Origin: a virus | Reading direction: 5' to 3' (one strand) | Virus record (IMG/VR): IMGVR_UViG_3300027297_000001 | Location: 1 to 34,504 of that record | DNA: 34,504 nt | Shown: positions 1 to 34,504 of the stretch, one piece after another | How the letters are laid out: every line of letters begins with the position of its first letter | Position numbering within the stretch: position 1 is the first letter of the stretch | Made by a program: the position numbers and the translations under genes | Notes under the pieces: generated by a model | What the model was told of the DNA's origin: nothing | Database searches by the model: none | Seen by the model: only the letters and a program-made list of their open reading frames with translations

Positions 1-99
1 AGCATGCGCTCCGGTGCCTGCAACTGCGCCGATTGCTGCATGCTCGTCATTTGCAGGGTTTTCGTCACGGTCGCGCCGCCGGTGATGGTGAATGGATTG
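1..99. repeat. Terminal direct repeat; identical to 34406-34504 (overlap of a circular assembly)
   Basis: Read directly: agcatgcgctccggtgcctgcaact...ggtgatggtgaatggattg is present at both window ends, so unique length is 34405 bp. Confidence 0.9.
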
Positions 100-296
100 T
101 TCTGCGGGATCGTGAAGAGGACTTGCTTCACGACGGCCGTGGAAACTGCCACTCCGTAATAATCCCATTCCGGTTGCACGACGAAATCGCCGAGGCCCGC
201 CGCCAGCATGTTACGCAGGCGGAATTTGGGCCGCCCGATTTCGTGCGCCGAAAGTTCCTGCAAATGCGAAAAGCATTTTGCATTGAGATGTTTCAT
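1..296 (-). CDS. Capsid-like beta-rich structural protein, N-terminal part (gene crosses the circular junction and continues 34405->33940; 253 aa in total)
   Basis: ATG at 294-296 (minus) with SD AAAGGAG about 9 nt upstream. It is in frame with ORF 33940..34473 through the 99-nt overlap (296-68=228 nt). N-terminus reads MKHLNAKCFSHLQELSAHEIGRPKFRLRNMLAAGLGDFVVQPEWDYYGVAV. Confidence 0.65.
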   Translation of the reverse strand, partial: MKHLNAKCFSHLQELSAHEIGRPKFRLRNMLAAGLGDFVVQPEWDYYGVAVSTAVVKQVLFTIPQNNPFTITGGATVTKTLQMTSMQQSAQLQAPERM

Positions 297-362
297 TGTT
301 CGGTGCTCCTTTCTCCCGGCCCGTAGCCGGGGACGTTGTTACTGCATGAAAGTGCATCGCCG

Positions 363-854
363 CTAGGACACGTATTTGCTATACGCGCGCCGCGGGCCGT
401 ACATGCCCATCGCGGACGTGGCCGCCGCAGGCGCCGCCGATTTTCCGGGCGACGTCTTGGAAGCCGATGCCGCGATGGCCGGGGCCTGTTGCTGATACGC
501 CGGAGTGGGGATCGTGAAATTTAACGGTCCATACTGGCCGAGCGTGAGCGACTTCCCGGTTGCCACGTTGACCGCGCGGGAAACCGCATTGACCGAACCG
601 CCGATCAACACGCCTTCCGCAAGGTCGGCACTCATTCCTTTGATCAGGAATGCGCCGCCGAACGCGACGACCAGAGCGGCAAACACTCCGGCCCATCCCG
701 TGCTGAACGATGGAGCGACCATGCCCGGCAAGGTTCCGGCCGCCAGCGCCCCGCCGACCGCGCCCGCCACTTTGACGGCGAGTTTGTTCATATCGCCGGC
801 GCCGAACGGGTTGTGACGACGGAACGGGTGAAACCCTTTTTTGTGATGCGCCAT
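363..854 (-). CDS. Gly/Ala-rich small membrane protein (163 aa)
   Basis: ATG 852-854 lies directly behind a strong SD AAGGAGGA. N-terminus MAHHKKGFHPFRRHNPFGAG is followed by glycine-zipper-like hydrophobic stretches (AVKVAGAVGGALAAG, GWAGVFAALVVAFGGAFLI). The longer start at 944 is not supported. Confidence 0.7.
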   Translation of the reverse strand: MAHHKKGFHPFRRHNPFGAGDMNKLAVKVAGAVGGALAAGTLPGMVAPSFSTGWAGVFAALVVAFGGAFLIKGMSADLAEGVLIGGSVNAVSRAVNVATGKSLTLGQYGPLNFTIPTPAYQQQAPAIAASASKTSPGKSAAPAAATSAMGMYGPRRAYSKYVS

Positions 855-945
855 AAATCCTCCTTCCCCGCCGTCTTTGTCCCCATGAATCCGACGACGC
901 CGGCGAGCGTCATACGTGGGATTGACAAGTCTGACGAGTTGCATA

Positions 946-1647
946 TCAGCCTTTCAAACTTGCGGACGCGGTAGCGTCCAGATTGAAATGATCCGAGATG
1001 TCGTAGCGCCCGCCTTTGAAAAGGCATTCGCCCGAGTACGGATCCACCAGCAAAGCCATTTTCGTATCGTCCCAGCTGCTCATGGACGAAATCGGCATTT
1101 TGTGGCTGCCGAGGGAGGCCCAATTCGCCGCGCCCACCGCCGTGACGACGATGATTTGCGCGATGGGATGGAACACCAGAAAATTCCTGAACTTCGCCGA
1201 GGCGATCATTTCGAGGCGCTGCCGGCGCTTCGGCGCCTCGCGCGGCGCTTCGTCCGGCGCCAGATGGCTTTGCCCGCATCGGTCCACCTTGAAAGGATTT
1301 TTCACCGGCCGCGTGGGATCCGGCACGTCCGGCATGGCCGCATAGCCGCGCCGCAGCGGCAAGCGCGACACGATCAAAAGATCGCCTTCGGGGATCGATC
1401 GCGCGATCGCCGGACCGTGATCCGGCCAGTACAGCCGGCGGCCCACTTTTTCCGCGTCCTCGAGCGGCATCTTGCAGCCGTCGTCCGGTTCGAAATAAAT
1501 CGTTTCGATCATGCCGAACACCTGGTAGCCGCGCCCTGGACCAGCGGCGGTTCGTTCGCGCTTGATTTTCACAGACAGATCGAAATCCATATCGGCCGTT
1601 TTCACGGTGTGGACTTTGATCACTTCGGGATTTGCGGCTGCAAGCAT
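946..1647 (-). CDS. Hypothetical protein (233 aa)
   Basis: ATG 1645-1647 behind a purine-rich tract AAGGGAAGGGAAGAG. The ORF is long with normal amino-acid composition. No family recognised. Confidence 0.65.
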   Translation of the reverse strand: MLAAANPEVIKVHTVKTADMDFDLSVKIKRERTAAGPGRGYQVFGMIETIYFEPDDGCKMPLEDAEKVGRRLYWPDHGPAIARSIPEGDLLIVSRLPLRRGYAAMPDVPDPTRPVKNPFKVDRCGQSHLAPDEAPREAPKRRQRLEMIASAKFRNFLVFHPIAQIIVVTAVGAANWASLGSHKMPISSMSSWDDTKMALLVDPYSGECLFKGGRYDISDHFNLDATASASLKG

Positions 1648-1746
1648 TCGTCTCTTCCCTTCCCTTTTATGACTGGCAGCGGTGCGCGCCGTCTACACGG
1701 CTTGCCCTTCGCGCACCGCCCCAGCCTCGTCGTCGGGGGTTGTCTC

Positions 1747-2538
1747 TCAATTTTCGATCCCGCGTTCCGTCACGCGATATTCGCCGCCCGAAAGGTAAAG
1801 CCGAGGCTGCGCGCCTCGGCAGTCGTACATCAGGCGCGGGCGCACATCGGTTTCCTCGCCGAATTTGTGTTCGTACGTGGCCGTCTTCCCGTCCACTTGC
1901 GCTTTCTTCGTGCGGTAGGCGATCGCCATCGCTTCGCCCAGGTCGATCAATTCCTTCGAATTGTCCGCGCCGGTGAGGGAAAGTTCGCCGCGCGAAACTT
2001 TCTGATTGCCGCCTACGAAATAAATCTGCGTTCCCGCCACGTTTTGCGCCACGCGCACGTTTCGTCCGGTGAAATCGAACACCGCCCATTTCCATCCGGT
2101 CGGCCGCTTGATTTGCAATTCGATCAGATCGCCGATTTCAGAAAGCGTCACGGGCCGCGGGGTCGGTTCGCGGTACTCGTCGATGTGCCCGGATGGCGCG
2201 CCGTGAAATTCCCGGTACGCGTCGGACGCTTCCTCGAGTCCGCCGCTGGAATTCGAGAGCCGCGCCCCGCGAATGCGCGCCGCGCGTTCGCGGGTTTCCT
2301 TTTTCCGCTGCGCCGTTTCCGATGGATTCGCCATCATCACCACAAGCTCGGCGGGATTCGAAAGACGGCAGGGATTTTCGTGTAGTGGATGAAGCACTTC
2401 CACTACGCGCCCGGACCCTTTGTGCCGTCTGCCGGGCGGAAACGCGATGCGCACGCGGTGCCCTCCGCGCGAAACGGTCCGCACCTTTTCGCCACTTTGG
2501 ACCGTGGAGTAGTGCTCGACTCTGAATTGTCCCGCCAT
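1747..2538 (-). CDS. Hypothetical structural-module protein (263 aa)
   Basis: ATG 2536-2538, 4 nt after the stop of the upstream gene. Balanced composition. No family recognised with confidence. Confidence 0.65.
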   Translation of the reverse strand: MAGQFRVEHYSTVQSGEKVRTVSRGGHRVRIAFPPGRRHKGSGRVVEVLHPLHENPCRLSNPAELVVMMANPSETAQRKKETRERAARIRGARLSNSSGGLEEASDAYREFHGAPSGHIDEYREPTPRPVTLSEIGDLIELQIKRPTGWKWAVFDFTGRNVRVAQNVAGTQIYFVGGNQKVSRGELSLTGADNSKELIDLGEAMAIAYRTKKAQVDGKTATYEHKFGEETDVRPRLMYDCRGAQPRLYLSGGEYRVTERGIEN

Positions 2539-2542
2539 GCGC

Positions 2543-3391
2543 CTATCTTTTCTTCCCCGTCAAATTATTCAGCAAAATCAAGCCGCCCAGCACGATCCCG
2601 ATATTTAGCGCGTTGTTTTCCAGGAACGATGTGATGTCCGTGGAAGAGGCCGATGCGGCCGCCGCGCTCGCGGTGCCAGGCGTCGAAACGATGGAAAGAT
2701 TCGACGTGCTCACGTTGTTTCCCACGATGCTCTGCATCGTTCCATCGCATACCGATTTCGCGTCACTAAGAAGCGCGTTACCGATCGAATCCAGAATCGT
2801 GAATTGGAAAGTGATCGCCGCGCCTGTGCCGAAAACGGCGTTGAGCACCGTTTCATTGTTGCTGGACGAAAGAACCGACATTCCATGCGCGTTCAGTTGC
2901 GACGCGAATTGAGACATCGCCGAGGTCGGAGAAACCGTCAAATCCCCAGGCCCGCCCACTACCGTGCAAACGTAAAGAAGAGTGCTTCCGCTCGGAACTT
3001 GCGCGGGCGCGCTCACGCTGGATGTAACCGTCGACGCCGGTGCAAGGGGAAGTGAACCGCCGGACGCCGCCGATCCCGCTGGAATCGTTGCGCCGTACTG
3101 CGCGTACAGCTGGGTGAGCGTGATATTTCCGTTAATCAAATTCGTCAAATCCTGATCCGTCGCGCCGAGCGAGTTGAGCAAATCAAGATCGCTTTGCGTG
3201 CACACTCCGGCAGCGAGCGCCGCTTCCTCTTCGGAAGAGGAAAACGATCCGAGCGTGATCGCGCCTGGCGCGTATCCCATGTGCGCCACGTAGCTGAGAG
3301 AGTGACCGCCTTTCAGATGAAACGCCCCGGACGAATAGCCCATGCCCGGGCGAAGCGAAGGCGCTCCGAATGCTCGATTGGGAAAAATCAT
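2543..3391 (-). CDS. C-terminally anchored Ser/Thr/Ala/Gly-rich membrane protein (282 aa), member of the paralog run
   Basis: The start MIFPNRAFG forms an ATGA overlap with the upstream stop (3388-3391). The C-terminus ...TSFLENNALNIGIVLGGLILLNNLTGKKR is a TM helix plus basic tail. The 28-codon N-terminal extension of the track ORF is rejected. Confidence 0.7.
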   Translation of the reverse strand: MIFPNRAFGAPSLRPGMGYSSGAFHLKGGHSLSYVAHMGYAPGAITLGSFSSSEEEAALAAGVCTQSDLDLLNSLGATDQDLTNLINGNITLTQLYAQYGATIPAGSAASGGSLPLAPASTVTSSVSAPAQVPSGSTLLYVCTVVGGPGDLTVSPTSAMSQFASQLNAHGMSVLSSSNNETVLNAVFGTGAAITFQFTILDSIGNALLSDAKSVCDGTMQSIVGNNVSTSNLSIVSTPGTASAAAASASSTDITSFLENNALNIGIVLGGLILLNNLTGKKR

Positions 3392-4026
3392 CGGCGTTTC
3401 TTTCCACCACCTAGAAGTAAAAACAATCCGATCGCGCCGCCGGCAAAGACCGCTCCGTTCGGCACGCCGGCCCACACCGTTTCCTCGCCCAGCCAGGTCA
3501 TGAAGCCGGAAAAGCTGTCCGTGGCCGGCGCGGCGGCGCTGGCCGCGGCGACCTGCGCCGTCGTTGGCGCGGGAATTCCGGTGATCAAATCCCCCTGCGC
3601 GGCGAGGGCCGAGCCTTGCGTCGTCAGTTCGTTCGTGCTGGTGATCAGCGCGCCGGAATTTTGCAGCGTTTGCGCGTCCGGCGTCAGTTGCCCGGAATAG
3701 GAAAGCCCCGTCGCCGGATCGACGACGTTCGTGATCATCGAAGGCGCGGAAACATCAACGACTGATCCCGTACTGGACGAACCGCCGCCGGATGAACCGC
3801 TTCCCGATGAACTTCCAGACGCCGGCGAGGAAGCTACTCCGCTGGACGCGGGAACCGTGGGCGGCGTTGGTTCAGCGGCCGTCTCCACTGGCGCGGGCGG
3901 ATTGGAAGTAAACACGCGCGCGATGATCGGCGCTGTCGGGCGATATCCCGGCCCGATGATCGGCGCTGCAGTGTCGCCAGAGGCGTGCACGCTTTCTCCC
4001 ATGAACGGTGTGTTCCAGGCGATCAT
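3388..4026 (-). CDS. C-terminally anchored Ser/Gly/Thr-rich membrane protein (212 aa), paralog run
   Basis: The start MIAWNTPF forms an ATGA overlap (4023-4026). The C-terminus is FMTWLGEETVWAGVPNGAVFAGGAIGLFLLLGGGKKRR. The pre-anchor segment QLTPDAQTLQNSGALITSTNELTTQGSALAAQGDL resembles that of the next paralog. Confidence 0.7.
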   Translation of the reverse strand: MIAWNTPFMGESVHASGDTAAPIIGPGYRPTAPIIARVFTSNPPAPVETAAEPTPPTVPASSGVASSPASGSSSGSGSSGGGSSSTGSVVDVSAPSMITNVVDPATGLSYSGQLTPDAQTLQNSGALITSTNELTTQGSALAAQGDLITGIPAPTTAQVAAASAAAPATDSFSGFMTWLGEETVWAGVPNGAVFAGGAIGLFLLLGGGKKRR

Positions 4027-4733
4027 CGGCGCTTCTTTCCGCCCTGCAGGAGCACCGGAATAATCGCCACGGCCAGGATCCCGATTCCCACCACGCCGAT
4101 GTTGGGAATCCCCGGGATCAAATTCGCGGCGGACATCCAACTGGTAAGCGAAGTCAACGGATTCGTCGTTGGCGGCGCGGCGTAAAGATTGCCGGCGCTC
4201 AAAAGCGCCTGCCCCTGCGCCGTAAGTTTTCCCGCCGCCGTCACCAGTTGGCCGGACGCGTTGAGGGCCTGCGCCGCGGCCGTCAAATTGTTCGTCTGGA
4301 TCGTGGAAGTCACGCCGCTATTCGGATCGGTGAGCGTCACCGTGCCTTGCGTGGCCGTGGTGTCCAGGTTCGCGGTCGCCGCGCCCGTGGTCGCGCCGGT
4401 TACTTCCTGCGCGGTTGCGTAGGGAACGCTCTGCCCCGTCTGAATGTTCGTATACGTCCCATCGCCGTTGCTCACAAATTCCGTGCCCACCGTCGACGGA
4501 TACATCGATTCAATCGATGGCGAAACCACGTTCGTCGGCGGCAGCGTGGATAAATCGATAGGCGTGCTCGTATCGATCGGAGCGCCGGTGTCGATGATCG
4601 GAGTCGAATCGTAAGTCGGCGTCGTGTCAAACTCCGATGGATCCTGGCCGAGCCCGCGCATGCCGCAGCAACGCTTTCCGTTCGGGGCAACGGTCAGTCC
4701 GGGAAGCGGCGAATCCATTTGCGCGTAGGCCAT
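4023..4733 (-). CDS. C-terminally anchored Thr/Ala-rich membrane protein (236 aa) with MAYA leader-like N-terminus
   Basis: The start MAYAQMDSPLPG overlaps the upstream stop by 1 nt (TGATG at 4731-4735). Motif M-R-G-L-G lies at 4647-4661. The C-terminus is TSWMSAANLIPGIPNIGVVGIGILAVAIIPVLLQGGKKRR. Confidence 0.7.
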   Translation of the reverse strand: MAYAQMDSPLPGLTVAPNGKRCCGMRGLGQDPSEFDTTPTYDSTPIIDTGAPIDTSTPIDLSTLPPTNVVSPSIESMYPSTVGTEFVSNGDGTYTNIQTGQSVPYATAQEVTGATTGAATANLDTTATQGTVTLTDPNSGVTSTIQTNNLTAAAQALNASGQLVTAAGKLTAQGQALLSAGNLYAAPPTTNPLTSLTSWMSAANLIPGIPNIGVVGIGILAVAIIPVLLQGGKKRR

Positions 4734-5071
4734 CAGCGTTTCCGTCCCCATCCCTTGACCGCGATCAGCGCCAGGAAAGCGCCGCCGATCGCGAAAATGG
4801 AATTCGGCATTCCCGGCACATACGAAGATTGGCCAAGCCAGGTGAGCATTTCGTCCCACAAACTCGTTTGCGTCGGCGTCGTCGCGGAACTGATTTCAAA
4901 CTGTCCGCCTGGCCCGATCGTAAAAGTCGTGAGCGGGACATCGCCTATTCCGCGAAAGTTCGGATTGAGGCCCGCGCTCACCTTCGTCGAAAGCGGCGCG
5001 TACGATCCCATGCCGCGCAAATTCGGATGCAGCCCGGAAGTGTTTCGCGTAGTCAAGCGAGCGTAAGCCAT
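4733..5071 (-). CDS. Small C-terminally anchored membrane protein (112 aa) with duplicated leader-like motif
   Basis: ATG 5069-5071 behind SD AAGGAA. N-terminus MAYARLTTRNTSGLHPNLRGMG is followed by a second copy, GLNPNFRGIG. The C-terminus is LTWLGQSSYVPGMPNSIFAIGGAFLALIAVKGWGRKR. Confidence 0.7.
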   Translation of the reverse strand: MAYARLTTRNTSGLHPNLRGMGSYAPLSTKVSAGLNPNFRGIGDVPLTTFTIGPGGQFEISSATTPTQTSLWDEMLTWLGQSSYVPGMPNSIFAIGGAFLALIAVKGWGRKR

Positions 5072-5099
5072 CAGTTTTTTCCGTTCCTTGCCGGACTCA

Positions 5100-6029
5100 T
5101 CACAGCACCGCCAACGCGCCGATGATCGCCAACGCAACCCACGCCAGCGGCGGAACCGAAGCCAATCCGCTGCCGGGAACGCCGGGCGCGATCACCGAAT
5201 TGCCGGGCGCGGGAGTCGTGCCGCTCGAGGCGGCGGCCGCTTGCTGCGCTTCCGCCGCTTGCTGTTCGGCGATGGCCGCGTATTGCGCCTGCCAGTACAG
5301 CACCATCGCGTACAGAATCACGCTCATTTCGCAGTTACTATTGCAGTACGGGGAATCGTTGATAGACGTTCCCCCGCTGGGAATCGATCCCGGACCGGAC
5401 GCCGTTCCCGATGCCCCGCCTTGCTGCATGAACGTTTCGTACACCTGCAACAGCGCGGCTTGCGCCGTCGCCGGCGTCATTTGCCCGCCCTGGACGGCCT
5501 GTGCGATCAGCGAAAACGAATTGTTTACCGCCGGAAGCGCGGCGCATCCGAAACTCAGGTCGCGTTTCACGGCGGCCGCATGGTGAGCGAAAATCAATTC
5601 GATCACGGCAAAGATCGCGCCGATCCCCATCGTCACCGCGCCGGCGATCGCCGCCGTGGACGCCGCGATTACGGACGTCGAGGCGAGGATCCCGATTCCA
5701 GCCGAGGATGTGCCGAGCGCGAGGCCGCTGGCCGTCTGAAAAAGATTTACGTTCGATGGAGCGGTGCCGCAGGAAGGCGAATACCATCCCACATTGAATT
5801 GCCCGGCCGAAATTTGGTTTTCCGCCTCGGTGAGCCAGGATTGATCCCCGAAATCTTTCGGATTCAGGTGCGCGCCGGCATAGGCCGTGATGGCTTGCTG
5901 CATCGCCGCCTGCGCCGTGAGCGAGGCGGTCTGGCCAAGCATGCCGAGGCCGCGCAGCCTGCGTATGCCACGCAAGTTGGGATGCAGCCCCGAAGTGTTC
6001 GCGGTTCGTAGCATCGCGTACGCCATCAT
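5100..6029 (-). CDS. Multi-pass membrane protein (309 aa) with MAYA...NTSGLHPNLRG leader-like N-terminus
   Basis: The start MMAYAMLRTANTSGLHPNLRGIRRLRGLG forms an ATGA overlap with the stop of the protease gene (6026-6029). There are several hydrophobic segments (GIGILASTSVIAASTAAIAGAVTMGIGAIFAVIELIF; C-terminal PPLAWVALAIIGALAVL). The 130-codon upstream extension of the track ORF is rejected. Confidence 0.7.
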   Translation of the reverse strand: MMAYAMLRTANTSGLHPNLRGIRRLRGLGMLGQTASLTAQAAMQQAITAYAGAHLNPKDFGDQSWLTEAENQISAGQFNVGWYSPSCGTAPSNVNLFQTASGLALGTSSAGIGILASTSVIAASTAAIAGAVTMGIGAIFAVIELIFAHHAAAVKRDLSFGCAALPAVNNSFSLIAQAVQGGQMTPATAQAALLQVYETFMQQGGASGTASGPGSIPSGGTSINDSPYCNSNCEMSVILYAMVLYWQAQYAAIAEQQAAEAQQAAAASSGTTPAPGNSVIAPGVPGSGLASVPPLAWVALAIIGALAVL

Positions 6030-6832
6030 GCCGCCGCCATCCACAGCAAAGCGCCAAGCAAAATCACGCCGAAGATTTCCATTTCCTGCGTTGCGGCCGG
6101 AGTGGCCGCGGTCGATGGATTCAACAGCGTTGCGCCGCCCGGCCCCTGCGCGCCCGTATTCGCCGCCTGGACCAGTTGCCCGCCCACGGCCGTCAATCCC
6201 TGGCCGGCAATTTCCAAGCCGCTTGCCACCTGGCCGAGTCCGCGCACGCCGCGGCGCGCATAGCCGGCCATTCCCGCATCGCTCGAATAATCTCCGTGCG
6301 AATCGTCGATCAGGCTCCACCATTTGCGCCGATAGAAATGCGCCGGCGCCACTCCAAACACGGCGCCGGGCCGGGCCGCATCCAGCGGATACCACTGGCC
6401 ATCCTGAAAAACTTCGCAATAGACGTGGGAAAAAGAATCGGGCGCGTTCGGATCGCAGGCGATGGTGACGAGCCGCGTTTCGTAACCGATGGTGCCGAGC
6501 AAGGCGGGAAGGACGTTCGCATTGATATCGTCGCAGTCACCGGCATGCAACTGTAAAAGTTCCCGCGTGGGCCGCAGGGCTTCTTTCATCACCGGATCGT
6601 TCACGAAATAAAACGAATGCGCGAAATCGTAGATCGCGTGAATTTGTCCCCATGCATCGTACGGCGCGACGCCGGCGTTGCGGACGATATCGATCGCTGT
6701 GCGGTTGACGAACGGATCTTTCCAAGCATCGTCGACGAGGCGGCGCAAAAGTGAAATCGTTTGCGCCGTTCCATCGTCGCCGCCGGCAAGCGGGACGGAA
6801 TAAATCAGGCCAGGGGTCGCGTGGATTGCCAC
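6026..6832 (-). CDS. Transglutaminase-like cysteine protease domain protein with C-terminal TM anchor (268 aa)
   Basis: Cys-His-Asp core pattern of the transglutaminase-like superfamily: HAGDCDDINANVLPALLGTIGYETRLV ... FSHVYCEVFQDGQWYPLDAA. The C-terminal hydrophobic helix is MEIFGVILLGALLWMAAA. The start is GTG (6830-6832) and is the first gene after the divergent control region. Confidence 0.75.
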   Translation of the reverse strand: MAIHATPGLIYSVPLAGGDDGTAQTISLLRRLVDDAWKDPFVNRTAIDIVRNAGVAPYDAWGQIHAIYDFAHSFYFVNDPVMKEALRPTRELLQLHAGDCDDINANVLPALLGTIGYETRLVTIACDPNAPDSFSHVYCEVFQDGQWYPLDAARPGAVFGVAPAHFYRRKWWSLIDDSHGDYSSDAGMAGYARRGVRGLGQVASGLEIAGQGLTAVGGQLVQAANTGAQGPGGATLLNPSTAATPAATQEMEIFGVILLGALLWMAAA

Positions 6833-6850
6833 GGGCGCAATCTGCGCGCA

Positions 6851-6896
6851 GTGACATTTTTTGTCAATGATCGCTATTGTTGACGTTTTTTGTCAC
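6851..6896. promoter_or_regulatory. Two TGACA-N5-TGTCA inverted-repeat operator-like sites in the divergent control region
   Basis: gTGACAtttttTGTCAa (6851-6867) and tTGACGtttttTGTCAc (6880-6896). The same half-site architecture recurs at 10668-10700. Confidence 0.55.
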
Positions 6897-6922
6897 AGTT
6901 GGTTCCTATCCCTTGCATTCCA

Positions 6923-6952
6923 TTGACAATAGCTCGCAAACGAAGCTACTCT
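6923..6952 (+). promoter_or_regulatory. Sigma70-like promoter candidate for the plus arm
   Basis: TTGACA (6923-6928), 18-nt spacer, TACTCT (6947-6952), about 40 nt upstream of ATG 6993. Confidence 0.4.
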
Positions 6953-6992
6953 CTCCCCCGTTCGCATCCTACAGACGGAGATTCGTGACTCT

Positions 6993-8279
6993 ATGGCGAC
7001 AACAACGCGAAAAGTGGTGACGACGGAATACGTCCCGCCGGACGAAGCCCGGCCATCGGCCCGATACAGCGGGGATTTTTGGGAAATTATCAACGGGATC
7101 AGCACCGACGAGTGGGCGGATCACCTGGTCCGCGTCTACTACGCCAACGATCGATGGGAAAGCGCCGGAAGCCCGCCAGGAAATAAACTCACGAGCAAAT
7201 TCGACGAGGAATATATCCGGGACACATGGGGCGGCGGGCGCTACCTTCTGATTCTCTACGGTCCGCCAGGCGGCAGCAAACGGGTAGGCCAAACTTTCCA
7301 CGTTGAAATCGTGGGCACTCCACCAAAGCAATTCATCAGTGGGGGAGGGAAGCCCGCCTCGGAAGCGGACAGCGCCGGATCACAAACCGTGGCGCTCGAG
7401 GCCATGCGCATGTACGCGAATCCCGAATTCGTGCGTATGCAGATGCAAATGATGGTGACGGCGGCAACCGAGGCGATGGCACTGATCAAGAGCCAAATGC
7501 CGGCGGCGCAAAATCCGCTCGAAACCCTGCGAGCCGCAAAGGAAATTCTCGGCAGCGGAAATCACGAAGGCGGTTTGCTGGATACGCTTCGCGTCCTGAA
7601 AGAATTGGGTCTGGTCGGTTCGCCGGAGAAAAAAGGGATCGACGAAATTTTAGGACTGATCACCACGCTAAAAACTTCCGGGCTGATCAACAGCGGGGCG
7701 CAGAAGGCTGACATCGCCGCCACGTTTGCGAACAATATCCCGTTACTTGCCGATCGTTTTGTCGCGGGGCTCGAGCAACTGCGGTTGAAATCCGAATCGG
7801 ACGAGAGAACGATCCGCCTGCAGCGCGGAGAAATTCGCCAAAACGATCTCAATGTGATTACGATGGACCAGCAAAGGCAGCCGCCCTCCACACCGGCGGC
7901 GGGCGCGCCAACGCCCGCCGCTCCCGCCCCAGCTGCCACGGTCACGCCGGAAGTCGCGCAGGCTATCATCGCGCAGGCCCACTTGCACCGGCTCGTCGCT
8001 GGGATCAAGCAACCGAATTCGACGGGGCAGGATATGTACGATTATTTGGTGAACGCCTGGCCGGAAATCCTGGACGAGCTCGCCAAGATGAGCAAGGAAA
8101 CGCTGCTCGGGTTTTTCAAATCTCGCGAGATGCAGCGCACTTATTTTCAGTGCGAAATCCTGGCCGAAGTGGGAGACGATCCGCGCCTGCCGAAAATGAT
8201 CGAGGATTTTTTGAGGATCGCCAAACAGAACGAAATCCCGCCAGCCGCGGCGGGGAGTGCGCCGCAAACCGCAATATGA
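6993..8279 (+). CDS. Hypothetical protein (428 aa), first gene of the plus arm
   Basis: ATG 6993, long ORF with a helical, Ala/Leu/Gln-rich middle and a Pro/Ala linker (PPSTPAAGAPTPAAPAPAAT). No family recognised. Confidence 0.7.
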   Translation: MATTTRKVVTTEYVPPDEARPSARYSGDFWEIINGISTDEWADHLVRVYYANDRWESAGSPPGNKLTSKFDEEYIRDTWGGGRYLLILYGPPGGSKRVGQTFHVEIVGTPPKQFISGGGKPASEADSAGSQTVALEAMRMYANPEFVRMQMQMMVTAATEAMALIKSQMPAAQNPLETLRAAKEILGSGNHEGGLLDTLRVLKELGLVGSPEKKGIDEILGLITTLKTSGLINSGAQKADIAATFANNIPLLADRFVAGLEQLRLKSESDERTIRLQRGEIRQNDLNVITMDQQRQPPSTPAAGAPTPAAPAPAATVTPEVAQAIIAQAHLHRLVAGIKQPNSTGQDMYDYLVNAWPEILDELAKMSKETLLGFFKSREMQRTYFQCEILAEVGDDPRLPKMIEDFLRIAKQNEIPPAAAGSAPQTAI

Positions 8280-8334
8280 TAGAGTTCCTTCCGAGTAAGG
8301 AACTGGGTTAGGCACACAGTACGCCTCCATCGAC

Positions 8335-8382
8335 ATGCCGGCGCCTTCGGTGGTTCGACCATCGCGCCGGCATTTCTCTTTT
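8335..8382 (+). terminator. Intrinsic-terminator-like hairpin after the 428-aa gene
   Basis: A 10-bp perfect stem atgccggcgc (8335-8344) / gcgccggcat (8364-8373) is followed by the T-rich run tttctctttt. Confidence 0.55.
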
Positions 8383-8417
8383 CCACACATCCACAGGTTT
8401 TCCACATCCCTCATCGC

Positions 8418-8447
8418 TTGACTTGCGTCTACGAAAAGCCTTAGTGT
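8418..8447 (+). promoter_or_regulatory. Sigma70-like promoter candidate upstream of the helicase gene
   Basis: TTGACT (8418-8423), 18-nt spacer, TAGTGT (8442-8447). Confidence 0.35.
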
Positions 8448-8534
8448 TCATCCCGCCGAAGCACTTTGTGGAGCGACGGAAGCTTTCTCCCTGCCAGGCG
8501 AAGTTTCCGTCACTCCCGGCTTTCGTGAAAAACA

Positions 8535-8575
8535 GGGGAGCGAAAGTCCCCGGCAAGGGGAGCTTTCGCGGTAAG
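8535..8575 (+). promoter_or_regulatory. Nested-hairpin RNA motif B, copy 1
   Basis: ggggaGCGAAAG-TCCCC-GGCAA-GGGGA-g-CTTTCGC-GGTAA. It lies in the 5' leader of the helicase gene, 26 nt before ATG 8601. Confidence 0.6.
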
Positions 8576-8600
8576 ACTCGATCGCCTGGCAGCCTGGCAA

Positions 8601-10058
8601 ATGACAAAACCTAATTCAGAAATTGCGCAGACGCTTCCCCATAACATCGAAGCGGAGCGCGCCATCCTCGGCGGCATTATGATCCACAATCCGGCTCTCG
8701 AAAGCGTGGCCGACAAACTTACGCCGGATGCTTTCTTCCACGTCAATCACAAAAAAATCTACGACGCCATCCTCGCCTTGCACGAAGACGAATTGCCGAT
8801 GGACGAAATTCATGTGATCGAATGGCTGTCCCAGGCCCGCACGCTCGAGATCGCGGGCGGCGCGGGATATATTTCCGCGCTGCTCGATGGCCGCCCCATC
8901 ATCAACAATCTTTCCAACTATGCGGACATCGTGGCCGGCAAAGCGCGCCTGCGAAAGCTGATCCGGGAAACGGAATTCGTCCAGAAGCGCGCCCTCGAGG
9001 GATGGGCCAATGTGGACGATCTGGAAACTCAGTTTCGCAGCGCGATTGAACTGACGGAACCAGGCGGAAACGGGAACGGCAACGGCCACAAGATCAGCTA
9101 CTCCACCACGGAGTTCCTGCAAAAAGACTGGCCCGAGCCGGAATATCTCGTCCAGGGTTTGCTTGCGCGTAATTCGCCTTCGATGATCGTGGCCATGCCG
9201 CACAGCCTGAAAAGTTTTTTCACCATCGGCCTTGCCTATTCGTGCTCCGTGGCCACGGAGAAAGCCCTCGGGCGATTGATGGTGCCAAAGGCGTTTCGGA
9301 CGATGCTCGTCCAGGTGGAAGAGTCCGGTGCGGAAATGAAAAAGCGGATCCGCGATTTCCTGGCCACGAAACAATTCCTGGATGTGGATCCCGACAATGT
9401 GCGGATCGTCCCACGCGAGGAATTTCCGCGCGAGGGCTTCACGGCAAAGTGGGCAAAGAAAGTGGTGACGGAAGCGCTGGAATTTAAGGCCGATCTGATC
9501 GTGTTCGATGTCTTGCGGCGCCTCTTCGTCGGCCACGGCGATATGAACGGCCCGCAGGACTCCGCTACCTTCCTCGAAATGATCGATGCCGTGCGCGACG
9601 TCACCGGAGCGAATACGCTGCTCGTCCATCACAAAAACAAGAAAGACGCCGAGATGATGTACTCCGCGGCCGGCAGCATCAATTTCTCGGGATGGGCCAA
9701 AACCTTCATCGAATTTAAAAATAAGAAAATCCTGCCGAACAACGTTTCCACGGTGGAAATCGAAACCGATACAGCCTACGGAGTTTCCGCCGACCCGATG
9801 CGCATGGTTCTCGATTTAACTTCCATCATGCCGTTGCGCCTTGAGGCGATCGAGGACGGCGACGATCTGGCCGAGGCCCTGCAACAGATGGACACGGAGT
9901 GGAACATCCGCACGCTGATGGAAGTGTTGGGCATTCCCCGCTCGAGCGCGCAGCGCCGCATCCGGGGATGGGAAAAAACCGGCGCGATCCATAAAGTATC
10001 CGGCGGCAAAAAAGGCCGCGGCGGTTTGGCGGTCTACACAAAAGGACTTGGCGAATGA
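8601..10058 (+). CDS. Replicative helicase-like protein: DnaB N-terminal domain + RecA/RepA-like P-loop domain + C-terminal HTH (485 aa)
   Basis: The N-terminus LPHNIEAERAILGGIMIHNPALESV...HKKIYDAILAL is the characteristic DnaB N-domain signature. The central part has Walker-B-like DLIVFDVLRRLF and a Walker-A position reading AMPHSLKS. The C-terminus is IRTLMEVLGIPRSSAQRRIRGWEKTGAIHKV. Confidence 0.8.
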   Translation: MTKPNSEIAQTLPHNIEAERAILGGIMIHNPALESVADKLTPDAFFHVNHKKIYDAILALHEDELPMDEIHVIEWLSQARTLEIAGGAGYISALLDGRPIINNLSNYADIVAGKARLRKLIRETEFVQKRALEGWANVDDLETQFRSAIELTEPGGNGNGNGHKISYSTTEFLQKDWPEPEYLVQGLLARNSPSMIVAMPHSLKSFFTIGLAYSCSVATEKALGRLMVPKAFRTMLVQVEESGAEMKKRIRDFLATKQFLDVDPDNVRIVPREEFPREGFTAKWAKKVVTEALEFKADLIVFDVLRRLFVGHGDMNGPQDSATFLEMIDAVRDVTGANTLLVHHKNKKDAEMMYSAAGSINFSGWAKTFIEFKNKKILPNNVSTVEIETDTAYGVSADPMRMVLDLTSIMPLRLEAIEDGDDLAEALQQMDTEWNIRTLMEVLGIPRSSAQRRIRGWEKTGAIHKVSGGKKGRGGLAVYTKGLGE

Positions 10059-10060
10059 CT

Positions 10061-10279
10061 CTAACTTTTACTCGCGGCCAACTCTCTCTTCAACATTTCT
10101 GCACGAAGTAGCTTTTTCGCGACATCGCGCAGTTCGTTCCCAAAAACTTTCTTCAATTGATCGCCATCGCTTGATGAAAAACTAATCCTTAAAACATAGT
10201 GGGTCTGACGGTAAACTTTGTCCGTTCCAGGATGGTTTGCTCGCCATCTTTGTTGGTAGATCGTCGCTGGTTTCACCAT
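10061..10279 (-). CDS. Small AT-rich-gene protein (72 aa), possible ribbon-helix-helix-type regulator
   Basis: ATG 10277-10279 behind SD GAGGAG with 7-nt spacing. This is the only minus-strand gene inside the plus arm and faces away from the iteron field. The segment VLRISFSSSDGDQLKKVFGNELRDVAKKLLRAEMLKRE is compatible with strand-helix-helix, but the functional call is weak. Confidence 0.5.
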   Translation of the reverse strand: MVKPATIYQQRWRANHPGTDKVYRQTHYVLRISFSSSDGDQLKKVFGNELRDVAKKLLRAEMLKRELAASKS

Positions 10280-10319
10280 CAATTTTCTCCTCTGTCGAAT
10301 ATATCACACGCTTAAAATT

Positions 10320-10639
10320 AAATGCCCACGGTGGGCATTTGGTATGTAACTTTTCTACCCATCGATTTTCTGTCTATTTCATCATTGCCCTGGAGAAAGG
10401 GGGCGAAAGCGGGCATTTGAGGCTTAAACCGAATACTCTCTATAGTTTCCAAATGCCCATTTAAATGCCCACTCCCTAGGGGGATATCGAACGATTCCTA
10501 ACCTAAAGCAAATGAACACAATAGCTTCCAAATGCCCACTCACCCCCTAAAAAGTGGGCATTTAATGGGCATTTAAATGGGCATTTAGGATGTCCTGTGT
10601 TTTGTACATACTAAGCCTGTTTTCGGGCCTAAATGCCCA
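10320..10639. repeat. Iteron field: 10 copies of AAATGCCCA/TGGGCATTT in both orientations (putative origin and/or operator array)
   Basis: Forward copies start at 10320, 10451, 10463, 10530 and 10631. Reverse copies are at 10332-10340, 10411-10418 (1 mismatch), 10555-10563, 10566-10574 and 10578-10586. Spacing inside the tandem sets is 12 nt. Palindromic pairs are at 10320-10340 and 10530-10563. The region is visibly AT-rich and non-coding. Confidence 0.8.
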
Positions 10640-10667
10640 TTTTCTCTCCCTCTCCCGGACCCCCTGA

Positions 10668-10700
10668 GTGACAAAATTTGTCACTGACAAAATTTGTCAC
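10668..10700. promoter_or_regulatory. Two tandem TGACA-N5-TGTCA palindromes (operator-like)
   Basis: gTGACAaaattTGTCAc at 10668-10684 is followed immediately by TGACAaaattTGTCAc at 10685-10700. Confidence 0.6.
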
Positions 10701-10780
10701 TTTTCGAATAGGCTCTGTGGAGAGCGCAGTTTACTTCCATTTTCTTTCTTTCTTTTTATCTCTCCACTCATACAATACTC

Positions 10781-10809
10781 TTGACAAAACTCATACATGT
10801 ATGATATTC
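10781..10809 (+). promoter_or_regulatory. Sigma70-like promoter candidate for the mini-gene operon, overlapped by a 12-nt palindrome
   Basis: TTGACA (10781-10786), 16-17 nt spacer, GATATT/ATATTC. The perfect palindrome CATACATGTATG (10792-10803) sits in the spacer. Confidence 0.45.
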
Positions 10810-10828
10810 TCTCTCCAGTGAATGAGTA

Positions 10829-11035
10829 ATGGCGACCGTAAACCAAATCGAAATTCAGCAATCAATCGAAGGCCGGAAGATCGCCACGCACTGCGGATGG
10901 TGCGCGAAAAAATTACCCCGATGGAATGGCAAGCGAGGCCAGCCGCGGAAGTTTTGCAAAGGCATGAATTGCCAGGTGTACGCCTGGCGCCGGGATCATC
11001 CCCGGAAGAAAATCGACACGGGAGACTTGATATGA
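10829..11035 (+). CDS. Zinc-ribbon mini-protein (68 aa)
   Basis: MATVNQ...HCGWCAKKLPRWNGKRGQPRKFCKGMNCQVYAWRRDH has CxxC...CxxxxC followed by a basic tail. It is preferred over the overlapping 161-aa frame, whose first half is Arg/Pro-rich. Confidence 0.6.
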   Translation: MATVNQIEIQQSIEGRKIATHCGWCAKKLPRWNGKRGQPRKFCKGMNCQVYAWRRDHPRKKIDTGDLI

Positions 11036-11307
11036 AAACCCTGCGAAACGCGATTCGTGATTCGTGGCCAGCCATCCGTGAAAAATCTTGGCGGCTATTT
11101 CTGCGCGCGTTGCGTGCGGTGACGCTGACCGTCGACGATTGGATTCAGCGGCAGGAAGTGGCCCTCCGCGAAAAATCGACTGTGGCGCAGTTTCAAGCCG
11201 AAGTCGATCCGGTCCAGAGCCGCAAGCGCGAAAAGGTTTCCCGGGCCACAAAGCCGCGCCGTCCGCGCCTGGTCTATCAGCACGGCGAATTTGTGGAAGT
11301 TCGCTAG
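11032..11307 (+). CDS. Hypothetical protein (91 aa)
   Basis: ATG 11032 forms an ATGA overlap with the stop of the zinc-ribbon gene. Sequence starts MKTLRNAIRDSWPAIREKSWRLFLRALRAV. Confidence 0.55.
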   Translation: MKTLRNAIRDSWPAIREKSWRLFLRALRAVTLTVDDWIQRQEVALREKSTVAQFQAEVDPVQSRKREKVSRATKPRRPRLVYQHGEFVEVR

Positions 11308-11321
11308 AGTAAATCTAAAAA

Positions 11322-11355
11322 GGGGAGCGCACATAGAGTGCGCGGTGAATAAAAA
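11322..11355 (+). promoter_or_regulatory. Hairpin motif A, copy 1 (SD-like tract + GCGCAC-AUAGA-GUGCGC + A-rich spacer + AUG)
   Basis: GGGGA-GCGCAC(11327-11332)-ATAGA-GTGCGC(11338-11343)-GGTGAATAAAAA-ATG(11356). Confidence 0.6.
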
Positions 11356-11637
11356 ATGAAAGCGACGATGGAGAGCACGAACAAGCTGGTGATCATCAAC
11401 GGGATAAACTTTCGCGTCTGGCAAGGCGTGTCCGAACAGGGAACGAAATTCGTGGCGCTCGTGAACCGTCTGGCCGCGGGGACTCCCGACGATCAGACGA
11501 AAATCGTTGCGGAGCTCGCGAAGCAACAGGATCACGCCCCGATCGATCCCGCGCTGGCACCTGCGCTCAAAACGCTCGATCCGTCGATCGATCCGGGAAT
11601 CGTAGAGCCGCCGGCAAAAGAAACGCCTGCCGCGTAG
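11356..11637 (+). CDS. Hypothetical protein (93 aa)
   Basis: ATG 11356 after hairpin A. Normal composition with a Pro/Asp-rich C-terminus. Confidence 0.6.
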   Translation: MKATMESTNKLVIINGINFRVWQGVSEQGTKFVALVNRLAAGTPDDQTKIVAELAKQQDHAPIDPALAPALKTLDPSIDPGIVEPPAKETPAA

Positions 11638-11680
11638 GGAGAGAGCGAAAGTCCCCGATGAGGGGAGTGTCCGCGGTGAA
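11637..11680 (+). promoter_or_regulatory. Nested-hairpin RNA motif B, copy 2 (outer stem degenerate)
   Basis: gggagagaGCGAAAG-TCCCC-GATGA-GGGGA-gtgtCCGC-GGTGA. It ends 2 nt before ATG 11682. Confidence 0.5.
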
Positions 11681-11681
11681 C

Positions 11682-11894
11682 ATGACGGATGAAGGCCGGC
11701 AAATTCTATATCGCATGAAAGTGCGCTGCTCTGAACAATGGGGGATCGCGCTGGCGGATATGGAACTGGAAAACATTTCGGCCAGTACACCCCTCGGGGC
11801 GATTGCCTGGCACGACGCGATTTTGATTTGCCATCTACTTCGGAGAGGGTTTCAGGCCCCGGAGAAATATCGAAAGCGAGGGTTTCCTAAATGA
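11682..11894 (+). CDS. Hypothetical protein (70 aa)
   Basis: MTDEGRQILYRMKVRCSEQWGIALADMELENI... The start at 11682 is chosen because the ATG at 11658 lies in the loop of motif B. Confidence 0.5.
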   Translation: MTDEGRQILYRMKVRCSEQWGIALADMELENISASTPLGAIAWHDAILICHLLRRGFQAPEKYRKRGFPK

Positions 11895-12322
11895 TGAACA
11901 TTCGAAAACTGCAATGGACGCTTCCTCCGTTCCTTTATTTCTTCTGCCTGATCGTCATGATCACGGCGGGATTGAAAGTTTATCGGCTGGATCGGCAAAT
12001 CGACGCGATCCGGGCGACTTACGATAAGCAGCTGGGCGATCTGCAAACCACGATCAACGAACAAACGAAAGAAATTTCGAACTGCCGCAAAACGGTGATC
12101 GGGGACGGAACTGCGACGATCTTGATGGACGTGAACCATCCCTACGGCAAATTCGTTTCCCCGGCCGCCCAGCTGCCGGCGGGATACATTCCCGGGCCGG
12201 TGTGGATCGTGCCCCGCCGGATCGTGCCGCGCACGATGGACGGCACGCTGAACGGCGCGTACGCGTACCTGCATTCAGACGGAACGATGGAGCCGTGGCG
12301 CACGGCGGGAGAATCGAAGTGA
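11891..12322 (+). CDS. N-terminally anchored membrane protein (143 aa)
   Basis: ATGA overlap at 11891-11894. TM segment LPPFLYFFCLIVMITAGL is followed by a coiled segment. Confidence 0.65.
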   Translation: MMNIRKLQWTLPPFLYFFCLIVMITAGLKVYRLDRQIDAIRATYDKQLGDLQTTINEQTKEISNCRKTVIGDGTATILMDVNHPYGKFVSPAAQLPAGYIPGPVWIVPRRIVPRTMDGTLNGAYAYLHSDGTMEPWRTAGESK

Positions 12323-12726
12323 ACGAAAAGCCTGGACATTTCCTGATTGACACTTCGGAGCCGGCCTGGATTCGCGATGCCAGCGCCGCCGTCGTGGATA
12401 TTGACTCGTCGCAGCCGGAGAAAATCCCGCAGATGATCGCGGAAATCTGCGCCGGCGAGTTTTCCTATTGCGAGCATTGCGGCTTTTCCGCGCCCTTCTG
12501 GCCCACGAAGCAATGGGCCGATCACATCTTGACCGAGCACGCCGTGAATCTGACGATCCAGGCGCGCACCGGAACGAGCCAACTGTGCGACGAAGGGATC
12601 AACCAGGCGCAGCAACTATTTTTTAGCATGATGTTTGGCGCGCGCGTTTCCATGCGCCGCCGCGCCTGGAAGCTGGGTTATACGGTAATCAAATCCGTGC
12701 CCGGCTGGAATCCGCGTTCAAACTAA
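12319..12726 (+). CDS. Hypothetical protein (135 aa), Cys/His-containing
   Basis: The GTG start forms a GTGA overlap (12319-12322). Contains FSYCEHCGFSAPFWPTKQWADHILTEH. Confidence 0.55.
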   Translation: MNEKPGHFLIDTSEPAWIRDASAAVVDIDSSQPEKIPQMIAEICAGEFSYCEHCGFSAPFWPTKQWADHILTEHAVNLTIQARTGTSQLCDEGINQAQQLFFSMMFGARVSMRRRAWKLGYTVIKSVPGWNPRSN

Positions 12727-12736
12727 GTGTGTTCTT

Positions 12737-12850
12737 ATGAACTTGCGCCGGATGATTTTCGCGTCGCTGTGGCTCGTCCCCGTTGCGGCGCTGCTCGTGT
12801 ACAGATTTACGATCCGCCCGATCCTGAACTGGATTCAAGGGATGCTCTGA
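12737..12850 (+). CDS. Possible 37-aa single-TM mini-protein
   Basis: MNLRRMIFASLWLVPVAALLVYRFTIRPILNWIQGML is a clean TM helix. Its stop overlaps the next ATG (TGATG). It competes with the GTG-started 78-aa ORF 12727..12963. Confidence 0.35.
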   Translation: MNLRRMIFASLWLVPVAALLVYRFTIRPILNWIQGML

Positions 12851-12963
12851 TGAACTTTTCCGATGCGTTGCGCGAAATGGTTTCCTACGGTGCGGTCCAT
12901 CCCCTGCGTTTCGCGGCGCTGATGTTTTGGTGCGAATATCTCTTTCGCGGGTGCACGTCATGA
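12850..12963 (+). CDS. Possible 37-aa mini-protein
   Basis: MNFSDALREMVSYGAVHPLRFAALMFWCEYLFRGCTS is the ATG-started part of track ORF 12727..12963. Confidence 0.35.
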   Translation: MNFSDALREMVSYGAVHPLRFAALMFWCEYLFRGCTS

Positions 12964-13109
12964 ACAAAGACCAAGAGGAATTCAACAAGACGCGGGAAAA
13001 GCTGTTCAAGCTGGCGGACAAGATGGGCCTGCGGTTGACGTTGACGGTGAAAAACAAATTCCAGGCCGCGCCGCAGCCGCATGCGAAACGGGAGCCGGGA
13101 GAAAACTGA
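12960..13109 (+). CDS. Possible 49-aa basic mini-protein
   Basis: ATGA overlap at 12960-12963. Sequence is MNKDQEEFNKTREKLFKLADKMGLRLTLTVKNKFQAAPQPHAKREPGEN. Confidence 0.45.
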   Translation: MNKDQEEFNKTREKLFKLADKMGLRLTLTVKNKFQAAPQPHAKREPGEN

Positions 13110-13873
13110 TGCCGATCATCGAAGAACGCTGGAAAGAAATTCAAAATCTGTCGTTGAAATTCGGCGGTCATAAACCGGATTCTCAATTTTGCGTGATGGA
13201 AGCCGCCGCCTACATCGCAGGTGAATCGTGGTCCGATCACCCTGTATGCGTGCCTCGGACCATCGCCGCGGTGTTGCGGCGATGGAATGACGCGCTTCCC
13301 TCGGATCGAGATCGTGATCGTCTATTGAAGCCGTTTCTTCCGCGCATTATTGGCTTACACGCTGACGCGAAAACGGAAATGCGCCGTGCGGTGATGTGCG
13401 GCGATTTCGCGCTTCGTTTCGTGATACCGGAATATTTGCGTTACGCCAAGAAAAAGGGACTTGCGGAAGAACTGGCCGCGACTTCGGAATCGACTACGCA
13501 AGCTGAACTTAAAATTGCAGCAAAATCAGTTCGAAATAAATTGCGCGCCATCGCCAGCGCCATCGACATCGCCAGCGCCAGCGACATCGCCATCGACATC
13601 GCCAGCGCCAGCGCCATCGCCATCGACATCGACATCGCCAGCGCCAGCGACATCGCCATCGCCATCGCCATCGCCAGCGCCATCGACATCGCCAGCGCCA
13701 GCGACATCGCCATCGCCAGCGCCATCGCCAGCGCCATCGCCAGCGCCATCGACATCGCCATCGCCAGCGCCAGCGCCATCGCCATCGCCAGCGCCAGCGC
13801 CATCGCCATTAATCAGAAACTAGAAGTAGCGAAATTGGCGCTCGTAGAGCGCATGATTTCGTGTGCGGAGTGA
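13109..13873 (+). CDS. Protein with a Cys-containing N-terminal domain and an 88-aa (Ala/Asp)-(Ile/Ser) dipeptide-repeat region (254 aa)
   Basis: TGATG overlap at 13107-13111. The N-terminal domain reads FCVMEAAAYIAGESWSDHPVCVPRTIAAVLRRWNDALPSDRDRDRLLKPFLPRIIG. The repeat is AIASAIDIASASDIAIDI... The frame continues into a unique C-terminus NQKLEVAKLALVERMISCAE. Confidence 0.7.
   Translation: MPIIEERWKEIQNLSLKFGGHKPDSQFCVMEAAAYIAGESWSDHPVCVPRTIAAVLRRWNDALPSDRDRDRLLKPFLPRIIGLHADAKTEMRRAVMCGDFALRFVIPEYLRYAKKKGLAEELAATSESTTQAELKIAAKSVRNKLRAIASAIDIASASDIAIDIASASAIAIDIDIASASDIAIAIAIASAIDIASASDIAIASAIASAIASAIDIAIASASAIAIASASAIAINQKLEVAKLALVERMISCAE
13547..13810 (+). repeat. 44 tandem hexanucleotide units built from only three unit types (GCCATC, GCCAGC, GACATC)
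   Basis: Read directly: 264 nt of strict 6-nt periodicity. All six frames are open across it, which explains track ORFs 13441..13809 (-) and 13461..13823 (+). Confidence 0.9.
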
Positions 13874-16100
13874 ATTTGTGATTTTACTCGGATGGGAAAT
13901 CGGAACGGGAAAGCGCGTGGAAATCCCGGACACCGGGCATCTGGCGTGGTTTGGCCAGACGCAGCTATCCGGGAAAACTACGGCGCTCGAGGCCATCGCC
14001 TATCGTGGGGAACTGACGGCCGTCGCGTTCATCACGAAACAGGGCGAGGGGGGATTCCTCACCGGGCGGATGATCCCCCCTTATTTCTCCGAACCGACGA
14101 ACGACGAAGAGCAACCGCTCTGGCGATGGGTGAAATCCATCCTCGAGGCTTCGCAACAGCGCAAAATGAATTTCGAGGAATCCTGGATCATCCGCGCCTG
14201 CGAGGATCCGCGCCTCGCGCAAACCCTGGCCGACGTGCATTCCAACATCAAGGCTTTGCTGGGCGGCGAGGGCGGCTACATCGAAAAAGGCCGCGGCAAG
14301 AAAAAGAAGCGCGAATGGAAATATTCCCGCAAACCAGTGTCCGGGATGAATGCCGGCATTTACACCAGCTTGAAAGCGTACTTCGATATCGTGATGCCCC
14401 AGCTGGCCCGCCTGCCTTACACCAAGAGACTGAAACTTTTCCCCGGCCTGAACGTGATGGACCTGCGCGAATACGCCACGGAGACGCAGGCGCTCGTGAT
14501 CCGTTCGGTGATGGAGTGGGTGTATCAGCACGAAAAGAACGTGCGCGTGATCGTCCCCGAATCGCAGGACTTCGTGCCGCAGGGAAAAAACTCCCCGGTA
14601 AAGATGGCCTGCGAGAACCTGGTGCGCAAGGCCGGGGCCAATAAAAATTTCATGTGGCTGGATTCGCAGGATATGGCCGCGGTGGACAAGATCATGCTGC
14701 GAGCCTGCTCGATCGTGGGCTGCGGCGTGCAAACCGAGGGGCACGAAATTGACCGCACGCTCGCGAGCATGTTTTCGCCCCAGCTAAAACCGATTGACAT
14801 TGCCCGGCTGCGCATCGGCGAATTCTTCGTGCGCACGCCGGAAGCGCGCGTTTCGAAAGTGTACGTGCAACCGGCCTGGATGGATAGCGAGCTCCACGCG
14901 CAGGCCATCGCCCGCGGCGAGGAAACCGTCGCCAGCGCGCGGCAGATGTTGCGTGCGTTTAAAGATTCAAGGAAACCCGGTCCGTCGTCCCCCCAACTGT
15001 TGCAAATTCAGGAGGAATCCGATGCCGAATGTGAGCGAAGTGCAGACGTTGAATCAGGGGCCGAAATATCAAAGTCAAGCGCGGAGGTTTCAAAGGATGA
15101 TCGAACTTCCAAGCGTCTACACCACGTCGACTCAGACGATGATTCTGGAACTGAAATTCGCCCCGAAGTTGACGATGGAAATCGAATTCACGAAGGGCGA
15201 AGCGTTCGAACTTCTGCGAGCGATCGCGGATGTGCCCCGAACGATGGAAATAATGAGGAAAACGACGGTTTACCACGGAAACAAGAAGCCCAAAAAACAA
15301 AAAATCTAAACGAGGAGACGATTCATGAAAAGCCTGGCAGGCAGGAAAGTCAAACCGCATGTGATGTTCAATCCGGTGCCGTTCGCGGATCAAGTGCTGG
15401 CGCGGAAGGATTGGACGATCGCGAAAAAGAGGGAAGTGATTCTATTCCAGGTGTTCGGGATCTCTCCCCGGAAAGTGAGGACGCAATGCCGGAAACCGCA
15501 GCCCAAAAAGTAGAGCGGCAACTGGACGATAACGTAATTCCCACGTTGGGCACGCTGCGCGAGCTTTTGAAAGATCACGCGGCGCTGATTGAAGCCCACG
15601 ACGCGCTGGCCGCGCGCGCGAGCGAACGGATGGTCACGGCATTGACCGAAGGTTACGAGGGAAACCTATCCCGATCAGCCGAAGCCATGACAAAACATCG
15701 GGAAAGCCAGTCCGCGCCGTCCGGCAACGGCCTTTCGCTCACCGTCCCGCAGTTGGACTACATCTACAAATACACCGTGGCGAAGGCGGCGAAGGCTCCC
15801 GGCATTCTGGAATTGCTCACCACGAAACCGGAACTGCGCGTGACCGTGCAACGGCAAACGGTGGAAATGGACGATTCCACGATCGTCGGACGGATCGCGC
15901 GGCTTCTCCACGAAGGATATTTCAAGAGTCCCAAAAACGTGCCCGCGCTGCAAAAGGAATTAAAGCGCCGCGGCTGCGATCAGCCCACCACGAACATTTA
16001 TAAGCCGATCAACAAACTGGCCGAGATGGGTTTTCTGACCGTGGAGGCCGAAGGCTACCAGGAAGTCCCGGAAATGAAAGTGTCCATTGTGAAAGCGTGA
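13863..16100 (+). CDS. HerA/FtsK-like P-loop NTPase + long acidic low-complexity linker + C-terminal winged helix (745 aa); candidate genome-packaging/translocating ATPase
   Basis: Walker A is HLAWFGQTQLSGKTTALEAI. Walker-B-like is NVRVIVPESQDFVP. FMWLDSQDMAAVDKIMLRACSIVGCGVQTEGHEIDRTL resembles the HerA/FtsK sensor region. The linker is acidic and Ser-rich, roughly residues 380-570. The C-terminus is GRIARLLHEGYFKSPKNVPALQKELKRRG...INKLAEMGFLTVEAEGY. The start is GTG (13863 or 13878). Confidence 0.65.
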   Translation: MRSEFVILLGWEIGTGKRVEIPDTGHLAWFGQTQLSGKTTALEAIAYRGELTAVAFITKQGEGGFLTGRMIPPYFSEPTNDEEQPLWRWVKSILEASQQRKMNFEESWIIRACEDPRLAQTLADVHSNIKALLGGEGGYIEKGRGKKKKREWKYSRKPVSGMNAGIYTSLKAYFDIVMPQLARLPYTKRLKLFPGLNVMDLREYATETQALVIRSVMEWVYQHEKNVRVIVPESQDFVPQGKNSPVKMACENLVRKAGANKNFMWLDSQDMAAVDKIMLRACSIVGCGVQTEGHEIDRTLASMFSPQLKPIDIARLRIGEFFVRTPEARVSKVYVQPAWMDSELHAQAIARGEETVASARQMLRAFKDSRKPGPSSPQLLQIQEESDAECERSADVESGAEISKSSAEVSKDDRTSKRLHHVDSDDDSGTEIRPEVDDGNRIHEGRSVRTSASDRGCAPNDGNNEENDGLPRKQEAQKTKNLNEETIHEKPGRQESQTACDVQSGAVRGSSAGAEGLDDREKEGSDSIPGVRDLSPESEDAMPETAAQKVERQLDDNVIPTLGTLRELLKDHAALIEAHDALAARASERMVTALTEGYEGNLSRSAEAMTKHRESQSAPSGNGLSLTVPQLDYIYKYTVAKAAKAPGILELLTTKPELRVTVQRQTVEMDDSTIVGRIARLLHEGYFKSPKNVPALQKELKRRGCDQPTTNIYKPINKLAEMGFLTVEAEGYQEVPEMKVSIVKA

Positions 16101-16291
16101 AAGTCAGCGAATATCTGCGGCGGTATCAGCTTGCCGGCGAGCCGCCCGATAATGGCGGCGACGCGATGCTGGACTTTTGGGGCGGCTGGCTGTGCGGCGT
16201 GTGTTATCGCGGCACGATCTGCGATTTAAATCAGGCCCGCGAAATGGCCGTCAAGGTCGCGGAATTCATCGAGGCGCATGCCCGTGAGTGA
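16097..16291 (+). CDS. Hypothetical protein (64 aa)
   Basis: GTGA overlap with the ATPase stop. Sequence starts MKVSEYLRRYQLAGEPPDNGGDAMLDFWGGWLCGVCYRGTICD. Confidence 0.5.
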   Translation: MKVSEYLRRYQLAGEPPDNGGDAMLDFWGGWLCGVCYRGTICDLNQAREMAVKVAEFIEAHARE

Positions 16292-16472
16292 GCATTTTCC
16301 AAAATCGACGATCAGCGCGACGGGCTGGTGCCGGAAGTGCAACCGCAACACCGAACACCAGGTGGACGACGGCCGTCTCGGGCGCTGCCTGGACCCGGAG
16401 CATCCCGCGCCCTCGTCGCGCGCGGCAGATGCGCCGAAGCCGGCCGAACAGAAAGGCTTGTTCGAAAAATGA
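16278..16472 (+). CDS. Hypothetical CxxC mini-protein (64 aa)
   Basis: ATG 16278. Sequence ...ATGWCRKCNRNTEHQVDDGRLGRCLDPEH... Confidence 0.5.
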   Translation: MPVSEHFPKSTISATGWCRKCNRNTEHQVDDGRLGRCLDPEHPAPSSRAADAPKPAEQKGLFEK

Positions 16473-16813
16473 GCAAGAAAACCCGCAGCGGAGCGAAGGG
16501 CGGACGGAAAGTAGGGAAGAGAAGCAGGGCCAAACTGGCTTCTCATTCTGAGCTGGGGCCGTCCGTCCCTCCCTCCGCTGCGCATTCGCAAGACGGGTAT
16601 ACCGTTGACGCGGCCGAAGCGATTATTACGGCACTCACGCTCGAGCGCCAAAAGCTGCTTTATGCCTTGCGCGGGACGCTTCATTTCTATGATCGTGTGG
16701 CTGGCAACGTAAAAACCGATCATGGCTGGATGGCGAAAGATGTTCTCTACTTGAAAGAAATCCGCATGTTGGCATGGGGTCGCGAAGAGGGAGAAAGCAA
16801 AAGTCCCCGGTAA
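16469..16813 (+). CDS. Hypothetical basic-N-terminus protein (114 aa)
   Basis: ATGA overlap at 16469-16472. Sequence starts MSKKTRSGAKGGRKVGKRSRAKL. Its TAA stop (16811-16813) is the loop of motif B copy 3. Confidence 0.55.
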   Translation: MSKKTRSGAKGGRKVGKRSRAKLASHSELGPSVPPSAAHSQDGYTVDAAEAIITALTLERQKLLYALRGTLHFYDRVAGNVKTDHGWMAKDVLYLKEIRMLAWGREEGESKSPR

Positions 16814-16826
16814 GGGGAGCTTTTGC
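16788..16826 (+). promoter_or_regulatory. Nested-hairpin RNA motif B, copy 3
   Basis: agggagaaaGCAAAAG(16797-16803)-TCCCC-GGTAA-GGGGA-g-CTTTTGC(16820-16826). The outer-stem change G:C->A:T is compensatory. Confidence 0.6.
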
Positions 16827-16827
16827 G

Positions 16828-17205
16828 ATGAAAATGCTCCTGGAATGCATTTTGATCAGCGCGTCCCTTTGCCGCGCCATCCATTCGCGGCCGATCGTGG
16901 CCCTCGGGGCGGGCCAGGCCGTCGCGCTTCTGGCCGATGGCGATCTGACGCGCCGAAATATCAAACAGGGCGGGATGGAAGTGGATCCGCTGGCGCGCGT
17001 TTTCATCGGCGCGCATCCCACCTGGCCGCGCATGGTTCCGATGGGCATTGTCCAGACGGCCGCGGGGATGTGGCTTGCGCAAAAAATGAAATCCAGCCGG
17101 CATGCGTGGCTGCGGCGCTGGTGGTGGCTGCCCCAAACCGCGGGGATCGCCGGAAACGCGCAGGGATTTATTTACAGCTACGTCCACTGGAAGCGAGGTT
17201 TCTAA
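16828..17205 (+). CDS. Small integral membrane protein (125 aa)
   Basis: MKMLLECILISASLCRAI... has further hydrophobic segments and a Trp-rich tail. The alternative in-frame ATG at 16834 fits the 'motif B + 2 nt + ATG' spacing seen at two other copies. Confidence 0.6.
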   Translation: MKMLLECILISASLCRAIHSRPIVALGAGQAVALLADGDLTRRNIKQGGMEVDPLARVFIGAHPTWPRMVPMGIVQTAAGMWLAQKMKSSRHAWLRRWWWLPQTAGIAGNAQGFIYSYVHWKRGF

Positions 17206-17212
17206 AAACACC

Positions 17213-17422
17213 ATGAAACTCGTGTGCGAATGCGGCAAGGAAATTGGAATCAAGAATCCGCCGGAGTTTATGGAAATCACGCGCTTCGTGCTCCGGCACG
17301 GTCACGTCCCGCCGCCGCGCCGCCCGCCACTCGCCGGCCTGATCTGTTCAAGCAAGGATTGTCCGATGGCGCATGGCTGGAATCGCACGCCGCCTGCAAA
17401 GCCGTGCAACCGCCTGGAATAG
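17213..17422 (+). CDS. Cys-rich mini-protein (69 aa)
   Basis: ATG 17213. Sequence MKLVCECGKEIGIKNPPEFMEITRFVLRHGHVPPP...CSSKDCPMAHGW. Confidence 0.5.
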   Translation: MKLVCECGKEIGIKNPPEFMEITRFVLRHGHVPPPRRPPLAGLICSSKDCPMAHGWNRTPPAKPCNRLE

Positions 17423-17469
17423 CCAGCCCTGCGATTTCTAGGGGGGTAGGACGCACGATCGGAGAGGGA

Positions 17470-17652
17470 ATGCCCTTCGGGAGACAGGTAAAATGCCAGT
17501 GCTGCCCGCACCGGGAGAGCCGAAACTCCCCGGTATTGAGTAAACCGTGTCCAAAGTGCGGCAGTAGAATGACTTACGCCGTGCCGCAACACGGCGATCA
17601 GCCCGTAACCCCTGATCCTGGCGCGAAGCGGCAAACCAGACTTTTTTCTTGA
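17470..17652 (+). CDS. Zinc-ribbon mini-protein (60 aa)
   Basis: ATG 17470 directly behind GGAGAGGGA. Sequence MPFGRQVKCQCCPHRESRNSPVLSKPCPKCGSRMTY (CxCC...CxxC). Confidence 0.55.
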   Translation: MPFGRQVKCQCCPHRESRNSPVLSKPCPKCGSRMTYAVPQHGDQPVTPDPGAKRQTRLFS

Positions 17653-17660
17653 CGGAGAAA

Positions 17661-18897
17661 ATGCGTGTGGCTCTTTCCCCCATCCATATCCTCTCGCTTT
17701 GCTCCGGGACGGGCATGCTCGATGAAGGACTTTGCCTCGGGCTTCCGGGATCCCGCGTTGTGGGTTACGTCGAGCAGGAAGCCTTCTGCGCGGCGATTCT
17801 CCTGGCCCGGATGGCGGACGAGGCTCTGGTTCCGGCACCTGTCTGGTGCGGAAACCTTGAGGACTTCCCCGGCGCCGGATGGCGCGGAAGCGTGGACGGA
17901 ATCACTGCGGGCTTCCCGTGCCAGCCATGGAGCCAGTCCGGGAAACGGCTCGGCGCCGCGGATGAGCGATGGATCTGGCCCGCCATCGTGGGAATTGCTC
18001 GCGATGTGGGACCGGATTTCCTCTTCCTGGAAAACGTGCCTGGCCTTGTTTCCTCAGACGGACTGGCCCGAGTTCTCGGCGACCTTGCCGGACTCTGGTT
18101 CGATGCGGAATGGATTTCTATCCGAGCGTCCGATGTGGGAGCCGCCCACCAGCGAAAGCGAATTTTTATTTTGGCCGTCCGCCCGGGGCGAGGATTCGGA
18201 ATCCTGCGGGAATCATCCGAGGAATGGCTCGGCGCATTCGGGGGATTCGCTGACCAGAGTGGCGCGCAACTGGCCAACGGTTTACGGCCAGGGAGCGGGA
18301 AATTCCGGGCCGGACGGGAACGAATTTTCGACGATGGCGCGCGAGTGGCAGACGCCGGCGGCGGACAGTTCCCGATCGAGGGGCCTCGATCGCCGGAACG
18401 AAATGGGCCTGGATCAGCAAGCGAGATTCTGGCCGACGCCGACCGAGGACAACGTAAACAATCAGGGCGGCCCGAGCCGGAGCCGCGAGGGAGCGTTCGC
18501 GGATTTGACCGTAGCGGTACAACGCTGGCCCACGGCCGGGGCGAACGATCACAAGGGATCGGCGAAGGAAGGCCAGAGGCGGGGCCAATTGGACGAAGCG
18601 GCAGTGCATTTATTTTCGCCCCCCGGTCCCGCTGATCCCGTCTGGCGAGACATTCTCTGCCGAAGCCCGTATCTCGCCCCCGCGATTGCCGCTGGCAGTG
18701 TCCGTGTCTGGTGGGACGACGCGAACCGATCTTTCATCACGCAAACGCCTGAATCCTTGCTTTGCGGCGTGGCTGATGGGCATGCCCTGGTGGTGGACGA
18801 ATCCCGCGCCGATCAGCTTCGCGCGATTGGAAATGGAGTCGTGGCGCTGCAGGCTGCGGTCGCGTTTAGAATTCTTGCTCGCCGATTCCGTAAATGA
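17661..18897 (+). pseudogene. DNA (cytosine-5) methyltransferase with a broken reading frame (+1 shift needed at 18162-18174)
   Basis: The frame of ATG 17661 carries motif I LSLCSGTGMLD, motif IV GFPCQPWS, motif VI ENVPGL and motif VIII QRKRIFILA, then turns into Arg/Gly-rich read-through up to 18635. The +1 frame from about 18166 carries repeated (F/N/R)WPT-type target-recognition repeats (FWPSARGED, NWPTVYGQG, EWQTPAADS, FWPTPTEDN, RWPTAGAND) and motif X RAIGNGVVALQA, ending at 18897. Confidence 0.8.
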
Positions 18898-20273
18898 ATA
18901 ATGCCGACATCGAATTGATCCAGGCCAATGCCCGGGCCCTACCCCTCGGGGATCACTCCGTCCAGTGCATCGTCACTTCGCCGCCCTATTGGGGCCTGCG
19001 CAAATACTCCGGCGAACAGGAATTTATTTGGGGCGGCGATCTCAGTTGCGAACATCGTTTCTTGGTTTGGTCACTCATGCCCGTCGATCGCGATCGAAAA
19101 GAAAGTGGATGTCGCTGCGGGGCCTGGCGCGGCGCTTACGGGATGGAGCCGGCCATCGAAATGTACGTTCAGCACACGGTGGAAATTCTGCGCGAACTTC
19201 GCCGCGTCCTGCGGCCCGATGGCGTGCTGTTCTGGAATATCGGCGATAGCTATCACAACGGCGACAAAGGCGGCTACCGCAAAAGCAGGCTCGGCCTGCG
19301 ATCCGAAATGCAGAAATCGAACATGGGCGGCGATATCCCCGGCGCTCCGAACCGGAATCCGCAACCAGGTTTAAAACCGAAAGATTTATGCCTGATCCCG
19401 GAGCGCGTGGCCATCGCCGCGCAGGCGGATGGCTGGTGGATTCGCTCCATCATCGTGTGGGCCAAGCCCAATCCCATGCCGGAATCCTGCCAGGACCGTC
19501 CCACGGACGCTTACGAACACATTTTGATGCTCACGAAATCGGAACATTATTTTTGGGACGCGGACGCCGTGCGCGAACCGGCCGTCCAGGGCGATAGAGT
19601 CCGCAGCGACGTTATCGGCGGGAATCGAAGTTCAATCCTACAGCACTCGCCTAGCGGAAAATTTACGCAAGGGTACGATGAATTCGGGTACGCACCGAAG
19701 GGAACGCACTCGCGCGGCAAAGGCGATGGAGGGCCGAAAGCCCGGGCCCGGGCGACTGAGGATAATTTTCGCGATTGGGCCGATTCGACGCGGGACGTGC
19801 TCGGCTATCGAAATATTCGCAACGTGTGGATGTTCGCCACGCAGCCGTTCGCCGGCGCGCACTTCGCCACGTTTCCAGAGGAATTGCCGCGGCGTTGCAT
19901 CCTGGCGGCGACGTCCGCCAAAGGCGCGTGCGCGCAGTGCGGCGCGCCGTGGGAGCGCGTCACGCGATCGAAGTTTTACGGCAACTGGAATCCCGGCCCG
20001 GGCAGCAACGGTCCGATGAAAGTAAACGCGCAGTGGGAACCGCCAGAAACAATCGGCTGGACGCCCACTTGCCGCTGCCCGGGGCAACGCGGGAAAACGG
20101 TTCCCTGCGTGGTGCTCGATCCCTTCGCGGGGAGCGGGACTACCGGCCGCGTGGCCAGGAGCCTTCGCCGGCGCGCGATCCTTGCCGATGTGGCCTACGG
20201 TGCCGGGGACGAATACCGGAAACTCGCGCTCGATCGCATTCGCGGCGTGGATGTGGAACTTCCGTTCTTATGA
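18894..20273 (+). CDS. N4-cytosine/N6-adenine DNA methyltransferase, beta-class motif order (459 aa)
   Basis: The catalytic motif IVTSPPYW is near the N-terminus and the AdoMet motif VVLDPFAGSGTTGRVA is near the C-terminus. Also present: IIVWAKPNPMPES and HFATFPEELPRRCI. The start forms an ATGA-type overlap with the C5-MTase stop. Confidence 0.85.
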   Translation: MNNADIELIQANARALPLGDHSVQCIVTSPPYWGLRKYSGEQEFIWGGDLSCEHRFLVWSLMPVDRDRKESGCRCGAWRGAYGMEPAIEMYVQHTVEILRELRRVLRPDGVLFWNIGDSYHNGDKGGYRKSRLGLRSEMQKSNMGGDIPGAPNRNPQPGLKPKDLCLIPERVAIAAQADGWWIRSIIVWAKPNPMPESCQDRPTDAYEHILMLTKSEHYFWDADAVREPAVQGDRVRSDVIGGNRSSILQHSPSGKFTQGYDEFGYAPKGTHSRGKGDGGPKARARATEDNFRDWADSTRDVLGYRNIRNVWMFATQPFAGAHFATFPEELPRRCILAATSAKGACAQCGAPWERVTRSKFYGNWNPGPGSNGPMKVNAQWEPPETIGWTPTCRCPGQRGKTVPCVVLDPFAGSGTTGRVARSLRRRAILADVAYGAGDEYRKLALDRIRGVDVELPFL

Positions 20274-20449
20274 ATTGCCCACGCTGCGGCCAGCCGTTAA
20301 AAGAGTCCGAGGCTTCGCGGAAATGGCTGCGGTTTTTTCGCTGCGAGGAATGCTGCTCAGATTGGCACTTCGTGGATGGCATTTTGCAGATGGGGAAAAC
20401 AGGGCGCCTGGATTTAGTCCCTCGATCGCGCCTTGATCTTGCGAGGTAA
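20270..20449 (+). CDS. Zinc-ribbon mini-protein (59 aa)
   Basis: ATGA overlap with the methyltransferase stop. Sequence MNCPRCGQPLKESEASRKWLRFFRCEECCSDWHF. Confidence 0.55.
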   Translation: MNCPRCGQPLKESEASRKWLRFFRCEECCSDWHFVDGILQMGKTGRLDLVPRSRLDLAR

Positions 20450-20518
20450 ACTTTAGTACCACTTTCGAGGTACTTGCGTACCATTACCCTCCCCGCTTCC
20501 TTCCGGCATTCTCTCTAC

Positions 20519-20722
20519 ATGGACATCCAAACAGCCGTACCCGAAATATTCGTTGACAGACGAAAGCGGGCCGAACGCCGGCGGGAACAGCGGCCGGTGG
20601 TGGAGGATCGCCGCGCTACGGACTGGCGGCGCGCCGCTGATCGCATGGAGCGCGACGGCAGGCCCGTGACCGCGCTTTTCTTTCGAAATGAAGCGGCCCG
20701 CGTGGAAGGGGAAAGCCGATGA
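20519..20722 (+). CDS. Arginine-rich mini-protein (67 aa)
   Basis: ATG 20519. Sequence MDIQTAVPEIFVDRRKRAERRREQRPVVEDRRATDWRRAADRMERDGR. Confidence 0.45.
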   Translation: MDIQTAVPEIFVDRRKRAERRREQRPVVEDRRATDWRRAADRMERDGRPVTALFFRNEAARVEGESR

Positions 20723-20853
20723 TGGCCTGGATGGTCTACGGTTTAAATCTGGCGGGGTTTCTCGGCACCTGGTGGGCTTTCCTGATCGTGGCCGCGAATG
20801 CGTTCCACTCGCGGCCTGTGAATCACTACTCAGTAGTCACGACGCTTTTCTAG
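20719..20853 (+). CDS. Possible 44-aa single-TM mini-protein, last gene of the plus arm
   Basis: ATGA overlap at 20719-20722. Sequence MMAWMVYGLNLAGFLGTWWAFLIVAANAFHSRPVNHYSVVTTLF. It is below the ORF-track length cut-off. Confidence 0.4.
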   Translation: MMAWMVYGLNLAGFLGTWWAFLIVAANAFHSRPVNHYSVVTTLF

Positions 20854-21218
20854 GCAACCGGCGTCACGGTCGGATCGGCCTTTGTGGCGACGGCATTCTG
20901 CGCGAGGGCCACGGCCTGCAGGGCCGCGGCCGCGGAAATGGATTTGCCGGTGCTTTCCGCCGCGGCGATCAAGCCGCTGATGGCCTTGCCGATGCTCATT
21001 TGCCCGGTGAGCACGTCTGTCGCTTCGGTGCACGCCGTGACGGCCAGCGGGCCGATCCAGCTATCCAGGAGCGCTTTGCCGGCGGATTCGATCTTGGCGG
21101 CTTCCGTCGAGCCGATTAGGTTTGCGAGATCCTGTTCCACGATCGTCACCTTTGCCTTGATCCAATTCCAGATTTTTCCGAGTTCACTTTCGGATGGCGT
21201 TGCGGGGGAAGTGCTCAT
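20850..21218 (-). CDS. Hypothetical Ala-rich helical protein (122 aa), last gene of the minus arm
   Basis: ATG 21216-21218 behind AAAGGAAAAA. Sequence starts MSTSPATPSESELGKIWNWIKAKVTIVEQDLANL. Confidence 0.6.
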   Translation of the reverse strand: MSTSPATPSESELGKIWNWIKAKVTIVEQDLANLIGSTEAAKIESAGKALLDSWIGPLAVTACTEATDVLTGQMSIGKAISGLIAAAESTGKSISAAAALQAVALAQNAVATKADPTVTPVA

Positions 21219-21244
21219 TTAGTTTTTCCTTTCCACGATCAGGA

Positions 21245-21281
21245 CTCCCGCGCCGGCGGATCGAATCGCCGGTCGCGGGAG
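21245..21281 (-). other. GC-rich 14-bp stem-loop between two late genes
   Basis: ctcccgcgccggcg (21245-21258) / cgccggtcgcgggag (21267-21281) with one bulge. No U-tract in the gene sense. Confidence 0.45.
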
Positions 21282-21309
21282 CGTCAAGCGAATGGACTAT
21301 GCCGGGATT

Positions 21310-21615
21310 CTACCACGGGTTTTTCCTCGGGGCGCTGCATTCCAGTTGATCGGCTAGTTCGTCGAACTTGCCGAGGGCCTTCGTCAATTCCTCGAAATTC
21401 TCGGCGCTGATTTCTATTTCCTTGCCGAGCGTGATCCCGTTCTCCCGGAAGGCGCCGGGATAAAACAAGGCGGGCTTCGCCTGCATTTCCGCCGCCTTGC
21501 TGATGGCGCTGGCCATCGCCATCATCGGATCGCGCCCGGGATCTGGCGCGGGAACCGGAATCGGATCAGGCAGGCGCGAGGCTTGGATCGTGATTTTCAA
21601 CTGGTAGTTTGCCAT
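21310..21615 (-). CDS. Hypothetical protein (101 aa)
   Basis: ATG 21613-21615 directly after hairpin A copy 2. Sequence starts MANYQLKITIQASRLPDPIPVPAPDPGRDP. Confidence 0.6.
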   Translation of the reverse strand: MANYQLKITIQASRLPDPIPVPAPDPGRDPMMAMASAISKAAEMQAKPALFYPGAFRENGITLGKEIEISAENFEELTKALGKFDELADQLECSAPRKNPW

Positions 21616-21650
21616 CGTTTTATTTGCGCACTCTATGTGCGCTATCTCCC
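21616..21650 (-). promoter_or_regulatory. Hairpin motif A, copy 2
   Basis: In gene sense: AGAGGGAGATA-GCGCAC-ATAGA-GTGCGC-AAATAAAACG-ATG. The hairpin is at 21626-21642. Confidence 0.6.
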
Positions 21651-21653
21651 TCT

Positions 21654-21866
21654 TTAAGAATCATCCGCAAGTTTATCAATCGATATGACAATGCCCGAAC
21701 CGTGGCAGATCAGACATTTCGCTGATTCGTATTCGCGCGTCGTCATAGCGAAGCCGTCGACTGGCTTACGCGTTATTTCGTCCCGCCAGGGTTGCGTGCG
21801 CTCGCTGTGCACGATCAATACCCATCCCTTGCCGTCGCATCCGTGGCATGTTTTGTGTTTGGACAT
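21654..21866 (-). CDS. DnaJ-type zinc-finger mini-protein (70 aa)
   Basis: Two CxxCxGxG motifs, CHGCDGKGW and CLICHGSGI. Confidence 0.6.
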   Translation of the reverse strand: MSKHKTCHGCDGKGWVLIVHSERTQPWRDEITRKPVDGFAMTTREYESAKCLICHGSGIVISIDKLADDS

Positions 21867-21870
21867 CAGA

Positions 21871-22539
21871 CTACTTTGCGGCGGTGGCGACCTGCGCGGC
21901 CGGGCCGGCGAATTCCATCAGAAAACTTTTGATCACGTTCCACGTTCCGCGCACGGGAGTGGTTTCCCGGTGGACGAAGCCGCGAATATCGCCGCTCGTG
22001 GCGTCCAGATTGCCCGCCACGCCGTCCACATGCGCCAGCGTTTCATGGATCGCGGGATCGGACATCGCTGCCGCCGCGGCCGTCGTCGCGTGGATCCCGC
22101 CATCGATCATCGGCCGCAGCGCGCCGATCGTATCGTCGATTTTGATCGTGGTGTCCGTCAGATCGCGTGCGGCGTCCGTTTCAAGGGCCGTCGTTCCGTC
22201 CAGGGCCGCGGCTACGCGCGGCAGCACCGTCGCATTAAACACCGTCAATGTGGTGTTGGCGGTATCAAACAGCGTGTTCGTTCGTGCGGTAAGACCGCGA
22301 AAATAATTTTGCTGTTCTTGAAACGCGTTCCGTTCCTGCGCTCCCACCTGCGCGAAGGTCTTCGCCGCGGCCGCGATTTGCGCCAGAGCGTTTTTGATGG
22401 GCAACGCCAGGCCGACCGTCTGCCCCGTGATCTTGTCCGAATTGATTCTTTCTTCGCGAATAAATAAGCCGGCTTCGACGAGCAAAAACAGCACGCCAGA
22501 TGTGGCGGCGCCGAGGCAGATTTTTTCAAAGAGTTTCAA
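21871..22539 (-). CDS. N-terminally anchored, helix-rich membrane protein (222 aa)
   Basis: The TTG start forms a TTGA overlap with the upstream stop. TM segment ICLGAATSGVLFLLVEAGLFI is followed by a long Ala/Thr/Asp-rich helical region. Confidence 0.55.
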   Translation of the reverse strand: MKLFEKICLGAATSGVLFLLVEAGLFIREERINSDKITGQTVGLALPIKNALAQIAAAAKTFAQVGAQERNAFQEQQNYFRGLTARTNTLFDTANTTLTVFNATVLPRVAAALDGTTALETDAARDLTDTTIKIDDTIGALRPMIDGGIHATTAAAAAMSDPAIHETLAHVDGVAGNLDATSGDIRGFVHRETTPVRGTWNVIKSFLMEFAGPAAQVATAAK

Positions 22540-22973
22540 GCCGCTGCGCCCTTTCGTCTAGTGTCTTTTTTCTCGCGTGCTTTCCTCATTCGCTCGCCTT
22601 TTTGTTCCACGGATTTGATTTCCTGTTCACTCAATTTCCAGAGATAGCCGCTTTCGCCGACGATGCGGACTCCGATGCGCAGATTCCCGGCCAGTGCGTA
22701 CCGTTGCGCGGTCGTCAGAATGACTTTCTTGAAAATTTTCATGCTCACTTTGAGCGCGTGCCCGGCCTGTAGAGATTTCACGGCGGCATAAAGTTTGCCG
22801 GCCGCCTCGTTGTAACGGGCATTGCTCGGAACTTCGGACATCGTGACGATAGCATAGCCGTCCGACTCGGCGGTGGGGGCCTTCGGTACCGCACGCGGCT
22901 TGTGCATCAGACATTTTTTGTCGCCTTCCACTGCCATATAAACGCAGCCTTTTTCGTCGCAGCGCATTGCCAT
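22536..22973 (-). CDS. Hypothetical protein (145 aa) with basic C-terminus
   Basis: ATG 22971-22973 behind GAGGGAAAC. Starts MAMRCDEKGCVYMAVEGDKKCLMHKP and ends ...KGERMRKAREKKDTRRKG. Confidence 0.6.
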   Translation of the reverse strand: MAMRCDEKGCVYMAVEGDKKCLMHKPRAVPKAPTAESDGYAIVTMSEVPSNARYNEAAGKLYAAVKSLQAGHALKVSMKIFKKVILTTAQRYALAGNLRIGVRIVGESGYLWKLSEQEIKSVEQKGERMRKAREKKDTRRKGAAA

Positions 22974-23031
22974 CTAAGTTTCCCTCACGAATACAAAGTC
23001 ACGATCAGCCACTCCACCATTCCCCACAGCG

Positions 23032-23175
23032 TCATTGCCGTGAGCGTCGCCAGCGTCCCCACGGCCAGCCCAAAAAGCGCGCCAGCAAGAATATAAACGG
23101 CACTCCGTAGACGCCGATGATGGCCAGCGCGAAGAGGAAGAGTACCGCGATGATGGTGGCCTTTGCGGGCGACAT
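23032..23175 (-). CDS. Possible 47-aa TM mini-protein directly after the endolysin (holin-like position)
   Basis: The ATG follows the endolysin stop directly (TGAATG). Sequence MSPAKATIIAVLFLFALAIIGVYGVPFIFLLARFLGWPWGRWRRSRQ. It is below the track cut-off. Confidence 0.35.
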   Translation of the reverse strand: MSPAKATIIAVLFLFALAIIGVYGVPFIFLLARFLGWPWGRWRRSRQ

Positions 23176-23655
23176 TCAGCTTCCGAAAGTAGGAACGTTT
23201 AAAGAATCCCACACGGCCTGCACGCCATCGACTTTGCATATTTGCTGGGCAGCCTCCGATGGTTCGGTGGGCACTTCCACGAGCTCGAGGTGCGGCAGAT
23301 CGTGCCAGGATTTGCCGTCGCGCAGGCCGTATTGCGGCGCGAGGGCCACGATACGCTGCCAGGCCGGATGCGACGCGTCCCAATCCGGCTGGCTCGTGTC
23401 TACATTCTCAACCCACACGTCCACGGCGCAGCCGATCACATGGTTCGATTGGAATCCGCGCGCGTCCGTGACGATTTTCCCCGGCATCGTGCGCCCCACG
23501 GCGAATAGGTTGTCCTGTTGCTGCGCGGTGCGCAGGCCGGCGTCAATCTGGATGGCGATGTCTTCCGCCGCCAGCGCGTCCGCCAGATTCTTCACGCGGC
23601 GCTGCAATTCGGGATGGGTTTCTTCGAGGCGGGCTAGTGAGATGTTGGATAGCAT
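23176..23655 (-). CDS. Peptidase M15 (VanY / L-alanyl-D-glutamate peptidase-like) cell-wall hydrolase (159 aa)
   Basis: The zinc-ligand pattern of the family is present: H...SNHVIGCAVDV ... GKSWHDLPHLEL. The N-terminus is LARLEETHPELQRRV. Confidence 0.8.
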   Translation of the reverse strand: MLSNISLARLEETHPELQRRVKNLADALAAEDIAIQIDAGLRTAQQQDNLFAVGRTMPGKIVTDARGFQSNHVIGCAVDVWVENVDTSQPDWDASHPAWQRIVALAPQYGLRDGKSWHDLPHLELVEVPTEPSEAAQQICKVDGVQAVWDSLNVPTFGS

Positions 23656-23855
23656 GCAATCTCCCTCGTAGGTTCGTCAAGGAACGCGCGCAGCCCGAAG
23701 CGGTGATAAAAACGATCTTTGACCGGACATCCCGCGCCAGGCCCGCGGTCCCATATGCGAAACGCGCCATTTCTTATCACGTCCCGCGTCTGGCGCAAAG
23801 CGAGAAATTCACAGTTGGGATTTGTAGCGCTGGCGGCGAGTTCGTACAGAGTCAT
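23634..23855 (-). CDS. Hypothetical protein (73 aa)
   Basis: ATGA overlap with the transglycosylase stop (23852-23855). Sequence starts MTLYELAASATNPNCEFLALRQTRDVIRNGAFRIW. It overlaps the M15 start by 22 nt. Confidence 0.45.
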   Translation of the reverse strand: MTLYELAASATNPNCEFLALRQTRDVIRNGAFRIWDRGPGAGCPVKDRFYHRFGLRAFLDEPTREIACYPTSH

Positions 23856-24361
23856 TCGAGAAAACTCCAAAGAGCAAGCCCGGCGATGGCGGCGCCCACA
23901 ACCCACAAAACAGTTTCGGCGCTCCATCCGGTCGGCACGGGAACGCTCGCTTGCCCCGCGGGTGTGGAAGTGAGTCCCGGAACCGATGGCACGGCGGCCG
24001 CGGCTGGCGCGAGGTAAGCCTGATAGGCGCCGGAATTGTACGTCGACCAGGGAGAAAACCCGCCCGCGATGGAGTAGATTTCGTACGCATCGTTCGCGTT
24101 GGTTTGGGGATCGTAGAGATTGTCGTTCGCGTATTCGGGATGATCTTTCAAATAAATCTGCCAGAGCCCGTACGATCCCTCGCCGGGGGGAGTCCCGCCA
24201 GACGCGGCCGTTTCGGGATTGTAGATGTTCGGGTTGCCCTGGCTTTCGGCGAGCGCGATGGCCACGGCGGTTTGCAAATCCTGCCCGTCGAAGCCGGCCG
24301 TCTGCGCGTAGTACAGGATTTGCGCCGGCGTCAAGATCGTTGCGGTGGGAACGTTGGTCAT
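23852..24361 (-). CDS. Lytic transglycosylase (SLT/lysozyme-like) with C-terminal TM anchor (169 aa)
   Basis: AVAIALAESQGNPN...GSYGLWQI...Y matches the SLT catalytic Glu-Ser and GLxQI motifs. The C-terminus is WSAETVLWVVGAAIAGLALWSFLE. Confidence 0.75.
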   Translation of the reverse strand: MTNVPTATILTPAQILYYAQTAGFDGQDLQTAVAIALAESQGNPNIYNPETAASGGTPPGEGSYGLWQIYLKDHPEYANDNLYDPQTNANDAYEIYSIAGGFSPWSTYNSGAYQAYLAPAAAAVPSVPGLTSTPAGQASVPVPTGWSAETVLWVVGAAIAGLALWSFLE

Positions 24362-24711
24362 ATTTCCGTGATCCGTGATTCATGGTCGGTGACTAATGGT
24401 GAATTAAACAACGGAATGCCAATAATTTTCGTGTTTGCCGCTACTTCGTAGTAATCCCATTCCGGTTGAACGATGATATCGCCGAGTCCGTTCGCGGACG
24501 CGTGTTTAAGCGAGCGTTTCATATCTTCGCCAAACGGTTCCTGCAGTGATAGCAGGTAATCTATGACCGGCCCCAGGAGAGTTGGCGGTTTTACGATTTC
24601 GGATGGAAAACTGAAAACGCGAAAAGGAAATGTGCGCACTGCCGCGCCGGCGGCGAGGCCACCGATCATTGTTCGCAGAAAAGTGCGGCGGTCCATCAAT
24701 CGCTTTCCCAT
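24358..24711 (-). CDS. Tat-signal-like protein carrying a copy of the capsid-like N-terminal arm (117 aa, or 112 aa from ATG 24696)
   Basis: MDRRTFLRTMIGGLAAGAAV is a twin-arginine RRxFL motif plus an h-region. The C-terminal part NGLGDIIVQPEWDYYEVAANTKIIGIPLF parallels AGLGDFVVQPEWDYYGVAVSTAVVKQVLF of the junction-spanning gene. The ATG at 24696 forms a TGATG overlap with the upstream stop. Confidence 0.65.
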   Translation of the reverse strand: MGKRLMDRRTFLRTMIGGLAAGAAVRTFPFRVFSFPSEIVKPPTLLGPVIDYLLSLQEPFGEDMKRSLKHASANGLGDIIVQPEWDYYEVAANTKIIGIPLFNSPLVTDHESRITEI

Positions 24712-24905
24712 TGCGGGATTTCTTCGATGTCTTCCACTTCCTCGATCACATGGTTTTGCTCGAGGGCCGGACCGAACGCCTTGCAGCCCGCGCCGTGCTC
24801 ATTCCGCAACGCCTCGCACTCTGCAAGCGTATCGCCGAAAAATACGTGCCGGACGCGGATGGTGCCATCCCGTTCCAATTTGTCAACGTGCAGCGCGATC
24901 GGCAT
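24696..24905 (-). CDS. Hypothetical acidic-C-terminus protein (69 aa)
   Basis: ATG 24903-24905 behind AAGGAAAG. Sequence MPIALHVDKLERDGTIRVRHVFFGDTLAECEALRNEHG...EEVEDIEEIPQWESD. Confidence 0.55.
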   Translation of the reverse strand: MPIALHVDKLERDGTIRVRHVFFGDTLAECEALRNEHGAGCKAFGPALEQNHVIEEVEDIEEIPQWESD

Positions 24906-25656
24906 GGACTTTCCTTTGCACTGGCGCGACGCCGTATTCGGCAATCCAGTTTTCGAGGGACATCGAAGCCATCGGCAAGAGATTCAGCGATGTCAATCCG
25001 GCGCGCATCTGGTCGATCTTGGTCTGCAAATTCAGGGTGTGCGTGTGCCAGAAATACACGCCCGCGTCGCTATCTTCCTTTTGAATTTGCTGGACCGTCT
25101 TGAGCTTGAGGCCGTAGCGGGCGATGTTCCGGGAGAGCACGTAATCGTCGATTAGATGCTCCGGCGTGATTCCCGCCAGGCGCTCTTTGGTGATCGGCTG
25201 GATGCGCTCGATCGTATCCGCCAGGGATAAATCTTCCGGGGGATCGTCCAGGGGATGCCACAGATCGATGCACCAGTCGGACGCCGCGGTAAACCAGTTG
25301 CACGAGCCGATGTCCCGGCCGTCCCGCCGGAAATAATTGTCATACCGCCAACGGTTGCTCGCGTGATCCTGGCCCCAATGCGCTACGGTGTCTTTCGGGA
25401 TCCGCTCCGTGATGTCAAACATATCCGGGAAAACCATCGCGTCCGAATCGATGTACACGTTCCAATCGTTTCCCCGGCCGCGATGAAAGATTTGCAGTTT
25501 TTCGTACACCACAGGAAAGTCGGGATAGTGGCGCTCGTTGATGATGCGGAAGTCCGCCCCGATTTTCTTTGCGTAGGCGAGGATCAGCGGATAGGTGAGC
25601 TCGCAGAGTTTCGGAGCGTAGTCGCCGATGTTAAGAGTCCAGACGGTTTTGAGCAT
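24883..25656 (-). CDS. GT-A-type glycosyltransferase-like protein with DxD motif (257 aa)
   Basis: ATG 25654-25656 behind GGAAGGAA. Sequence MLKTVWTLNIGDYAPKLCELTYPLILAYAKKIGADF...VYEKLQIF...WNVYIDSDAMVFPDMF shows the nucleotide-sugar transferase pattern ending in DSD. The family assignment is approximate. Confidence 0.55.
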   Translation of the reverse strand: MLKTVWTLNIGDYAPKLCELTYPLILAYAKKIGADFRIINERHYPDFPVVYEKLQIFHRGRGNDWNVYIDSDAMVFPDMFDITERIPKDTVAHWGQDHASNRWRYDNYFRRDGRDIGSCNWFTAASDWCIDLWHPLDDPPEDLSLADTIERIQPITKERLAGITPEHLIDDYVLSRNIARYGLKLKTVQQIQKEDSDAGVYFWHTHTLNLQTKIDQMRAGLTSLNLLPMASMSLENWIAEYGVAPVQRKVHADRAAR

Positions 25657-25873
25657 GCAAATGTTCCTTCCAGCTTTTCGCTCTCCAATTTGGCAAACAT
25701 CGCACGCACACATAAGGGACTTCCGTGCCATCATGGCAGTCTATAAAAAGTCCTGTGGCCTCTCCACATTCCAGGCACCTGCTGGCCCGATTGGGAGTTG
25801 AATGGATCGGCAAAACTAATTTCGGTTTATCGTTCCGAAAAAAGCCAGCAATGAAATGGAGGACTTTCTTCAT
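25631..25873 (-). CDS. Zinc-ribbon mini-protein (80 aa)
   Basis: ATG 25871-25873. Sequence ...RCLECGEATGLFIDCHDGTEVPYVCVRCLPNW. Confidence 0.55.
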   Translation of the reverse strand: MKKVLHFIAGFFRNDKPKLVLPIHSTPNRASRCLECGEATGLFIDCHDGTEVPYVCVRCLPNWRAKSWKEHLHAQNRLDS

Positions 25874-25876
25874 GCG

Positions 25877-26167
25877 TCACCGCTTCCTGTCGAGCACCGT
25901 ATCGCCAGGATATATCACACTTTCATCGTTTACGTGCCGGTGGGGCGGGAAATCCCGCATGGTCTGATTCATGCGATCGAGGGTATTGTCCAGCTTGTCG
26001 ATCACGTCGGAAAGATGCTGGACCTGCCCCGCTTCCTCTTGCTGGTGCAATTCGACGGCCTGGATGCGGTAGTCGAATTTGTACCAGCTTCCCACGAGGG
26101 CCACGAGAATAAAAACGAGTTTCAGCCATTCCGAGGAAATCGCTTTTTTCAGATCGTCAAAGGTCAT
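25877..26167 (-). CDS. Single-TM protein (96 aa)
   Basis: MTFDDLKKAISSEWLKLVFILVALVGSWYKF is followed by a coiled segment. Confidence 0.55.
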   Translation of the reverse strand: MTFDDLKKAISSEWLKLVFILVALVGSWYKFDYRIQAVELHQQEEAGQVQHLSDVIDKLDNTLDRMNQTMRDFPPHRHVNDESVIYPGDTVLDRKR

Positions 26168-26188
26168 GGGGCACCGGGTTTCCCTTTG

Positions 26189-26395
26189 TTATTTTCGAAT
26201 CACCGCAAACGCGATGGCCGCGATCGCCAGAAGCCATCCGATTACGGTGGACATCATCCACATCGTTTTGCGGCTTTCCGCGGCCGTCAGATCGCGCGCC
26301 AGCGTCAAGGCCATCGCATTGCCACGGCCCTCCGATTCCAGGACGGCGACTTTCAATTCGACCTTGCAGAGCCGGTGGGGATCGTCTTCCGTCAT
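26189..26395 (-). CDS. C-terminally anchored mini-protein (68 aa)
   Basis: ATGA overlap at 26392-26395. The C-terminus is WMMSTVIGWLLAIAAIAFAVIRK. Confidence 0.55.
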   Translation of the reverse strand: MTEDDPHRLCKVELKVAVLESEGRGNAMALTLARDLTAAESRKTMWMMSTVIGWLLAIAAIAFAVIRK

Positions 26396-26862
26396 GGTTT
26401 CACCGGGGCCGGGGAAGGGGAGATCGGGGCCGGCAGGGCCGCGCCTATATCTGCCGCCGGTGCGGCCGGCGCTGCGGGATCGGCCGCGTTCATCGACGCT
26501 GGAGGAGCGTTCGCTTTCATCGTGGTAAGCAACGCGCCGAAGGACATCCCGAACGCCGAATTGCTGGCGAACTGAATGGCCATCAGCGCGATTGCGTTTT
26601 GCGATTCAAGCTGTTTTGTGGAGACGAGGTCGATCACCACGTAAAACAGCCGCATGGATTGTTCGAAGAAAAACAGGCTCATCACCGTGAGGATCAGGAT
26701 CACGCCGCCGCGATCCGCCATGATGTCCGCAAAGTGGCGGATCGAATCGATCGGCGGCGCATTTTTGGTGAAGACTAAGACGAGGTAGACGGCCAGGACC
26801 AGCAACATCCCGAATATTCCGGTACTCGTCCAGTGAAAAGCCTGCGCGCTCAGTCCGTGCAT
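26392..26862 (-). CDS. Multi-pass membrane protein (156 aa)
   Basis: ATG 26860-26862 behind GGAAAGGAAAA. Hydrophobic segments GIFGMLLVLAVYLVLVF, GGVILILTVMSLFFF and AFGMSFGALLTTM, then a Pro/Ala tail. Confidence 0.65.
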   Translation of the reverse strand: MHGLSAQAFHWTSTGIFGMLLVLAVYLVLVFTKNAPPIDSIRHFADIMADRGGVILILTVMSLFFFEQSMRLFYVVIDLVSTKQLESQNAIALMAIQFASNSAFGMSFGALLTTMKANAPPASMNAADPAAPAAPAADIGAALPAPISPSPAPVKP

Positions 26863-26906
26863 CGTGATTTTCCTTTCCGAGTTTCGCTATGGGGCAGGCG
26901 CCGGGG

Positions 26907-27362
26907 TTACTGACCCGCAGCCACTACCCCCGTTGGAGGGTTTGGGACGCGTGCCGCCGTATAAATATCGTAGCTGGTCGGAGGCGTGCCCGTGGTGGGG
27001 CCGACCCAAGTCAGCACGATATTCCCTTTCGGGCCGGGCACCGCGGAGACGGATTGCGATCCGCTGCCCGCGGTGGTTCCGGTCCATCCCGGAATGCTTT
27101 GCCCCTGCGCGTCAACGGCCGTCACTTCATACGAACAAGTGGATGTCGCCGGGCAAGTGGTATCCGTGTAAGTCACAGTTGGTGCCGTGACTGACGTCAA
27201 AAGCGTGTAGCCGCTCGTGGCCTGGCCGAAGAGCAGCCGCCAGGGAGCCGCCCAAAATATGAGCAAGAGCCCGAACGCCGCCATTCCGAGCAATCGTGTC
27301 GTCCTGACGTTTCGAAGCCTCGCAATTGCCGTTCCGATCCATCGCGTGAACTTGTTTTTCAT
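26907..27362 (-). CDS. Signal-anchored beta-sandwich (FN3-like) protein (151 aa)
   Basis: ATGA overlap at 27359-27362. The N-terminal anchor is LLGMAAFGLLLIFWAAPW. Then ...TVTYTDTTCPATSTCSYEVTAVDAQGQS...IVLTWVGP. Confidence 0.6.
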   Translation of the reverse strand: MKNKFTRWIGTAIARLRNVRTTRLLGMAAFGLLLIFWAAPWRLLFGQATSGYTLLTSVTAPTVTYTDTTCPATSTCSYEVTAVDAQGQSIPGWTGTTAGSGSQSVSAVPGPKGNIVLTWVGPTTGTPPTSYDIYTAARVPNPPTGVVAAGQ

Positions 27363-27559
27363 TTTCCTTCCCTTTCGCGAGATTTGAGAAGTTCCATCAG
27401 CATTTCCGCTGTTGGGACTTGATACTCTTTACCATGATTCTTGCAGATTGCAATTGAGCAAATCGCGTACCGCTGGCCGTCGCTGCCCCGCTTCATTCGC
27501 AGCGGCCGGTTGCATTCCGGGCAGTACAGAAAAAACGTGACTCGCGCAGCATGACTCAC
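27359..27559 (-). CDS. Zinc-ribbon mini-protein (66 aa)
   Basis: GTG start. Sequence ...FFLYCPECNRPLRMKRGSDGQRYAICSIAICKNHGKEY. Confidence 0.5.
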   Translation of the reverse strand: MSHAARVTFFLYCPECNRPLRMKRGSDGQRYAICSIAICKNHGKEYQVPTAEMLMELLKSREREGK

Positions 27560-27571
27560 GGATCGTCAGAA

Positions 27572-30500
27572 TCAGAACGATTCGCAATCCCAATTCGCGC
27601 CCGCCGCCGAGGCCGACACTAAGACAGACCTGCAAGTGACGTGCTTTAAATTTGCAATCACAAGGGTTGTGTTAGTCCCATTCACGGTCTGGCCCGAAAT
27701 GGCGGCACCAATCGTGACTGTATTGGCCCCGGTTGTTTGGATGTTTTCTCCATTGCAAGTTTTCCCAACAAGCGGAATTGCATCCGGCAAATTAAGCTGA
27801 ATACTTCCGCCGGAGGGATCGGCTTGCCATCCCGCTCCACAGTCCGCATAGTTTAAATAGAGAGTCCCACCTACCGTTCCTGGCTTGAGGGCGCTGACAA
27901 TAATCCCCATTTTCGCGGCGGGCGTGATGTTCGCCGTCGCGGTGTATGCTCCCGCGACGCGCGCGATCATAGATTGTGTATTCATCGTGAATTGCACGCC
28001 CGACCCCGCCACGCTCGGAAGGAAATTGCCAGATTGATACCAACCAAGCGGCGGGTTTGTGTATACGGATGCGCTCAGTCCAGTTGCGCTATCTGCGAAG
28101 GTCGAAGCACGCAAAAAATCGTTAGCAACGGTTGTGGTAATGGATGGCGTGATGGCAGTTGTTTGAGACCCGGCGGTCGATCCGCATCCAGAGGCCACAT
28201 CAATGACCGAAGTGGTCGCGGTGCGCTGGTCCTCGGTCATGAAAATATTTACAGAGGAAGCGGCTGTACTCGAAAAAGTGATCGTCACGGTGGTTGCTCC
28301 ACCTACAGCATTCGGGGCACTGTAGCGAACAATGTTCAGATTTCCTCCGGACGGATACACGCAGGAAGCATGATCTGCAGTAAAAGTGTCTCCGGGACCA
28401 TCGGTGACTGTGGAAATTGTCGGCCCCCCCGTGAGCCACTGGATAGCCACACCGAGTGTACTTCCTGGAGTCACAGTGACCGGGAATGTGCATGTGGCCG
28501 TTGCAACACCTGGATTCCCGATGGTGCACGCATAATCGGGCTGAACCGTGTAAGGAAACACCGCATTTCCAACTTTGTAAATATTGGGCTGCGCGTTGGT
28601 TCCGAATGCCGCCGCGTCGTATTGAACATGGGCGCTCATATAGGGGCCGAGGTAGGCATCATCAGAAATTTGCGTGGGATGGATGTGGTCGGCTTGGAAA
28701 TAGGTTCCGCTTGACGATGCTCCATCCGCGCCAAGATTCGGTTGCGCAGCCCAATCCATGACATCGTTGCAAACAGTAGGCAGCGAGGCGCGCGCGAGCG
28801 TGTTGTACTGATTAATGATAGCGTCCGACGATCCCGTCCCCGCTTTGAGAGTGGTCGAAGCAATCGTATAAAATCCGGCCCTGGATGCCGCGCGGCACCA
28901 GGAAAGTTCATATTGGAGAGCCTGTTCGGGCGTTGCCAGTTCGCCTGCACGCAGATCATTTGTCGGCCCATCATTTAAGGCAATATTCCAAGGCGCAGTT
29001 GGCGTGAGATATTGCGGAAGCGTGGCAAGCGTGTCCTCGGAGCCAAGTTGAATGTACGTGTTGCTGTATGCTTGGTTCACAACATTCCAAGGTACTGTCC
29101 CTGGCAAATTGAGTCGATAGTTCATGGGGCCGTTAATCCCCTGTCCCACGACAATCGAGGTTCCTGTCAGGTTTAGCTTGTTGACTTGCGACGTGGCCAA
29201 GATCGGAAAATAACCTTCGATCTGCGCGAGTGATTGAAACGCCTGCCATTCTGCCGTGATTTGCGCCTGCGTGGGCGCAACGGTGAGGAATTCCATTCCA
29301 ATGACCGTCATACTGGAAAAAATGCCAGTGATACCCCAAGCAGTGCCAAAGAGTTGAACGTTCCCCGCACTCATCGCTCCAAAAGAGGAAGCAGGCGTAT
29401 AGCCTGCATAGGAATTCACTTTTTGATTATTGAGGTATAGCGCATCGGGGCTTCCAGGGATGAAAGTGATCATGCCCACGCCGTTGAGACCGTCCGGGCT
29501 GGTACTCGGTGCACCGCTGCCGATCGGTTGAATATCCAAGACATTAAATTGCCGTCCGGGCGCGCTATTGCTTAAATCTAAAATCAGGTTGTTATTGTTG
29601 GCCGCGTTGGTTCCGCCGAGAAGGACTTGATACATACCGCCAAATTGCGAACCGGCGACAACTGCCGCTTGCTGCATATAATTTCCAGGATCGTTGTAAG
29701 TAAGATAGATCAATACGGCGGCGTAATTCGATTGATTAAATGGAAACGTAACGGAGCAATTAGCATTAGTAGCGGTTATGCCGTAGGCTGGGCCGAGATT
29801 AAGTGTCACAGTTCCATTGACGCAGGCACCAATGGTGCCAGTGCGGTTGTTGCCAGAACTGTCTGCGATACTCGTACCGGAACCGTCTCGAAAGAGATAT
29901 CTGGCATAAACGCTCGTTCCCGTGAGCGCAAAAGGAATTGGCGGAATTGATGGTCCAGCATTGATCCAATTCGTCTGACACGTTCCACCGGAAGGCGCCG
30001 CGCTATCAAGCACCTGCCCGGCTGTGGGATTTGCGGTTGGCTGCAATAGAGCGCATGGACTAGCCGGCCCGATCGACGACGGTCCCGAGAAGATCGCAAA
30101 CTCATTTGCTGCGGGACTTCCAGTCGTCGTTACGGTTCCAAGAGTGGCGAAATTCGTCAGCTTCGGCGCTGCGGCGTTTAACGTGGCGCTGATATCCATC
30201 GTCACGCCAGTAATCGCGATGGTAACGGAAAAAGTCTGTGGGCCAGTTCCGAAAGGCCCTGGAATTCCGCCTTGATTGGAATTGACGGTGATCAACCATT
30301 GACTCAAAGCTGGTAGGATTTGCGAATTGTTTCCGAAATTTGCGGAGAAGTGGCCATTGGAATCGAGCGGGACGGTGTTGATCTGCCCGGAATAAGGAAG
30401 CACGACTCCGTTGTTATTTAACGTCCATCCGCCAGGCGATCCCGGAACGAGAACGGCGCTCATCGTTCCATTGCCATAAGGAATGCCATTCGGATCCGTG

Positions 30501-30610
30501 ACGGTCGCCGTGACGGTTGTGAACGGATTCGGAGTTCCCGAGACAGCCGCCGGAGACGTAAAAAGAAAAGCCCCGGCAAGCACCAGGGCTGCAAACAGAT
30601 TCTTTTTCAT
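27572..30610 (-). CDS. Large signal-peptide-bearing, Thr/Ser/Gly/Asn-rich protein with SGNH/GDSL-esterase-like central motifs (1012 aa); candidate receptor-binding/receptor-modifying spike
   Basis: The N-terminus MKKNLFAALVLAGAFLFTSPAAVSG is Sec-type. A beta-sandwich-like segment follows (TVTATVTDPNGIPYGNGTMSAVLVPG). SGNH-like blocks are LNLTGTSIVVGQG, NIALNDGPTNDL and YFQADHIHPTQISDDAYLG (DxxH). The remainder is beta-rich. Confidence 0.6.
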   Translation of the reverse strand: MKKNLFAALVLAGAFLFTSPAAVSGTPNPFTTVTATVTDPNGIPYGNGTMSAVLVPGSPGGWTLNNNGVVLPYSGQINTVPLDSNGHFSANFGNNSQILPALSQWLITVNSNQGGIPGPFGTGPQTFSVTIAITGVTMDISATLNAAAPKLTNFATLGTVTTTGSPAANEFAIFSGPSSIGPASPCALLQPTANPTAGQVLDSAAPSGGTCQTNWINAGPSIPPIPFALTGTSVYARYLFRDGSGTSIADSSGNNRTGTIGACVNGTVTLNLGPAYGITATNANCSVTFPFNQSNYAAVLIYLTYNDPGNYMQQAAVVAGSQFGGMYQVLLGGTNAANNNNLILDLSNSAPGRQFNVLDIQPIGSGAPSTSPDGLNGVGMITFIPGSPDALYLNNQKVNSYAGYTPASSFGAMSAGNVQLFGTAWGITGIFSSMTVIGMEFLTVAPTQAQITAEWQAFQSLAQIEGYFPILATSQVNKLNLTGTSIVVGQGINGPMNYRLNLPGTVPWNVVNQAYSNTYIQLGSEDTLATLPQYLTPTAPWNIALNDGPTNDLRAGELATPEQALQYELSWCRAASRAGFYTIASTTLKAGTGSSDAIINQYNTLARASLPTVCNDVMDWAAQPNLGADGASSSGTYFQADHIHPTQISDDAYLGPYMSAHVQYDAAAFGTNAQPNIYKVGNAVFPYTVQPDYACTIGNPGVATATCTFPVTVTPGSTLGVAIQWLTGGPTISTVTDGPGDTFTADHASCVYPSGGNLNIVRYSAPNAVGGATTVTITFSSTAASSVNIFMTEDQRTATTSVIDVASGCGSTAGSQTTAITPSITTTVANDFLRASTFADSATGLSASVYTNPPLGWYQSGNFLPSVAGSGVQFTMNTQSMIARVAGAYTATANITPAAKMGIIVSALKPGTVGGTLYLNYADCGAGWQADPSGGSIQLNLPDAIPLVGKTCNGENIQTTGANTVTIGAAISGQTVNGTNTTLVIANLKHVTCRSVLVSASAAGANWDCESF

Positions 30611-30654
30611 GGACCTGACCTTTCGGCCGCCGCGGCGGCCCCTTCCCTTCCCTA

Positions 30655-30700
30655 TTACCGCGAAAGCGCCTCTTACCGAGGCTTTCCGCTCAAAATCTCC
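30655..30700 (-). promoter_or_regulatory. Nested-hairpin RNA motif B, copy 5 (inner stem fully covaried)
   Basis: In gene sense: gggagattttgaGCGgAAAG-CCTC-GGTAA-GAGG-cg-CTTTCGC-GGTAA. It starts right after the stop at 30701-30703 and lies 44 nt before ATG 30610. Confidence 0.6.
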
Positions 30701-31876
30701 CTACTGATAGTTCACCGTGAAATCGATCGAGGCGCTGCTCGCCTTCACGCAAATTCCATTCAGAAAAAGATTGTCGTAAATCTCGGGCGGCGGTGTCGTT
30801 GTGGCGATCGAGGTGATCACCGAAACCACGTTCGTCGCCGGCGTGCCTGTGCAGCTTCCCGGCGCGAGATCGAATAGCGTGATCGTGCCCGCGGCTGGCG
30901 TGCCGATCACCACGGAGTGCACGGTTCCCGGGCCGGGTTTGATTTCCGTCGCCGTCGTGCTCGCCAAATGCGAATAGCTGTTCGGCATCTGGAAGCCTGG
31001 CGGCAGGAAAATATAGTCCATCGTGAAGACGTTTGCATTCGCCCCACCAGCGGTGTAAACGATCAGCACGTTCACGCATGGAAGAGGCGGGACATCGAAA
31101 AATTGAGCGCCCGCGCTCGTGGACGGCGTGAAGGTAAGATTGGTGGGATTGACATTCGTCGACGGAGAGCACTCCACAACGATCGTCGAACCGGACGGCC
31201 CCGAACCGCCCACATAGGCAAACGAAATATAGCCGTACGCGCTTCCCAAAGGGGTTTGCGAAACCCCGGAAACCACGCTCACGCCAGCCGGCGCGTTCGC
31301 TGCAATCACTTTATCCAGTTGCGCGACTTGATAGGCGCCCACGGTTTGCACTGGCTCGGCCTGCGAACCTGAATAACTGAGTAAAAAAGTTCCGGTGTTG
31401 GGAACGCAGGTGATCTGAACTTCCACAGTGGGGAAATATCCCGATGCCGTGACTGCCGCATTCGATCCTACGCCAGCCTGGCCTTGCGTTGCGGTATCCG
31501 AAATCAGGTACGTTGTCCCGCTGCTATCCACGCCATAAATTGCCATCGCCATCGAAGCCACGCCAGCCGTCTTCGCGTAGGCGTGATGCTGCGTTTGGTT
31601 GCGATTGTTTACGGGAAAGGTTTGCGTCGATCCCGTGCAAGCTGTCCCTGCGGGCGCTAATGTTTGCTGGACTGGAACGATGCTTACCGGCGTCTGCGCC
31701 ATCGCGGGACGCGCGGCAAATCCCGCAAGAGCGAACAGAAGGACGAGCGAGCCGCCCAGCTTCGCGAGCCGTTTCTTTAGCGAGGGAATGAAGGCGCGCG
31801 GCGTCTTCCGGTTGCGCAGGGCCTTTTTGATTCCCTGAATTTGCTTGTCTTTCGGGATGTTCATTCTTCGCTTCAT
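30701..31876 (-). CDS. Signal-peptide-bearing beta-rich protein (391 aa)
   Basis: A basic N-terminus is followed by LGGSLVLLFALAGFAARPAMAQ (AxA-type cleavage context). The remainder is Thr/Ser/Gly/Val-rich and beta-like. Confidence 0.65.
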   Translation of the reverse strand: MKRRMNIPKDKQIQGIKKALRNRKTPRAFIPSLKKRLAKLGGSLVLLFALAGFAARPAMAQTPVSIVPVQQTLAPAGTACTGSTQTFPVNNRNQTQHHAYAKTAGVASMAMAIYGVDSSGTTYLISDTATQGQAGVGSNAAVTASGYFPTVEVQITCVPNTGTFLLSYSGSQAEPVQTVGAYQVAQLDKVIAANAPAGVSVVSGVSQTPLGSAYGYISFAYVGGSGPSGSTIVVECSPSTNVNPTNLTFTPSTSAGAQFFDVPPLPCVNVLIVYTAGGANANVFTMDYIFLPPGFQMPNSYSHLASTTATEIKPGPGTVHSVVIGTPAAGTITLFDLAPGSCTGTPATNVVSVITSIATTTPPPEIYDNLFLNGICVKASSASIDFTVNYQ

Positions 31877-31878
31877 TT

Positions 31879-31920
31879 TTACCGCGAAAGCTTCCCTTAC
31901 CGGGGACTTCCGCTCTCTCC
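31879..31920 (-). promoter_or_regulatory. Nested-hairpin RNA motif B, copy 4
   Basis: In gene sense: ggagagaGCGGAAG-TCCCC-GGTAA-GGGAA-g-CTTTCGC-GGTAA, then AA, then ATG (31876). Confidence 0.6.
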
Positions 31921-31930
31921 TAACTTATCG

Positions 31931-32647
31931 CTACCAGGCGACGGAACGATCCGTCGCTTCGAATTGATCGTCCCACGTCCGCGGATAGAAATATCCGCCC
32001 AGGAGCGCGCCTACTTCCTCGCCGGACACGGGAAGTGACACATTCTGAAAAACCCACTGGATGATGTCGTTTTCAAAAATGCGGATCCCGGAGATGCGCG
32101 CCGGGCTGGCGATGAGGCCGTAAGACGCGAGCACGTTCTGATAGTTGCGCTCGGCAAAGCCTCCCGTATTCGGCCCTGCGCTGGGATTGCGCACGATCTG
32201 CCAGATCGCGGCCCCGGAAAAATCGGACCATGCGCCGCCTACCACCACATTTGCGATACGATTCAGCACGCCGTTACGGCCTGGCGGGCAGGTGATCGAA
32301 ACGACTGTGTGATACACGCCATCCGCGGCGGGGATGAGAATTCCGCCGCCAAGATGAAAAGATTCGGAGTCCGGCGGTTCGATCAGCCACGGCGCGGCGA
32401 TTAACCGCGTGGAACGCTGGACTTGCTGCATCACGCTCTGAACGGAATTGATCGCGTCGATCGTGGGATCGTCGGAAGCCGCCGGCGCGGCGGGCGGACG
32501 CAGCACTAGATTCGGCTGGATGGAGCGATCGGCGCGCCGCTTATACGGCCAGGTAGTTTTCTCGATCGAAGACGCGGCCGCGTCCGTCCCGTTCGGTTGC
32601 CCGGCGGCGTCCGATGGGCTTGTGGTAACGAGTGTTTCGTAGGCCAT
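31931..32647 (-). CDS. Beta-rich capsid-module protein (238 aa)
   Basis: ATG 32645-32647, 1 nt after the upstream stop. Sequence ...GVYHTVVSITCPPGRNGVLNRIANVVVGGAWSDFSGAAIWQIVRNP...ISGIRIFENDIIQWVFQNVSLPV. Confidence 0.6.
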   Translation of the reverse strand: MAYETLVTTSPSDAAGQPNGTDAAASSIEKTTWPYKRRADRSIQPNLVLRPPAAPAASDDPTIDAINSVQSVMQQVQRSTRLIAAPWLIEPPDSESFHLGGGILIPAADGVYHTVVSITCPPGRNGVLNRIANVVVGGAWSDFSGAAIWQIVRNPSAGPNTGGFAERNYQNVLASYGLIASPARISGIRIFENDIIQWVFQNVSLPVSGEEVGALLGGYFYPRTWDDQFEATDRSVAW

Positions 32648-32648
32648 G

Positions 32649-33152
32649 TTAGCTTCTCCACCAGGCCGAATAGCCGAAGAGGCTCACGCTCACGGTGTTC
32701 GGATTCGCGCCGTCGAGATTTTGGATCCGGCAATTCACGGGCGAACCGTTGGCGATGAAGTGCGGAATTTTCAGCAAGCCAGGTTCCTTGCCGTTCGTCG
32801 TGAAGAGAACCTGATCCACGCCGTATTTTCCCCACTTGTACCCGAGCAAATCTTCGTAGATGAGCGCGCGAAAGGAACCGGATGCCGCGGCAAGGCCGGA
32901 CGTGGCATGCGCCAGAATCGCGACCAGCCAGAAATCCTCTTGGATGGTGACGCGCGCGAGGTCGGTTTCTCCGGCGGTCAAAATCAGCGGTTGAAACGCG
33001 TACCAGTAGAGATGCGCGCCGGCGAGCGAGAGCCGAACCCATTGCGGCGGAACCCATCCCGACGAAACGAGTTTTCTGCGATTCTGCCAGGCCCCGAGCG
33101 TGGGAGACATTCTCGCGCCGGGTACATGGCCTTGCGTCCAGGGGTTAATCAT
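32649..33152 (-). CDS. Small beta-rich capsid-like protein (167 aa), paralog of 33217..33825
   Basis: ATG 33150-33152 directly after hairpin A copy 3. Sequence EDFWLVAILAHATS...LFTTNGKEPGLLKIPHFIANGSPVNCRIQNLDGANPNTVSVSLFGY. Confidence 0.6.
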   Translation of the reverse strand: MINPWTQGHVPGARMSPTLGAWQNRRKLVSSGWVPPQWVRLSLAGAHLYWYAFQPLILTAGETDLARVTIQEDFWLVAILAHATSGLAAASGSFRALIYEDLLGYKWGKYGVDQVLFTTNGKEPGLLKIPHFIANGSPVNCRIQNLDGANPNTVSVSLFGYSAWWRS

Positions 33153-33190
33153 TTTATTTCGCGCACTCCATGTGCGCAATTCCTTTCCTC
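33153..33190 (-). promoter_or_regulatory. Hairpin motif A, copy 3
   Basis: In gene sense: GAGGAAAGGAATT-GCGCAC-ATGGA-GTGCGC-GAAATAAA-ATG. The hairpin is at 33161-33177. Confidence 0.6.
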
Positions 33191-33216
33191 ACGGATCGCG
33201 CGTCACGAACCACGAA

Positions 33217-33825
33217 TCACTGTTGCGACGGCACTGCGCCCAGCTGCGCGGCTTGCGCGGCCGGGAACAGCTTATATCCCCAAAAACTGATCTGGATCGT
33301 GTTCGCTGCGCCGCTCGTATTCACGATCGAAATGTTGTACACGCGCTTTTTGGGAAGAAGCTGCGGGATCAAGCCCGCCGGAAATGGAAGCTGCGCGCTG
33401 CCGGCGAAGAGATCGATATTTACGGGCGCGCTCATCCAGGAAAGGCCGCCCGAGCCGCCCTCGGTGACGTTCACGGTCGCGAGCGCGCTCGTGTAGTCCG
33501 CCAGCAACATCAAAAGCTGGAAATCGGCGTCGCTATCGATTTGAATCGTCTGCGCGATGGTTCCATTTCCCGCGAACGTGAAATTCGCGATGTAGTGGAA
33601 CATTTTCGCGATATAGAGATTCCCCCCGAGTTCCTGCAGTTGCGGATCGTTCATCAATTCGTTCAATTGATCCTGCGAAAGCGGCGCGCCCTGCGAAGCG
33701 CCCATCGGCACGGGCAAACGCCTCGCGTGATCCAGCGCGAATCGATCCACGTCCAGCATCGACTTGAATTTTGCGATCCCATCCTTAAACTTTTCGTTCG
33801 TATCCACGGTAGAAAATCCCTTCAT
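33217..33825 (-). CDS. Beta-rich capsid-like protein (202 aa)
   Basis: ATG 33823-33825. Sequence DADFQLLMLLADYTS...VNIDLFAGSAQLPFPAGLIPQLLPKKRVYNISIVNTSGAANTIQISFWGYK shares the pattern DF-x-L...LA..TS...LF...P...N..GA..NT(I/V)x(I/V)S..GY with 32649..33152. Confidence 0.6.
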   Translation of the reverse strand: MKGFSTVDTNEKFKDGIAKFKSMLDVDRFALDHARRLPVPMGASQGAPLSQDQLNELMNDPQLQELGGNLYIAKMFHYIANFTFAGNGTIAQTIQIDSDADFQLLMLLADYTSALATVNVTEGGSGGLSWMSAPVNIDLFAGSAQLPFPAGLIPQLLPKKRVYNISIVNTSGAANTIQISFWGYKLFPAAQAAQLGAVPSQQ

Positions 33826-33845
33826 CGCTCGCCTGCGTACTGCGT

Positions 33846-33917
33846 GCGGGCCGCGGCGCCTTCGCGCTTACGGCCCGCGATCGAGTTTTCTCGGCGTCCG
33901 CGCAATGCCACGCCGAG
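33846..33917 (-). other. Two GC-rich stem-loops downstream of the junction-spanning capsid-like gene
   Basis: ctcggcgt (33890-33897) / acgccgag (33910-33917), and gcgggccg (33846-33853) / cggcccgc (33871-33878). There is no U-tract in the gene sense. Confidence 0.4.
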
Positions 33918-33939
33918 GGTCCGCACGCGGTTCCAGTTT

Positions 33940-34504
33940 CTAGAGAACCGCGCGCGCCTTCTGACCTTCCAGGTACACGAACGCATTGATTCCCGTCCCG
34001 ATGGGCACGGTGTTGTTTGCATTCGTGGTGAAGCCCGTGGCTTGCGCCCAGGCCGCCTGCGTGGGATCGACTTCGACCCTGAACGCCTGTTGCTGCGCGA
34101 TCAGGATTCCATCGATGTTCGGGAACTGGTCGACGCCGGGAGTTCCGTCGCATCCGGGATCCGTCAGACGGAATCCCTGGTGCTCCGAAGGCAGCCCATT
34201 GCCCACAGCCCCGATGATCGTGTTCGCCGCCGTGGCGCCAAATTGCTGCGCCCACACGCCGCCGCCTGCCGGCAATTTCGCCAGCACGCCCACCACAAAG
34301 AACGACTTCGTGGAAATGAAGAAGTTCACGATGGTCTGGCTTCCGAAGCGAACCATATCGAACTGGTTCACGTTGTTATCGACGAATACGGTGATCCCGC
34401 GAACAAGCATGCGCTCCGGTGCCTGCAACTGCGCCGATTGCTGCATGCTCGTCATTTGCAGGGTTTTCGTCACGGTCGCGCCGCCGGTGATGGTGAATGG
34501 ATTG
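33940..34504 (-). CDS. Capsid-like beta-rich structural protein, C-terminal part (same gene as 1..296; runs through the 99-nt overlap)
   Basis: The frame is open to the window end. The 'M' at 34473 in the track is an internal GTG (Val). Sequence ...FDMVRFGSQTIVNFFISTKSFFVVGVLAKLP...GILIAQQQAFRVEVDPTQ...NAFVYLEGQKARAVL. Confidence 0.65.
   Translation of the reverse strand, partial: NPFTITGGATVTKTLQMTSMQQSAQLQAPERMLVRGITVFVDNNVNQFDMVRFGSQTIVNFFISTKSFFVVGVLAKLPAGGGVWAQQFGATAANTIIGAVGNGLPSEHQGFRLTDPGCDGTPGVDQFPNIDGILIAQQQAFRVEVDPTQAAWAQATGFTTNANNTVPIGTGINAFVYLEGQKARAVL
34406..34504. repeat. Terminal direct repeat; identical to 1-99
   Basis: See feature 1..99. Confidence 0.9.

What the first reader, a model, noticed from the sequence alone, without database searches (positions are those of the whole stretch)
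1..34504. Gene content fits a tailless, membrane-containing virus, not a tailed phage
I could recognise no portal, large terminase, HK97-like capsid, tape measure, baseplate or tail fibre. Instead one 20-kb co-oriented arm encodes several small beta-rich capsid-like proteins of 167-253 aa and at least a dozen TM-anchored small proteins. The same arm encodes a membrane-anchored transglycosylase, a membrane-anchored cysteine protease and a large spike-like protein. The other arm has a HerA/FtsK-type ATPase. This combination is the hallmark of internal-membrane icosahedral viruses (tectivirus, corticovirus and sphaerolipovirus-like lineages package with FtsK/HerA-family ATPases and use jelly-roll capsid proteins). 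None of the proteins looked like a close relative of those I know, so this could be a new lineage.
Basis: inference. Interest (0 to 1): 0.8.

Follow-up and report, generated by a model that had tools for sequence, protein, structure and literature searches.

The report
Uncultured tailless, probably membrane-containing soil phage
This is the complete circular 34.4-kb genome of an uncultured virus, probably of soil bacteria, that has none of the genes of tailed phages; instead it has a HerA-type DNA pump, a jelly-roll-like capsid candidate and about 15 membrane proteins, which fits a new family-level group of tailless phages with an internal membrane.

Summary

- **Genome:** the window is a circular 34,405-bp genome (99-bp terminal overlap). 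It has a 19.9-kb minus-strand arm and a 13-14 kb plus-strand arm.
- **No tailed-phage genes:** Pfam and PHROGs scans of about 50 ORFs found no portal, terminase, HK97 capsid or tail protein.
- **ATPase:** the N-terminal 400 aa of the 745-aa plus-arm protein fold confidently (pLDDT 88). They match HerA hexameric translocases (Foldseek E 8e-15); no terminase is in the top 50.
- **Capsid candidate:** the most conserved structural protein (253 aa) folds as a beta-sandwich. Its best matches are single-jelly-roll capsid proteins of membrane-containing viruses (SPV1; two proteins inferred to be SSIP-1 gp46/gp47). These scores are weak (no E<1e-3).
- **Other candidates:** the 202-, 167- and 238-aa candidates could not be folded. 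The 202- and 167-aa proteins are paralogs.
- **Membrane and wall enzymes:** a membrane-anchored SLT transglycosylase, a membrane-anchored transglutaminase-like protease and an M15 endolysin are confirmed. About 15 ORFs of this arm have a transmembrane or signal segment.
- **Relatives:** 17 IMG/VR contigs carry the capsid candidate, 15 of them 33-39 kb; all but two cut at a contig end keep the gene order. No cultured phage or plasmid carries the capsid candidate or the ATPase.

Most likely this is a new lineage of the known tailless, internal-membrane type. Virion shape and lipid content remain inferred.

The parts
1..99 (.). Terminal direct repeat, identical to 34406-34504. It is an assembly overlap of a circular genome of 34,405 bp.
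33940..34405 (-). 5' part of the gene for the 253-aa major-capsid-protein candidate. The gene continues in 1-296.
   Evidence: ORF across the junction. Most conserved structural gene: 84-90% identity where neighbours are 41-75%. AF2 pLDDT 76, pTM 0.72, beta-sandwich. Best Foldseek matches are jelly-roll capsid proteins.
1..296 (-). 3' part of the gene for the 253-aa capsid candidate.
33217..33825 (-). 202-aa protein, paralog of the 167-aa protein. Candidate second capsid or capsomer subunit; fold not tested.
   Evidence: hhalign 93%, E 2.7e-7 over 116 columns. The 202-family HMM also hits the 167-like ORFs of the sister clade. Alignment. No Pfam, PHROG or PDB match.
32649..33152 (-). 167-aa protein, paralog of the 202-aa protein.
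31931..32647 (-). 238-aa conserved protein. It is fused to the 167-like protein in relative L051. Fold not tested.
30701..31876 (-). 391-aa protein with a basic N-terminus, one TM or signal-anchor segment and a Thr/Ser/Gly-rich region. Strongly conserved.
27572..30610 (-). 1012-aa protein with an N-terminal signal-like segment. Candidate spike or receptor-binding protein.
   Evidence: No homology found. A 656-aa gene downstream of the capsid cluster in L051 has a weak pectate-lyase-like Pfam hit; a window-to-L051 BLAST match for this protein (37% identity) is, but the matching ORF was not recorded.
6026..6832 (-). 268-aa transglutaminase-like cysteine protease with a C-terminal TM anchor. Cys in GDCDD at 6527-6541, His in SHVYCEV at 6410-6430, Asp in YPLDAA at 6374-6391. 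First gene of the arm.
   Evidence: Pfam Transglut_core. TM segment. Aligns with SSIP-1 structural protein gp34, with the Cys, His and Asp motifs matched.
5100..6035 (-). 311-aa protein with about 3 TM segments.
3388..4751 (-). Two paralogous tail-anchored proteins, 4023-4751 (242 aa) and 3388-4026 (212 aa). Both end in a TM segment followed by GGKKRR.
   Evidence: hhalign 99.9%; sequences; hydropathy
2543..3394 (-). 283-aa protein ending in a hydrophobic segment followed by GKKR.
1747..2538 (-). 263-aa soluble protein with a basic N-terminus. Conserved in all relatives; function unknown.
363..1647 (-). Two conserved membrane proteins immediately upstream of the capsid candidate: 946-1647 (233 aa) and 363-944 (193 aa).
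25877..27362 (-). Four small TM proteins of 151, 156, 68 and 96 aa.
24358..24711 (-). 117-aa protein with an RRTFLR twin-arginine-like N-terminus. A 41-aa stretch is 51% identical to residues 24-64 of the capsid candidate.
23852..24361 (-). 169-aa lytic transglycosylase (SLT_3/SLT) with a C-terminal TM anchor.
23176..23655 (-). 159-aa soluble M15/VanY peptidase, a phage-type endolysin.
   Evidence: Pfam VanY and Peptidase_M15_4; PHROG endolysin families down to E 3.6e-22
21871..22539 (-). 222-aa protein with an N-terminal TM segment, near the lysis genes.
13863..16100 (+). 745-aa HerA-like ATPase. The Walker A-like motif GQTQLSGKT lies at 13953-13979 and the Walker B-like motif VIVPES at 14547-14564. 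An acidic low-complexity linker follows, then a conserved C-terminal domain that looks like a winged helix (about 15891-16058). Proposed genome-packaging motor.
   Evidence: AF2 pLDDT 87.8, pTM 0.84. Foldseek: all top 50 hits at prob 1.00, nearly all named HerA or HerA complexes (best E 8e-15). AAA_10 in 15 of 40 and FtsK_SpoIIIE in 6 of 40 family members. Motifs invariant in the family. Coordinates.
13109..13873 (+). 254-aa protein with an Ala/Ser/Ile/Asp repeat tail. Homologs lie in the ATPase-bearing loci L017, L018 and L025 (in L018 upstream of the ATPase, in the other two downstream).
8601..10058 (+). 485-aa DnaB-N plus AAA_25 replicative helicase.
6993..8279 (+). 428-aa conserved protein of unknown function. 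First gene of the plus arm.
10320..10639 (.). Array of 9 exact AAATGCCCA sites in both orientations, within an AT-rich non-coding gap. Candidate replication origin.
   Evidence: 0.43 sites expected by chance
6852..6895 (.). Two TGAC-N7-GTCA palindromes that overlap back-to-back promoter-like sites between the two arms. Two more lie at 10669-10699.
17649..20273 (+). C5 cytosine methyltransferase split over two reading frames (17649-18635 and 17665-18897), followed by an N6/N4 methyltransferase (18894-20273).

Best explanation
The window is the complete circular dsDNA genome (34,405 bp) of an uncultured bacterial virus. Its relatives point to soil hosts, most likely Acidobacteriota. It most likely builds a tailless virion with a protein shell over a virus-modified membrane.

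**Shown**
- A replication and modification arm carries a DnaB-like helicase, an iteron-like array, two DNA methyltransferases and a 745-aa HerA-fold ATPase with a conserved C-terminal domain.
- A 20-kb morphogenesis and lysis arm carries a jelly-roll-like 253-aa protein as its most conserved gene, and a pair of paralogous small proteins (202 and 167 aa).
- The same arm carries about 15 membrane or secreted proteins, a membrane-anchored transglutaminase-like protease, a membrane-anchored lytic transglycosylase and a soluble M15 endolysin.
- No tailed-phage hallmark is present.

**Inferred**
- The 253-aa protein, possibly together with the 202/167 pair and the 238-aa protein, forms the capsid shell.
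- The many TM proteins populate an internal membrane.
- The HerA-like hexamer pumps the genome into a preformed particle. Its C-terminal DNA-binding-like domain may select viral DNA, in the way the FtsK gamma domain reads its target sequence.
- The anchored transglycosylase and protease are virion enzymes that open the cell wall at entry, as P7 does in PRD1.
- The M15 peptidase, with small TM proteins, lyses the cell at exit.
For: **Genome and relatives**
- The genome is circular.
- Seventeen IMG/VR contigs carry the capsid candidate at 37-99% identity; 15 of them are 33.3-38.8 kb. Ten are close and seven form a sister clade. All but two loci cut at a contig end keep the gene order from the 263-aa gene to the 238-aa gene.

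**No tailed-phage genes**
- None was found in the window or in annotated relatives.

**ATPase**
- The model is confident (pLDDT 87.8) and its top 50 PDB matches are nearly all HerA translocases or HerA complexes (E down to 8e-15, prob 1.0).
- Family members weakly hit AAA_10, FtsK_SpoIIIE and DUF87.

**Capsid candidate**
- It is the most conserved structural gene.
- The model is a beta-sandwich (pLDDT 76, pTM 0.72).
- The best PDB hit is the SPV1 capsid protein 6oj0_A (prob 0.98). SH1, P23-77 VP16/VP17, TBSV and PBCV-1 capsid proteins are also in the list.
- BFVD hits I1ZBH9 and I1ZBI0 (prob 0.98 and 0.96) have the lengths and adjacency of SSIP-1 structural proteins gp46 and gp47.
- Its N-terminal arm is nearly invariant yet predicted disordered.

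**Other virion-type features**
- The transglutaminase-like protein aligns with SSIP-1 virion protein gp34, with the catalytic Cys, His and Asp matched.
- The SLT domain with a TM anchor, the M15 endolysin and the TM-rich arm are confirmed.
- Published background: SJR/DJR capsid viruses with internal membranes package with FtsK-HerA ATPases (PMC6563490, PMC8328091). SSIP-1 is grouped with the two-MCP sphaerolipoviruses (PMC5332951, PMC6356626).
Against: - No structural match of the 253-aa model reaches E<1e-3, and TM-scores are <=0.46. PNGase F, C1q/TNF-like domains and small beta-sandwich proteins of tailed phages also appear, so 'capsid' rests on conservation and context.
- The folds of the 202-, 167-, 238-, 391-, 263- and 428-aa proteins are untested.
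- The ATPase gene lies about 13 kb from the capsid candidate, on the other arm. In known SJR/DJR viruses the two genes are usually adjacent (PMC6563490).
- The ATPase's best matches are cellular and defence-system HerA, not viral packaging ATPases.
- The ATPase family (more than 1100 clusters) is much wider than the capsid family. It also occurs in elements where I could not see a capsid gene within the fetched flanks.
- There is no direct evidence for lipids, particles or a host.
Confidence: 0.65

Rival explanations
1. This is a non-viral mobile element: a plasmid or integrative element with a type-IV-secretion-like or other membrane transfer apparatus. The HerA/VirB4-like ATPase would drive DNA transfer, and the anchored transglycosylase would play the role of VirB1.
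For: - The weak Pfam hits of ATPase family members are to AAA_10, the VirB4/TraC-type family.
- The arm has a transglycosylase with a TM anchor and many TM proteins.
- Replication looks plasmid-like: a DnaB-type helicase plus iterons.
- No integrase was found.
- ATPase relatives lie inside large chromosomal contigs of many phyla.
Against: - No relaxase, coupling protein or VirB6/8/9/10-type hit occurs in any ORF.
- The ATPase is absent from 72,556 plasmid records.
- Genome size is narrow (33-39 kb) and the order of about 10 structural genes is fixed across 37-99% identity.
- The most conserved gene is a beta-sandwich whose best matches are virus capsid proteins.
- A soluble M15 peptidase matches phage endolysin families at E 3.6e-22.
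- Close relatives are catalogued in IMG/VR.
Confidence: 0.12
2. This is an enveloped, pleomorphic or vesicle-like virus (plasmavirus- or pleolipovirus-like) without an icosahedral shell. The jelly-roll-like proteins would be envelope spikes or matrix proteins.
For: - About 15 TM or secreted proteins are encoded.
- Jelly-roll domains are also common in spikes and receptor-binding proteins, and the fold matches are weak.
- The ATPase is not linked to the capsid-like genes.
Against: - At least four conserved soluble small proteins have no TM segment, and the most conserved one has a conserved N-terminal arm.
- A DNA-pumping HerA-type motor and a lysis enzyme are both present. From my own knowledge of plasmaviruses and pleolipoviruses (not checked here), such viruses bud without lysis and lack packaging motors.
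- From my own knowledge of those families (not checked here), a genome of 34 kb is much larger than theirs.
Confidence: 0.1
3. This is a highly divergent tailed phage whose capsid, portal, terminase and tail genes are too diverged for profile HMMs.
For: Most ORFs have no detectable homologs at all, so absence of hits is weak evidence on its own.
Against: - The only candidate motor has a HerA fold, and no terminase is among its top 50 structural matches.
- All long ORFs, including those in alternative frames, lack TerL, portal and HK97 hits. So do the precomputed annotations of about 10 relatives.
- The arm is dominated by TM proteins, and the largest protein has a signal-like N-terminus.
- Few ORFs are long enough to supply a portal, a TerL and a tape measure together.
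Confidence: 0.05

Closest known systems
[quoted passage not shown]
   Same: - Circular dsDNA genome that is large for this virus type: 43.8 kb against 34.4 kb here.
- SSIP-1 is experimentally a tailless icosahedral phage with an internal membrane and two capsid protein types (PMC6356626, PMC5332951).
- The 253-aa model matches BFVD entries I1ZBH9 (211 aa) and I1ZBI0 (256 aa) at prob 0.98 and 0.96. These have exactly the lengths and adjacency of SSIP-1 structural proteins gp46 and gp47.
- Both encode a transglutaminase-like protein. SSIP-1 gp34, a virion protein, aligns at 26% identity over 160 aa with the Cys, His and Asp motifs matched.
- Both encode a very large protein in the structural arm.
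   Different: - No other protein shows sequence similarity.
- SSIP-1 has no homolog of the HerA-like ATPase. Its Walker-A proteins are gp40 and gp41, inside the structural module.
- The host and habitat differ: a halophilic Bacteroidota-type host against soil relatives here.
- The identity of the two BFVD entries with gp46/gp47 is inferred, not confirmed.
Sphaerolipovirus-type viruses (kingdom Helvetiavirae: Thermus phages P23-77/IN93, haloarchaeal SH1/HHIV-2/HCIV-1)
   Same: - Tailless, internal membrane, circular or linear dsDNA, small single-jelly-roll capsid proteins encoded side by side, and an FtsK-HerA-superfamily ATPase (PMC5332951, PMC8328091).
- P23-77 VP16/VP17 and SH1 capsid chains appear in the Foldseek list for the 253-aa model.
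- The window has a cluster of adjacent small proteins (253, 202, 167 and 238 aa), two of them paralogs.
   Different: - The matches are weak (prob <=0.15 for VP16/VP17 and SH1).
- Profiles show no sequence relationship to any PDB capsid protein.
- The ATPase here is 745 aa, HerA-like, with an N-terminal barrel-like part and a C-terminal DNA-binding-like domain. It is encoded in the replication arm rather than next to the capsid genes.
- The genome is about twice as large.
Portogloboviridae (Sulfolobus polyhedral virus 1)
   Same: - It gives the best PDB match of the 253-aa model: 6oj0_A, E 1.5e-2, prob 0.98, TM 0.35/0.46.
[quoted passage not shown]
   Different: - SPV1 has an archaeal hyperthermophile host and a 20-kb genome, is non-lytic, and wraps its DNA in a nucleoprotein core (PMC8459092).
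- There is no sequence similarity.
- The window has a DNA-translocase-type ATPase and lysis enzymes.
Tectiviridae / Corticoviridae (PRD1, PM2; double-jelly-roll capsid)
   Same: - General plan: tailless, internal membrane with many small viral TM proteins, an FtsK-HerA-superfamily ATPase and a muralytic enzyme carried with the membrane. The comparison with the PRD1 P7 transglycosylase rests on my own knowledge.
- The window encodes an SLT enzyme with a TM anchor.
   Different: - No double-jelly-roll capsid protein was detected. The 253-aa model matches DJR proteins only at prob <=0.15.
- No protein-primed polymerase or terminal inverted repeats are present.
- The genome is 2-3 times larger.
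Cellular and defence-system HerA translocases
   Same: The fold of residues 1-370 of the 745-aa protein matches them: E 8e-15 to 1e-10, TM up to 0.59. The Walker A Lys/Thr and the Walker B-like Glu are conserved.
   Different: - No NurA, Sir2 or DUF4297 partner is encoded.
- Walker A is atypical (Q in the first position; GQTQLSGKT) and Walker B reads PE rather than DE.
- The protein has an extra acidic linker and a C-terminal domain.
- It is encoded on a 34-kb mobile genome alongside structural genes.

Membership tests
Caudoviricetes (tailed phages) | HK97-fold major capsid protein | tested here: not met
   No Pfam or PHROG capsid hit in any ORF. Tested by profile HMM only. Folds of the 391-, 428- and 263-aa proteins were not predicted.
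Caudoviricetes (tailed phages) | Portal protein and large terminase (TerL) | tested here: not met
   No hit. The only motor candidate has a HerA fold, and no terminase is in its top 50 matches.
Caudoviricetes (tailed phages) | Tail genes (tape measure, baseplate, fibres) | tested here: not met
   No hit in the window or in the precomputed Pfam annotation of relatives.
Helvetiavirae (sphaerolipovirus-like) | Two single-jelly-roll major capsid proteins | tested here: inconclusive
   The 253-aa model is a jelly-roll-like beta-sandwich with weak matches to SJR capsid proteins. A second MCP (the 202/167 paralogs or the 238-aa protein) was not folded.
Helvetiavirae (sphaerolipovirus-like) | Sequence homology of capsid proteins to VP16/VP17 or VP4/VP7 | tested here: not met
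   Profile searches of the PDB with A1, A7, A8 and A9 found nothing.
Helvetiavirae / Varidnaviria morphogenesis module | FtsK-HerA-superfamily packaging ATPase encoded next to the capsid gene(s) | tested here: inconclusive
   Superfamily fold is met. Adjacency is not met: the genes are about 13 kb apart on opposite arms.
Bamfordvirae / Tectiliviricetes | [quoted passage not shown] | tested here: not met
   DJR proteins (PBCV-1, SGIV, D13) match the 253-aa model only at prob <=0.15. No Pfam or PHROG DJR hit was found. Other ORFs were not folded.
Internal-membrane icosahedral viruses in general | Lipid bilayer under an icosahedral shell | not testable with these tools
   The only evidence is indirect: about 15 TM or secreted proteins in the structural arm.
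SSIP-1-like phages | Homologous structural gene set | tested here: not met
   Only the transglutaminase-like protein aligns. The capsid-level similarity is structural and weak. The A1 and A2 profiles find nothing in SSIP-1.
Conjugative / T4SS elements | Relaxase, coupling protein and VirB-type channel proteins | tested here: not met
   No such Pfam hit in any ORF. The ATPase is absent from the plasmid collection.

The most novel reading that the evidence does not exclude
The window represents a widespread, so far undescribed family- or order-level lineage of tailless membrane-containing phages of soil bacteria (Acidobacteriota and possibly other phyla).
- Its capsid protein family (about 350 clusters at 50% identity) has no sequence relative in any cultured virus and is structurally nearest to SSIP-1 and portoglobovirus single-jelly-roll proteins.
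- Its packaging motor would be an independently recruited, full-size HerA translocase fused to a DNA-recognition domain, rather than the small A32/P9-type ATPase of known jelly-roll viruses.
- This would add a new branch, and a new motor solution, to the jelly-roll virus world.
Probability: 0.35. Interest if true: 0.8.

Novelty: new variant of a known kind. Interest (0 to 1): 0.68.

Why it matters
- **A rare phage type.** Cultured tailless, membrane-containing dsDNA phages are few, and most come from extreme or marine settings. None is known for Acidobacteriota, one of the most abundant soil phyla.
- **A recognisable group.** This genome and its relatives form a coherent group of about 35-kb genomes. 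I found at least 27 near-complete contigs, a capsid-candidate family of about 350 clusters, and an ATPase family of more than 1100 clusters across many bacterial and some archaeal MAGs. Standard phage annotation cannot recognise it.
- **Evolutionary links to test.** It offers a candidate link between SSIP-1, sphaerolipovirus-like and portoglobovirus-like single-jelly-roll capsids. It is also a possible case of a HerA-proper translocase with a DNA-binding domain used as a viral packaging motor.
- **Search markers.** The capsid candidate, the ATPase and the anchored transglutaminase-like protein could serve as markers for finding such viruses in soil metagenomes.

Tried and rejected
1. **Direct HMM annotation of the ATPase failed.** Pfam, PHROGs, NCBIfam, PDB phmmer and a PDB profile search gave nothing significant. 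Only the structure prediction resolved it.
2. **PDB profile searches were empty** for the 253-aa family (shallow and deep alignments) and for the 428-, 263-, 391-, 202/167- and 238-aa families. The 1012-aa protein alone also gave nothing.
3. **A 167-vs-238 relationship was an artefact.** An hhalign hit of 91% came from a fused ORF present in both alignments. It fell to 0.2% once that ORF was removed.
4. **A 541-aa '202+167+238' fusion in L049 looked like a jelly-roll fusion but is probably an artefact.**
   - Its tail is Arg-rich and looks out of frame.
   - The contig name suggests a long-read assembly.
   - None of the best 120 homologs of the 202/167 family is longer than 242 aa.
   - The 167+238 fusion in L051 shares the same junction and may be real, but it is a single contig.
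5. **The deeper hhalign value for 202 vs 167 (98.8%) is inflated.** Some 167-like ORFs entered the 202 alignment, so I rely on the clean value of 93.3%.
6. **No profile-level link** was found between the 253-aa family and the 202/167, 238 or 391 families.
7. **The capsid family was not found in GTDB species representatives**. Three distant members gave no IMG/VR loci, and the deep alignment was too diverse for a pattern scan.
8. **Other negative searches.** There is no tRNA and no Rfam family. No canonical [AG]xxxxGK[ST] Walker A motif lies in a credible gene.
9. **Literature searches** found no description of this group. The Aalto 2012 SSIP-1 paper is not held.

Full report
**What the window is.** The first 99 bases are identical to the last 99, so the window is a circular sequence of 34,405 bp written with an overlap. 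GC is about 59%, with one AT-rich gap at 10.06-10.82 kb. There is no tRNA and no Rfam family. Genes form two arms that diverge at 6833-6992 and converge near 21.2-21.3 kb. The minus arm runs 6832->1/34405->21310 (19,928 bp). The plus arm runs 6993->~20273.

**Checking the observation.**
- All four candidate ORFs exist as described. The 253-aa ORF crosses the junction.
- Pfam and PHROGs scans of the ~30 largest ORFs gave only five kinds of hit:
  - Transglut_core at 6026-6832(-);
  - VanY/M15 with phage endolysin PHROGs at 23176-23655(-);
  - DnaB-N plus AAA_25 at 8601-10058(+);
  - the N-terminal half of a C5 methyltransferase at 17649-18635(+);
  - an N6/N4 methyltransferase at 18894-20273(+).
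- A scan of smaller ORFs added an SLT_3/SLT lytic transglycosylase at 23852-24361(-) (E 2.7e-23). It ends in a hydrophobic anchor.
- Ten long alternative-frame ORFs had no Pfam hit.
- No portal, terminase, HK97 capsid or tail component is therefore detectable.
- Crude hydropathy flags about 15 of 27 minus-arm ORFs as having a TM or signal-like segment. Two further flags are beta-strand false positives.

**The capsid candidate.**
- The 253-aa protein has 77 homologs at 33-100% identity. An exhaustive profile search finds 350 representative clusters at E<=1e-3 and 108 at E<=1e-10, all about 180-300 aa.
- Among close relatives it is the most conserved structural gene: 84-90% identity where its neighbours are 41-75%.
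- AlphaFold2 with a 71-sequence alignment gives pLDDT 76 and pTM 0.72. The fold is a beta-sandwich with one helix and a disordered N-terminal arm whose sequence is nearly invariant.
- Foldseek against the PDB finds no match below E 1e-3. The best is the SPV1 capsid chain 6oj0_A (E 1.5e-2, prob 0.98, TM 0.35/0.46).
- The rest of the PDB list is rich in jelly-roll capsid proteins (SH1, P23-77 VP16/VP17, TBSV, PBCV-1, picornaviruses). It also contains PNGase F and C1q/TNF-like domains.
- Against BFVD the matches are mostly CRESS-DNA and circovirus capsid proteins. The best-fitting are I1ZBH9 (211 aa, prob 0.98, TM 0.40/0.46) and its accession neighbour I1ZBI0 (256 aa, prob 0.96).
- In the SSIP-1 genome, the adjacent structural proteins gp46 and gp47 are exactly 211 and 256 aa. 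I infer that these are the same proteins. SSIP-1 is an experimentally characterised tailless, membrane-containing phage with two capsid protein types (PMC6356626, PMC5332951).
- The fold is therefore jelly-roll-like and nearest to capsid proteins of membrane-containing viruses, but the scores are weak. The capsid role rests also on conservation and position.

**The other three candidates.**
- I had only two structure jobs, so the 202-, 167- and 238-aa proteins were not folded.
- Profile comparison shows that the 202- and 167-aa proteins are paralogs (hhalign 93.3%, E 2.7e-7, 116 columns). The 202-family HMM also hits the 167-like ORFs in a sister clade, and the shared core is visible in the alignment.
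- None of the three families matches the 253-aa family or any PDB sequence.
- A fused '202+167+238' ORF in one relative is probably an assembly artefact. A 167+238 fusion in L051 may be real.

**The ATPase.**
- The 745-aa plus-arm protein has an atypical Walker A motif (GQTQLSGKT) and gave no direct HMM or PDB-sequence hit.
- Its N-terminal 400 residues have more than 1100 homologs. Among 40 diverse members, 15 weakly hit AAA_10, 6 hit FtsK_SpoIIIE and 1 hit DUF87.
- The AF2 model is confident (pLDDT 87.8, pTM 0.84). All top 50 PDB matches have prob 1.00, and nearly all are named HerA translocases or HerA complexes (E 8e-15 to 7e-10, TM up to 0.59); one is a DndH C-domain and a few are unnamed bacterial proteins. 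No terminase is among them.
- Walker A Gly, Lys and Thr and a Pro-Glu Walker B-like motif are invariant in the family.
- The conserved C-terminal 70 residues look like a winged-helix DNA-binding domain. This is an inference; one family member hits a winged-helix Pfam model.
It is, however, a full-size HerA-like protein in the replication arm, about 13 kb from the capsid candidate. In known jelly-roll viruses the packaging ATPase gene normally sits next to the capsid gene (PMC6563490).

**Relatives and hosts.**
- Ten IMG/VR contigs of 34.1-37.5 kb carry the capsid candidate at 84-99% identity.
- A sister clade at 37-40% identity adds seven more contigs, five of them 33-39 kb.
- Further contigs of 28-48 kb come from ENA, Logan, JGI and one NCBI assembly.
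- Gene order is kept in nearly all of them: transglutaminase-like, tail-anchored proteins, 263-like, 233-like, 193-like, capsid candidate, 202-like, 167-like, 238-like, 391-like, large protein, then SLT. Loci cut short by a contig end (L009, L058) show only part of it.
- None of these relatives has a precomputed Pfam hit to a tailed-phage hallmark.
- Neither the capsid candidate nor the ATPase occurs in 50,697 phage records. The ATPase is also absent from 72,556 plasmid records.
- Even the diverse capsid family hits no PHROG.
- The ATPase family occurs in MAGs of Terriglobales, Pyrinomonadaceae, Bryobacteraceae, Planctomycetota, Gemmatimonadales, Myxococcota, Pseudomonadota, Bacteroidota, Bathyarchaeia and Nitrosopumilus. 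Some copies lie inside contigs of 0.3-5 Mb, which suggests integration.
- Two Acidobacteriota loci also carry the transglutaminase-like and 428-like genes beside the ATPase. One (L023) lies inside a 337-kb contig; the other (L034) is a 34.7-kb contig.
- An Acidobacteriota host in soil is therefore the best guess, not a demonstration.

**Other parts.**
- The transglutaminase-like protein aligns with SSIP-1 virion protein gp34 (26% over 160 aa, pairwise E 2e-5), with the Cys, His and Asp motifs matched.
- Two tail-anchored proteins ending in GGKKRR are paralogs (99.9%).
- A 117-aa protein with a twin-arginine-like N-terminus copies residues 24-64 of the capsid candidate (51% identity).
- The AT-rich gap after the helicase gene holds nine exact AAATGCCCA sites against 0.43 expected. 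This is an iteron-like candidate origin.
- TGAC-N7-GTCA palindromes overlap back-to-back promoter-like sites between the arms and recur at 10669-10699.

**How it most likely works.** The parts list is shown; the steps below are inferred.
- The helicase and iterons replicate a circular episome, and the two methyltransferases protect it.
- The minus arm is expressed as a late block. The 253-aa protein, perhaps with the 202/167 pair and the 238-aa protein, assembles a shell over a membrane loaded with the many viral TM proteins.
- The HerA-like hexamer, guided by its C-terminal DNA-binding-like domain, pumps the genome into the particle.
- The anchored SLT enzyme and transglutaminase-like protease travel with the virion membrane and breach the wall at entry.
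- The 1012-aa secreted protein is the receptor-binding spike.
- The soluble M15 peptidase, with small TM proteins, releases the progeny.
- I put this at 0.65.

**Rivals.**
- A non-viral transfer element (0.12) is suggested by the AAA_10-type hits, the anchored SLT enzyme and the plasmid-like replication. It lacks any relaxase or channel protein and does not explain the capsid-like conserved core or the endolysin.
- An enveloped pleomorphic virus (0.10) fits the TM load but not the motor, the lysis enzyme or the soluble conserved beta proteins.
- A very divergent tailed phage (0.05) is contradicted by the HerA fold of the only motor candidate.

**Comparison and novelty.**
- In plan this matches tailless internal-membrane phages. 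It is closest to SSIP-1 and to sphaerolipovirus-type single-jelly-roll viruses, and the best single structural match is to portoglobovirus VP4.
- It is not a member of any of these by sequence. It also differs in the type and position of its ATPase and in genome size.
- I found no description of the group in the held literature, which does not exclude one elsewhere.
- I rate it a new variant of a known kind, of clear interest to virus-evolution and soil-virome specialists (0.68).
- Virion architecture, lipid content, host and the folds of three of the four candidates remain open.

Noticed in passing
window 10320-10639 (within the non-coding gap 10060-10820): Nine exact copies of AAATGCCCA in both orientations, against 0.43 expected. 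They lie in the only AT-rich stretch (GC 0.456), just downstream of the DnaB-like helicase gene. This is an iteron-like array and a candidate replication origin.
   Followed up: partly
window 6852-6895 and 10669-10699: Four copies of the palindrome TGAC-N7-GTCA, against 0 expected. Two overlap back-to-back promoter-like sites in the divergent intergenic region between the arms. Two are tandem, next to the iteron array. They are probably operator sites for one regulator.
   Followed up: partly
window 17649-18897 (+): The C5 cytosine methyltransferase is split over two overlapping reading frames. The N-terminal motifs are in 17649-18635 (Pfam E 1.4e-24). The C-terminal GNGVV-type end is in 17665-18897, which has no Pfam hit on its own. 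This could be a frameshift, a pseudogene or an assembly error.
   Followed up: partly
window 24358-24711 (-): A 117-aa ORF has a twin-arginine-like N-terminus (RRTFLR). It contains a 41-aa copy (51% identity, E 6e-12) of residues 24-64 of the 253-aa capsid candidate. It could be a membrane or periplasmic protein that mimics the capsid N-terminal arm.
   Followed up: partly
window 3388-4751 (-), also 2543-3394 and 5100-6035: Consecutive proteins share MAYA-type N-termini or RGLGQ motifs and end in a TM segment followed by GGKKRR or GKKR. The 242- and 212-aa proteins are clear paralogs (hhalign 99.9%). This looks like a small family of tail-anchored virion or membrane proteins.
   Followed up: partly
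window 13109-13873 (+): A 254-aa protein has a C-terminal tail built from an Ala/Ser/Ile/Asp repeat (IASASDIAIDIASASA...). Homologs occur in the distant ATPase-bearing loci L017, L018 and L025 (upstream of the ATPase only in L018), so it may be a partner of the ATPase.
   Followed up: no
L049:10934-12559 (+) and L051:2734-3702 (+): In two relatives the 167-like and 238-like proteins are read as one ORF with a shared 'FGY..VAP' junction. In L049 the 202-like part is joined as well, but that ORF ends in an Arg-rich, apparently out-of-frame tail. The L049 fusion is probably an assembly artefact, since no fused form appears among the best 120 homologs.
   Followed up: yes
L023 (Acidobacteria MAG contig PJLO01000003.1, 336,611 bp) and L048 (Phycisphaerales contig, 5.04 Mb): Homologs of the HerA-like ATPase lie deep inside large chromosomal contigs. 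In L023 the 428-like and transglutaminase-like genes sit beside it. Related elements can therefore apparently integrate, although the window itself shows no integrase.
   Followed up: partly
L015 (Logan SRR21617309 contig, 28 kb): The most distant syntenic relative (capsid candidate at 33% identity) carries a resolvase-type recombinase and a Mom-like DNA modification gene next to the structural arm. It uses an SLT lysin where the window has both SLT and M15 enzymes.
   Followed up: no
window 21654-21866 (-): A 70-aa ORF has two CxxCxGxG zinc-finger motifs of the DnaJ central-domain type (Pfam E 4.5e-5, below the curated cut-off). It lies at the end of the structural and lysis arm.
   Followed up: no

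Follow-up and report, generated by a model that had tools for sequence, protein, structure and literature searches.

Genes p1 to p4, which lie on the minus strand of the window (the whole stretch of 34,504 nucleotides that was analysed), and the two genes upstream of them are considered to encode tail-anchored proteins of a coupled late operon that are inserted into the membrane giving the virion its lipid, a reading to which a probability of slightly below 0.6 is assigned. Each protein would consist of up to three parts, namely an N-terminal linear motif, a small paralogue-specific domain on a flexible linker, and a C-terminal anchor. The proteins would insert post-translationally into the membrane that supplies the virion's lipid layer; the shared anchor would be the common element that brings different cargo domains into this virion-destined membrane or has them assembled within it, and the N-terminal motif a shared site at which one viral partner docks or performs processing, with the transglutaminase-like enzyme that leads the operon as prime candidate. 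We infer the virion membrane, the incorporation of the proteins into virions, their topology and the roles of both motifs from the following features and comparisons.

6867..6896, minus strand: promoter-like site upstream of the operon, between divergently oriented genes
6026..6832, minus strand: transglutaminase-like (Cys-His-Asp papain-fold) protein, Pfam Transglut_core, first gene of the operon
5100..6029, minus strand: up1, membrane protein of 308/309 aa, with two internal transmembrane (TM) helices and a C-terminal one (5103-5159)
4733..5071, minus strand: p1, 112 aa, anchor module at 4736-4864 (59 bits against the anchor profile)
4023..4733, minus strand: p2, 236 aa, anchor module at 4026-4163 (65 bits)
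3388..4026, minus strand: p3, 212 aa, anchor module at 3391-3516 (62 bits)
2543..3391, minus strand: p4, 282 aa, tail-anchored, outside the anchor family
1747..2538, minus strand: d1, conserved protein of 263 aa, always following the tail-anchored genes
946-1647, minus strand: d2, conserved member of the operon
363-854, minus strand: d3, membrane protein with an internal TM helix, conserved member of the operon
33940..34504, continuing at window positions 100-296, minus strand: putative major capsid protein, 253 aa, whose gene spans the circular junction

The preliminary description had reported a run of four genes chained through ATGA or TGATG overlaps, and the four genes, their C-terminal sequences and the overlaps (ATGA at 3388-3391 and 4023-4026, TGATG at 4731-4735) were recovered exactly as given there, but the run proved to be longer, as the transglutaminase-like gene and up1, immediately upstream, also encode C-tail-anchored proteins. 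The chain thus comprises six genes, the start of up1 overlapping the stop of the transglutaminase-like gene (ATGATG, an ATGA-type coupling). The short gene starts are real, since in relatives the upstream frame is closed right before the same MAYA, MIA or MIFPN start (for example in p1 of L003, p1 and p2 of L005, and p3 and p4 of L006). The gene order (transglutaminase-like, up1, p1, p2, p3, p4, d1, d2, d3, capsid) is kept in all nine IMG/VR relatives (genomes of 34-37 kb), as far as each fetched locus extends. The d1 protein, through which the wider virus group was traced, combines a basic or variable N-terminal part with a conserved C-terminal domain. Three downstream operon proteins (c391, c1012 and c151) have signal-peptide-like N-termini, a hint that part of the morphogenesis or function is extracytoplasmic. 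Promoter-like sites occur in the window at chance level, and only the position of the one at 6867..6896 is suggestive.

The window represents a complete circular genome of 34,405 bp, as indicated by a 99-bp overlap at its termini. It derives from an uncultured soil virus of a probably tailless dsDNA lineage, possibly with an Acidobacteriota host; bacterial traits are a DnaB-type helicase, an M15 endolysin and a spanin candidate. Searches of the window proteins against Pfam and PHROGs gave no match to terminase, portal, HK97 or tail genes, and these proteins included nothing recognisable as an FtsK/HerA-type packaging ATPase or as another Varidnaviria hallmark. A 745-aa protein carries a P-loop (GQTQLSGKTT) and has no sequence match in Pfam, PHROG, NCBIfam or the PDB. 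Among 50,697 phage genomes, tblastn found no match for d1, for the capsid protein or for the anchor consensus. The lysis cassette lies at 23.2-26.2 kb (M15 endolysin, SLT transglycosylase and Rz-like spanin candidate), so p1-p4 do not constitute it. The assignment of p1-p4 as holins or spanins was not supported, the endolysin being distant and PHROG matches for p1-p4 being absent.

Tail-anchored architecture alone is silent on which membrane is used, and the proteins could be non-structural residents of the host cytoplasmic membrane, outside virions, acting in superinfection exclusion, in the anchoring of replication or assembly sites, in egress or in a holin-like manner; p1, small (112 aa) and with one TM helix and a charged end, is loosely holin-like. 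This is judged unlikely given the separate lysis cassette at 23-26 kb, the position of the genes, which in every relative have the leading enzyme of the operon before them and the capsid genes after them in conserved order, and the number and size of the products, since each genome carries 3-6 tail-anchored genes whose N-terminal parts span 70-470 aa, unlike holins or exclusion proteins.

The common anchor of p1-p3 consists of an invariant W-x8-G-x-P-N, a helix of ~21 residues and a tail of charge +4. In the six-frame translation of the window, W-x8-G-x-P-N occurs exactly 3 times (0.23 expected by shuffling), always C-terminally, with a hydrophobic stretch and then a basic end after it. Paralogy is visible by blastp between p1 and p2 (E 5e-4) and between p2 and p3 (E 7e-7), the latter alignment including the pre-anchor segment that two members had been said to share. 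The four proteins had all been described as bearing this anchor, which holds for p1-p3; p4 has only the helix and tail (7.8 bits against the profile, over TM and tail) and is devoid of W...PGxPN, so by their anchor there are three paralogues, not four. The p4 C-terminus is SFLENNALNIGIVLGGLILLNNLTGKKR (2546-2632), and its orthologues have a different juxtamembrane motif, W(L/F)ENNA. Kyte-Doolittle scans placed C-terminal helices at residues 87-105 of 112 in p1, 211-229 of 236 in p2 and 187-205 of 212 in p3, the hydrophobic stretch of p4 being shorter and below threshold; in the AlphaFold model of p2, residues 192-201 form a helix, which a PGIPN loop separates from the TM helix at 211-232. The same scan found no hydrophobic N-terminal segment in p1-p4, and no signal peptide was found. 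The proposed tail-anchored architecture was thus borne out, with one hydrophobic helix in the last ~25 residues and no N-terminal signal peptide.

Exhaustive HMMER searches with the anchor profile retrieved 353 protein clusters (50% identity) at E<=1e-3, in proteins of 37-510 aa and almost always at the extreme C-terminus. The module is conserved, as had been supposed, being present in 9/9 IMG/VR relatives, in most of the 83 p2-family clusters and in these 353 clusters overall. It may serve insertion or sorting, as proposed there, or another purpose such as oligomerisation. None of 22 anchors deviates at W, G, P or N, and the strict motif occurs in 68/83 p2-family clusters; a few p2-family members are entirely without the PN element, which is therefore not strictly essential. 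None of the 83 clusters stems from a contig longer than ~37 kb, the ten anchor-protein contexts examined were all virus-like contigs, and sampled anchor loci lie on contigs of 31-38 kb where contigs are long. The more divergent lineages usually have just one protein per locus that strongly matches the profile. In all sampled lineages for which upstream sequence exists, a gene for a tail-anchored transglutaminase-like protein directly precedes the anchor proteins, including seven further lineages (Pfam Transglut_core in five, L019 and L020 by sequence or position).

The paralogues form orthologous lineages of their own, each stable and distinct from the others. The idea of a diversifying family was not upheld: identities between orthologues run from 35 to 68%, comparable to those of neighbouring gene products such as the transglutaminase-like enzyme (60-67%) and d2 (61-68%), and the domain cores are more conserved than the TM segment itself, so that these identities and well-conserved small domains give no sign of diversifying hypervariability among the relatives compared. 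Likewise, the ectodomains, described as low-complexity, do contain variable Pro/Ser/Thr linkers, but orthologue alignments and an AlphaFold model place small conserved folded blocks between them. In p2, a small confident domain covers residues 78-115 (residues 81-100 are 90% identical across relatives, pLDDT ~95), and a pre-anchor domain common to p3 lies at 4182-4343. In p3, a variable N-terminal half rich in Pro, Ser and Gly precedes the conserved pre-anchor domain (3562-3726), residues 101-160 being ~80% identical across relatives.

The anchor had no match among Pfam, NCBIfam or PHROG models, and the W...GxPN motif is previously undescribed. Its layout of signature motif, TM helix and terminal Arg/Lys cluster resembles that of LPXTG/sortase, PEP-CTERM/exosortase, GlyGly-CTERM/rhombosortase and PVV-CTERM signals, which would be compatible with a cleavable sorting signal of this type, cut at G-x-P-N by a sorting enzyme of host or virus, with the N-terminal part then attached to the cell or virion surface. 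The tails do give scores with PVV-CTERM (13.4-15.6 bits), LPXTG (10.8) and PEP-CTERM (9.1) models, over the TM and basic part only and short of the respective curated cut-offs (27, 15.9 and 16 bits), and the full-length p proteins had no match to CTERM sorting models at E<=10. CTERM-type sorting substrates all need an N-terminal signal peptide, which p1-p4 do not have; the motif is a different one, situated on an interfacial helix and not in an extended cleavage site; the scanned window proteins include no sortase, exosortase or rhombosortase-like multi-TM protein; and the family seems confined to this virus assemblage. Such processing is thus extremely improbable, and the earlier view that the anchor is not a known host sorting signal stands, no CTERM model reaching its curated cut-off.

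A further resemblance is to ElaB/YqjD/YgaM (DUF883), bacterial C-tail-anchored inner-membrane proteins whose N-terminal part is cytoplasmic, and which have a single Gly-rich C-terminal TM helix with a conserved aromatic/Pro element before it and a very short Arg-containing tail after it. The anchor proteins had no Pfam match to DUF883 and differ from it by their motif, longer basic tail, viral multi-paralogue arrays and added N-terminal motif.

This second common element, missed in the preliminary description, is an N-terminal (L/M)-R-G-(L/M)-G-(D/Q), with the consensus (L/M)-R-G-(L/M)-G-(D/Q)-D and often placed after MAYAxL.... It is easily recognised in up1, p1 and p2, p4 has a degenerate version, and p3 lacks it. 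Among the 23 window proteins it was found only in the transglutaminase-like protein, up1, p1 and p2. The up1 N-terminus, MAYAMLRTANTSGLHPNLRG..LRGLG (5934-6029), is 81% identical to that of p1 over 21 residues, and p1 itself has two copies of a unit AYAxLSTxNxxGLxPN(L/F)RG(M/I/L)G (5003-5071 and 4940-5002). In p2 the motif reads MAYAxLxSPLPGLTV..CCGMRGLGQD (4641-4733) and is followed by a disordered linker, whereas p4 begins MIFPN..LRPGMG, where its orthologues have GYxPGAHxxLG-type repeats. The transglutaminase-like protein (Transglut_core E 1.7e-5, above the curated cut-off) has VRGLGQ (6230-6247) between its catalytic core and a C-terminal TM helix (residues 250-268, 6029-6085). In a set of 128 diverse members, [RKAH]G[LMIF]G occurred within the first 60 aa of 31 against ~3 expected, with L/M at P4 in 36% of sites (background 10.5%) and R at P3 in 28% (background 4.9%).

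Adenain cleaves at the consensus sites (M/I/L)XGX-G and (M/I/L)XGG-X, and (L/M)-R-G-(L/M)-G fits the former, these being predicted sites by sequence fit only; the fit is found only in up1, p1 and p2, related V/F-x-G-x-G sites being present in the transglutaminase-like protein and p1. As with adenain substrates, several structural-operon proteins have the motif close to a terminus, in a putative jelly-roll virus that encodes a papain-fold cysteine enzyme, but the enzyme here is transglutaminase-like and not a clan CE Ulp1-like protease, and P4 is hydrophobic at only ~40% of sites in the diverse set. During adenovirus maturation, the precursors that the viral protease (AVP) cleaves are those of minor capsid and core proteins (PMC12090768). 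A quite unlikely extension of the main reading is that the anchor would be a virus-specific membrane 'zip code' by which diverse cargo domains become concentrated in the patch of membrane that goes into the virion, and the N-terminal motif the cleavage or docking site of the membrane-anchored transglutaminase-like enzyme; proteolytic maturation like that by adenain at (M/I/L)XGX-G in adenoviruses, as part of it, is equally speculative. If true, this two-address arrangement would define a kind of maturation system that prokaryotic jelly-roll viruses are not yet known to have.

In a set of 201 anchors, the hydrophobic span has a mean length of 21 residues, and the mean charges are +4.1 for the tail and -0.6 for the N-flank; the TM helix is Gly-rich and the tail has 4-6 residues with a net charge of about +4. 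In the preferred reading, the invariant Trp lies on an interfacial amphipathic helix capped by G-x-P-N. The +4 tail meets the positive-inside rule only if it is cytoplasmic, which would put the large N-terminal part outside; this is hard to reconcile with the missing signal peptide, and the orientation is ambiguous. Taken at face value, the acidic or neutral N-flank and basic tail predict N-out/C-in proteins, as expected if the virion were enveloped and the proteins were outer-envelope spikes or matrix links similar to inovirus coat proteins, with the basic tail directed to the nucleocapsid. The Pf3 and M13 coat proteins have the same charge pattern and their basic C-termini bind DNA, and the downstream proteins with signal peptides suggest extracytoplasmic components. 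To our knowledge, however, there is no bacterial precedent for the export of N-terminal parts of 70-470 residues without a signal peptide; the most conserved gene is that of the jelly-roll capsid candidate, pointing to a protein shell on the outside, like that of PRD1, PM2 and SPV1; and the occurrence of the N-terminal motif inside the transglutaminase-like protein, with its resemblance to a capsid-arm motif, favours a cytoplasmic partner. An enveloped virion is thus considered very unlikely.

The preferred reading, insertion into the membrane that supplies virion lipid, was compared with the jelly-roll-capsid prokaryotic dsDNA viruses PRD1, PM2 and SPV1, which carry a lipid layer. The internal-membrane proteins considered were those of PRD1 (Tectiviridae: P7/P14, P11, P16, P18, P32, P34) and PM2 (Corticoviridae: P3-P10). 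As in these viruses, small and often overlapping late genes for single-TM proteins lie beside putative jelly-roll capsid genes, and there are membrane-anchored wall-degrading or papain-fold enzymes (here the transglutaminase-like protein and, away from the p1-p4 operon, the SLT transglycosylase, which has a C-terminal TM helix). Unlike in these viruses, the genome is a 34-kb circle, and the anchors are strictly C-terminal with a common juxtamembrane motif, most members also sharing the N-terminal motif; we know of no shared anchor module of this kind described for PRD1 or PM2 membrane proteins. Sequence similarity is absent (no PHROG, Pfam or phage-genome matches), and p1-p4 showed no homology to known PRD1, PM2 or Bam35 membrane proteins in PHROG and Pfam. 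PRD1 first recruits phage-encoded membrane proteins to the host membrane, from which a patch is then pinched off; in PM2, the TM proteins P3 and P6 register capsomers (PMC6356626). Membrane proteins of this type are proposed to be loaded into the host membrane and thereby into the virion inner membrane (PMC6356626). How PRD1 and PM2 select and load their own membrane proteins into virion lipid is still unexplained, and one C-terminal anchor marking many unrelated cargo domains would be a concrete, mutable sequence handle on membrane-protein loading.

The comparisons also delineate a dark lineage of ~31-38-kb circular dsDNA viruses with a divergent jelly-roll capsid-like protein, for which the anchor profile and the d1 protein are markers for finding further members. 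The most conserved protein of the virus, the capsid candidate, was modelled by AlphaFold as a beta-sandwich (pLDDT 76, pTM 0.71), for which a jelly-roll capsid-like fold is weakly indicated: its closest structural counterpart in the PDB is the capsid protein of SPV1 (6oj0_A; probability 0.99, E 5.7e-3, 8% identity), the remaining top matches are mostly jelly-roll capsid proteins, and SPV1 VP4 is also among the BFVD matches, with nothing at E<=1e-3 in the fold search and weak TM-scores of 0.36-0.47. SPV1 (Sulfolobus polyhedral virus 1, Portogloboviridae) likewise has circular dsDNA, but its genome is of 20 kb and its host an archaeal hyperthermophile, whereas the virus here has bacterial features; the SPV1 virion has a protein shell over a lipid layer. 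In the N-terminal arm of the capsid protein, a sequence AGLGD that resembles the N-terminal motif is conserved.

The first 99 bases are repeated at the end of the window, which is therefore a complete circular element of 34,405 bp (about 59% G + C). A long minus-strand operon runs from a divergent intergenic region near 6.85-6.9 kb through coordinate 1 and, beyond the junction, as far as about 27.5 kb. It is composed of the following genes:

6026-6832, minus strand: transglutaminase-like protein gene, first in the operon
5100-6029, minus strand: up1, gene of a three-TM protein, second
4733-5071, minus strand: p1, third
4023-4733, minus strand: p2, fourth
3388-4026, minus strand: p3, fifth
2543-3391, minus strand: p4, sixth
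1747-2538, minus strand: d1, seventh
946-1647, minus strand: d2, eighth
363-854, minus strand: d3, ninth
33940-34504 plus 100-296, crossing the junction, minus strand: gene of a 253-aa capsid-like protein, tenth
operon end, minus strand: c202, c238, c391, c1012 and c151, in this order after the 253-aa gene

Within positions 1-7300, promoter-like sites were found only in the divergent intergenic region, and their total count was at chance level; the position of this promoter-like site excepted, the scan for promoters and terminators gave chance-level results. No tRNA was found in the window.

The coordinates and C-terminal peptides of p1 to p4 in the preliminary description were correct, as were the overlaps that chain them (ATGA at 3388-3391 and 4023-4026, TGATG at 4731-4735). 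The same kind of coupling links the transglutaminase-like gene to up1 (ATGATG at 6024-6029), and gaps of 28 nt and 4 nt separate up1 from p1 and p4 from d1, respectively. The same genes are found in the same order on 9 IMG/VR contigs of 34-37 kb, in several of which the frame upstream of the short start is closed; longer alternative ORF starts were therefore rejected. The Gly-Gly-Lys-Lys-Arg-Arg tail codons (e.g. GGTGGTGGAAAGAAACGCCG-ATG; 3392-3415, 4027-4050, 4734-4760 and 2539-2565, minus strand) constitute a purine-rich tract, 7-16 nt before the following start codon, and may double as a ribosome-binding region in translational coupling. Where relatives have intergenic gaps the basic tail is still present, so that selection at the protein level is primary.

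The run of anchor-bearing genes is a real feature, with narrower membership than the four paralogs first proposed: p1, p2 and p3 scored 59-65 bits against the anchor profile, and p4 was rejected as a family member with 7.8 bits, gained on the TM helix and tail only. The motif W-x8-G-x-P-N occurs 3 times in the six-frame translation (0.23 expected from shuffles), each time with a hydrophobic stretch and then a basic cluster before the stop. Using blastp with composition correction, p2 and p3 matched with an E-value of 7e-7 over the pre-anchor segment already recognized as common to two members, p1 and p2 with 5e-4, and p1 and p3 with 0.03; p1 also matched up1 (17 of the first 21 residues identical, E 3.5e-8), and p4 gave no significant match to the other proteins compared.

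None of p1 to p4 has a hydrophobic N-terminus, and p1, p2 and p3 each possess a single hydrophobic helix in their last ~25 residues. The p4, up1 and transglutaminase-like proteins are tail-anchored by other sequences; the conserved end of p4 orthologues is distinct, with W(L/F)ENNA before and LNNFTG(G)KRR after a short TM helix. Over 201 anchors, the mean hydrophobic span is 21 residues, the tail of ~5 residues has a net charge of +4.1, and the 19 residues preceding the helix have a charge of -0.6; a GG pair lies 6-8 residues into the TM helix and is conserved in the family consensus SSITSWLTQSTLISGVPNWAVLAGGAAALLLLSSLLGGKKR. In the AlphaFold model of p2 (67 homologues, pLDDT 70, pTM 0.30), residues 1-75 are disordered, 78-115 form a small domain of high confidence (pLDDT ~95) and 131-190 another small one; then come a short helix with the invariant Trp (192-201), the PGIPN loop and a TM helix (211-232). 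Foldseek searches with this model (pTM 0.30) gave no meaningful match.

Searches of p1 to p4 and most other proteins against Pfam, PHROGs and NCBIfam gave no match bearing on the anchor. Its layout is like that of tripartite CTERM sorting signals, and anchor tails searched alone against NCBIfam showed similarity to CTERM models in the TM helix and basic cluster; no model reached its cut-off, so that the anchor was kept apart from known host sorting signals. Unlike CTERM substrates, the anchor proteins are without signal peptide, and no sorting enzyme was found among the window proteins scanned.

Full-length p2 orthologues, used in a word-indexed search, gave 83 clusters. All of these were unannotated, without Pfam domain and from metagenomic contigs of at most ~37 kb, and the strict motif was present in 68 of them. 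The same type of search with a 48-aa anchor profile gave only one match in a 5.8-billion-sequence database, because E-values are too strict for so short a profile at that database size. The breadth of the anchor family was established by an exhaustive HMMER search (46-position profile against 1.84 billion representatives), with 353 clusters at E<=1e-3, of which 16 reached E<=1e-10. In nearly every case the match was the very C-terminus of the protein; the proteins are 37-510 aa long and unrelated in their N-terminal parts.

Gene contexts were examined in 10 cases: the window group and the related contigs L011, L015, L016/17, L018, L019, L020, L021, L022 and L023 (31-38 kb where contigs are long). 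A transglutaminase-like tail-anchored gene was located 0-2 genes upstream of the anchor gene in all 8 contexts with upstream sequence, and its product usually has a motif of the RGLGDD type ahead of its anchor; the enzyme's Cys-His-Asp residues, as read from the sequences, are kept across these lineages. Downstream of the anchor gene there are generally more coupled tail-anchored genes, whose products carry RGLG-type motifs at the N-terminus, and after these a d1 homologue. Literature searches found no account of this virus group or motif.

Orthologue comparison between related contigs does not agree with the ectodomains being low-complexity Ser/Thr/Gly/Ala-rich sequences throughout: identity reaches 90% in a p2 block (TVGTEFTSNGDGTYTNIQTG) and ~80% in p3 residues 101-160, and the Pro/Ser/Thr linkers are variable with indels. 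The TM helix is only 35-65% identical. Overall identities are 56-67% for p1, 53-68% for p2, 41-59% for p3 and 35-51% for p4, against 60-67% for the transglutaminase-like protein, 61-68% for d2 and ~85% for the 253-aa protein; p1 to p4 show no sign of exceptional diversification, and the proposal of a diversifying, hypervariable family was abandoned. A conserved Cys pair is present in p2-family N-termini (residues 20-27; 4641-4733, minus strand) as GERCCGMRG or GCHSCGMRG, and could be a metal, disulfide or acylation site; the divergent L011 orthologue has CGCGCGGRC.

A second motif, MAYAxL...(L/M/F)RG(L/M/I)G, is found at the start of up1, p1 (twice) and p2. The p4 protein starts with MIFPN...LRPGMG and, in relatives, has GYQPGAHALLG repeats in common with p2. 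In the transglutaminase-like protein, VRGLGQ follows the catalytic core and precedes the TM anchor. Of 23 window proteins, only the transglutaminase-like protein, up1, p1 and p2 contain h-x-G-[LMI]-G, apart from 1 match inside a TM helix. Among 128 diverse anchor-bearing proteins from the exhaustive search, 31 had [RKAH]G[LMIF]G in their first 60 residues (~3 expected from shuffles). The flank consensus is (L/M)-R-G-(L/M)-G-(D/Q)-D, with L or M at P4 in 36% of sites (10.5% background), R at P3 in 28% (4.9% background) and D or Q at P2' in 30%. The consensus of adenain is (M/I/L)XGX-G, which the motif fits, making processing a possibility by analogy. Adenain has a maturation role in adenovirus (PMC12090768).

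The 253-aa protein is the most conserved gene product (83 homologue clusters). Its AlphaFold model is a beta-sandwich (pLDDT 76, pTM 0.71), with the capsid protein of Sulfolobus polyhedral virus 1 as best PDB match (6oj0_A, E 5.7e-3, probability 0.99, TM 0.36/0.47); other top matches are mostly jelly-roll capsid proteins (noda-, picorna-, irido- and chloroviruses, SH1, STIV), and BFVD matches are CRESS-DNA capsids and SPV1 VP4. These model-based matches to jelly-roll capsids are weak, though consistent. Among the window proteins, no terminase, portal, HK97-fold or tail protein was detected. An arrangement of two paralogous capsid proteins, the second being c202, is unsupported, as hhalign of c202 against the capsid profile gave no relationship. 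By tblastn, no relative was found in 50,697 phage genomes searched with d1, the capsid-like protein and the anchor consensus, nor in 72,556 plasmids searched with the capsid-like protein. Residues 33-37 of the capsid-like protein, directly after a disordered N-terminal arm, are a nearly invariant AGLGD, which resembles the RGLG(D/Q) of the tail-anchored proteins and is gone in the most divergent homologues (P0082, P0083).

In prokaryotic dsDNA viruses whose capsids are of the jelly-roll type (PRD1, PM2, SPV1), the virion encloses a lipid layer into which membrane proteins of the virus have been loaded in advance (PMC6356626; PMC8459092). By analogy with these viruses and from gene position, the six tail-anchored proteins would be made in fixed proportion from the coupled operon, inserted post-translationally via their C-termini, and then carried into the virion membrane. 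For the anchor (interfacial Trp helix, G-x-P-N cap, GG-containing TM helix), the best explanation is a shared surface for recognition or packing, through which different cargo domains would be brought into one membrane assembly. A single partner would use the N-terminal motif as its site in the different proteins; the simplest candidate is the papain-fold enzyme, which is co-encoded and membrane-anchored. A tail-anchored protein without signal peptide should have its N-terminus in the cytoplasm, facing the capsid; the +4 tail prefers the cytoplasmic side, which is at odds with this, and if it crosses the membrane it would face the packaged DNA. Virus-encoded membrane proteins in the late operon of a tailless jelly-roll virus are of an already known kind. 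The new elements are the virus lineage and a defined, widespread C-terminal anchor domain not represented in Pfam, NCBIfam or PHROGs, together with the facts that this domain is paired with the N-terminal motif and constantly linked to a transglutaminase-like enzyme that is itself tail-anchored. The gene run is chiefly a handle on the sorting, and possible maturation, of virion-membrane proteins.

The p1 to p4 genes were rejected as lysis genes, since a separate lysis cassette is located elsewhere in the genome:

23176-23655, minus strand: M15/VanY endolysin (Pfam 3.4e-8; PHROG endolysin 3.6e-22)
23852-24361, minus strand: SLT_3 lytic transglycosylase ending in a C-terminal TM helix (2.7e-23), reminiscent of PRD1 P7
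25877-26167, minus strand: small Rz-like spanin candidate (PHROG 4.6e-4)

Taken with a DnaB-like helicase and two DNA methyltransferases, these genes identify the element as a lytic-capable bacteriophage of a diderm host. A scan of GTDB genomes with the capsid profile found none, and with d1 gave one Terriglobia MAG contig, the only match in 185,579 species-representative genomes. This distant relative (L020; JBOGKE010000128.1, MAG Terriglobia bacterium, 52.6 kb) carries homologues of the capsid-like protein (profile E 1.4e-46) and d1, and the same module of transglutaminase-like and tail-anchored genes as the window; it is tentatively an Acidobacteriota host link, or a prophage.

The d1 protein is conserved throughout the wider assemblage (L011, L016, L022, L023, L020), always after the tail-anchored genes. 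In some lineages it has a strongly basic N-terminal part (KKKDKSKPKIKSKAKGRRPK...), with a repeated NPxELVxMxxNP element; d1 may be a DNA-binding core protein. The three large proteins c391, c1012 and c151 near the downstream end of the operon (391, 1012 and 151 aa; 30701-31876, 27572-30610 and 26907-27362, minus strand) and their L011 orthologues have signal-peptide-like or signal-anchor N-termini (e.g. ...ARPAMA-QTP), which is unexpected for cytoplasm-assembled components. A 745-aa protein (13863-16100, plus strand), which has a P-loop (GQTQLSGKTT) and whose C-terminal half is acidic and of low complexity, is a candidate ATPase for packaging or replication; it had no match in Pfam, PHROGs, NCBIfam or PDB sequences, the last also giving none for the capsid-like protein. 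The 254-aa product of the gene at 13109-13873 (plus strand), otherwise unannotated, has a long (Ala-Ile/Ala-Ser/Asp-Ile)n tract, which is encoded by a 6-nt tandem repeat (CGCCAT-like; 13546-13809, 44 copies, 85% matches). Downstream of the helicase gene, where the G + C content of the genome is lowest (46%, 10-11 kb), there are short tandem and palindromic repeats at 10555-10701 (12-nt unit x2.8; 16-nt palindromic unit x2.1), which may be a replication origin.

Follow-up and report, generated by a model that had tools for sequence, protein, structure and literature searches.

At the beginning of the late (structural) operon of a virus associated with soil Acidobacteriota, a gene for a membrane-anchored transglutaminase (TGase)-like protein, gene A, is followed by genes whose products carry related N-terminal leaders ending in the pentapeptide [LMVF]-R-G-[LMI]-G, and the same pentapeptide is present in gene A itself. 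As the best explanation, to which we give about an even chance, gene A is an undescribed virion maturation protease and its leader-bearing neighbours are the substrates. The window, i.e. the whole stretch of DNA analysed (34,504 nucleotides), represents a complete, circular genome of 34.4 kb, and the nearest copies in metagenome-assembled genomes (MAGs) are bacterial (Acidobacteriota).

Gene A and the start of the late operon

Based on the profile search, gene A matches the Pfam family Transglut_core (PF01841) over residues 62-152 (25.5 bits, the gathering cutoff being 23; E 1.7e-5). A total of 232 homologues were collected, many on contigs of 34-39 kb, and PF01841 is present in most of them. 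The residues C100, H136 and D151 are invariant across 31 aligned homologues with identity down to 42%, and align with the Cys, His and Asp of the corresponding block in PDB 3ISR. The AF2 model of the catalytic core showed pLDDT >84 over most of residues 20-185, and its Foldseek neighbours in PDB include 3ISR (E 6.8e-6), PNGase, 3KD4, LapG (structures 4FGP and 4FGQ, E ~1e-3), CPR-C4 and TG2; transamidases, PNGase, amide synthases and N-acetyltransferases are among the top structural matches. By profile, ordered Cys-His-Asp triad and predicted fold, gene A is thus a member of the transglutaminase-like superfamily, in agreement with the core proposed in an earlier note on this DNA, and its intact, invariant triad is the signature expected of an active enzyme.

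The catalytic domain is connected to the C-terminal membrane helix by a tether that is disordered in the AF2 model (pLDDT <50 over residues 186-226), and the pentapeptide lies within this tether, between catalytic domain and anchor as previously described. The model left the tether undocked, the motif not being placed in the active site. At its N-terminus (MAIHATPGLIYS), gene A lacks a hydrophobic signal segment. No hydrophobic N-terminal segment was found in gene A or in any of the motif-bearing proteins while C-terminal helices are present in all, indicating that the enzyme and the leaders are located in one compartment.

Genes A to F are all on the minus strand and are translationally coupled via ATGA stop/start overlaps (Table 1). 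The sole further copies of the palindrome located upstream of gene A are at 10669-10699, against a chance expectation of 0.02. A weak sigma-70-like promoter match (6896-6867, minus strand; consensus match only) is overlapped by the palindrome copies. The genome also encodes a membrane-anchored SLT lytic transglycosylase, with a C-terminal helix as the anchor. Searches of the window against Pfam, PHROGs and NCBIfam detected no second protease, and left many of the window proteins without a detectable family.

Table 1. Positions of the genes, leaders, motifs and control elements in the window
Feature	Positions	Strand	Description	Basis or context
Gene A	6026..6832	-	268 aa; N-terminal catalytic domain, disordered tether, C-terminal membrane helix	Pfam, homologue alignment, AF2, Foldseek
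Catalytic triad codons of gene A	6380..6535	-	Cys100 6533-6535 (GDCDD); His136 6425-6427 (SHVY); Asp151 6380-6382 (LDAA)	
Tether segment of gene A	6233..6271	-	MAGYARRGVRGLG, residues 188-200; leader-like peptide with terminal VRGLG (6233-6247)	
C-terminal membrane helix of gene A	6032..6091	-	Residues 248-267	AF2; hydrophobic stretch in all aligned homologues
Gene B	5100..6026	-	308 aa; leader MAYAMLRTANTSGLHPNLRGIRRLRGLG, residues 1-28 (5943-6026); internal hydrophobic segments; C-terminal membrane helix	
Gene C	4733..5071	-	112 aa; two tandem leader units, residues 1-22 (5006-5071) and 23-43 (4943-5005)	
Gene D	4023..4733	-	236 aa; variant leader MAYAQMDSPLPGLTVAPNGKRCCGMRGLG, residues 1-29 (4647-4733); anchor PGIPN + helix + GGKKRR	
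Gene E	3388..4026	-	212 aa; paralogue of gene D by C-terminal half and anchor	
Gene F	2543..3391	-	282 aa; N-terminus MIFPNRAFGAPSLRPGMG (3338-3391), then degenerate GY.PGA...LG units; end is membrane helix + GKKR	
Strict motif matches	4647-4661 (MRGLG); 4943-4957 (FRGIG); 5006-5020 (LRGMG); 5943-5957 (LRGLG); 6233-6247 (VRGLG)	-		Six-frame scan
Operator-like palindrome TGACAAAANNTGTCA, two copies	6852..6895	-		Directly upstream of gene A; divergent control region of late operon

Leaders, tether and motif in the window and in related viruses

The six-frame scan of all 34,504 bases gave exactly five matches to [LMVF]RG[LMI]G, all in the coding frame of genes A to D and at the very coordinates given in the earlier note. 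Variants beyond the strict motif are LRPGMG in gene F (3338-3355) and the short MIAWNTPFMG of gene E. As a whole, the loose core G[LM]G shows no excess, with 8 matches observed against 7.1 expected in predicted proteins totalling 8,790 aa. What is unusual is where it lies: five matches fall within the first 40 residues of a protein (B26, C20, D27, F16 and residue 34 of the junction protein; binomial p = 0.0025), and the TGase tether holds a sixth. The motif expression having been defined post hoc, it has to prove itself by conservation in sequences that are independent, and there the motif was found conserved.

In close relatives, the N-termini are formed by a conserved unit of about 21 residues, AYAxLSTRNxNGLHPN[FL]RG[LM]G, with a tandem duplicate in gene C, and among 34 unique leader units Y2, T7, P15, R18 and G19 are invariant. 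The relatedness of the leaders in the genes after gene A, described in the earlier note, is supported. For gene B, of which the start is either 6026 or 6029 (MAYAML or MMAYAML), the unit is conserved in 18 loci. The tandem leaders of gene C are conserved in 16 loci and have been re-invented in a distant lineage (MAAYV..LLRGMG..TLRGMGD); they are followed by a region of about 69 residues that ends with PGMPN, a membrane helix and GRKR. Many of the 16 homologues of gene D carry additional YQPGAHALLG units past the motif, while conservation at the N-terminus of gene E is limited to a short peptide (MIAxNxPxLG). Distant homologues of gene F (loci L014, L069 and L073) have LRGLRGLG or LRGLG at the equivalent place.

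The tether consensus among the gene A homologues is MAGYxxxGxRGLG, with G198 and L199 conserved in at least 90%, and 78 of 83 homologous tails include G[LM][GAN] or [LM]G[DQE] at the tether position. The sequence similarity of the TGase tail to protein C or to ORF85 of contig L015 was not significant.

Of 126 motif matches in 90 non-redundant related loci (883 kb), 113 are on the TGase strand, and most of those inspected in the listed contexts are located in the TGase tether or no further than ~45 residues into the genes that follow. The strict pentapeptide is limited to closer relatives; deep lineages show a relaxed core, [GAS]-[LM]-G-[DQAS]. The leaders differ between lineages while the terminal core stays (MAYA..RGLG, MAAYV..RGMG, MPTVTYARE..LRGLG, ..HGLG and ..SGLG), a pattern typical of a processing site. 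A TGase-like gene followed by genes for C-terminally anchored proteins having G-[LM]-G in the first ~40 residues was identified in three deep lineages: the Acidobacteriota-associated elements of about 35 kb, the low-GC contig L015 (49% GC), and SSIP-1 (Salisaeta icosahedral phage 1) plus its relatives. Motif and enzyme, as the earlier note anticipated, are therefore associated non-randomly across very divergent viruses. In L015 the catalytic domain and a protein consisting of MASCGCTAGVSGLG.. plus a helix are encoded by separate adjacent genes, and this arrangement has the look of a natural break at the motif. On contig L099 (P0198), which is SSIP-1-like, GLG occurs at residues 10-40 in all five database-called genes after the TGase gene, followed by a homologue of the packaging ATPase; in L100 (P0199), the tether includes HRGLGQ and the next gene begins with MNSTAPHPGLGAK.

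SSIP-1 (GenBank JN880423) is a cultured icosahedral phage with an internal membrane, and differs from the window virus in host phylum and genome size. Its gp34 is a homologue of gene A with only ~23% identity: BLASTP gave E 0.002, and hhalign of the gene A family against gp34 gave 96.2% with a 31-sequence profile and 98.6% (E 8.8e-16) with an 88-sequence profile. The top structural match of gene A in BFVD, I1ZBG7, is of the same length as gp34 (304 aa) and is probably gp34 itself. As in gene A, gp34 contains PF01841, and a catalytic domain, an ARGMG tether and a C-terminal membrane helix are arranged likewise. Small late proteins encoded downstream from gp34 (ORF36, gp37, ORF52 and gp53) have an N-terminal G[LM]G; in SSIP-1 the N-terminal enrichment of G[LM]G is marginal (4 of 10, p = 0.08). 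In GenBank, gp34 and its motif-bearing neighbours gp37 and gp53 are annotated as "structural protein", which by analogy lends indirect support to the idea that the window proteins are virion components. The GenBank record and the searchable literature assign, as far as found, no function to gp34. Other late proteins of the window showed no robust similarity to SSIP-1, the best being 33217-33825 against gp47 (50% probability). The common features, i.e. the [RHSA]-G-[LM]-G tether, the C-terminal helix and the downstream N-terminal G[LM]G, are shared by the window, SSIP-1, L099, L100 and the distant loci. We informally propose a family of SSIP-1 gp34-like virion TGase proteins, for which sequence comparison points to homology of the catalytic domain; the term virion is taken solely from the annotation of gp34.

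Possible roles of the enzyme and the leaders

If gene A is a maturation protease, it would be tail-anchored on the same membrane face as its substrates, recognize the leader units of B, C, D and F (and weakly of E), and cleave them at G-[L/M]-G or immediately behind it. A papain-like active site would go well with Leu or Met at P2 and a small P1 residue. The N-terminal extensions would be removed during particle assembly, and gene A would cut its own tether at the same motif, the catalytic domain being freed from the anchor. Proteolysis, the scissile bond, the timing and the virion membership in an internal-membrane particle are what we infer for this system. Only 17 of the 83 TGase tails carry the strict pentapeptide, with no more than a loose [LM]-G core retained in deep lineages, so the cleavage specificity would have to be loose. 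The whole leader is conserved far beyond the putative cleavage site, and the leaders must therefore act themselves, for instance in recognition or assembly, a role that the simple picture of a discarded propeptide misses. The conservation among the 34 unique units is no less compatible with a peptide that binds than with a propeptide that is thrown away, and the existence of viral TGase-fold enzymes with other roles, such as the pseudomurein endoisopeptidases, also counts against a protease.

The main rival, which we consider rather unlikely, takes the leaders and the tether copy as short linear motifs that stay uncleaved and attach to one shared partner, for instance an assembly factor or the capsid shell on its inner face, so that the membrane proteins, the TGase-like enzyme among them, are drawn into the particle. 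The enzyme would then have another task, for example to cut host cell-wall peptides at entry or exit as other virion-associated lytic enzymes do. Such docking agrees with the conservation of the entire unit, even of residues straight after the initiator Met, with the recurrence of tandem duplication in separate lineages, which would raise avidity, and with the similar distance (~45 residues) from the membrane helix of the gene A motif and the second unit of gene C. All but the short terminal core, however, changes between lineages, which is unusual for a peptide fitting a conserved pocket, and the additional YQPGAHALLG-type units likewise all end in [LM]-G. As to a lytic role, the phage TGase-fold cell-wall isopeptidases PeiP and PeiW are structural neighbours of gene A, but the matches to putative proteases are far stronger; the SLT lytic transglycosylase indicates that lytic enzymes of this genome are anchored by C-terminal helices, but it also means that the genome already has one such enzyme. 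Shared N-termini devoid of any specific function, arising from paralogy of neighbouring small membrane proteins plus low-complexity Gly/Leu-rich sequence, have a very small probability. Paralogy is clear in the C-terminal anchors of C, D and E and the overall frequency of G[LM]G is near expectation, but the positional bias in the window is strong, the unit is among the best-conserved parts of B and C, and the motif survives the replacement of leaders and is present also in SSIP-1-like phages and in the TGase tether, which is not a paralogue.

Two further readings concern the chemistry and the agent of the reaction. An acyl-transferase or deamidase that cross-links or modifies the leaders, or a sortase-like cut plus ligation, stapling the membrane proteins together or to the shell, is improbable in our estimate. 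The transamidases, PNGase, amide synthases and N-acetyltransferases among the top structural matches, the Asn-rich leaders (TRNxNG..PN) and the frequent Gln in the repeat units of D and F (YQPGAH) would be compatible with it. Conserved Gln or Lys is, however, absent from the main unit, Ala takes the place of the type-2 unit's Gln in gene F of the window and in several homologues, and the sole cross-lineage invariant is a small/hydrophobic/small core, not a known acyl-donor or acceptor signature. That a different protease, of the host or an unrecognized viral one, cuts the motif, with the TGase-like protein a mere substrate encoded first in the operon, is highly improbable. The tether copy makes gene A formally a substrate, and the family-less window proteins leave room for a hidden protease, but no further protease domain was found, and the link between TGase and motif genes persists across lineages of different GC content, one with a host from a different phylum (Salisaeta), which makes dependence on a single host protease unlikely.

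Comparison with known processing systems

The adenovirus protease adenain (peptidase family C5) cuts at (M/I/L)-X-G-X|G and (M/I/L)-X-G-G|X, and the order of its catalytic residues, as in clan CE, is His-Glu-Cys. The first consensus is matched letter for letter by [LMVF]-R-G-[LMI]-G, and, should gene A be a protease, several virion precursors would be end-trimmed during maturation as in adenovirus, the protease being packaged if the gp34 annotation carries over. In contrast to adenain, gene A is membrane-anchored, has the Cys-His-Asp order and a transglutaminase/papain-like fold, and its cleavage is putative; there is no evidence of a peptide or DNA cofactor. The parallel drawn earlier thus holds for the shape of the site but not for homology: on account of the triad order, and with neither adenain nor Ulp1 among the 50 best PDB matches listed, membership in clan CE was rejected.

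LapG (BTLCP, family C93), a protease with TGase fold and Cys-His-Asp triad, takes an N-terminal segment off LapA, its one dedicated, envelope-associated substrate, at a di-alanine TAAG site. Gene A resembles it in structure, at the fold level only, and would resemble it in dedicated substrates and a small-residue site, but its substrates would be a set of viral membrane proteins and its site G-[L/M]-G instead of A-A. Assignment to BTLCP was rejected because no BTLCP Pfam match was obtained at E <= 0.1 and because gene A, with no signal peptide, should not be periplasmic.

The lasso-peptide B protein (TGase-like, PF13471) and the C39 double-glycine peptidases are papain/TGase-like cysteine proteases encoded beside their substrates, of which they recognize a conserved leader at the N-terminus and cleave behind small residues. 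That whole leaders are strongly conserved here resembles leader recognition in these systems, of which, however, the cores are short secreted peptides and not membrane-anchored proteins of 70-280 residues. A lasso B-type peptidase was rejected, as Pfam scans of gene A and the neighbouring genes gave no PF13471, cyclase or leader-recognition element, and so was a C39 peptidase, since the window proteins scanned included no C39 or ABC transporter domain and the motif is G-[L/M]-G, not G-G.

The pseudomurein endoisopeptidase Pei (C71), a lysin of archaeal phages, combines a TGase-like domain with N-terminal cell-wall-binding repeats. Identity with Pei was rejected: the fold matches are weak (PDB rank 33, E 6e-3; BFVD rank 8, E 7e-3), no N-terminal repeats were seen in the sequence or the AF2 model, and the nearest MAG copies are bacterial.

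The prohead protease gp21 of phage T4, a tailed phage without membrane, is a serine protease of the herpesvirus assemblin type with (L/I)-x-E sites; profile searches detected no protease of this type in the window. The internal proteins of T4 share an N-terminal targeting peptide that is later removed by the particle's own protease. A T4-like two-step role of the leaders, first targeting and then being cut, would reconcile the docking and the cleavage readings.

Gene A and the motif-bearing late operon

The earlier note had located five copies of the motif [LMVF]RG[LMI]G in genes A to D, and when the entire window was scanned in six frames, exactly these five matches were recovered, each in frame with A, B, C (twice) or D. 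The loose core G[LM]G is notable for its position and not for its frequency: it is not enriched among the predicted proteins of the window (8 observed vs 7.1 expected), but five copies sit in the first 40 residues of their protein (binomial p = 0.0025), and one more is located in the tether of A, the segment between its catalytic domain and membrane helix. The downstream proteins B to F all terminate in a hydrophobic helix, followed in C to F by a basic tail, and in none of the five does the N-terminus form a hydrophobic signal segment. A paralogous module, W[LM]..PG[IM]PN followed by a helix and GG(K/R)(K/R)RR, is common to the C-termini of C, D and E (4023-5071 and 3388-4026; homologues in the related loci L002-L030). 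The layout of this module (motif, helix, basic tail) recalls C-terminal sorting signals. PHROGs, NCBIfam and Pfam gave no family for B to F or for most late proteins.

The gene A product matches Pfam Transglut_core above the gathering score. Across 31 aligned homologues, with identity down to 42%, residues C100 (GDCDD), H136 (SHVY) and D151 (LDAA) never vary, and in 3ISR, a putative cysteine protease, the counterparts of these three positions are Cys, His and Asp. An AlphaFold2 (AF2) model built on this alignment shows a core modelled with confidence (about 20-185), a tether that comes out disordered (186-226, pLDDT <50) and, at the C-terminus, a helix (248-267). Its structural neighbours are transglutaminase-fold enzymes, among them 3ISR, PNGase, 3KD4, LapG and CPR-C4 and, as weaker matches, pseudomurein endoisopeptidases and true transglutaminases. 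On three tests of membership, the gene A product is a member of the transglutaminase-like (TGase-like) superfamily. Database relatives number 232, many of them on contigs of 34-39 kb, and tblastn against isolate phages gave no match. Docking of VRGLG in cis, within the active-site cleft of A itself, was also considered; because the tether is left disordered, the model is uninformative on docking, for or against. The tail of A was compared as a possible fused C-like protein with the C, D, E, B and F families, and hhalign gave a probability of 17% or less.

Since bases 1-99 recur identically at 34406-34504 (99 bases), the window represents a complete, circularly closed genome of 34,405 bp. A divergent control region (6833-6992) is followed by a minus-strand run of translationally coupled genes with ATGA stop/start overlaps (see the table). 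One pair of the operator-like palindrome TGACAAAANNTGTCA lies immediately 5' of the TGase gene, in the control region of the late operon, and the other in the low-GC region past the helicase gene; six matches were counted on both strands, vs 0.02 expected by chance. These copies are probably the binding sites of a single regulator, predicted to govern late transcription. GC content is low in a single stretch of the genome (GC 0.456), and it is there, shortly downstream of the gene for the DnaB-like helicase (8601-10058), that the AAATGCCCA(T/C) repeats lie; this iteron-like array is probably an origin of replication. The replication and modification genes of the window comprise this helicase and two DNA methyltransferases, and no integrase was identified in it.

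Positions of the genes and sequence elements discussed (window coordinates unless SSIP-1 is named)
Feature	Position	Strand	Remarks
Gene A	6832-6026	minus	TGase-like enzyme
Gene B	6026-5100	minus	
Gene C	5071-4733	minus	
Gene D	4733-4023	minus	
Gene E	4026-3388	minus	
Gene F	3391-2543	minus	
Operator-like palindrome TGACAAAANNTGTCA	6852-6866, 6881-6895, 10669-10683, 10685-10699		two copies at each of only two places
AAATGCCCA(T/C) repeats	10318-10656	both orientations	about 12 copies, some being perfect 21-nt inverted repeats
Junction-spanning protein	33940-34405 joined to 1-296	minus	253 aa; most conserved of the family
Basic protein	363-944	minus	193 aa; Arg/His-rich N-terminal third MQLVRLVNPTYDARRRRR...HHKKG...RRHNPF
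Lytic transglycosylase	23852-24361	minus	169 aa; Pfam SLT_3, E 2.7e-23; C-terminal hydrophobic helix
1012-aa protein	27572-30610	minus	N-terminal signal-like hydrophobic segment MKKNLFAALVLAGAFLFTSPAAVSG; no detectable family
391-aa protein	30701-31876		adjoins the 1012-aa protein; signal-like segment
TGase and motif-bearing genes of SSIP-1 (L098)	21296-23783 and 38636-39777		

Conservation in related loci and in SSIP-1

The comparison covered 15 loci from IMG/VR, 80 from metagenomes and two copies in Acidobacteriota MAG contigs (190 kb and 4.5 Mb). Within 90 non-redundant loci (883 kb), 113 of the 126 matches to the strict motif lie on the TGase strand, and inspection of the listed contexts placed most matches in the TGase tether or within the first 45 or so residues of the next genes. 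The co-occurrence of motif and TGase gene extends to homologues, distant lineages included.

The closer relatives carry a 21-residue N-terminal unit, A-Y-A-x-L-S-T-R-N-x-N-G-L-H-P-N-[FL]-R-G-[LM]-G, in which Y2, T7, P15, R18 and G19 are invariant among 34 unique copies. The unit begins right after the initiator Met or right after the Gly of a preceding unit, and homologues of C always contain two in tandem. D and F homologues bear two or three additional tandem units, GY[QA]PGAHA[LM]LG, likewise ending in [LM]-G, while E homologues retain a short MIAxNxPxLG. In distant lineages the leaders differ and the ending is shared, as in MAAYVSTRQRLLRGMGETYAFVPRRRTLRGMGD (again in tandem) and MPTVTYARETQGFRPWTNPKPLAGLRGLGQ, or in leaders ending ..KLHGLGQ, ..RLSGLGD and ..FLAGLGD. 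The strict pentapeptide is present in the tether of only 17 of 83 TGase tails; G[LM][GAN] or [LM]G[DQE] is found no more than 60 residues past the catalytic domain in 78 of them.

Relatives of the TGase gene with its downstream block reside within large contigs of two MAGs, one from Candidatus Angelobacter (190 kb) and one from an uncultured member of the Acidobacteriota (4.5 Mb). The occurrence of copies inside these MAG contigs indicates Acidobacteriota as the likely host phylum, and suggests that the element can integrate or that copies are carried in the host. A third lineage is represented by a viral contig 35 kb long with 49% GC (L015, 9749-10578; TGase 34% identical), where the catalytic domain is a separate 184-aa ORF without tether or anchor, and the next ORF (85 aa), which starts with MASCGCTAGVSGLGIEIDW and ends in a membrane helix, takes their place. 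The pair looks as if the gene that is fused in the other lineages had been split exactly at the motif; this idea comes from gene order only, because comparison of the 85-aa ORF with the fused tails gave no significant similarity (only the five-residue motif matched, or E 0.08 pairwise).

Among predicted viral structures, the best match of the A model was I1ZBG7 (304 residues, E 1.9e-10), which is probably gp34, a protein of the same length, of SSIP-1, the cultured Salisaeta icosahedral phage 1. This 43.8 kb phage possesses an internal membrane and major capsid proteins of two types (PMC6356626; GenBank record). Its gp34, annotated as a structural protein, matches Pfam Transglut_core and the window TGase family (98.6% probability, E 8.8e-16; 96.2% with a smaller profile), and has the layout of A: catalytic domain, tether with ARGMG, then C-terminal helix. 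A G[LM]G close to the N-terminus is present in the nearby SSIP-1 late proteins ORF36 (AQGMGD, residue 17), gp37 (NRGLGA, residue 34), ORF52 (RAGLGL, residue 18) and gp53 (DPGMGS, residue 31), of which gp37 and gp53 are annotated as structural. Taken alone, the N-terminal enrichment in SSIP-1 is of marginal strength, with 4 of 10 copies (p = 0.08); it becomes convincing through two SSIP-1-like metagenomic relatives that show the same pairing. In SSIP-1 and these relatives, most of the proteins concerned carry a membrane helix at the C-terminus. In one relative (L099, 3086-7840), five database-called genes follow the TGase gene and each has GLG between residues 10 and 40, four of them with C-terminal helices, and the block ends at a homologue of the gp40 packaging ATPase; in the other (L100, 1579-3127), the tether contains HRGLGQ and the next gene begins MNSTAPHPGLGAK.

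Kinship of the two viruses as a whole was not supported: between 14 late-protein families and 29 SSIP-1 proteins nothing apart from the TGase exceeded 50% probability, and BLAST found nothing else. The closest relative having any experimental context is gp34; the GenBank record and searchable literature yielded no function assigned to it, nor was literature found that links TGase-like proteins with SSIP-1 or membrane phages. With gp34, tblastn gave a weak match (E 1e-3), covering 75 residues that surround the catalytic Cys, in Geoglobus acetivorans pleomorphic virus 1 (BK065156.1, 7845-8078). This match to an archaeal, pleomorphic, membrane-enveloped virus hints that TGase-like proteins recur in membrane-containing viruses of prokaryotes.

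Particle type and other late proteins

The window encodes a lytic transglycosylase with a C-terminal membrane helix and numerous late proteins that are small and hydrophobic, and families of terminase, portal or tail proteins were not found in it. These features are consistent with a tailless, membrane-containing particle, and modelling suggests an icosahedral one with an internal membrane. A Walker-A scan of the late arm detected no packaging ATPase. The junction-spanning protein shows 85-95% identity where the TGase shows 62-70%, and its AF2 model is beta-rich, with jelly-roll capsid proteins as best PDB matches, none of them significant (best SPV1 6OJ0, E 0.016). Its GLG (AAGLGD, residue 34) is located exactly at the onset of predicted order, and was not counted as an extra site because distant homologues have GMLE, GQLE or GFLE instead.

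In the basic protein, the strongly basic third is followed by a conserved RRNPFAAG[SD], a different motif and likewise not counted, and then by a hydrophobic part rich in Gly and Ala; the basic character is still more marked in distant homologues. This protein could condense DNA or link it to the membrane. The 1012-aa and 391-aa proteins are candidates for spike or receptor-binding proteins. The lytic transglycosylase is a second enzyme anchored like the TGase-like protein.

A predicted maturation protease and its alternatives

The earlier note had proposed that A removes N-terminal propeptides of B to D and cuts its own tether; the underlying observation is confirmed and extended here, and the interpretation is plausible on the comparative evidence from which we infer it. 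The simplest mechanism, to which we give about an even chance, is that A is a dedicated protease and the G-[L/M]-G cores are its cleavage sites. A would recognise the leader units conserved at the N-termini, trim, at hydrophobic-x-G-[L/M]-G, a whole set of virion membrane proteins that are tail-anchored, and free itself from its membrane anchor by cutting the same site in the tether. The leader may act in two steps, serving first in targeting and assembly or in recognition by the enzyme, and being removed afterwards.

Conservation of the whole 21-residue unit implies a function beyond the scissile bond, and the peptides might be docking motifs that stay uncleaved, A itself having another role. 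We consider this unlikely; the leader end is the only invariant part across lineages and the extra repeat types also finish in [LM]-G, both of which favour proteolysis. Non-hydrolytic chemistry on the motif is a decidedly improbable alternative. Papain-like enzymes typically have a hydrophobic S2 pocket, to which the Leu/Met one residue ahead of Gly is suited, and this again favours a protease. Cleavage of the motif by another protease is less probable still; no other protease was detectable in the window with Pfam, PHROGs and NCBIfam. That enzyme and leaders share one membrane side is a further point in favour of A as the protease. We hardly expect the motif to have no specific function: the pairing of a TGase-fold enzyme, apparently intact in its catalytic site, with tail-anchored proteins having a small-hydrophobic-small leader end is kept over enormous divergence, and the core recurs in the enzyme tether.

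The protease reading may be widened, with slightly less than even confidence, to internal-membrane viruses of the SSIP-1 lineage and of a large, uncultured, Acidobacteriota-associated group with circular genomes of about 35 kb. These viruses would possess their own packaged, membrane-tethered, TGase-fold cysteine maturation protease, guided by leaders, trimming tail-anchored virion proteins at hydrophobic-x-G-[L/M]-G and releasing itself. We know of no proteolytic maturation step described for membrane-containing tailless phages (PRD1-, PM2-, P23-77- and SSIP-1-like), and their eukaryotic structural relatives (adenoviruses, virophages and giant viruses) depend on cysteine maturation proteases. 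If this is correct, a maturation protease would, to our knowledge, be described for the first time in membrane-containing phages. Viral maturation proteases would gain a new catalytic scaffold, and the system would offer a handle on the protein loading of the inner membrane and its coupling to the shell, and give a function to a gene labelled only 'transglutaminase-like' in hundreds of soil viral contigs. Should the peptides be uncleaved docking signals, they would represent a targeting motif of virion membrane proteins that had gone unrecognised until now. The protease idea can be tested immediately, since SSIP-1 and its host are cultured and the predicted cleavage positions are residue-exact; the structural proteins of this phage were reportedly described in 2012 by Aalto and co-workers, with N-terminal sequences and gel masses. 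For the soluble domain of A (residues 1-185), a candidate peptide substrate is AYARLTTRNTSGLHPNLRGMG-SYAP.

Among known systems, LapG/BTLCP enzymes differ from A, which has no match to their family profile and no signal peptide, as do the lasso-peptide B proteins and C39 peptidases, for which both profile match and partner genes are lacking; to Pei isopeptidases A shows weak fold matches only. Phage T4 capsid-targeting sequences and leader-dependent peptidases are known examples of a leader used and then removed, and by this analogy a two-step role would reconcile cleavage with conservation of the whole unit. The site shape matches that of adenain, (M/I/L)-X-G-X|G, whereas fold and catalytic order differ, so that A is not an adenain homologue; if the protease reading is true, the system would have converged, on an unrelated scaffold, with the site shape and logic of the adenovirus enzyme.

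Follow-up and report, generated by a model that had tools for sequence, protein, structure and literature searches.

Five copies of a short nested palindrome lie at gene junctions of a virus-like genome, and their resemblance to regulatory hairpins raises the question whether they are sites for a phage factor or an element of another origin. The window analysed here is the stretch IMGVR_UViG_3300027297_000001 (34,504 nt), which belongs to a family of ~35-kb virus-like genomes. Our preferred answer, with a probability of about 0.55, is that the element, called F1 here, is a REP-like interspersed palindromic repeat of Acidobacteriota which has been carried into the cistron junctions of the virus and has an intercistronic RNA role there.

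Copies and architecture of F1

The window holds exactly five F1 copies, each of ~47 nt and all in sense orientation to the flanking genes (Table 1). A profile HMM built from these copies returned exactly five sites (E-values from 1e-11 to 2e-15, the next best at E = 0.3), and a covariance model trained on 36 diverse copies likewise returned exactly five, at 46.8-61.4 bits; its next best match, at 12.7 bits, was a look-alike belonging to a second hairpin family, H2 (11327..11343). A repeat finder also connected the five copies as direct and inverted repeats. Both models confirmed the places and the common sense orientation that a sequence-only reading of the window had given. The same reading had described all copies as intergenic. 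For copy 3 this is not strictly true, because it shares the final codons of ORF 16328-16813, whose stop codon is the loop TAA of the hairpin (16811-16813). The genes downstream of the copies encode a DnaB-like helicase, a 1012-aa protein, a 391-aa protein and two small proteins.

Table 1. F1 and H2 elements of the window, with their surroundings in the direction of the element
Feature	Element	Strand	Hairpin position	Hairpin	Surroundings	Score
F1 copy 1	8535..8581	+	8540-8569	GCGAAAG-TCCCC-GGCAA-GGGGA-G-CTTTCGC	tail GGTAAG 8570-8575; 31 nt before helicase ATG 8601	61.4 bits
F1 copy 2	11637..11686	+	11645-11674	loop GATGA	SD-like GGGAGAGA 11637-11644; spacer GGTGAAC; ATG 11682	46.8 bits
F1 copy 3	16789..16838	+	16797-16826	GCAAAAG/CTTTTGC	SD-like GGGAGAAA 16789-16796; spacer GATGAAA; ATG 16834	61.4 bits
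F1 copy 4	31872..31920	-	31913-31884		SD-like GGAGAGA 31920-31914; spacer GGTAAAA; ATG 31876 of 391-aa gene	59.7 bits
F1 copy 5	30648..30701	-	30689-30660	GCGGAAA-GCCTC-GGTAA-GAGGC-G-CTTTCGC	tail GGTAAT; 49 nt before ATG 30610 of 1012-aa gene; palindrome GGCCGCCGCGGCGGCC on the 3' side, then Shine-Dalgarno GAAAGG	53 bits
H2	11327..11343	+		GCGCAC-ATAGA-GTGCGC	GGGGA, hairpin, 12 nt, ATG 11356	z -5.3
H2	21626..21642	-		GCGCAC-ATAGA-GTGCGC	GAGGGAGA, 2 nt, hairpin, 10 nt, ATG of gene 21310-21615	
H2	33161..33177	-		GCGCAC-ATGGA-GTGCGC	GAGGAAAGGAA, 2 nt, hairpin, 8 nt, ATGATTAAC	

When placed in a common register, the copies all display an outer stem of 7 bp, an inner stem of 5 bp with its pentaloop and, on the 3' side, a bulged G and a GGTRA tail; the F1 consensus is (N)GA-GCGAAAG-UCCCC-GGYAA-GGGGA-G-CUUUCGC-GGUAAG-NAAGUC. 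The window loops are GGUAA in three copies, and GGCAA and GAUGA in one each. In this register the inner stem of copy 5 is GCCUC/GAGGC, amounting to two double changes relative to UCCCC/GGGGA. The ATGs that follow copies 2, 3 and 4 are each located 7 nt past the stem, that is 2 nt past the GGTRA tail. These three start codons, the stop codon within the loop of copy 3, the outer stem of that copy, a G.U pair in copy 4, the compensated inner stem of copy 5 and the loops had all been read correctly from the letters.

The F1 copies of the window are the most decayed of the whole family. Copy 1 adopts the full nested hairpin as its minimum-energy fold. Copy 2 carries three non-Watson-Crick positions in the outer stem (3' arm UGUCCGC), and in its minimum-energy structure the inner stem folds and the outer one does not. 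In copy 4 the outer stem contains one G.U pair and the inner stem (GGGAA) one C.A mismatch; in copy 5 an A.C occurs where the two stems meet. Folding energy was distinctive for copy 3 (z = -3.8) and unremarkable for the other four (z from -1.3 to -1.5). The claim for a structure is based on covariation over many copies and not on the five window copies alone.

In the seed of 36 sequences, pairing holds for 96.8% of the cells, and at five pairs both partners have changed; at pair 8-33, for instance, 17 sequences have GC, 14 have CG, three AU and one UA. Among 129 distinct metagenome copies, whose alignment was fitted to the model and is biased towards the structure, pairing reaches 99% of the cells and 10 of the 12 pairs have changed on both sides. 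The real value of this alignment was attained by none of 500 shuffles, and slid registers gave only 48.8-64.7% pairing. As a control for circularity at the inner stem, metagenomes were scanned with that stem left as N; the inner stems recovered were TCCCC/GGGGA (68), GCCCC/GGGGC (17) and TCCTC/GAGGA (3), plus wobble variants. The F1 hairpin is real in that its base pairing is strongly supported by covariation in these alignments; the statement of the sequence-only reading that changes preserve pairing agrees with this covariation and fails at the mismatches of window copies 2, 4 and 5. At non-Watson-Crick positions, G.U outnumbers A.C on the sense strand of F1 by ~20 to 8 (p = 0.018, hand tally), which is modest evidence that the strand which folds is the element's own.

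Of 150 distinct copies, 142 have GGTAA or GGCAA as their loop and 148 have G as the bulge, a conservation to which the search patterns themselves contribute in part. The general loop pattern is G-N-Y-R-A, to which GTCAA and GGTGA conform as well as GGTAA, GGCAA and GATGA and in which position 3 alone varies freely (T or C, about 60:40), in agreement with the GNRA-like pentaloop proposed earlier. Long-form variants contain an additional nested hairpin in the loop, itself capped by GGCGA, GGTGA or GGCAA.

Occurrence in host chromosomes and turnover among viral relatives

A scan of one genome per species yielded 31 exact F1 matches, nearly all of them in Acidobacteriota MAGs, with about 6-7 exact matches per MAG and on contigs of up to 3 Mb. 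Their neighbours are ordinary cellular genes (AcrB, radical SAM, ADH, histidine biosynthesis, ABC transporters), and the MAG copies are therefore chromosomal and not part of prophages. The covariance model found 151 matches in 96 metagenome loci. In hosts the element is found singly, in tandem arrays that repeat every ~42-47 nt and inside composite repeats of ~150 nt. Three sub-families with a common core can be distinguished by outer stem and tail, the outer stems being GCGAAAG in F1, GGCCGAAG in F2 and CCCAAG in F3. Copy 1 of the window is often identical to host chromosomal copies across >36 nt. A pattern scan of viral contigs located F1 in several ~35-kb relatives of the window.

It is next to certain from this distribution that F1 is an interspersed repeat shared with the host. 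Rfam reported no family at gathering thresholds over the entire window, and none overlapping F1 even at E-values up to 10; a literature search for the F1 core sequence found no publication. F1 represents a structured repeat family, outside Rfam, that is common to Acidobacteriota, a soil phylum that has been little studied, and a family of viruses.

Junctions were compared by mapping homologues of window proteins onto the viral relatives. F1 sits at different junctions in different relatives, and one and the same orthologous junction may have no copy, a sense copy, an antisense copy, the long form or a tandem double. At the w_946/w_363 junction, L027 and L062 differ in F1 orientation. Relative IMGVR 3300044980_000156, with DNA ~96-97% identical to that of the window over most of its length, lacks copy 4 and carries the long form in place of copy 3, where a mosaic segment ends (breakpoint at 16588-16816). 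Its version of copy 2 is perfect while that of the window has five substitutions, and at copy 5 the two genomes differ in 5 of 31 nt, one compensatory pair included. Relative L066 has no F1 copy in 20 kb. Comparison of filled and empty sites revealed a possible AGGGA duplication at copy 5 and no clean duplication at copy 4. Filled, empty and swapped sites of this kind agree with an element that is inserted and exchanged, not with a regulatory site that is fixed, and turnover or mobility of F1 within the virus family is highly probable.

Orientation and placement relative to start codons

About 27 of 31 F1 copies of the virus family are in sense orientation (p = 3e-5). Between co-directional genes of the metagenome relatives, 15 copies were sense versus one antisense (p = 5e-4). 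Host contexts from metagenomes included eight sense versus seven antisense copies between co-directional genes, along with six convergent and six divergent ones, and a smaller sample of host genomes gave roughly 7 to 1 in favour of sense by our reading; the pooled host value for co-directional copies (about 15 of 23 sense) is not significant, and all these host counts are limited by gene calls made with a self-trained, home-made codon model. The F2 copies of another phage group run antisense to genes, so the conserved loop and bulge are not explained by a function of sense RNA everywhere. The sequence-only reading had regarded copies lying equally on antisense strands as evidence against its proposal. 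This is partly the case, since host copies display no clear strand preference and F2 is antisense in that other phage group; those of the window are all sense.

The cumulative GC-skew minimum of the window falls in a low-GC non-coding region near 10-11 kb. F1 keeps one orientation on both sides of it, which lends no support to a replication-strand cause of orientation; the bias in the virus therefore follows transcription and not replication.

Sense copies have their stem 0-10 nt past the preceding stop codon and 7-52 nt ahead of the next start codon. The position of the Shine-Dalgarno sequence varies with the length of the tail. Where the tail measures at least 12 nt, an SD-like purine run is usually found within it (for example GGTAAGGAAGTC-ATG and GGTAAAGGAGAAAGAGACG-ATG). 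Where it measures 7-10 nt, it leaves no room for a Shine-Dalgarno, and a GGAG(A) motif is usually found 2-6 nt 5' of the hairpin instead. Of the 13 junctions whose spacer is at most 10 nt, nine have an SD-like motif just 5' of the hairpin, as do three of the 20 whose tail is longer (Fisher p = 0.0025), a test that overstates independence since the copies with upstream GGAGA have a common extended consensus, (T)AGGAGARA-hairpin-GGTAAAA-ATG, and may descend from one cassette. A strict GGAG/GAGG rule retained 8 of the 13 short-spacer junctions (p = 0.008). Some of the start codons, as in L073 and L074, are ambiguous.

Copies 2, 3 and 4 of the window have the layout GGAG(A), 2-3 nt, 30-nt hairpin, 7 nt, ATG, and when the hairpin is discounted the distance from Shine-Dalgarno to AUG drops from about 40 to about 10 nt. 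Folding had earlier been supposed to occlude the initiation region at these copies, an idea better replaced by a hairpin that is looped out between the upstream Shine-Dalgarno and the AUG. A split ribosome-binding site at these short-spacer junctions is plausible from the arrangement of motifs, at somewhat less than even odds. Copies 1 and 5, 31 and 49 nt from their ATGs, do not fit this form. It is also conceivable that the A-rich spacer alone might recruit ribosomes, and the unfolded outer stem of copy 2 argues against a strong constraint on every copy.

The second hairpin family, H2 (GCGCAC-AYRGA-GTGCGC), has three copies in the window, is present in relatives and was found in none of the host loci; one compensatory variant (ACGCAC/GTGCGT) was observed. 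Its layout is the same as that of F1: SD-like purines, hairpin, 8-13 A-rich nt, ATG. The third window copy suggests that the ATG near 33152 is likely the true start of the gene first listed as 32649-33179. At the start of this gene (w_32649), the slot between the Shine-Dalgarno and the same ATGATTAAC start is filled by F1 in L064 and L065, by H2 in the window, L066 and L073, and by no hairpin in L027 and the ~96-97%-identical relative. Two unrelated hairpins in one slot indicate that a hairpin is at least well tolerated there, and perhaps favoured.

Origin and role of F1 in the light of known systems

F1 works most like a REP element as to its origin, and most like the split initiation of T4 in three of the five window copies. 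In common with REP/BIME sequences, it is a short (~30-50 nt) imperfect palindrome with many intergenic copies, occurs as single copies, in tandem clusters and in mosaics with other repeats, undergoes compensatory change that keeps pairing, and is plausibly transcribed and active as RNA (PMC3733652). Unlike them, it has one stem nested in another, with an invariant G as the bulge and GGYAA as the pentaloop, and its copy number is modest (roughly 10-20 per genome by our estimate). No cognate RAYT was found next to its copies in the host loci searched. It is present in a virus family as well, where sense copies strongly predominate. A GTAG/CGTC tetranucleotide abutting the palindrome is the REP criterion (PMC3733652); no such tag adjoins F1 on either strand, where the palindrome is preceded by NGA and followed by GGTAAG.

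Phage T4 has a hairpin between Shine-Dalgarno and AUG in its genes 25 and 38 that reduces a spacing of 22 nt to 5 nt in one case and of 27 nt to 11 nt in the other, and this intervening structure was shown by experiment to be needed for efficient initiation (PMC3014915). The same placement is seen here from sequence alone. It differs from T4 in occurring at about six junctions of one genome, in using two hairpin families, one of them a repeat of host type, and in being polymorphic between close relatives.

The course of events that we favour would start with repeated entry of F1 into short gene junctions of the ~35-kb virus family, followed by quick turnover through insertion, loss, replacement and conversion. 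Retention almost exclusively in sense would imply that the element is transcribed within polycistronic mRNA, where it may fold into a 12-bp bulged hairpin capped by the GNRA-like pentaloop, forming an intercistronic structure that would leave the downstream cistron translatable. Translation could be secured by two arrangements. In one, the purine-rich tail (GGUAAGGAAGUC and similar) would provide or precede the Shine-Dalgarno; in the other, represented by copies 2, 3 and 4, the hairpin lies between a GGAG(A) Shine-Dalgarno 2-6 nt on its 5' side and an AUG 7-10 nt on its 3' side, and folding would give a workable spacing, making a split ribosome-binding site comparable to T4 genes 25 and 38. 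A likely additional effect would be protection of flanking cistrons from exonucleases, or use of the hairpin as a processing landmark. An RNA-level role in the virus stands at even odds.

Part of these observations could be accounted for if F1 were a selfish or neutral host palindrome, its sense bias and its closeness to start codons merely reflecting which insertions are non-lethal in a tightly packed genome. Such an explanation, unlikely but to be taken seriously, is in line with quick turnover between near-identical genomes, the decay of the window copies, the absence of the element from the 20 kb of L066, host copies that have no clear orientation or context preference, and near-identity with these host copies in sequence. 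It is at odds with compensatory changes that keep pairing even between close relatives (copy 5) and with the excess of G.U over A.C on the sense strand; moreover, the presence of the unrelated H2 in the same slot between Shine-Dalgarno and AUG suggests that the hairpin is selected and not merely tolerated. A function in mRNA is also the premise of a further explanation, listed by the sequence-only reading among its candidates, in which F1 would act only in processing or stability, as a landmark for RNase III or RNase E or, comparable to the REP stabilisers of E. coli, as a protective stem setting cistron ratios, with no part in initiation. The RNase III sites of T7 are likewise several related hairpins between cistrons of a polycistronic phage mRNA; they are phage-specific and measure about 20 bp with an internal loop, whereas F1 has 12 bp and a single bulge, which is short for RNase III. 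Sense orientation at cistron junctions just behind an upstream stop codon and the distance of copies 1 and 5 from their ATGs would suit this role, and REPs have been reported as RNA elements downstream of coding regions (PMC3733652). However, it leaves unexplained why the Shine-Dalgarno shifts to the 5' side of the hairpin exactly at 7-10-nt spacers, and F1 is no canonical terminator, the stem having no U-tract behind it whichever way it is read; a role confined to processing or stability is rather improbable. Intrinsic termination was rejected as a candidate in its own right, the tails being GGTAAG... with no T-run in either orientation; in a terminator scan none of the five copies was a terminator-like site on the sense strand and total matches were close to those of shuffles.

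A boxB/nut-like site or a translational operator for a virus RNA-binding protein (an N-like antiterminator, or a repressor resembling coat protein or RegA), as put forward by the sequence-only reading, would be matched by the inner hairpin. The pentaloop of P22 boxB is GACAA and reduces to GNRA when one base is extruded; F1 has in common with the lambda and P22 sites a 5-bp stem and a GNRA-reducible pentaloop, of the pattern G-N-Y-R-A as in P22, and the near-invariant loop and bulged G look like a recognition surface on virus copies that are all sense. Yet this loop conservation derives partly from the search patterns, the 5-bp stem is set inside a longer outer stem, and the same element is found among housekeeping genes of host chromosomes, at many cistron junctions instead of one or two promoter-proximal leaders, at sites which are not kept between close relatives and, as F2, antisense to genes. 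There is no boxA near any copy: the pattern YGCTCTTWA had no exact match in the window, and its six one-mismatch matches, versus 15 expected by chance, included none upstream of a copy. Pfam, PHROGs and PDB searches of about 40 window ORFs recognised a DnaB-like helicase, two DNA methyltransferases, a weak Rz-like and a weak transglutaminase-core match, Pfam and PHROGs being silent for nearly all ORFs; no RNA-binding protein, N-like or other antiterminator, RNA polymerase or transposase was recognised among them. Cultured phages yielded distant DnaB matches alone. Such a phage-regulator site is very improbable. A phage-RNAP promoter was rejected, no RNAP being recognisable and F1 being present in host DNA too; a promoter scan gave results near chance, and a search of the window for tRNA and tmRNA found none. 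Signals acting on DNA, such as a dimer operator, a hairpin for priming or replication of ssDNA, or a recognition hairpin for an HUH/Y1 transposase, would be compatible with host copies that are orientation-neutral and keep their asymmetric features in both orientations relative to genes. REPINs are mobilised by RAYT transposases, and IS200/IS605-type enzymes recognise bulged imperfect hairpins. RAYT-like ORFs were indeed detected in host loci L121, L128 and L138 by tblastn over the host loci with a YafM query; they are flanked by other palindromes and not by F1, which also lacks the GTAG or CGTC tag. Furthermore, orientation in the virus follows transcription and not the putative origin, and the asymmetry of loop and bulge speaks against a simple dimer operator. 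Oriented repeats in short gaps before start codons are likewise known from mycobacteriophages, as the SAS/ESAS of Cluster K and the stoperators of L5; these are phage-specific, stoperators being repressor-bound DNA sites, whereas F1 is a structured palindrome common to the host chromosome. A DNA-level signal is very unlikely.

A captured host repeat with an intercistronic RNA role is hence the reading that we prefer. A more speculative extension, offered tentatively, would bring F1 and H2 together: the virus family may routinely build ribosome-binding sites as Shine-Dalgarno, looped-out hairpin and AUG, the slot being filled by either the captured F1 or the virus-specific H2. The nearly invariant GGYAA loop and bulged G might in that case offer a grip to a host or viral factor which adjusts how many cistrons are translated or degraded together, and the cassette might also serve as a recombination linker for in-register exchange of modules.

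F1 provides a direct sequence link between the virus and its uncultured host, pointing to Acidobacteriota and probably to lineages resembling 'Ca. Acidiferrales', and it exemplifies an interspersed palindrome of the host that enters and turns over in a viral genome. A broader lesson is that repeats with the look of phage regulatory sites call for a comparison with host chromosomes before they are ascribed to a phage regulator. If the split ribosome-binding site is true, what has been a curiosity of two T4 genes would become a recurrent design principle.

Genome form, gene content and exchanged segments

A direct repeat of 99 nt (100% identity) was found at both ends of the window (1-99 and 34406-34504), and the record probably represents a complete genome of 34,405 bp, either circular or terminally redundant. 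Comparison of approximately 40 ORFs with Pfam, PHROGs and, in part, PDB recognised only a helicase, two methyltransferases and two weak matches, Rz-like and transglutaminase-core; in the same searches none of these ORFs was recognised as encoding a capsid, portal, terminase or polymerase. At least ten relatives of 34-37 kb originated from IMG/VR and from soil or peat metagenomes. The window is a virus-like replicon whose gene content is unusually opaque. Region 10060-10820, which is non-coding, low in GC (~51%) and adjoins the helicase gene, includes the minimum of the cumulative GC skew as well as a direct repeat and a promoter match, and is a candidate for the origin and early control region.

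Two segments distinguished the window from its near-identical relative (IMGVR 3300044980_000156). Positions 27559-29962, which encode the 1012-aa protein except for its N-terminal third, had no DNA match in this otherwise ~96-97% identical genome and are, judging from this comparison, a swapped module, a pattern that would be expected of a receptor-binding protein. The second segment (13476-13851) was replaced in the relative, where the alignment gap spanned 13103-13879; it consists of about 20 tandem units of 12/18 nt (CATCGCCAGCGC...) lying within ORF 13109-13873.

Features located in the window and in Acidobacteriota contigs
Feature	Position	Strand	Remark
Transglutaminase-core	6026-6832		weak match
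DnaB-like helicase	8601-10058
35-nt direct repeat	10425-10459, 10504-10538		in 10060-10820
TTGACA-16-GATATT	10781-10808		best sigma-70-like promoter match; in 10060-10820
H2 hairpin GCGCAC-AYRGA-GTGCGC	11327-11343	+
DNA methyltransferase	17665-18897
DNA methyltransferase	18894-20273
H2 hairpin	21626-21642	-
Rz-like spanin	25877-26167		weak match
Perfect 16-nt palindrome GGCCGCCGCGGCGGCC	30621-30636	-	between F1 copy 5 and 1012-aa gene
Junction hairpin GCGACGGAUCGUUCCGUCGC	31938-31957	-	end of gene upstream of F1 copy 4
H2 hairpin	33161-33177	-	ATG within loop; conserved start is next ATG, near 33152
RAYT-like ORF	L121:2859-3741		Acidobacteriota contig
RAYT-like ORF	L128:1543-2198		Acidobacteriota contig
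RAYT-like ORF	L138:8087-8682		Acidobacteriota contig

Other hairpins and arrays at gene junctions

Besides F1, the ~47-nt hairpin repeat common to Acidobacteriota chromosomes and this virus family, a second hairpin family (H2) was found in the virus family only, with SD-like purines followed by the hairpin and then by an ATG 8-12 nt downstream. Two further junction structures were located, one of which, the palindrome, was missing from the close relative. Arrays of GTGAYTNGTGA-type heptamers (33180-33216 in the window; e.g. GTGATTCGTGGTTCGTGAC, GTGACTAGTGACTGGTGACTGGTGA) recurred at junctions between genes in this virus family (also L063, L064, L065, L073 and L124), sometimes immediately following F1, and contained many stop codons in all frames.

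Palindromic repeats of the hosts

In host chromosomes, F1 frequently formed the core of a longer composite repeat, roughly 150 nt in length (MAG loci L045, L053, L043, L056, L030 and L038). The flanks were conserved (..GTCATTCTGAGACGAAGTGGCGGCC..F1..GCCGCCACGCAGCGAAGAATCTCTCTGC..) and contained a long-range inverted repeat of 8 bp, GTGGCGGC/GCCGCCAC. Two element-bearing contigs, L039 and L050, were labelled as a Rugosimonospora sp. MAG. Their element flanks, compared with those of Acidobacteria gp2 MAG contigs, showed about 2 differences over ~115 nt (L039 vs L049) or were identical but for one base (L050 vs L033); both are probably Acidobacteriota contigs mis-binned into an actinobacterial MAG.

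Each of the three RAYT-like (Y1 transposase) ORFs was bracketed by its own inverted palindromic repeats. Since these palindromes differ from F1, the hosts carry several REP-like families.

What the first reader, a model, noticed from the sequence alone, without database searches (positions are those of the whole stretch)
10320..10639. Dense iteron field: ten AAATGCCCA 9-mers in both orientations with 12-nt phasing
Within about 320 nt of AT-rich non-coding DNA the 9-mer occurs 5 times forward and 5 times reverse. Two head-to-head palindromic pairs are present (10320-10340; 10530-10563). Tandem sets are spaced exactly 12 nt (10451/10463; 10554/10566/10578). The 12-mer AAATGCCCATTT is itself nearly palindromic (AAATG..CATTT). 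This is classic origin or plasmid-like iteron architecture, or a multi-operator switch, and it sits between the helicase gene and the early mini-gene promoter.
Basis: seen in the sequence. Interest (0 to 1): 0.65.

Follow-up and report, generated by a model that had tools for sequence, protein, structure and literature searches.

The report
Iteron origin paired with its helicase
The repeat cluster is real and is most likely the replication origin of an uncultured 34-kb soil virus, read by a DNA-binding tail on the DnaB-like helicase encoded just upstream; repeats and tail change together across more than 60 related genomes.

Summary
There are nine exact AAATGCCCA copies, not ten, plus one 8/9 copy. 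All lie in 10320-10639 and nowhere else in the window (0.43 expected). The tandem set starts at 10555, so its spacing is 11 and 12 nt.

The field lies downstream of a helicase gene (8601-10058). The predicted fold matches DnaB, with an added C-terminal winged helix. In 47 of 62 non-redundant relatives a comparable repeat field follows the helicase gene. The layout is the same, but the repeat sequence differs by clade and tracks the winged helix.

Two nearly identical genomes (L049, L060) differ only in a cassette holding the helicase, an inserted methylase gene and the repeat field. All seven repeats differ between them.

Best reading: an iteron-type origin bound by the helicase's own winged helix, probably a self-loading initiator-helicase. 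This is functionally like SaPI Rep-ori or phage P4 alpha, but built on a DnaB (SF4) fold.

Binding and origin activity are inferred, not shown. GC skew supports it in the window but not consistently in relatives. Read depth was uninformative.

I call it a new variant of a known kind, of moderate interest.

The parts
8601..10058 (+). Helicase gene (485 aa): DnaB N-terminal domain, RecA-fold AAA_25 ATPase and C-terminal winged helix. Proposed initiator-helicase.
   Evidence: Pfam DnaB 1.6e-26, AAA_25 2.8e-21 and a weak HTH_23 hit. PHROG DnaB-like helicase. AlphaFold model pLDDT 83; best PDB matches are bacterial DnaB over about 440-480 alignment columns, E 2e-19.
9864..10043 (+). Part of the helicase gene encoding the winged helix (residues 422-481). 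H3 RSSAQRRIRGWEKT is the predicted recognition helix. GGKKGRGGLA is the wing.
   Evidence: AlphaFold model of residues 395-485 gives H-b-H-H-b-wing-b. Foldseek top hits are winged-helix proteins: CadC/ArsR, MarR-type, Fur, TubR. Its residues co-vary with the repeat sequence.
10061..10279 (-). 72-codon ORF inserted between the helicase stop and the field. It is accessory cargo, not part of the core origin.
   Evidence: Absent from sibling L076 and from a variant in run X3 that skips 10046-10405. Homologues sit at the same spot in L011, L015 and L082. No Pfam, PHROG or NCBIfam hit.
10320..10328 (+). Iteron S1. Forms a palindromic pair with S2.
   Evidence: Exact copy. Conserved in L076, L002 and L065 while the 3-nt spacer varies.
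10332..10340 (-). Iteron S2.
10389..10409 (+). Purine-rich flank of S3 (GGAGAAAGGGGGCGAAAGC). Together with S3 it is an inverted copy of S10 plus its CT-rich flank. In relatives a (CG)4-5TAGAG box precedes this flank; the box is degenerate in the window.
   Evidence: Inverted repeat I3, 24 nt, 79%. The iteron-plus-flank module is seen in all clades inspected.
10410..10418 (-). Iteron S3 (AAATGCCCG, 8/9). Corresponds to the family's site B.
   Evidence: Exact in L076, L002 and L065.
10425..10450 (+). Conserved spacer unit that precedes a forward iteron. A second copy lies at 10504-10529.
   Evidence: Direct repeat of 35 nt, 77% identity. The second copy (10504-10529) is well conserved in L002 and L065; the first is identical in the sibling L076 but diverges in L002 and L065.
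10451..10459 (+). Iteron S4.
10463..10471 (+). Iteron S5, 12 nt after S4. S4 plus S5 is a perfect 21-nt inverted repeat of S8 plus S9.
   Evidence: I1.
10504..10529 (+). Second copy of the conserved spacer unit.
10530..10538 (+). Iteron S6. Head-to-head with S7 across a 16-nt spacer.
10555..10563 (-). Iteron S7.
10566..10574 (-). Iteron S8, 11 nt after S7.
10578..10586 (-). Iteron S9, 12 nt after S8.
10587..10625 (+). Conserved non-iteron block (TAGGATGTCCTGTGTTTTGTACATACTAAGCC...). Role unknown.
   Evidence: Nearly identical in L076, L002 and L065, although other spacers diverge.
10631..10639 (+). Iteron S10. Corresponds to the family's outer site H.
10640..10657 (+). CT-rich flank of S10 (TTTTCTCTCCCTCTCCCG). 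The flank is independent of iteron clade.
   Evidence: (I3).
10668..10701 (.). Two tandem copies of the palindrome (G)TGACAAAATTTGTCAC. Relatives carry a different inverted repeat at this position. Whether it belongs to the origin is uncertain; it may be a regulator site.
   Evidence: (D7, I5). It lies outside the cassette exchanged between L049 and L060.
10716..10731 (+). TGTGGAGAGCGCAGTT box, conserved across all iteron clades.
10739..10809 (.). Least stable duplex of the intergenic region: the (TTTC)n tract at 10740-10758, then the promoter. Candidate unwinding element.
   Evidence: Nearest-neighbour stability scan gives -44 kcal/mol per 40-mer, against a window mean of -59.6 (sd 4.5). The (TTTC)n tract is conserved across the family.
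10781..10810 (+). Sigma-70-type promoter (TTGACA-16/18-GATATT/TATTCT) for the rightward early genes.
   Evidence: A TTGACA with a matching -10 is present at the equivalent place in relatives.
10829..11035 (+). First early gene (68 aa, Cys-rich). Context only.
   Evidence: No family hit.

Best explanation
The ten sites are the iterons of the element's replication origin. Their cognate initiator is the helicase encoded directly upstream.

Proposed mechanism:
1. The helicase has a DnaB-type fold: a DnaB N-terminal domain plus a RecA-fold ATPase. It also has a C-terminal winged helix that DnaB lacks.
2. Each winged helix binds one asymmetric ~10-bp site, (T)AAATGCCCA(C). The recognition helix (RSSAQRR...) reads the G/C-rich 3' half. 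The Gly/Lys/Arg wing (GGKKGRGG) reads the A/T-rich 5' half.
3. Sites packed 11-12 bp apart lie on one face of the DNA. Oppositely oriented sets (S4-S5 against S8-S9; outer modules S3 and S10) gather several protomers and nucleate ring assembly.
4. Nearby low-stability DNA melts. The best candidate is 10739-10809; the AT-rich spacers are alternatives.
5. The helicase loads itself, and its DnaB-type N-terminal domain recruits the host primase.

Shown here: the clustering, the conservation of layout, the co-variation, the cassette exchange, and the predicted folds.
Inferred: DNA binding, origin activity, self-loading, the position of melting, and primase recruitment.
For: (1) Nine exact and one 8/9 copy lie in 320 nt and none elsewhere.
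(2) 47 of 62 non-redundant relatives have at least 5 copies of one 10-mer (up to 1 mismatch) within 350 nt, among the 1,400 nt downstream of the helicase stop. The control, the helicase coding sequences, gives 1 of 50. Three apparent exceptions that were inspected have the field 1.3-2 kb further on.
(3) The layout is the same across clades: site+, ~72 nt, site-, ~40 nt, site+, ~17 nt, then 3-4 tandem site-, ~50 nt, site+.
(4) Against L002 and L065 (helicase 82-83% identical) the sites are 97-99% identical and the DNA between them 69-70%.
(5) The repeat sequence differs by clade and tracks the winged helix. The exact wing GGKKGRGG occurs in 16 distinct winged-helix sequences, all with AAATG(C/T)CCAC, and in none of 24 with other repeats. 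P/S/T/A before helix 3 goes with ...CCAC 3' halves in five lineages. H/N/V goes with ...GGTGCG. L019 has the window-type helix 3 with a longer wing, and its repeat AATAAGGCCCAC has the same 3' half with a longer 5' half.
(6) L049 and L060 are 95-98% identical over the two flanking blocks (6.7 kb in all), but diverge over L049 4747-7461. That stretch holds the helicase (79.6% aa identity), a methylase insert and the field. All 7 repeats differ (AAATGCCC(A/G)C against AATAGGTGCG) at conserved positions. The right junction falls just after the last repeat.
(7) The winged-helix and DnaB folds are predicted with fair confidence.
(8) The global cumulative GC-skew minimum is at 10816, inside the same intergenic region. 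The least stable DNA adjoins the field.
(9) The design has precedent: SaPI Rep helicases bind 6-12 iterons immediately downstream of rep through a C-terminal winged helix (PMC9371898). Phage P4 alpha also uses a C-terminal winged helix (PMC4889955).
Against: - There is no binding, replication or marker-frequency data.
- The co-variation rests on few independent lineages. One case does not fit the wing-length rule: L034 has a short linker but a long 5' half.
- Some winged helices that look identical go with different repeats. For example, HKSNAQ occurs with AAATAGGTGCG, AATTGGTGCG and AATCGACGCG, so other residues must contribute.
- In 16 relatives' 11-kb loci the local skew minimum is near the field in only 4.
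- The ATPase has a deviant Walker A (A-x-P-H-x-x-K-S), invariant in the family. Its activity is unproven.
- Only 9.6 kb of L049 is visible, so a second difference elsewhere in that genome cannot be excluded.
- The 745-aa ATPase (13863-16100) also ends in a winged-helix-like segment that varies among relatives.
Confidence: 0.7

Rival explanations
1. It is the origin, but the repeats are bound by a separate initiator encoded elsewhere. Candidates are the 428-aa protein upstream of the helicase, or the 745-aa ATPase with a winged-helix-like tail. The helicase would then be recruited rather than self-loaded.
For: Most bacterial and phage DnaB-type helicases need an initiator and a loader (PMC3401641). 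The 428-aa gene is always co-oriented just upstream of the helicase gene. The ATPase tail varies among relatives.
Against: Between L049 and L060 the upstream protein is 97% identical although the repeats differ completely. The ATPase gene lies outside the exchanged cassette's position, and the flanks beyond the field are 95-100% identical. The helicase's own winged helix tracks the repeat in two separate parts.
Confidence: 0.12
2. It is mainly a transcriptional control region. The helicase tail, or another regulator, occupies the sites to control the early promoter, the leftward small ORF, or an internal promoter-like site at 10417-10446. This could coexist with origin function.
For: The field sits between divergently oriented genes. 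S1/S2 lie about 40 nt upstream of the start codon of the minus-strand ORF. There is a weak promoter-like match at 10417-10446. Iteron initiators often autoregulate (PMC4980987).
Against: The sites are asymmetric and in mixed orientation. The last site ends about 140 nt before the -35 of the only strong promoter. The helicase gene itself is upstream and is not controlled from here. The field persists in relatives that lack the minus-strand ORF. The promoter-like match is not above chance: 3 found against 1.4 expected.
Confidence: 0.13
3. It is a partition centromere (parC/parS-like) or a packaging recognition site (pac/cos) made of repeated protein-binding sites.
For: Arrays of ~10 short repeats at one-turn spacing also occur in plasmid centromeres such as R1 parC, and in terminase recognition sites such as lambda cosB (from general knowledge, not tested here).
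Against: No ParA/ParM, ParB/ParR or terminase family was detected in any ORF tested. The repeats travel and co-vary with the helicase, not with another gene.
Confidence: 0.05

Closest known systems
SaPI Rep-ori modules (Staphylococcus aureus pathogenicity islands)
   Same: The helicase doubles as initiator. A C-terminal winged helix recognises short iterons. There are 6-12 iterons immediately downstream of the rep ORF, in opposite orientations around AT-rich DNA. Specificity is cognate and element-specific (PMC9371898).
   Different: SaPI Reps are AAA+ (SF3 or MCM-like) helicases and move 3'-5'. This protein has a DnaB N-terminal domain and a RecA-fold ATPase (SF4-like). SaPI iterons are 5-6 nt and these are ~10-12 nt. 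No primase gene was recognised next to this helicase.
Phage P4 alpha protein with ori and crr
   Same: A single replication protein whose C-terminal winged helix binds repeated sites at the origin (PMC4889955).
   Different: P4 alpha is a DnaG-type primase fused to an SF3/D5-like helicase, and it needs a second repeat cluster (crr). Here there is no primase domain, the fold is SF4, and there is only one cluster in the genome.
SV40 large T antigen and papillomavirus E1
   Same: A helicase fused to an origin-binding domain. It assembles head-to-head on oppositely oriented short repeats and loads itself (PMC3401641).
   Different: These are SF3 helicases of eukaryotic viruses. Their origin-binding domain is N-terminal and derives from an endonuclease fold, not a winged helix.
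Iteron plasmids and lambdoid phages (RK2 TrfA, pPS10 RepA, lambda O with ori-lambda)
   Same: Clustered iterons bound by winged-helix initiators, with a flanking AT-rich unwinding element. Initiator and origin are exchanged as one specificity module (PMC4980987, PMC7466680).
   Different: In those systems the initiator has no helicase activity and recruits host DnaB through DnaA, DnaC or lambda P. Here the winged helix is part of the helicase itself.
Bacterial DnaB and RSF1010 RepA-type SF4 helicases
   Same: DnaB N-terminal domain (Pfam, NCBIfam, PDB sequence hits). The whole-chain fold is best matched by DnaB. The ATPase is of the AAA_25/RepA type.
   Different: This protein has an extra C-terminal winged helix. 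It is far below the NCBIfam DnaB cut-offs (99.9 against 525 bits). It has no PF03796 match, and its Walker A is deviant. A 2016 survey of viral replicative helicases lists origin-binding or winged-helix fusions for SF3 and SF6, not for SF4, in the text I read (PMC4889955).

Membership tests
Iteron-type replication origin | Several copies of one short sequence clustered in non-coding DNA, far above chance | tested here: met
   9 exact and 1 near copy in 320 nt, against 0.43 expected in the whole window.
Iteron-type replication origin | Located next to or within the gene of the cognate replication protein | tested here: met
   Downstream of the helicase gene in the window and in 47 of 62 relatives. 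It starts 0-40 nt after the stop codon in many of them.
Iteron-type replication origin | Repeats are bound specifically by the initiator | not testable with these tools
   Only indirect evidence: two-part co-variation with the winged helix and joint exchange of helicase and field.
Iteron-type replication origin | Adjacent easily melted (AT-rich) unwinding element | tested here: inconclusive
   The least stable DNA of the region is 10739-10809, about 100 nt right of the last repeat. It overlaps a promoter, and no melting data exist.
Iteron-type replication origin | Supports autonomous replication; replication starts there | not testable with these tools
   The GC-skew minimum at 10816 is consistent. 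Relatives' partial loci agree in only 4 of 16. Only assembled contigs were available, so depth is flat.
Self-loading initiator-helicase with downstream iterons (SaPI Rep type) | Helicase carries a C-terminal winged-helix DNA-binding domain | tested here: met
   Model of residues 395-485, and winged-helix matches in the PDB. Precomputed Pfam MarR_2/HTH_20 hits in some homologues.
Self-loading initiator-helicase with downstream iterons (SaPI Rep type) | AAA+ (SF3 or MCM-like) ATPase core | tested here: not met
   The core is RecA-fold AAA_25 and the best structural matches are DnaB. It works like this family but is not a member.
Self-loading initiator-helicase with downstream iterons (SaPI Rep type) | Iterons in opposite orientations on both sides of a central AT-rich stretch | tested here: met
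   S4-S5 against S8-S9 form a perfect 21-nt inverted repeat around 94 nt. The outer modules S3 and S10 are also inverted.
Self-loading initiator-helicase with downstream iterons (SaPI Rep type) | Loads without a separate loader or initiator | not testable with these tools
   No DnaA, DnaC or lambda-P-like gene was detected, but most ORFs have no recognisable family.
DnaB-family replicative helicase | DnaB N-terminal domain | tested here: met
   PF00772 at 1.6e-26. PDB DnaB N-terminal domains at 1e-17.
DnaB-family replicative helicase | DnaB_C ATPase with canonical Walker A, scoring above family cut-offs | tested here: not met
   No PF03796 match. NCBIfam scores are at most 100 bits against cut-offs of 385-898. 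The Walker A is A-x-P-H-x-x-K-S. The overall fold still matches DnaB.
Repressor operator array (phage genetic switch) | Dyad-symmetric operators overlapping the promoters they control, with a linked repressor gene | tested here: not met
   The sites are asymmetric. The strong promoter is about 140 nt away. No repressor family was found.
Partition centromere (parC/parS) | Adjacent ParA/ParM and ParB/ParR genes | tested here: not met
   No such family in any ORF scanned.

The most novel reading that the evidence does not exclude
A DnaB-fold (SF4) helicase acts as its own origin-recognition protein. A C-terminal winged helix reads ~10-bp iterons placed right after its gene, so one protein serves as initiator, loader and helicase. 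So far this design is described for AAA+ helicases (SaPI Rep, P4 alpha, T antigen, E1). In this uncultured soil-virus family the winged helix and the iterons have diversified into a dozen or more specificity types. These are exchanged as a cassette. The recognition looks readable: helix 3 pairs with the 3' half-site and the wing with the 5' half-site.
Probability: 0.5. Interest if true: 0.65.

Novelty: new variant of a known kind. Interest (0 to 1): 0.55.

Why it matters
If confirmed, this would be a self-loading initiator-helicase built on the bacterial DnaB fold rather than an AAA+ fold. Origin recognition fused to the replicative helicase would then have arisen independently in the RecA-type helicase lineage.

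The family also offers a natural series of matched protein-DNA specificities: at least 12 repeat types, one near-isogenic swap, and one case that separates the two half-sites. That series could be used to work out a recognition code for this winged helix. It could also help define replicon compatibility types in a virus group known only from soil metagenomes.

On the practical side, the result fixes the likely origin for anyone who wants to build a replicon or a host-finding tool from these genomes.

Tried and rejected
- **Nucleotide search of the phage collection:** no match for 9000-12000.
- **Protein search of phages and plasmids:** only remote helicases at up to ~32% identity (at most 26% among the phage hits), none reaching past residue 432 of the 485, so the winged helix (422-481) is essentially uncovered.
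- **185,579 reference genomes:** no relative found, so no host or prophage context.
- **Rfam:** nothing meaningful in 9900-11100, so an RNA-gene explanation is dropped.
- **Read coverage:** all runs holding the sequence are kept only as assembled contigs. Depth is flat per contig and says nothing about peak-to-trough.
- **GC skew in relatives:** the local minimum is near the field in 4 of 16 partial loci. This is treated as uninformative, not as support.
- **Downstream first gene as binder:** it is not the same gene in different clades. The RHH-like version in L033 and L051 keeps the same strand residues although the repeats differ.
- **72-aa minus-strand ORF as binder:** absent from the sibling and from most relatives that keep the field.
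- **Methylase in the L049/L060 cassette as binder:** absent from relatives whose field starts right after the helicase stop.
- **Wing length as a strict rule:** L034 is an exception.
- **Z-DNA idea:** Z-alpha domains appear among the fold matches, and relatives have a (CG)4-5 box. But the matches are generic winged-helix hits and the window lacks the box, so this was not pursued.
- **Technical failures:** A regular expression for the dispersed hairpin found nothing in relatives.

Full report
**1. What is in the sequence**

AAATGCCCA occurs nine times exactly in the window, on both strands. All copies lie between 10320 and 10639. Dinucleotide-preserving shuffles give 0.43 copies for the whole window, and none of 100 reaches nine. 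A tenth copy at 10410-10418(-) has one mismatch (AAATGCCCG). Other one-mismatch copies in the window are at chance level.

The orientations are 10320+, 10332-, 10410-, 10451+, 10463+, 10530+, 10555-, 10566-, 10578-, 10631+. The pair 10451/10463 is spaced 12 nt. The two head-to-head pairs are as described.

The field is 44% G+C, against 58% for the window. The window ends repeat each other over 99 nt, so the genome is a circle of 34,405 nt. A 34,223-nt wrap-around contig in a soil run agrees.

**2. Surroundings**

- 8601-10058(+) encodes a 485-aa protein. It has a DnaB N-terminal domain, an AAA_25 RecA-fold ATPase and a weak C-terminal HTH hit.
- Only the N-terminal 150 residues match DnaB by sequence in the PDB and NCBIfam. 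The full-length AlphaFold model (pLDDT 83) is nevertheless best matched by bacterial DnaB over about 440-480 alignment columns, with E down to 2e-19.
- A separate model of residues 395-485 gives a canonical winged helix. It has helix 2 IRTLMEVL, helix 3 RSSAQRRIRGWEKT and a wing GGKKGRGGLA. The nearest solved structures are winged-helix DNA binders.
- Right of the field lie two tandem palindromes (10668-10701), a TGTGGAGAGCGCAGTT box, a (TTTC)n tract and a strong TTGACA promoter at 10781. Small early genes follow.
- The rest of the genome has two DNA methylases, a VanY-type and an SLT-type cell-wall hydrolase and a transglutaminase-like protein. Otherwise it has no recognisable families: no integrase, partition, repressor, capsid or terminase hits.
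- The closest public record is an IMG/VR contig. It is not identical to the window but 96-97% identical.

**3. The sibling comparison**

The sibling lacks window 10046-10311. So the 72-codon minus-strand ORF at 10061-10279 is an insertion, and in the sibling the field starts about 35 nt after the helicase stop. The sibling has all ten copies exact. From 10425 to 10830 the two sequences are almost identical, although coding regions differ by 3-4%. A variant that skips 10046-10405 exists in another soil run.

**4. The family**

The helicase has more than 60 homologues at 35-83% identity. They are all metagenomic, mostly from soil, and many are on contigs of 31-40 kb. None is in 185,579 reference genomes.

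In 47 of 62 non-redundant loci, one 10-mer family (up to one mismatch) has at least five copies within 350 nt, among the 1,400 nt after the helicase stop. Helicase coding sequences used as a control reach that in 1 of 50. Three apparent exceptions that I inspected have the field 1.3-2 kb further on, behind larger inserts.

The layout is shared:
- a forward site;
- about 72 nt containing a (CG)4-5TAGAG box;
- a reverse site;
- about 40 nt of conserved spacer;
- a forward site facing a reverse site;
- two to three more reverse sites at 10-17 nt spacing;
- about 50 nt, then a forward site followed by a CT-rich flank;
- an inverted repeat of variable sequence;
- the GGAGAG box and (TTTC)n;
- the TTGACA promoter.

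The window's subclade has a partial duplication (spacer plus forward site) and a palindromic first pair. It has lost the CG box.

Against relatives with 82-83% helicase identity, the sites are 97-99% identical and the DNA between them is 69-70% identical.

**5. Co-variation**

The repeat sequence is not the same in all clades. Types seen include:
- AAATGCCCAC (the window's clade)
- AAATGTCCAC
- AATAAGGCCCAC
- AATAAGGTCCAC
- TAAGGTCCGC
- AGTAAGGTGCG
- AATACGGTGCG
- AAATAGGTGCG
- AATTGGTGCG
- AAATAGGTTCA
- AAATAGGACACA
- AATCGACGCG

The helicase winged helix tracks these types:
- The exact wing GGKKGRGG occurs in 16 distinct winged-helix sequences, all with AAATG(C/T)CCAC. It occurs in none of 24 with other repeats.
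- The residue before helix 3 is P, S, T or A wherever the 3' half ends in CCAC (five lineages). It is H, N or V where the 3' half is GGTGCG.
- L019 combines the window-type helix 3 (PRSSAQRR) with a wing one residue longer. Its repeat keeps GCCCAC but has a longer 5' half (AATAAG-).
- One case, L034, does not fit the wing-length rule.
- Some identical helix-3 starts go with different repeats. The code is therefore incomplete.

**6. A natural swap**

L049 and L060 are 95-98% identical over the two flanking blocks (6.7 kb in all), and upstream proteins are identical. They diverge over L049 4747-7461. That stretch contains the helicase (79.6% amino-acid identity), an inserted methylase gene and the repeat field.

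All seven repeats differ (AAATGCCC(A/G)C against AATAGGTGCG) at conserved positions. The right junction lies just after the last repeat. The palindrome, GGAGAG box, (TTTC)n, promoter and early genes stay the same.

L049's helicase belongs by backbone to the GGTGCG clade. It has nonetheless acquired the P-R start of helix 3, a Gln at the fifth helix position and the short wing. The protein encoded upstream is 97% identical between the two. The methylase is absent from relatives that still have a field. So, within what is visible, the helicase is the only plausible specificity determinant.

**7. Interpretation**

The field is best read as an iteron origin whose initiator is the helicase itself. 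Several winged helices would dock on tightly packed, same-face sites and on oppositely oriented sets. Rings would assemble, neighbouring low-stability DNA would melt, and the DnaB-type N-terminal domain would recruit host primase. The least stable DNA is 10739-10809, at -44 against a window mean of -59.6 kcal/mol per 40-mer.

The global cumulative GC-skew minimum is at 10816 and the maximum at 33032. The minimum is not at the main transcription divergence point near 6900. That supports the origin reading in this genome. In 16 relatives' partial loci, however, the local minimum is near the field only four times, so I give skew little weight.

Binding, origin firing, self-loading and the place of melting are all inferences.

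**8. Rivals**

- **A separate initiator is possible.** The upstream protein does not change in the swap, and the 745-aa ATPase with a winged-helix-like tail lies outside the cassette.
- **A purely regulatory array fits poorly.** The sites are asymmetric, they are about 140 nt from the strong promoter, and the field persists without the leftward ORF. A secondary regulatory role cannot be excluded.
- **Partition or packaging sites lack partner genes.** They also would not explain the linkage to the helicase.

**9. Comparison with known systems**

Functionally the closest are SaPI Rep-ori modules: a C-terminal winged helix, with 6-12 iterons immediately downstream of rep in both orientations around AT-rich DNA (PMC9371898). 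Phage P4 alpha (PMC4889955) is also close, as are T antigen and E1 (PMC3401641). All of these are AAA+ helicases.

This protein is RecA-fold and DnaB-like, so it fails that defining feature and is not a member. It also fails the sequence cut-offs for DnaB proper, and it has an unusual P-loop.

A 2016 survey of viral replicative helicases describes origin-binding or winged-helix fusions for SF3 and SF6 but not for SF4 in the text I read (PMC4889955). My literature searches found no described DnaB-type helicase with a cognate iteron field. These searches cover open-access papers only.

**10. Verdict**

The origin reading is well supported by comparison and untested by experiment. It is a new variant of a known kind: an initiator-helicase plus iterons, built on a different helicase fold, in an uncharacterised virus family. 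I score interest at 0.55.

Noticed in passing
window 10061-10279 (-); L011 1659-1964, L015 1500-1751, L082 6411-6641: A small basic protein is encoded on the minus strand between the helicase stop and the repeats. It is absent from the sibling and from a variant in run X3. Homologues sit at the same spot in three relatives. The pattern VLRISF, then a helix, then a helix looks ribbon-helix-helix by eye. No family hit; fold not tested.
   Followed up: partly
between helicase stop and first repeat in L004/L078, L020, L045, L049/L060, L025, L027: This junction is an insertion hotspot of 0 to about 2,000 nt. It carries different cargo: DNA methylases (L045, L049/L060), a 284-aa protein with a CxxxCxxC motif (L020), and a 152-aa protein of unknown function (L004/L078).
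   Followed up: partly
window 8538-8574(+), 11643-11677(+), 16790-16836(+), 30655-30691(-), 31874-31920(-): A dispersed ~37-47-nt hairpin element (GAGCGAAAGTCCCCGGCAAGGGGAGCTTTCGCGGTAA) has five copies. Each is in sense orientation just upstream of, or at, a candidate start codon. Four of the five are preceded by GGAGAG or GGGAGA; the copy upstream of the helicase gene has GGGGAG. This may be a split ribosome-binding site or an RNA operator. One copy precedes the helicase gene. The element is not conserved by sequence beyond the sibling, though some relatives have other strong hairpins there.
   Followed up: partly
window 10668-10701: Two tandem copies of the palindrome (G)TGACAAAATTTGTCAC lie between the repeats and the early promoter. 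Relatives have a different inverted repeat at the same position (often GTGAC/GTCAC-like). It lies outside the helicase-iteron cassette, so a different protein probably reads it.
   Followed up: partly
relatives, between the first and second repeat (e.g. L004, L012, L017, L021, L033, L076); window 10383-10405: A (CG)4-5TAGAG box is conserved across clades with different repeats, but it is degenerate in the window. Its function is unknown.
   Followed up: no
window 10716-10758 and equivalents in all clades: A GGAGAG(C/A)GCAGTT box followed at a fixed distance by a (TTTC)n tract is conserved whatever the repeat type. Its distance to the promoter varies, so it is not a promoter UP element. It is a candidate loading or unwinding zone.
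   Followed up: partly
helicase residues 198-205 (window about 9192-9215): The Walker A position reads A-x-P-H-x-x-K-S, and this is invariant in 31 homologues. The canonical motif is GxxxxGK(S/T).
   Followed up: no
window 13504-13851, inside ORF 13109-13873: There are about 18 overlapping 12- and 18-nt tandem repeats encoding an Ala/Ser/Ile/Asp-rich low-complexity stretch. Assemblies break here, and word depth spikes in runs X2 and X3.
   Followed up: no
window 13863-16100 (+): A 745-aa P-loop protein (GQTQLSGKT) has no family or PDB match, and its C-terminal segment looks winged-helix-like. It is syntenic in relatives at 615-664 aa. It may be a packaging or replication ATPase.
   Followed up: partly
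window 6847-7384 versus sibling L076 3206-3784: A second segment is replaced between the window and its 96-97% identical sibling. It covers the divergent promoter region and the 5' end of the 428-aa gene upstream of the helicase.
   Followed up: no
whole window: Most ORFs have no Pfam, PHROG or NCBIfam match. No capsid, portal or terminase was recognised, although cell-wall hydrolases are present (23176-23655, 23852-24361). Relatives keep a genome size of 31-40 kb, and none is in 185,579 reference genomes. This looks like an uncharacterised soil virus lineage.
   Followed up: partly

What the first reader, a model, noticed from the sequence alone, without database searches (positions are those of the whole stretch)
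11322..11355. Three-copy hairpin inserted between an SD-like purine tract and the AUG (split ribosome-binding site or late-gene signal)
The gene-sense alignment is as follows. Copy 1 is GGGGA-GCGCAC-AUAGA-GUGCGC-GGUGAAUAAAAA-AUG (11356). Copy 2 is GAGGGAGAUA-GCGCAC-AUAGA-GUGCGC-AAAUAAAACG-AUG (21615, minus). Copy 3 is GAGGAAAGGAAUU-GCGCAC-AUGGA-GUGCGC-GAAAUAAA-AUG (33152, minus). The stem, the asymmetric loop and the AAUAAA spacer are all conserved and always oriented with the gene. In copies 2 and 3 the only SD-like sequence lies upstream of the hairpin, about 30 nt from the AUG. It would come into normal range only if the hairpin folds, the arrangement described for phage T4 gene 38. Alternatively GCGCAC-N5-GTGCGC is a DNA site for a dimeric activator.
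Basis: partly seen in the sequence, partly recalled or inferred. Interest (0 to 1): 0.65.

Follow-up and report, generated by a model that had tools for sequence, protein, structure and literature searches.

The report
Conserved start-codon hairpin in soil phages
A 17-base hairpin that hardly ever changes sits next to the ribosome-binding site, just upstream of the start codon, of a shifting set of genes in a little-known family of ~35-kb soil phages; it most likely acts in the mRNA to set or regulate translation, but this has not been tested.

Summary
GCGCAC-AT(A/G)GA-GTGCGC occurs three times in the window, always in gene sense, 8-12 nt upstream of an ATG (0.47 expected by chance).

The window is a complete circular ~34.4-kb phage genome, probably from an Acidobacteriota host. 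In about 250 kb from 13 related genomes the motif is by far the most recurrent short hairpin (20 sites in 11 genomes). It precedes about 11 phage gene families. Only loop position 3 varies freely. Two independent double substitutions keep the stem paired.

The cassette is an exchangeable module. In other genomes the same genes carry a plain strong Shine-Dalgarno (SD) sequence or a terminator in that slot. The three gene families with no SD in the spacer all have a strong SD immediately 5' of the hairpin. Folding shortens SD-AUG spacing from 26-29 to 9-12 nt, similar to T4 gene 25. One soil RNA contig reads through copy 2.

Other copies have the SD 3' of the hairpin. The near-invariant sequence also exceeds what folding needs, so a sequence-specific reader is inferred.

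Verdict: an RNA element of the translation-initiation region. The split-RBS idea is partly supported. "Late-gene signal" and "dimeric activator site" are not supported. A promoter or operator role is not excluded.

The parts
11322..11326 (+). Copy 1: SD-like tract GGGGA, directly 5' of the hairpin
   Evidence: dG -8.4 kcal/mol against the anti-SD CACCUCCUUUCU, 0 nt from the hairpin; sequence
11327..11343 (+). Copy 1 hairpin GCGCAC-ATAGA-GTGCGC
   Evidence: Identical in the near-identical genome (L001/L021) and in L014, in front of the orthologous MKAT gene
11344..11358 (+). Copy 1: 12-nt spacer GGTGAATAAAAA plus the ATG of the 93-aa gene 11356-11637
   Evidence: GGUGA in the spacer is a moderate SD (-5.8). 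An in-frame TAA 6 nt upstream rules out an earlier start
21646..21652 (-). Copy 2: SD tract GAGGGAG, 3 nt 5' of the hairpin (the duplex-based measure gives 2)
   Evidence: dG -9.4; the spacer has no SD (+1.8); sequence
21626..21642 (-). Copy 2 hairpin GCGCAC-ATAGA-GTGCGC
   Evidence: Soil metatranscriptome contig X23 (181 nt, 100% identical) covers 21580-21760, so it reads through the hairpin
21613..21625 (-). Copy 2: 10-nt spacer AAATAAAACG plus the ATG (21615) of the 101-aa gene 21310-21615
33181..33190 (-). Copy 3: SD tract GAGGAAAGGA, 3 nt 5' of the hairpin (the duplex-based measure gives 2)
   Evidence: dG -10.3; spacer -1.6. Orthologous sites keep an SD-like tract with different sequence (GAAAGGCGGA, AGAAAGGA)
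33161..33177 (-). Copy 3 hairpin GCGCAC-ATGGA-GTGCGC
   Evidence: Present in front of the orthologous MINPW gene in L004, L009, L016, L039 and L087. Replaced by a plain RBS or a terminator in L015, L018, L020, L248/L257, L008/L017 and L019
33150..33160 (-). Copy 3: 8-nt spacer GAAATAAA plus the ATG (33152) of the 167-aa gene 32649-33152
   Evidence: The in-frame TTG at 33179 is unique to this genome

Best explanation
The element is a portable cassette of the translation-initiation region that works as RNA inside polycistronic phage mRNAs. It consists of a 17-nt hairpin (6-bp G+C-rich stem, A-U-R-G-A loop) directly next to the SD sequence and 7-15 nt upstream of the AUG.

In the arrangement found in this window the SD lies 5' of the hairpin. 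Folding takes the 17 nt out of the path and brings the SD from 27-29 nt to 10-12 nt from the AUG, a split ribosome-binding site as in T4 gene 25.

The stem and loop sequences are conserved far more than folding requires. The hairpin also occurs with the SD on its 3' side. So it is most likely also the binding site of a sequence-specific trans-acting factor, probably an RNA-binding protein of the phage or host, that sits on the ribosome-binding site and tunes translation of a changing set of genes. That would make it a multi-gene translational operator.

Shown: sequence and orientation conservation, start-codon association, compensatory stem changes, adjacency to the SD, interchangeability with ordinary RBS modules, and transcription through copy 2. 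Inferred: the bridging function, the existence and nature of the trans-acting factor, and the direction of regulation.
For: (1) Specificity. There are three exact copies against 0.47 expected. In 250 kb from 13 related genomes GCGCAC-N5-GTGCGC is the most recurrent 6-bp hairpin: 20 sites in 11 genomes, with loops only ATAGA or ATGGA in gene sense.
(2) Start association. In about 11 phage gene families the hairpin ends 7-15 nt from the start codon, while its distance to the upstream stop codon varies from 0 to about 40 nt. It is always in gene sense.
(3) Structure. 99.3% of cells are paired. Two of six pairs show double-sided changes and none shows a one-sided change. ACGCAC..GTGCGT is stably inherited in front of the MRK gene in 4 contigs, and GCGCAT..ATGCGC occurs in L010/L036. 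Within one genome the variant and canonical stems coexist, which fits hairpin selection better than a co-evolving dimeric DNA binder.
(4) SD adjacency. Every instance has an SD of -5 kcal/mol or stronger next to the hairpin on one side. The three families with no spacer SD (MANYQ, MINPW, MSSQ/MSTQ) all have a strong 5'-adjacent SD (-6.0 to -11.1; background 13-25%). Its sequence differs between orthologous sites. Folded spacing is 9-12 nt, against 1-12 nt for ordinary genes.
(5) Natural swaps. Window copy 3 versus the 99%-identical L015. L009 versus an RNA contig in which 47 nt (SD, hairpin, spacer) are replaced by 8 nt, leaving GGGGAAGGGAA-tcgac-ATG. For six genes, hairpin-less orthologues have a strong SD at 3-7 nt or a terminator in that slot.
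(6) RNA. All 15 perfectly matching X23 metatranscriptome contigs lie on one arm (P about 6e-4 under uniform DNA contamination). One of them spans copy 2 from 118 nt upstream to 46 nt downstream.
(7) Precedent. In T4 genes 38 and 25 a hairpin between SD and AUG reduces spacing from 22 to 5 nt and from 27 to 11 nt and enhances initiation (PMC3014915).
Against: - Base-by-base invariance of a Watson-Crick stem is more typical of DNA recognition than RNA recognition.
- Only one low-depth RNA contig, of unknown strand, crosses a hairpin. No transcript 5' ends are available.
- In at least 5 families the SD lies 3' of the hairpin, so bridging is not the common function.
- Two family copies lie 24-40 nt from the start (L049, L020-353).
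- In some relatives a terminator-like hairpin lies directly upstream (L055/L134, L012). That would suit a promoter.
- Folded spacing (9-12 nt) is at the long end of the normal range.
- No candidate binding protein was found: almost all proteins lack Pfam, PHROG or PDB matches.
- The same 17-mer occurs antisense in an acidobacterial 16S trailer, which is either chance or a hint of a DNA-level reader.
Confidence: 0.48

Rival explanations
1. A purely cis-acting split ribosome-binding site. The hairpin only serves to bring a distant SD within range of the AUG, and no trans-acting factor is involved.
For: The geometry and SD statistics fit copies 2 and 3 and the MINPW and MSSQ/MSTQ families: 26-29 nt becomes 9-12 nt, with a strong 5'-adjacent SD and no spacer SD. 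Plain-SD orthologues exist. T4 genes 25 and 38 are a precedent.
Against: A structural spacer would drift by covariation. Here 16 of 17 positions are fixed across about 11 gene families and 11 or more genomes, while loop position 3 toggles repeatedly, even between orthologous sites. So there has been time to mutate. In at least 5 families the SD is 3' of the hairpin and bridging is pointless.
Confidence: 0.15
2. A DNA-level signal. It could be a promoter read by a phage-specific or modified RNA polymerase, possibly as an extruded hairpin like phage N4 early promoters (from memory), giving short-leader mRNAs. Or it could be an operator or roadblock for a repressor, like the 17-bp conserved inverted repeats of phiC31 or the oriented stoperators of mycobacteriophage L5 (both from memory).
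For: Every stem base is invariant, and the site is a 17-bp dyad. A purine follows the hairpin in most copies. Some relatives have a terminator-like hairpin just upstream (L055/L134 tcccggcgggagatttttta; L012). The spacing loosely resembles sigma-54 -24/-12 elements, which would place a start near the ATG. The identical 17-mer occurs in either orientation in presumed host DNA.
Against: SD sequences immediately 5' of the hairpin would be left out of such transcripts, yet they are enriched and maintained. SDs that abut the 3' side would sit at or before the transcript start. Hairpin-less variants of the same genes are transcribed through the junction. An RNA contig reads through copy 2. No RNA polymerase, sigma factor or repressor was detected, and the largest ORF is 1012 aa with no match. 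The GG doublet of sigma-54 promoters is absent. The conserved asymmetric loop and compensatory stem changes do not fit a symmetric dimer site.
Confidence: 0.2
3. An RNA element that is not translational. It could be an antitermination site like lambda boxB/nut, a cleavage site for a sequence-specific endoribonuclease, or a hairpin that stabilises processed mRNA ends.
For: A short G+C-rich stem with a 5-nt purine-rich loop resembles boxB in size (from memory). Copy 1 lies at the first intercistronic junction after a sigma-70-like promoter at 10781-10810, much as nutR follows cro. Intrinsic terminators are common in these genomes and occupy the same slots. An A-rich single strand beside a hairpin is a typical RNase E context.
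Against: None of these roles explains the tight 7-15 nt distance to the start codon or the constant adjacency to an SD. No boxA-like sequence is evident upstream, and the loop is not GNRA-like. Up to 3 copies within 3.3 kb (L009) is unusual for nut sites. No RNA ends map at the motif, though the data are very sparse.
Confidence: 0.12

Closest known systems
Split translation-initiation regions of phage T4 genes 38 and 25 (hairpin between SD and AUG)
   Same: The SD is too far from the AUG in linear sequence (26-29 nt here; 22 and 27 nt in T4). A stable hairpin lies entirely between them. Folded spacing falls within the functional range (9-12 nt here; 5 and 11 nt in T4).
   Different: The T4 cases are single-gene structures with no shared sequence. 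Here one near-invariant 17-mer is reused in front of about 11 phage gene families, is exchanged as a module, and also occurs with the SD on its 3' side.
Start-associated sequences (SAS/ESAS) of Cluster K mycobacteriophages
   Same: Both are short repeats found almost only a few nucleotides upstream of start codons, in one orientation, in front of genes of different families. Presence or absence varies between related phages. Function is unknown, with a role in translation proposed (PMC3203893; PMC12699233).
   Different: SAS is a 13-nt asymmetric sequence that contains the SD itself (GGGATAGGAGCCC). ESAS inverted repeats do not support RNA pairing. Here the core is a perfect hairpin with compensatory changes, separate from the SD, with far fewer copies per genome (1-4, against 11-19).
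Hairpin translational operators of phages (T4 gp43 operator, MS2/PP7 coat-protein operators) and the T4 RegA multi-gene repressor
   Same: A short hairpin with conserved loop and upper-stem bases lies next to or within the ribosome-binding site. It is read sequence-specifically by a protein that blocks initiation (gp43; the others from memory). RegA controls many genes.
   Different: The known hairpin operators control one gene each. RegA targets are not hairpins. No binding protein has been identified here, so this is an analogy of mechanism and not membership.
Lambda-type boxB (nut) antitermination hairpins
   Same: Similar size, a G+C-rich 5-6-bp stem, a 5-nt purine-rich loop, strand-specific, and few copies per genome (from memory).
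   Different: No boxA is evident, the loop is not GNRA-like, and the element is tightly linked to start codons and SD sequences. nut sites do not need that.
Oriented or palindromic repressor sites in intergenic regions (L5 stoperators; phiC31 17-bp conserved inverted repeats)
   Same: Highly conserved short sites lie in short intergenic gaps, and stoperators are oriented with transcription (mentions stoperators; the rest is from memory).
   Different: Those act on DNA in temperate phages that have an identified repressor. No repressor or integrase was detected here. The stem changes are compensatory, and the SD pattern points to mRNA.

Membership tests
Split RBS of the T4 gene 25/38 type | The SD lies beyond functional linear distance from the AUG, and no SD lies in the normal window | tested here: met
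   Copies 2 and 3: the SD duplex ends 27-29 nt from the AUG, and spacer dG is +1.8 and -1.6. Copy 1: 29 nt, but a moderate GGUGA (-5.8) lies in the spacer.
Split RBS of the T4 gene 25/38 type | A stable hairpin lies wholly between SD and AUG, and folding brings the spacing into the functional range | tested here: met
   The hairpin folds at -9.3 kcal/mol and is the minimum-free-energy structure in context for copies 1 and 2. Folded spacing is 10-12 nt in the window and 9-12 nt in relatives. Ordinary genes here have 1-12 nt, and T4 gene 25 has 11 nt.
Split RBS of the T4 gene 25/38 type | The element is part of the mRNA | tested here: inconclusive
   One RNA contig (depth 3, strand unknown) spans copy 2. 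No contig covers copies 1 or 3. No 5'-end data are available.
Split RBS of the T4 gene 25/38 type | Stem disruption lowers translation and compensatory changes restore it | not testable with these tools
   This needs reporter assays or toeprinting. Natural compensatory variants exist, but their expression is unknown.
Cluster K start-associated sequences (SAS) | 13-nt consensus GGGATAGGAGCCC, 3-7 nt upstream of start codons | tested here: not met
   The sequence is unrelated. Only the positional logic is shared.
Intrinsic (Rho-independent) terminator | A G+C-rich hairpin followed directly by a U-tract on the transcribed strand | tested here: not met
   In gene sense the hairpin is followed by G plus an A-rich spacer. 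Only the antisense of copy 1 was flagged weakly (TCCCCTTTTT). Real terminators in these genomes look different: CCCC-GGTAAG-GGGG plus GCTTTTGCG.
Lambda boxB/nut site | boxA (CGCTCTTA-like) a few nt upstream, and a GNRA-like pentaloop (GAAAA or GAAGA) | tested here: not met
   By inspection, the upstream 30 nt of all instances show purine-rich SD-like tracts and no boxA. The loop is AURGA.
Sigma-54 (-24/-12) promoter | Invariant GG at -24 and GC at -12 (TGGCAC-N5-TTGC) | tested here: not met
   The motif has GCGCAC-N5-GTGC. The spacing and GC are present, but the GG doublet is absent in all copies. The consensus is from memory.
N4-type hairpin promoter | A 5-7-bp stem with a 3-nt loop, and a giant virion RNA polymerase in the genome | tested here: not met
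   The loop is 5 nt. The largest ORF is 1012 aa with no Pfam, PHROG or PDB match, and no RNA polymerase domain was found. The promoter features are from memory.
CsrA/RsmA binding hairpin | An invariant GGA in the loop (ANGGA) | tested here: not met
   AUGGA fits, but 11 of 25 distinct instances have AUAGA and one has AUCGA. The consensus is from memory.
Symmetric operator for a dimeric DNA-binding protein | Function independent of orientation, a centre free to vary or symmetric, and half-sites that vary independently | tested here: not met
   All phage copies are in gene sense. The asymmetric centre A-T-R-G-A is conserved. Stem changes are paired: 2 double-sided and 0 one-sided.

The most novel reading that the evidence does not exclude
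The hairpin is the operator of a dedicated post-transcriptional regulon that has not been described. A sequence-specific RNA-binding factor, from the phage or its acidobacterial host, would read one invariant 17-nt hairpin placed against the SD of whichever genes a given phage puts under its control. The operator cassette would be traded between phage genomes, and perhaps host genes such as a Ser/Thr kinase, as a plug-in alternative to an ordinary ribosome-binding site.
Probability: 0.3. Interest if true: 0.75.

Novelty: new variant of a known kind. Interest (0 to 1): 0.52.

Why it matters
If the hairpin is a translational operator or enhancer, it would be the first case of one invariant RNA hairpin reused as a movable module in front of many different genes across a phage family. 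It would combine the T4 split-RBS trick with regulon-style control. It would also give a concrete handle on gene regulation in phages of Acidobacteriota, abundant soil bacteria whose phages are almost unstudied. As a practical point, the motif marks true start codons in genomes where nearly every protein is an orphan. The natural variants with and without the hairpin amount to a ready-made experimental design.

Tried and rejected
- **Known RNA families and tRNAs:** Rfam gave no match in the window, and no tRNA was found.
- **Deposited phages:** megablast of 12 kb found nothing.
- **Single-protein locus searches:** the helicase and the 1012-aa protein returned only the near-identical genome or nothing.
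- **'MRSDRTRS' class:** I first counted it as a gene family with no SD. It is a copy antisense in the trailer of an Acidobacteriota 16S rRNA gene, so I removed it.
- **Upstream in-frame start in copy 3** (TTG 33179, at ideal spacing from GAGG): rejected as a general explanation, because other orthologues have in-frame stops or no alternative start.
- **Mini-ORF starting at the loop AUG:** rejected, because about half the copies have AUA.
- **Other candidate families:** intrinsic terminator, boxB, sigma-54 promoter, N4 promoter and CsrA site each fail a defining feature (see the membership tests).
- **Late-promoter reading:** rejected. The copies lie on both arms and in front of diverse genes, and junctions of hairpin-less variants are transcribed through.
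- **Search for a reader protein:** Pfam, PHROGs and PDB sequence searches of about 40 ORFs gave only a DnaB-like helicase, two DNA methyltransferases, an endolysin and a transglutaminase-like domain.
- **More RNA evidence:** laying five further soil metatranscriptomes on the window and on L055 gave no more contigs across hairpins.
- **Loose search for the stem variant** (14 specified bases): mostly chance hits, with two new true sites.

Full report
**Observation.** The three copies exist exactly as described: 11327-11343 (+), 21626-21642 (-) and 33161-33177 (-). Each reads GCGCAC-AT(A/G)GA-GTGCGC, lies in gene sense and ends 12, 10 and 8 nt upstream of an ATG. GCGCAC-N5-GTGCGC with up to one mismatch is expected 0.47 times in the window, and no shuffle out of 100 reached three hits. 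Allowing three mismatches adds only one unrelated hit inside a coding region. The 17-mer folds at -9.3 kcal/mol. In its native context it is the minimum-free-energy structure for copies 1 and 2, leaving the purine tract and the AUG single-stranded. For copy 3 the minimum-free-energy fold of the 84-nt context was a different structure, no better than shuffles.

**Genome context.** The first 99 bases of the window repeat at its end, so this is a complete circular assembly of about 34,405 bp. It has a minus-strand arm (6832 through 1 and 34504 to about 20850) and a plus-strand arm (6993 to about 20300). Only a DnaB-like helicase, two DNA methyltransferases, an endolysin and a transglutaminase-like domain are recognisable. 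No terminase, portal or capsid protein was detected. There is no match among deposited phages, no Rfam family and no tRNA. Ordinary genes use AAGGA/GAGGGA-type SD sequences 1-12 nt from the start.

Soil metatranscriptomes hold this phage. All 15 perfectly matching contigs of run X23 lie on the minus arm (P about 6e-4 if they were contaminating DNA). The highest depth runs from 1085 across the junction to 33780. Copy 1 therefore sits in the poorly expressed replication arm, about 520 nt downstream of a sigma-70-like promoter (10781-10810) that follows an iteron-rich non-coding region. Copies 2 and 3 sit in the expressed arm.

**Relatives.** The exact 17-mer occurs in about ten viral contigs of 34-37 kb and in many soil metagenome contigs that share proteins with the window. 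In 250 kb from 13 such genomes it is by far the most recurrent 6-bp hairpin: 20 sites in 11 genomes, with only ATAGA or ATGGA loops in gene sense. The next most frequent stem has 10 sites with mixed loops.

The motif precedes about 11 phage gene families. These include the endolysin (hairpin in eight relatives, plain GAGGGAG SD in the window), small membrane-type proteins and proteins with signal peptides. It is always in gene sense. It ends 7-15 nt from the start codon, whereas its distance from the upstream stop codon ranges from 0 to about 40 nt. Two family copies lie 24-40 nt from the start, with a normal SD in between.

**Conservation pattern.** Among 25 distinct instances, 99.3% of stem cells pair. 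Four pairs never vary. Two pairs show changes on both sides and none shows a one-sided change. The G1-C17 to A-U variant is stably inherited in front of one gene in four contigs. The C6-G12 to U-A variant occurs in another.

Loop position 3 toggles between A and G repeatedly, even between orthologous sites. There has therefore been ample time for mutation, and the other 16 positions are under strong purifying selection. This has two consequences. Pairing matters, because changes are compensatory and canonical and variant stems coexist within one genome. Sequence matters beyond pairing, which implies a sequence-specific reader.

**Relation to the SD.** I used the 3' end of an Acidobacteriota 16S rRNA (CACCUCCUUUCU, from L141) as the anti-SD. 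Every instance then has an SD of -5 kcal/mol or stronger directly beside the hairpin, on the 5' side, the 3' side or both.

The three gene families with no SD in the spacer (window copy 2, the copy-3 gene and its orthologues, and the MSSQ/MSTQ gene) all have a strong SD 0-3 nt 5' of the hairpin (-6.0 to -11.1). Such tracts occur in 13-25% of control windows. Their sequences differ between orthologous sites, so the SD character itself is maintained. Removing the hairpin from the path shortens SD-AUG spacing from 26-29 nt to 9-12 nt. That is within, but at the long end of, the range for ordinary genes here, and close to T4 gene 25 (27 to 11 nt; PMC3014915). In at least five other families a good SD (GGGAGA, GGGGGA, CGGAGG, GUGAGGGA) abuts the 3' side of the hairpin, so bridging cannot be the universal role.

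**Natural experiments.**
- A genome 99% identical in the flanking genes (L015) has a completely different junction in place of copy 3, without a hairpin and with AAAGGA near the ATG.
- An RNA contig from run X29 is a variant of L009 in which the 47 nt comprising SD tract, hairpin and spacer are replaced by 8 nt. This leaves GGGGAAGGGAA-tcgac-ATG, and the RNA runs through the junction.
- For six genes, the slot in front of the start codon holds either a plain strong SD at 3-7 nt, an intrinsic terminator, or the hairpin cassette, depending on the genome.

The cassette is therefore a dispensable, exchangeable module that stands where a ribosome-binding site stands.

**Transcription.** One X23 contig (181 nt, 100% identical, depth 3) covers 21580-21760. 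It reads from 118 nt upstream of hairpin 2 to 46 nt beyond it. This is the only direct evidence that the hairpin is inside an RNA. It is thin: one contig of unknown strand. No contig covers copies 1 or 3, and further runs added nothing.

**Mechanism.** The best-supported reading is an RNA element of the translation-initiation region. It is a hairpin pressed against the SD that, in the window's arrangement, also bridges a split ribosome-binding site. Its invariant sequence is probably the binding site of a trans-acting factor that tunes translation of a variable set of genes. I give this about 0.48.

- A purely structural split RBS (0.15) fails to explain the sequence invariance and the copies with a 3' SD.
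- A DNA-level promoter or operator (0.20) would explain the invariant stem and the terminators found just upstream in some relatives. It does not explain the maintained 5'-adjacent SDs, the transcription of hairpin-less junctions, the read-through contig or the compensatory changes. No polymerase, sigma factor or repressor was found.
- Antitermination, processing or stability roles (0.12) do not explain the tie to start codons and SDs.
- A 'late-gene signal' is not supported, and a symmetric dimeric activator site is unlikely.

**Copies outside the phages.** The only hit in 185,579 species genomes lies 130 nt downstream of a 16S rRNA gene of an Acidobacteriota MAG. It is antisense to the rRNA and next to a bidirectional terminator. 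The number of hits equals the chance expectation. This locus accounts for five metagenome hits that I had first read as a gene family.

A bacterial Ser/Thr kinase gene carries the motif 7-8 nt upstream of its ATG in two related contigs. By a rough estimate, this too is within chance given the number of unrelated hits. The phage's terminator modules have the same style as the terminator in the MAG (CCCC-GGTAAG-GGGG followed by GCTTTTGCG). Together with the soil origin and G+C content, this points to an Acidobacteriota host, weakly.

**Comparison with known systems.** The element works like the T4 gene 25/38 split initiation regions in part of its copies. In position, orientation and patchy distribution it resembles the start-associated sequences of Cluster K mycobacteriophages, whose function is still unknown (PMC3203893; PMC12699233). 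It differs from both because it is a true hairpin with an invariant sequence, separate from the SD and movable between genes. It fails the defining features of terminators, boxB sites, sigma-54 and N4 promoters, CsrA sites and symmetric operators. I rate it a new variant of a known kind, of moderate interest, with function unproven.

Noticed in passing
window 1-99 and 34406-34504: The first 99 bases are identical to the last 99, so the window is a complete circular (or terminally redundant) genome assembly of about 34,405 bp. RNA contigs join the end to the start. The minus-strand ORFs 3-338 and 33940-34473 appear to be one gene of about 253 aa across the junction (frame not verified).
   Followed up: yes
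window 10058-10822: A 760-bp non-coding, low-G+C stretch holds about a dozen copies of the iteron AAATGCCCA(C/T) in both orientations and two tandem 16-bp palindromes TGACAAAATTTGTCAC (10669-10700). It ends in a good sigma-70-like promoter (TTGACA-18-TG-TATTCT, 10781-10810) only a few nt from ATG 10822. It is probably a replication origin or operator region. Similar GCCCAC iterons occur in L012 and L014.
   Followed up: partly
window about 31877-31915 (-) and about 16800-16827 (+); L017/L019 upstream of the MINPW gene; L141 3960-4000: A second recurrent intergenic module: an intrinsic-terminator hairpin (CCCC-GGTAAG-GGGG type) followed by GCTTT(C/T)GCG(GTAAAA) and then directly the ATG, with no SD in between. 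In some relatives it fills the same slot as the GCGCAC hairpin. The same terminator style follows the 16S gene of an Acidobacteriota MAG. Short pieces of many unrelated soil RNA contigs match 31879-31915.
   Followed up: partly
window 1-6832 and 20850-34504 (minus arm) versus 6993-20300 (plus arm): Soil metatranscriptome contigs cover only the minus-strand arm. Depth is about 5-fold higher from 1085 across the junction to 33780 (genes of 193 and about 253 aa, likely major virion proteins). Contigs from two runs end at 33780-33787. The replication arm is essentially silent.
   Followed up: partly
whole window: The phage genome has almost no recognisable genes. There is no terminase, portal, capsid or tail hit in Pfam or PHROGs. 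Only a DnaB-like helicase (8601-10058), two DNA methyltransferases (17665-20273), an endolysin (23176-23655) and a transglutaminase-like domain (6026-6832) were found. The virion type is unknown.
   Followed up: partly
L141 3907-3923 (-); also L035, L062, L099, L101, L135: The identical 17-mer lies 130 nt downstream of a complete 16S rRNA gene (2239-3775 +) of an Acidobacteriota MAG, antisense to the rRNA and 30 nt from a bidirectional terminator. The 16S gene seems not to be followed by a 23S gene. It could be chance or a shared DNA-level site; this is unresolved.
   Followed up: partly
L110 172-188 (+), L029 250-266 (-): A bacterial Ser/Thr protein kinase gene (928 aa, MIGQTIGNYRIV...GGGGMGVVY) carries the hairpin 7-8 nt upstream of its ATG in two related contigs, with the same A/G toggle in the loop. 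It may mean the motif is also used by host genes, but it is within chance expectation.
   Followed up: partly
window 33191-33216 (-); L009 and L039 upstream of the MINPW hairpin: Direct repeats of (A/G)TTCGTGA (gattcgtg-gttcgtga-...-atccgtga) lie just upstream of the copy-3 cassette and of its orthologues. Their function is unknown.
   Followed up: no
L012, upstream of the MKAT orthologue; loose ends of RNA contigs in X30 and X31: A tandem heptamer (C/T)AGTCAC is repeated 4-5 times in front of a gene that carries the hairpin in other genomes. The same repeat appears in loose ends of soil RNA contigs.
   Followed up: no
window 31856-31932: An X23 RNA contig replaces these 77 nt (the terminator module in front of ATG 31876) with an unrelated 29-nt sequence. 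This is another example of intergenic cassette swapping between co-occurring strains.
   Followed up: no
window 21654-21746 (-): The ORF that ends just upstream of copy 2 is only about 30 codons long (MTTREYESAKCLICHGSGIVISIDKLADDS) and has a CxxC motif. It is unclear whether it is a real gene.
   Followed up: no
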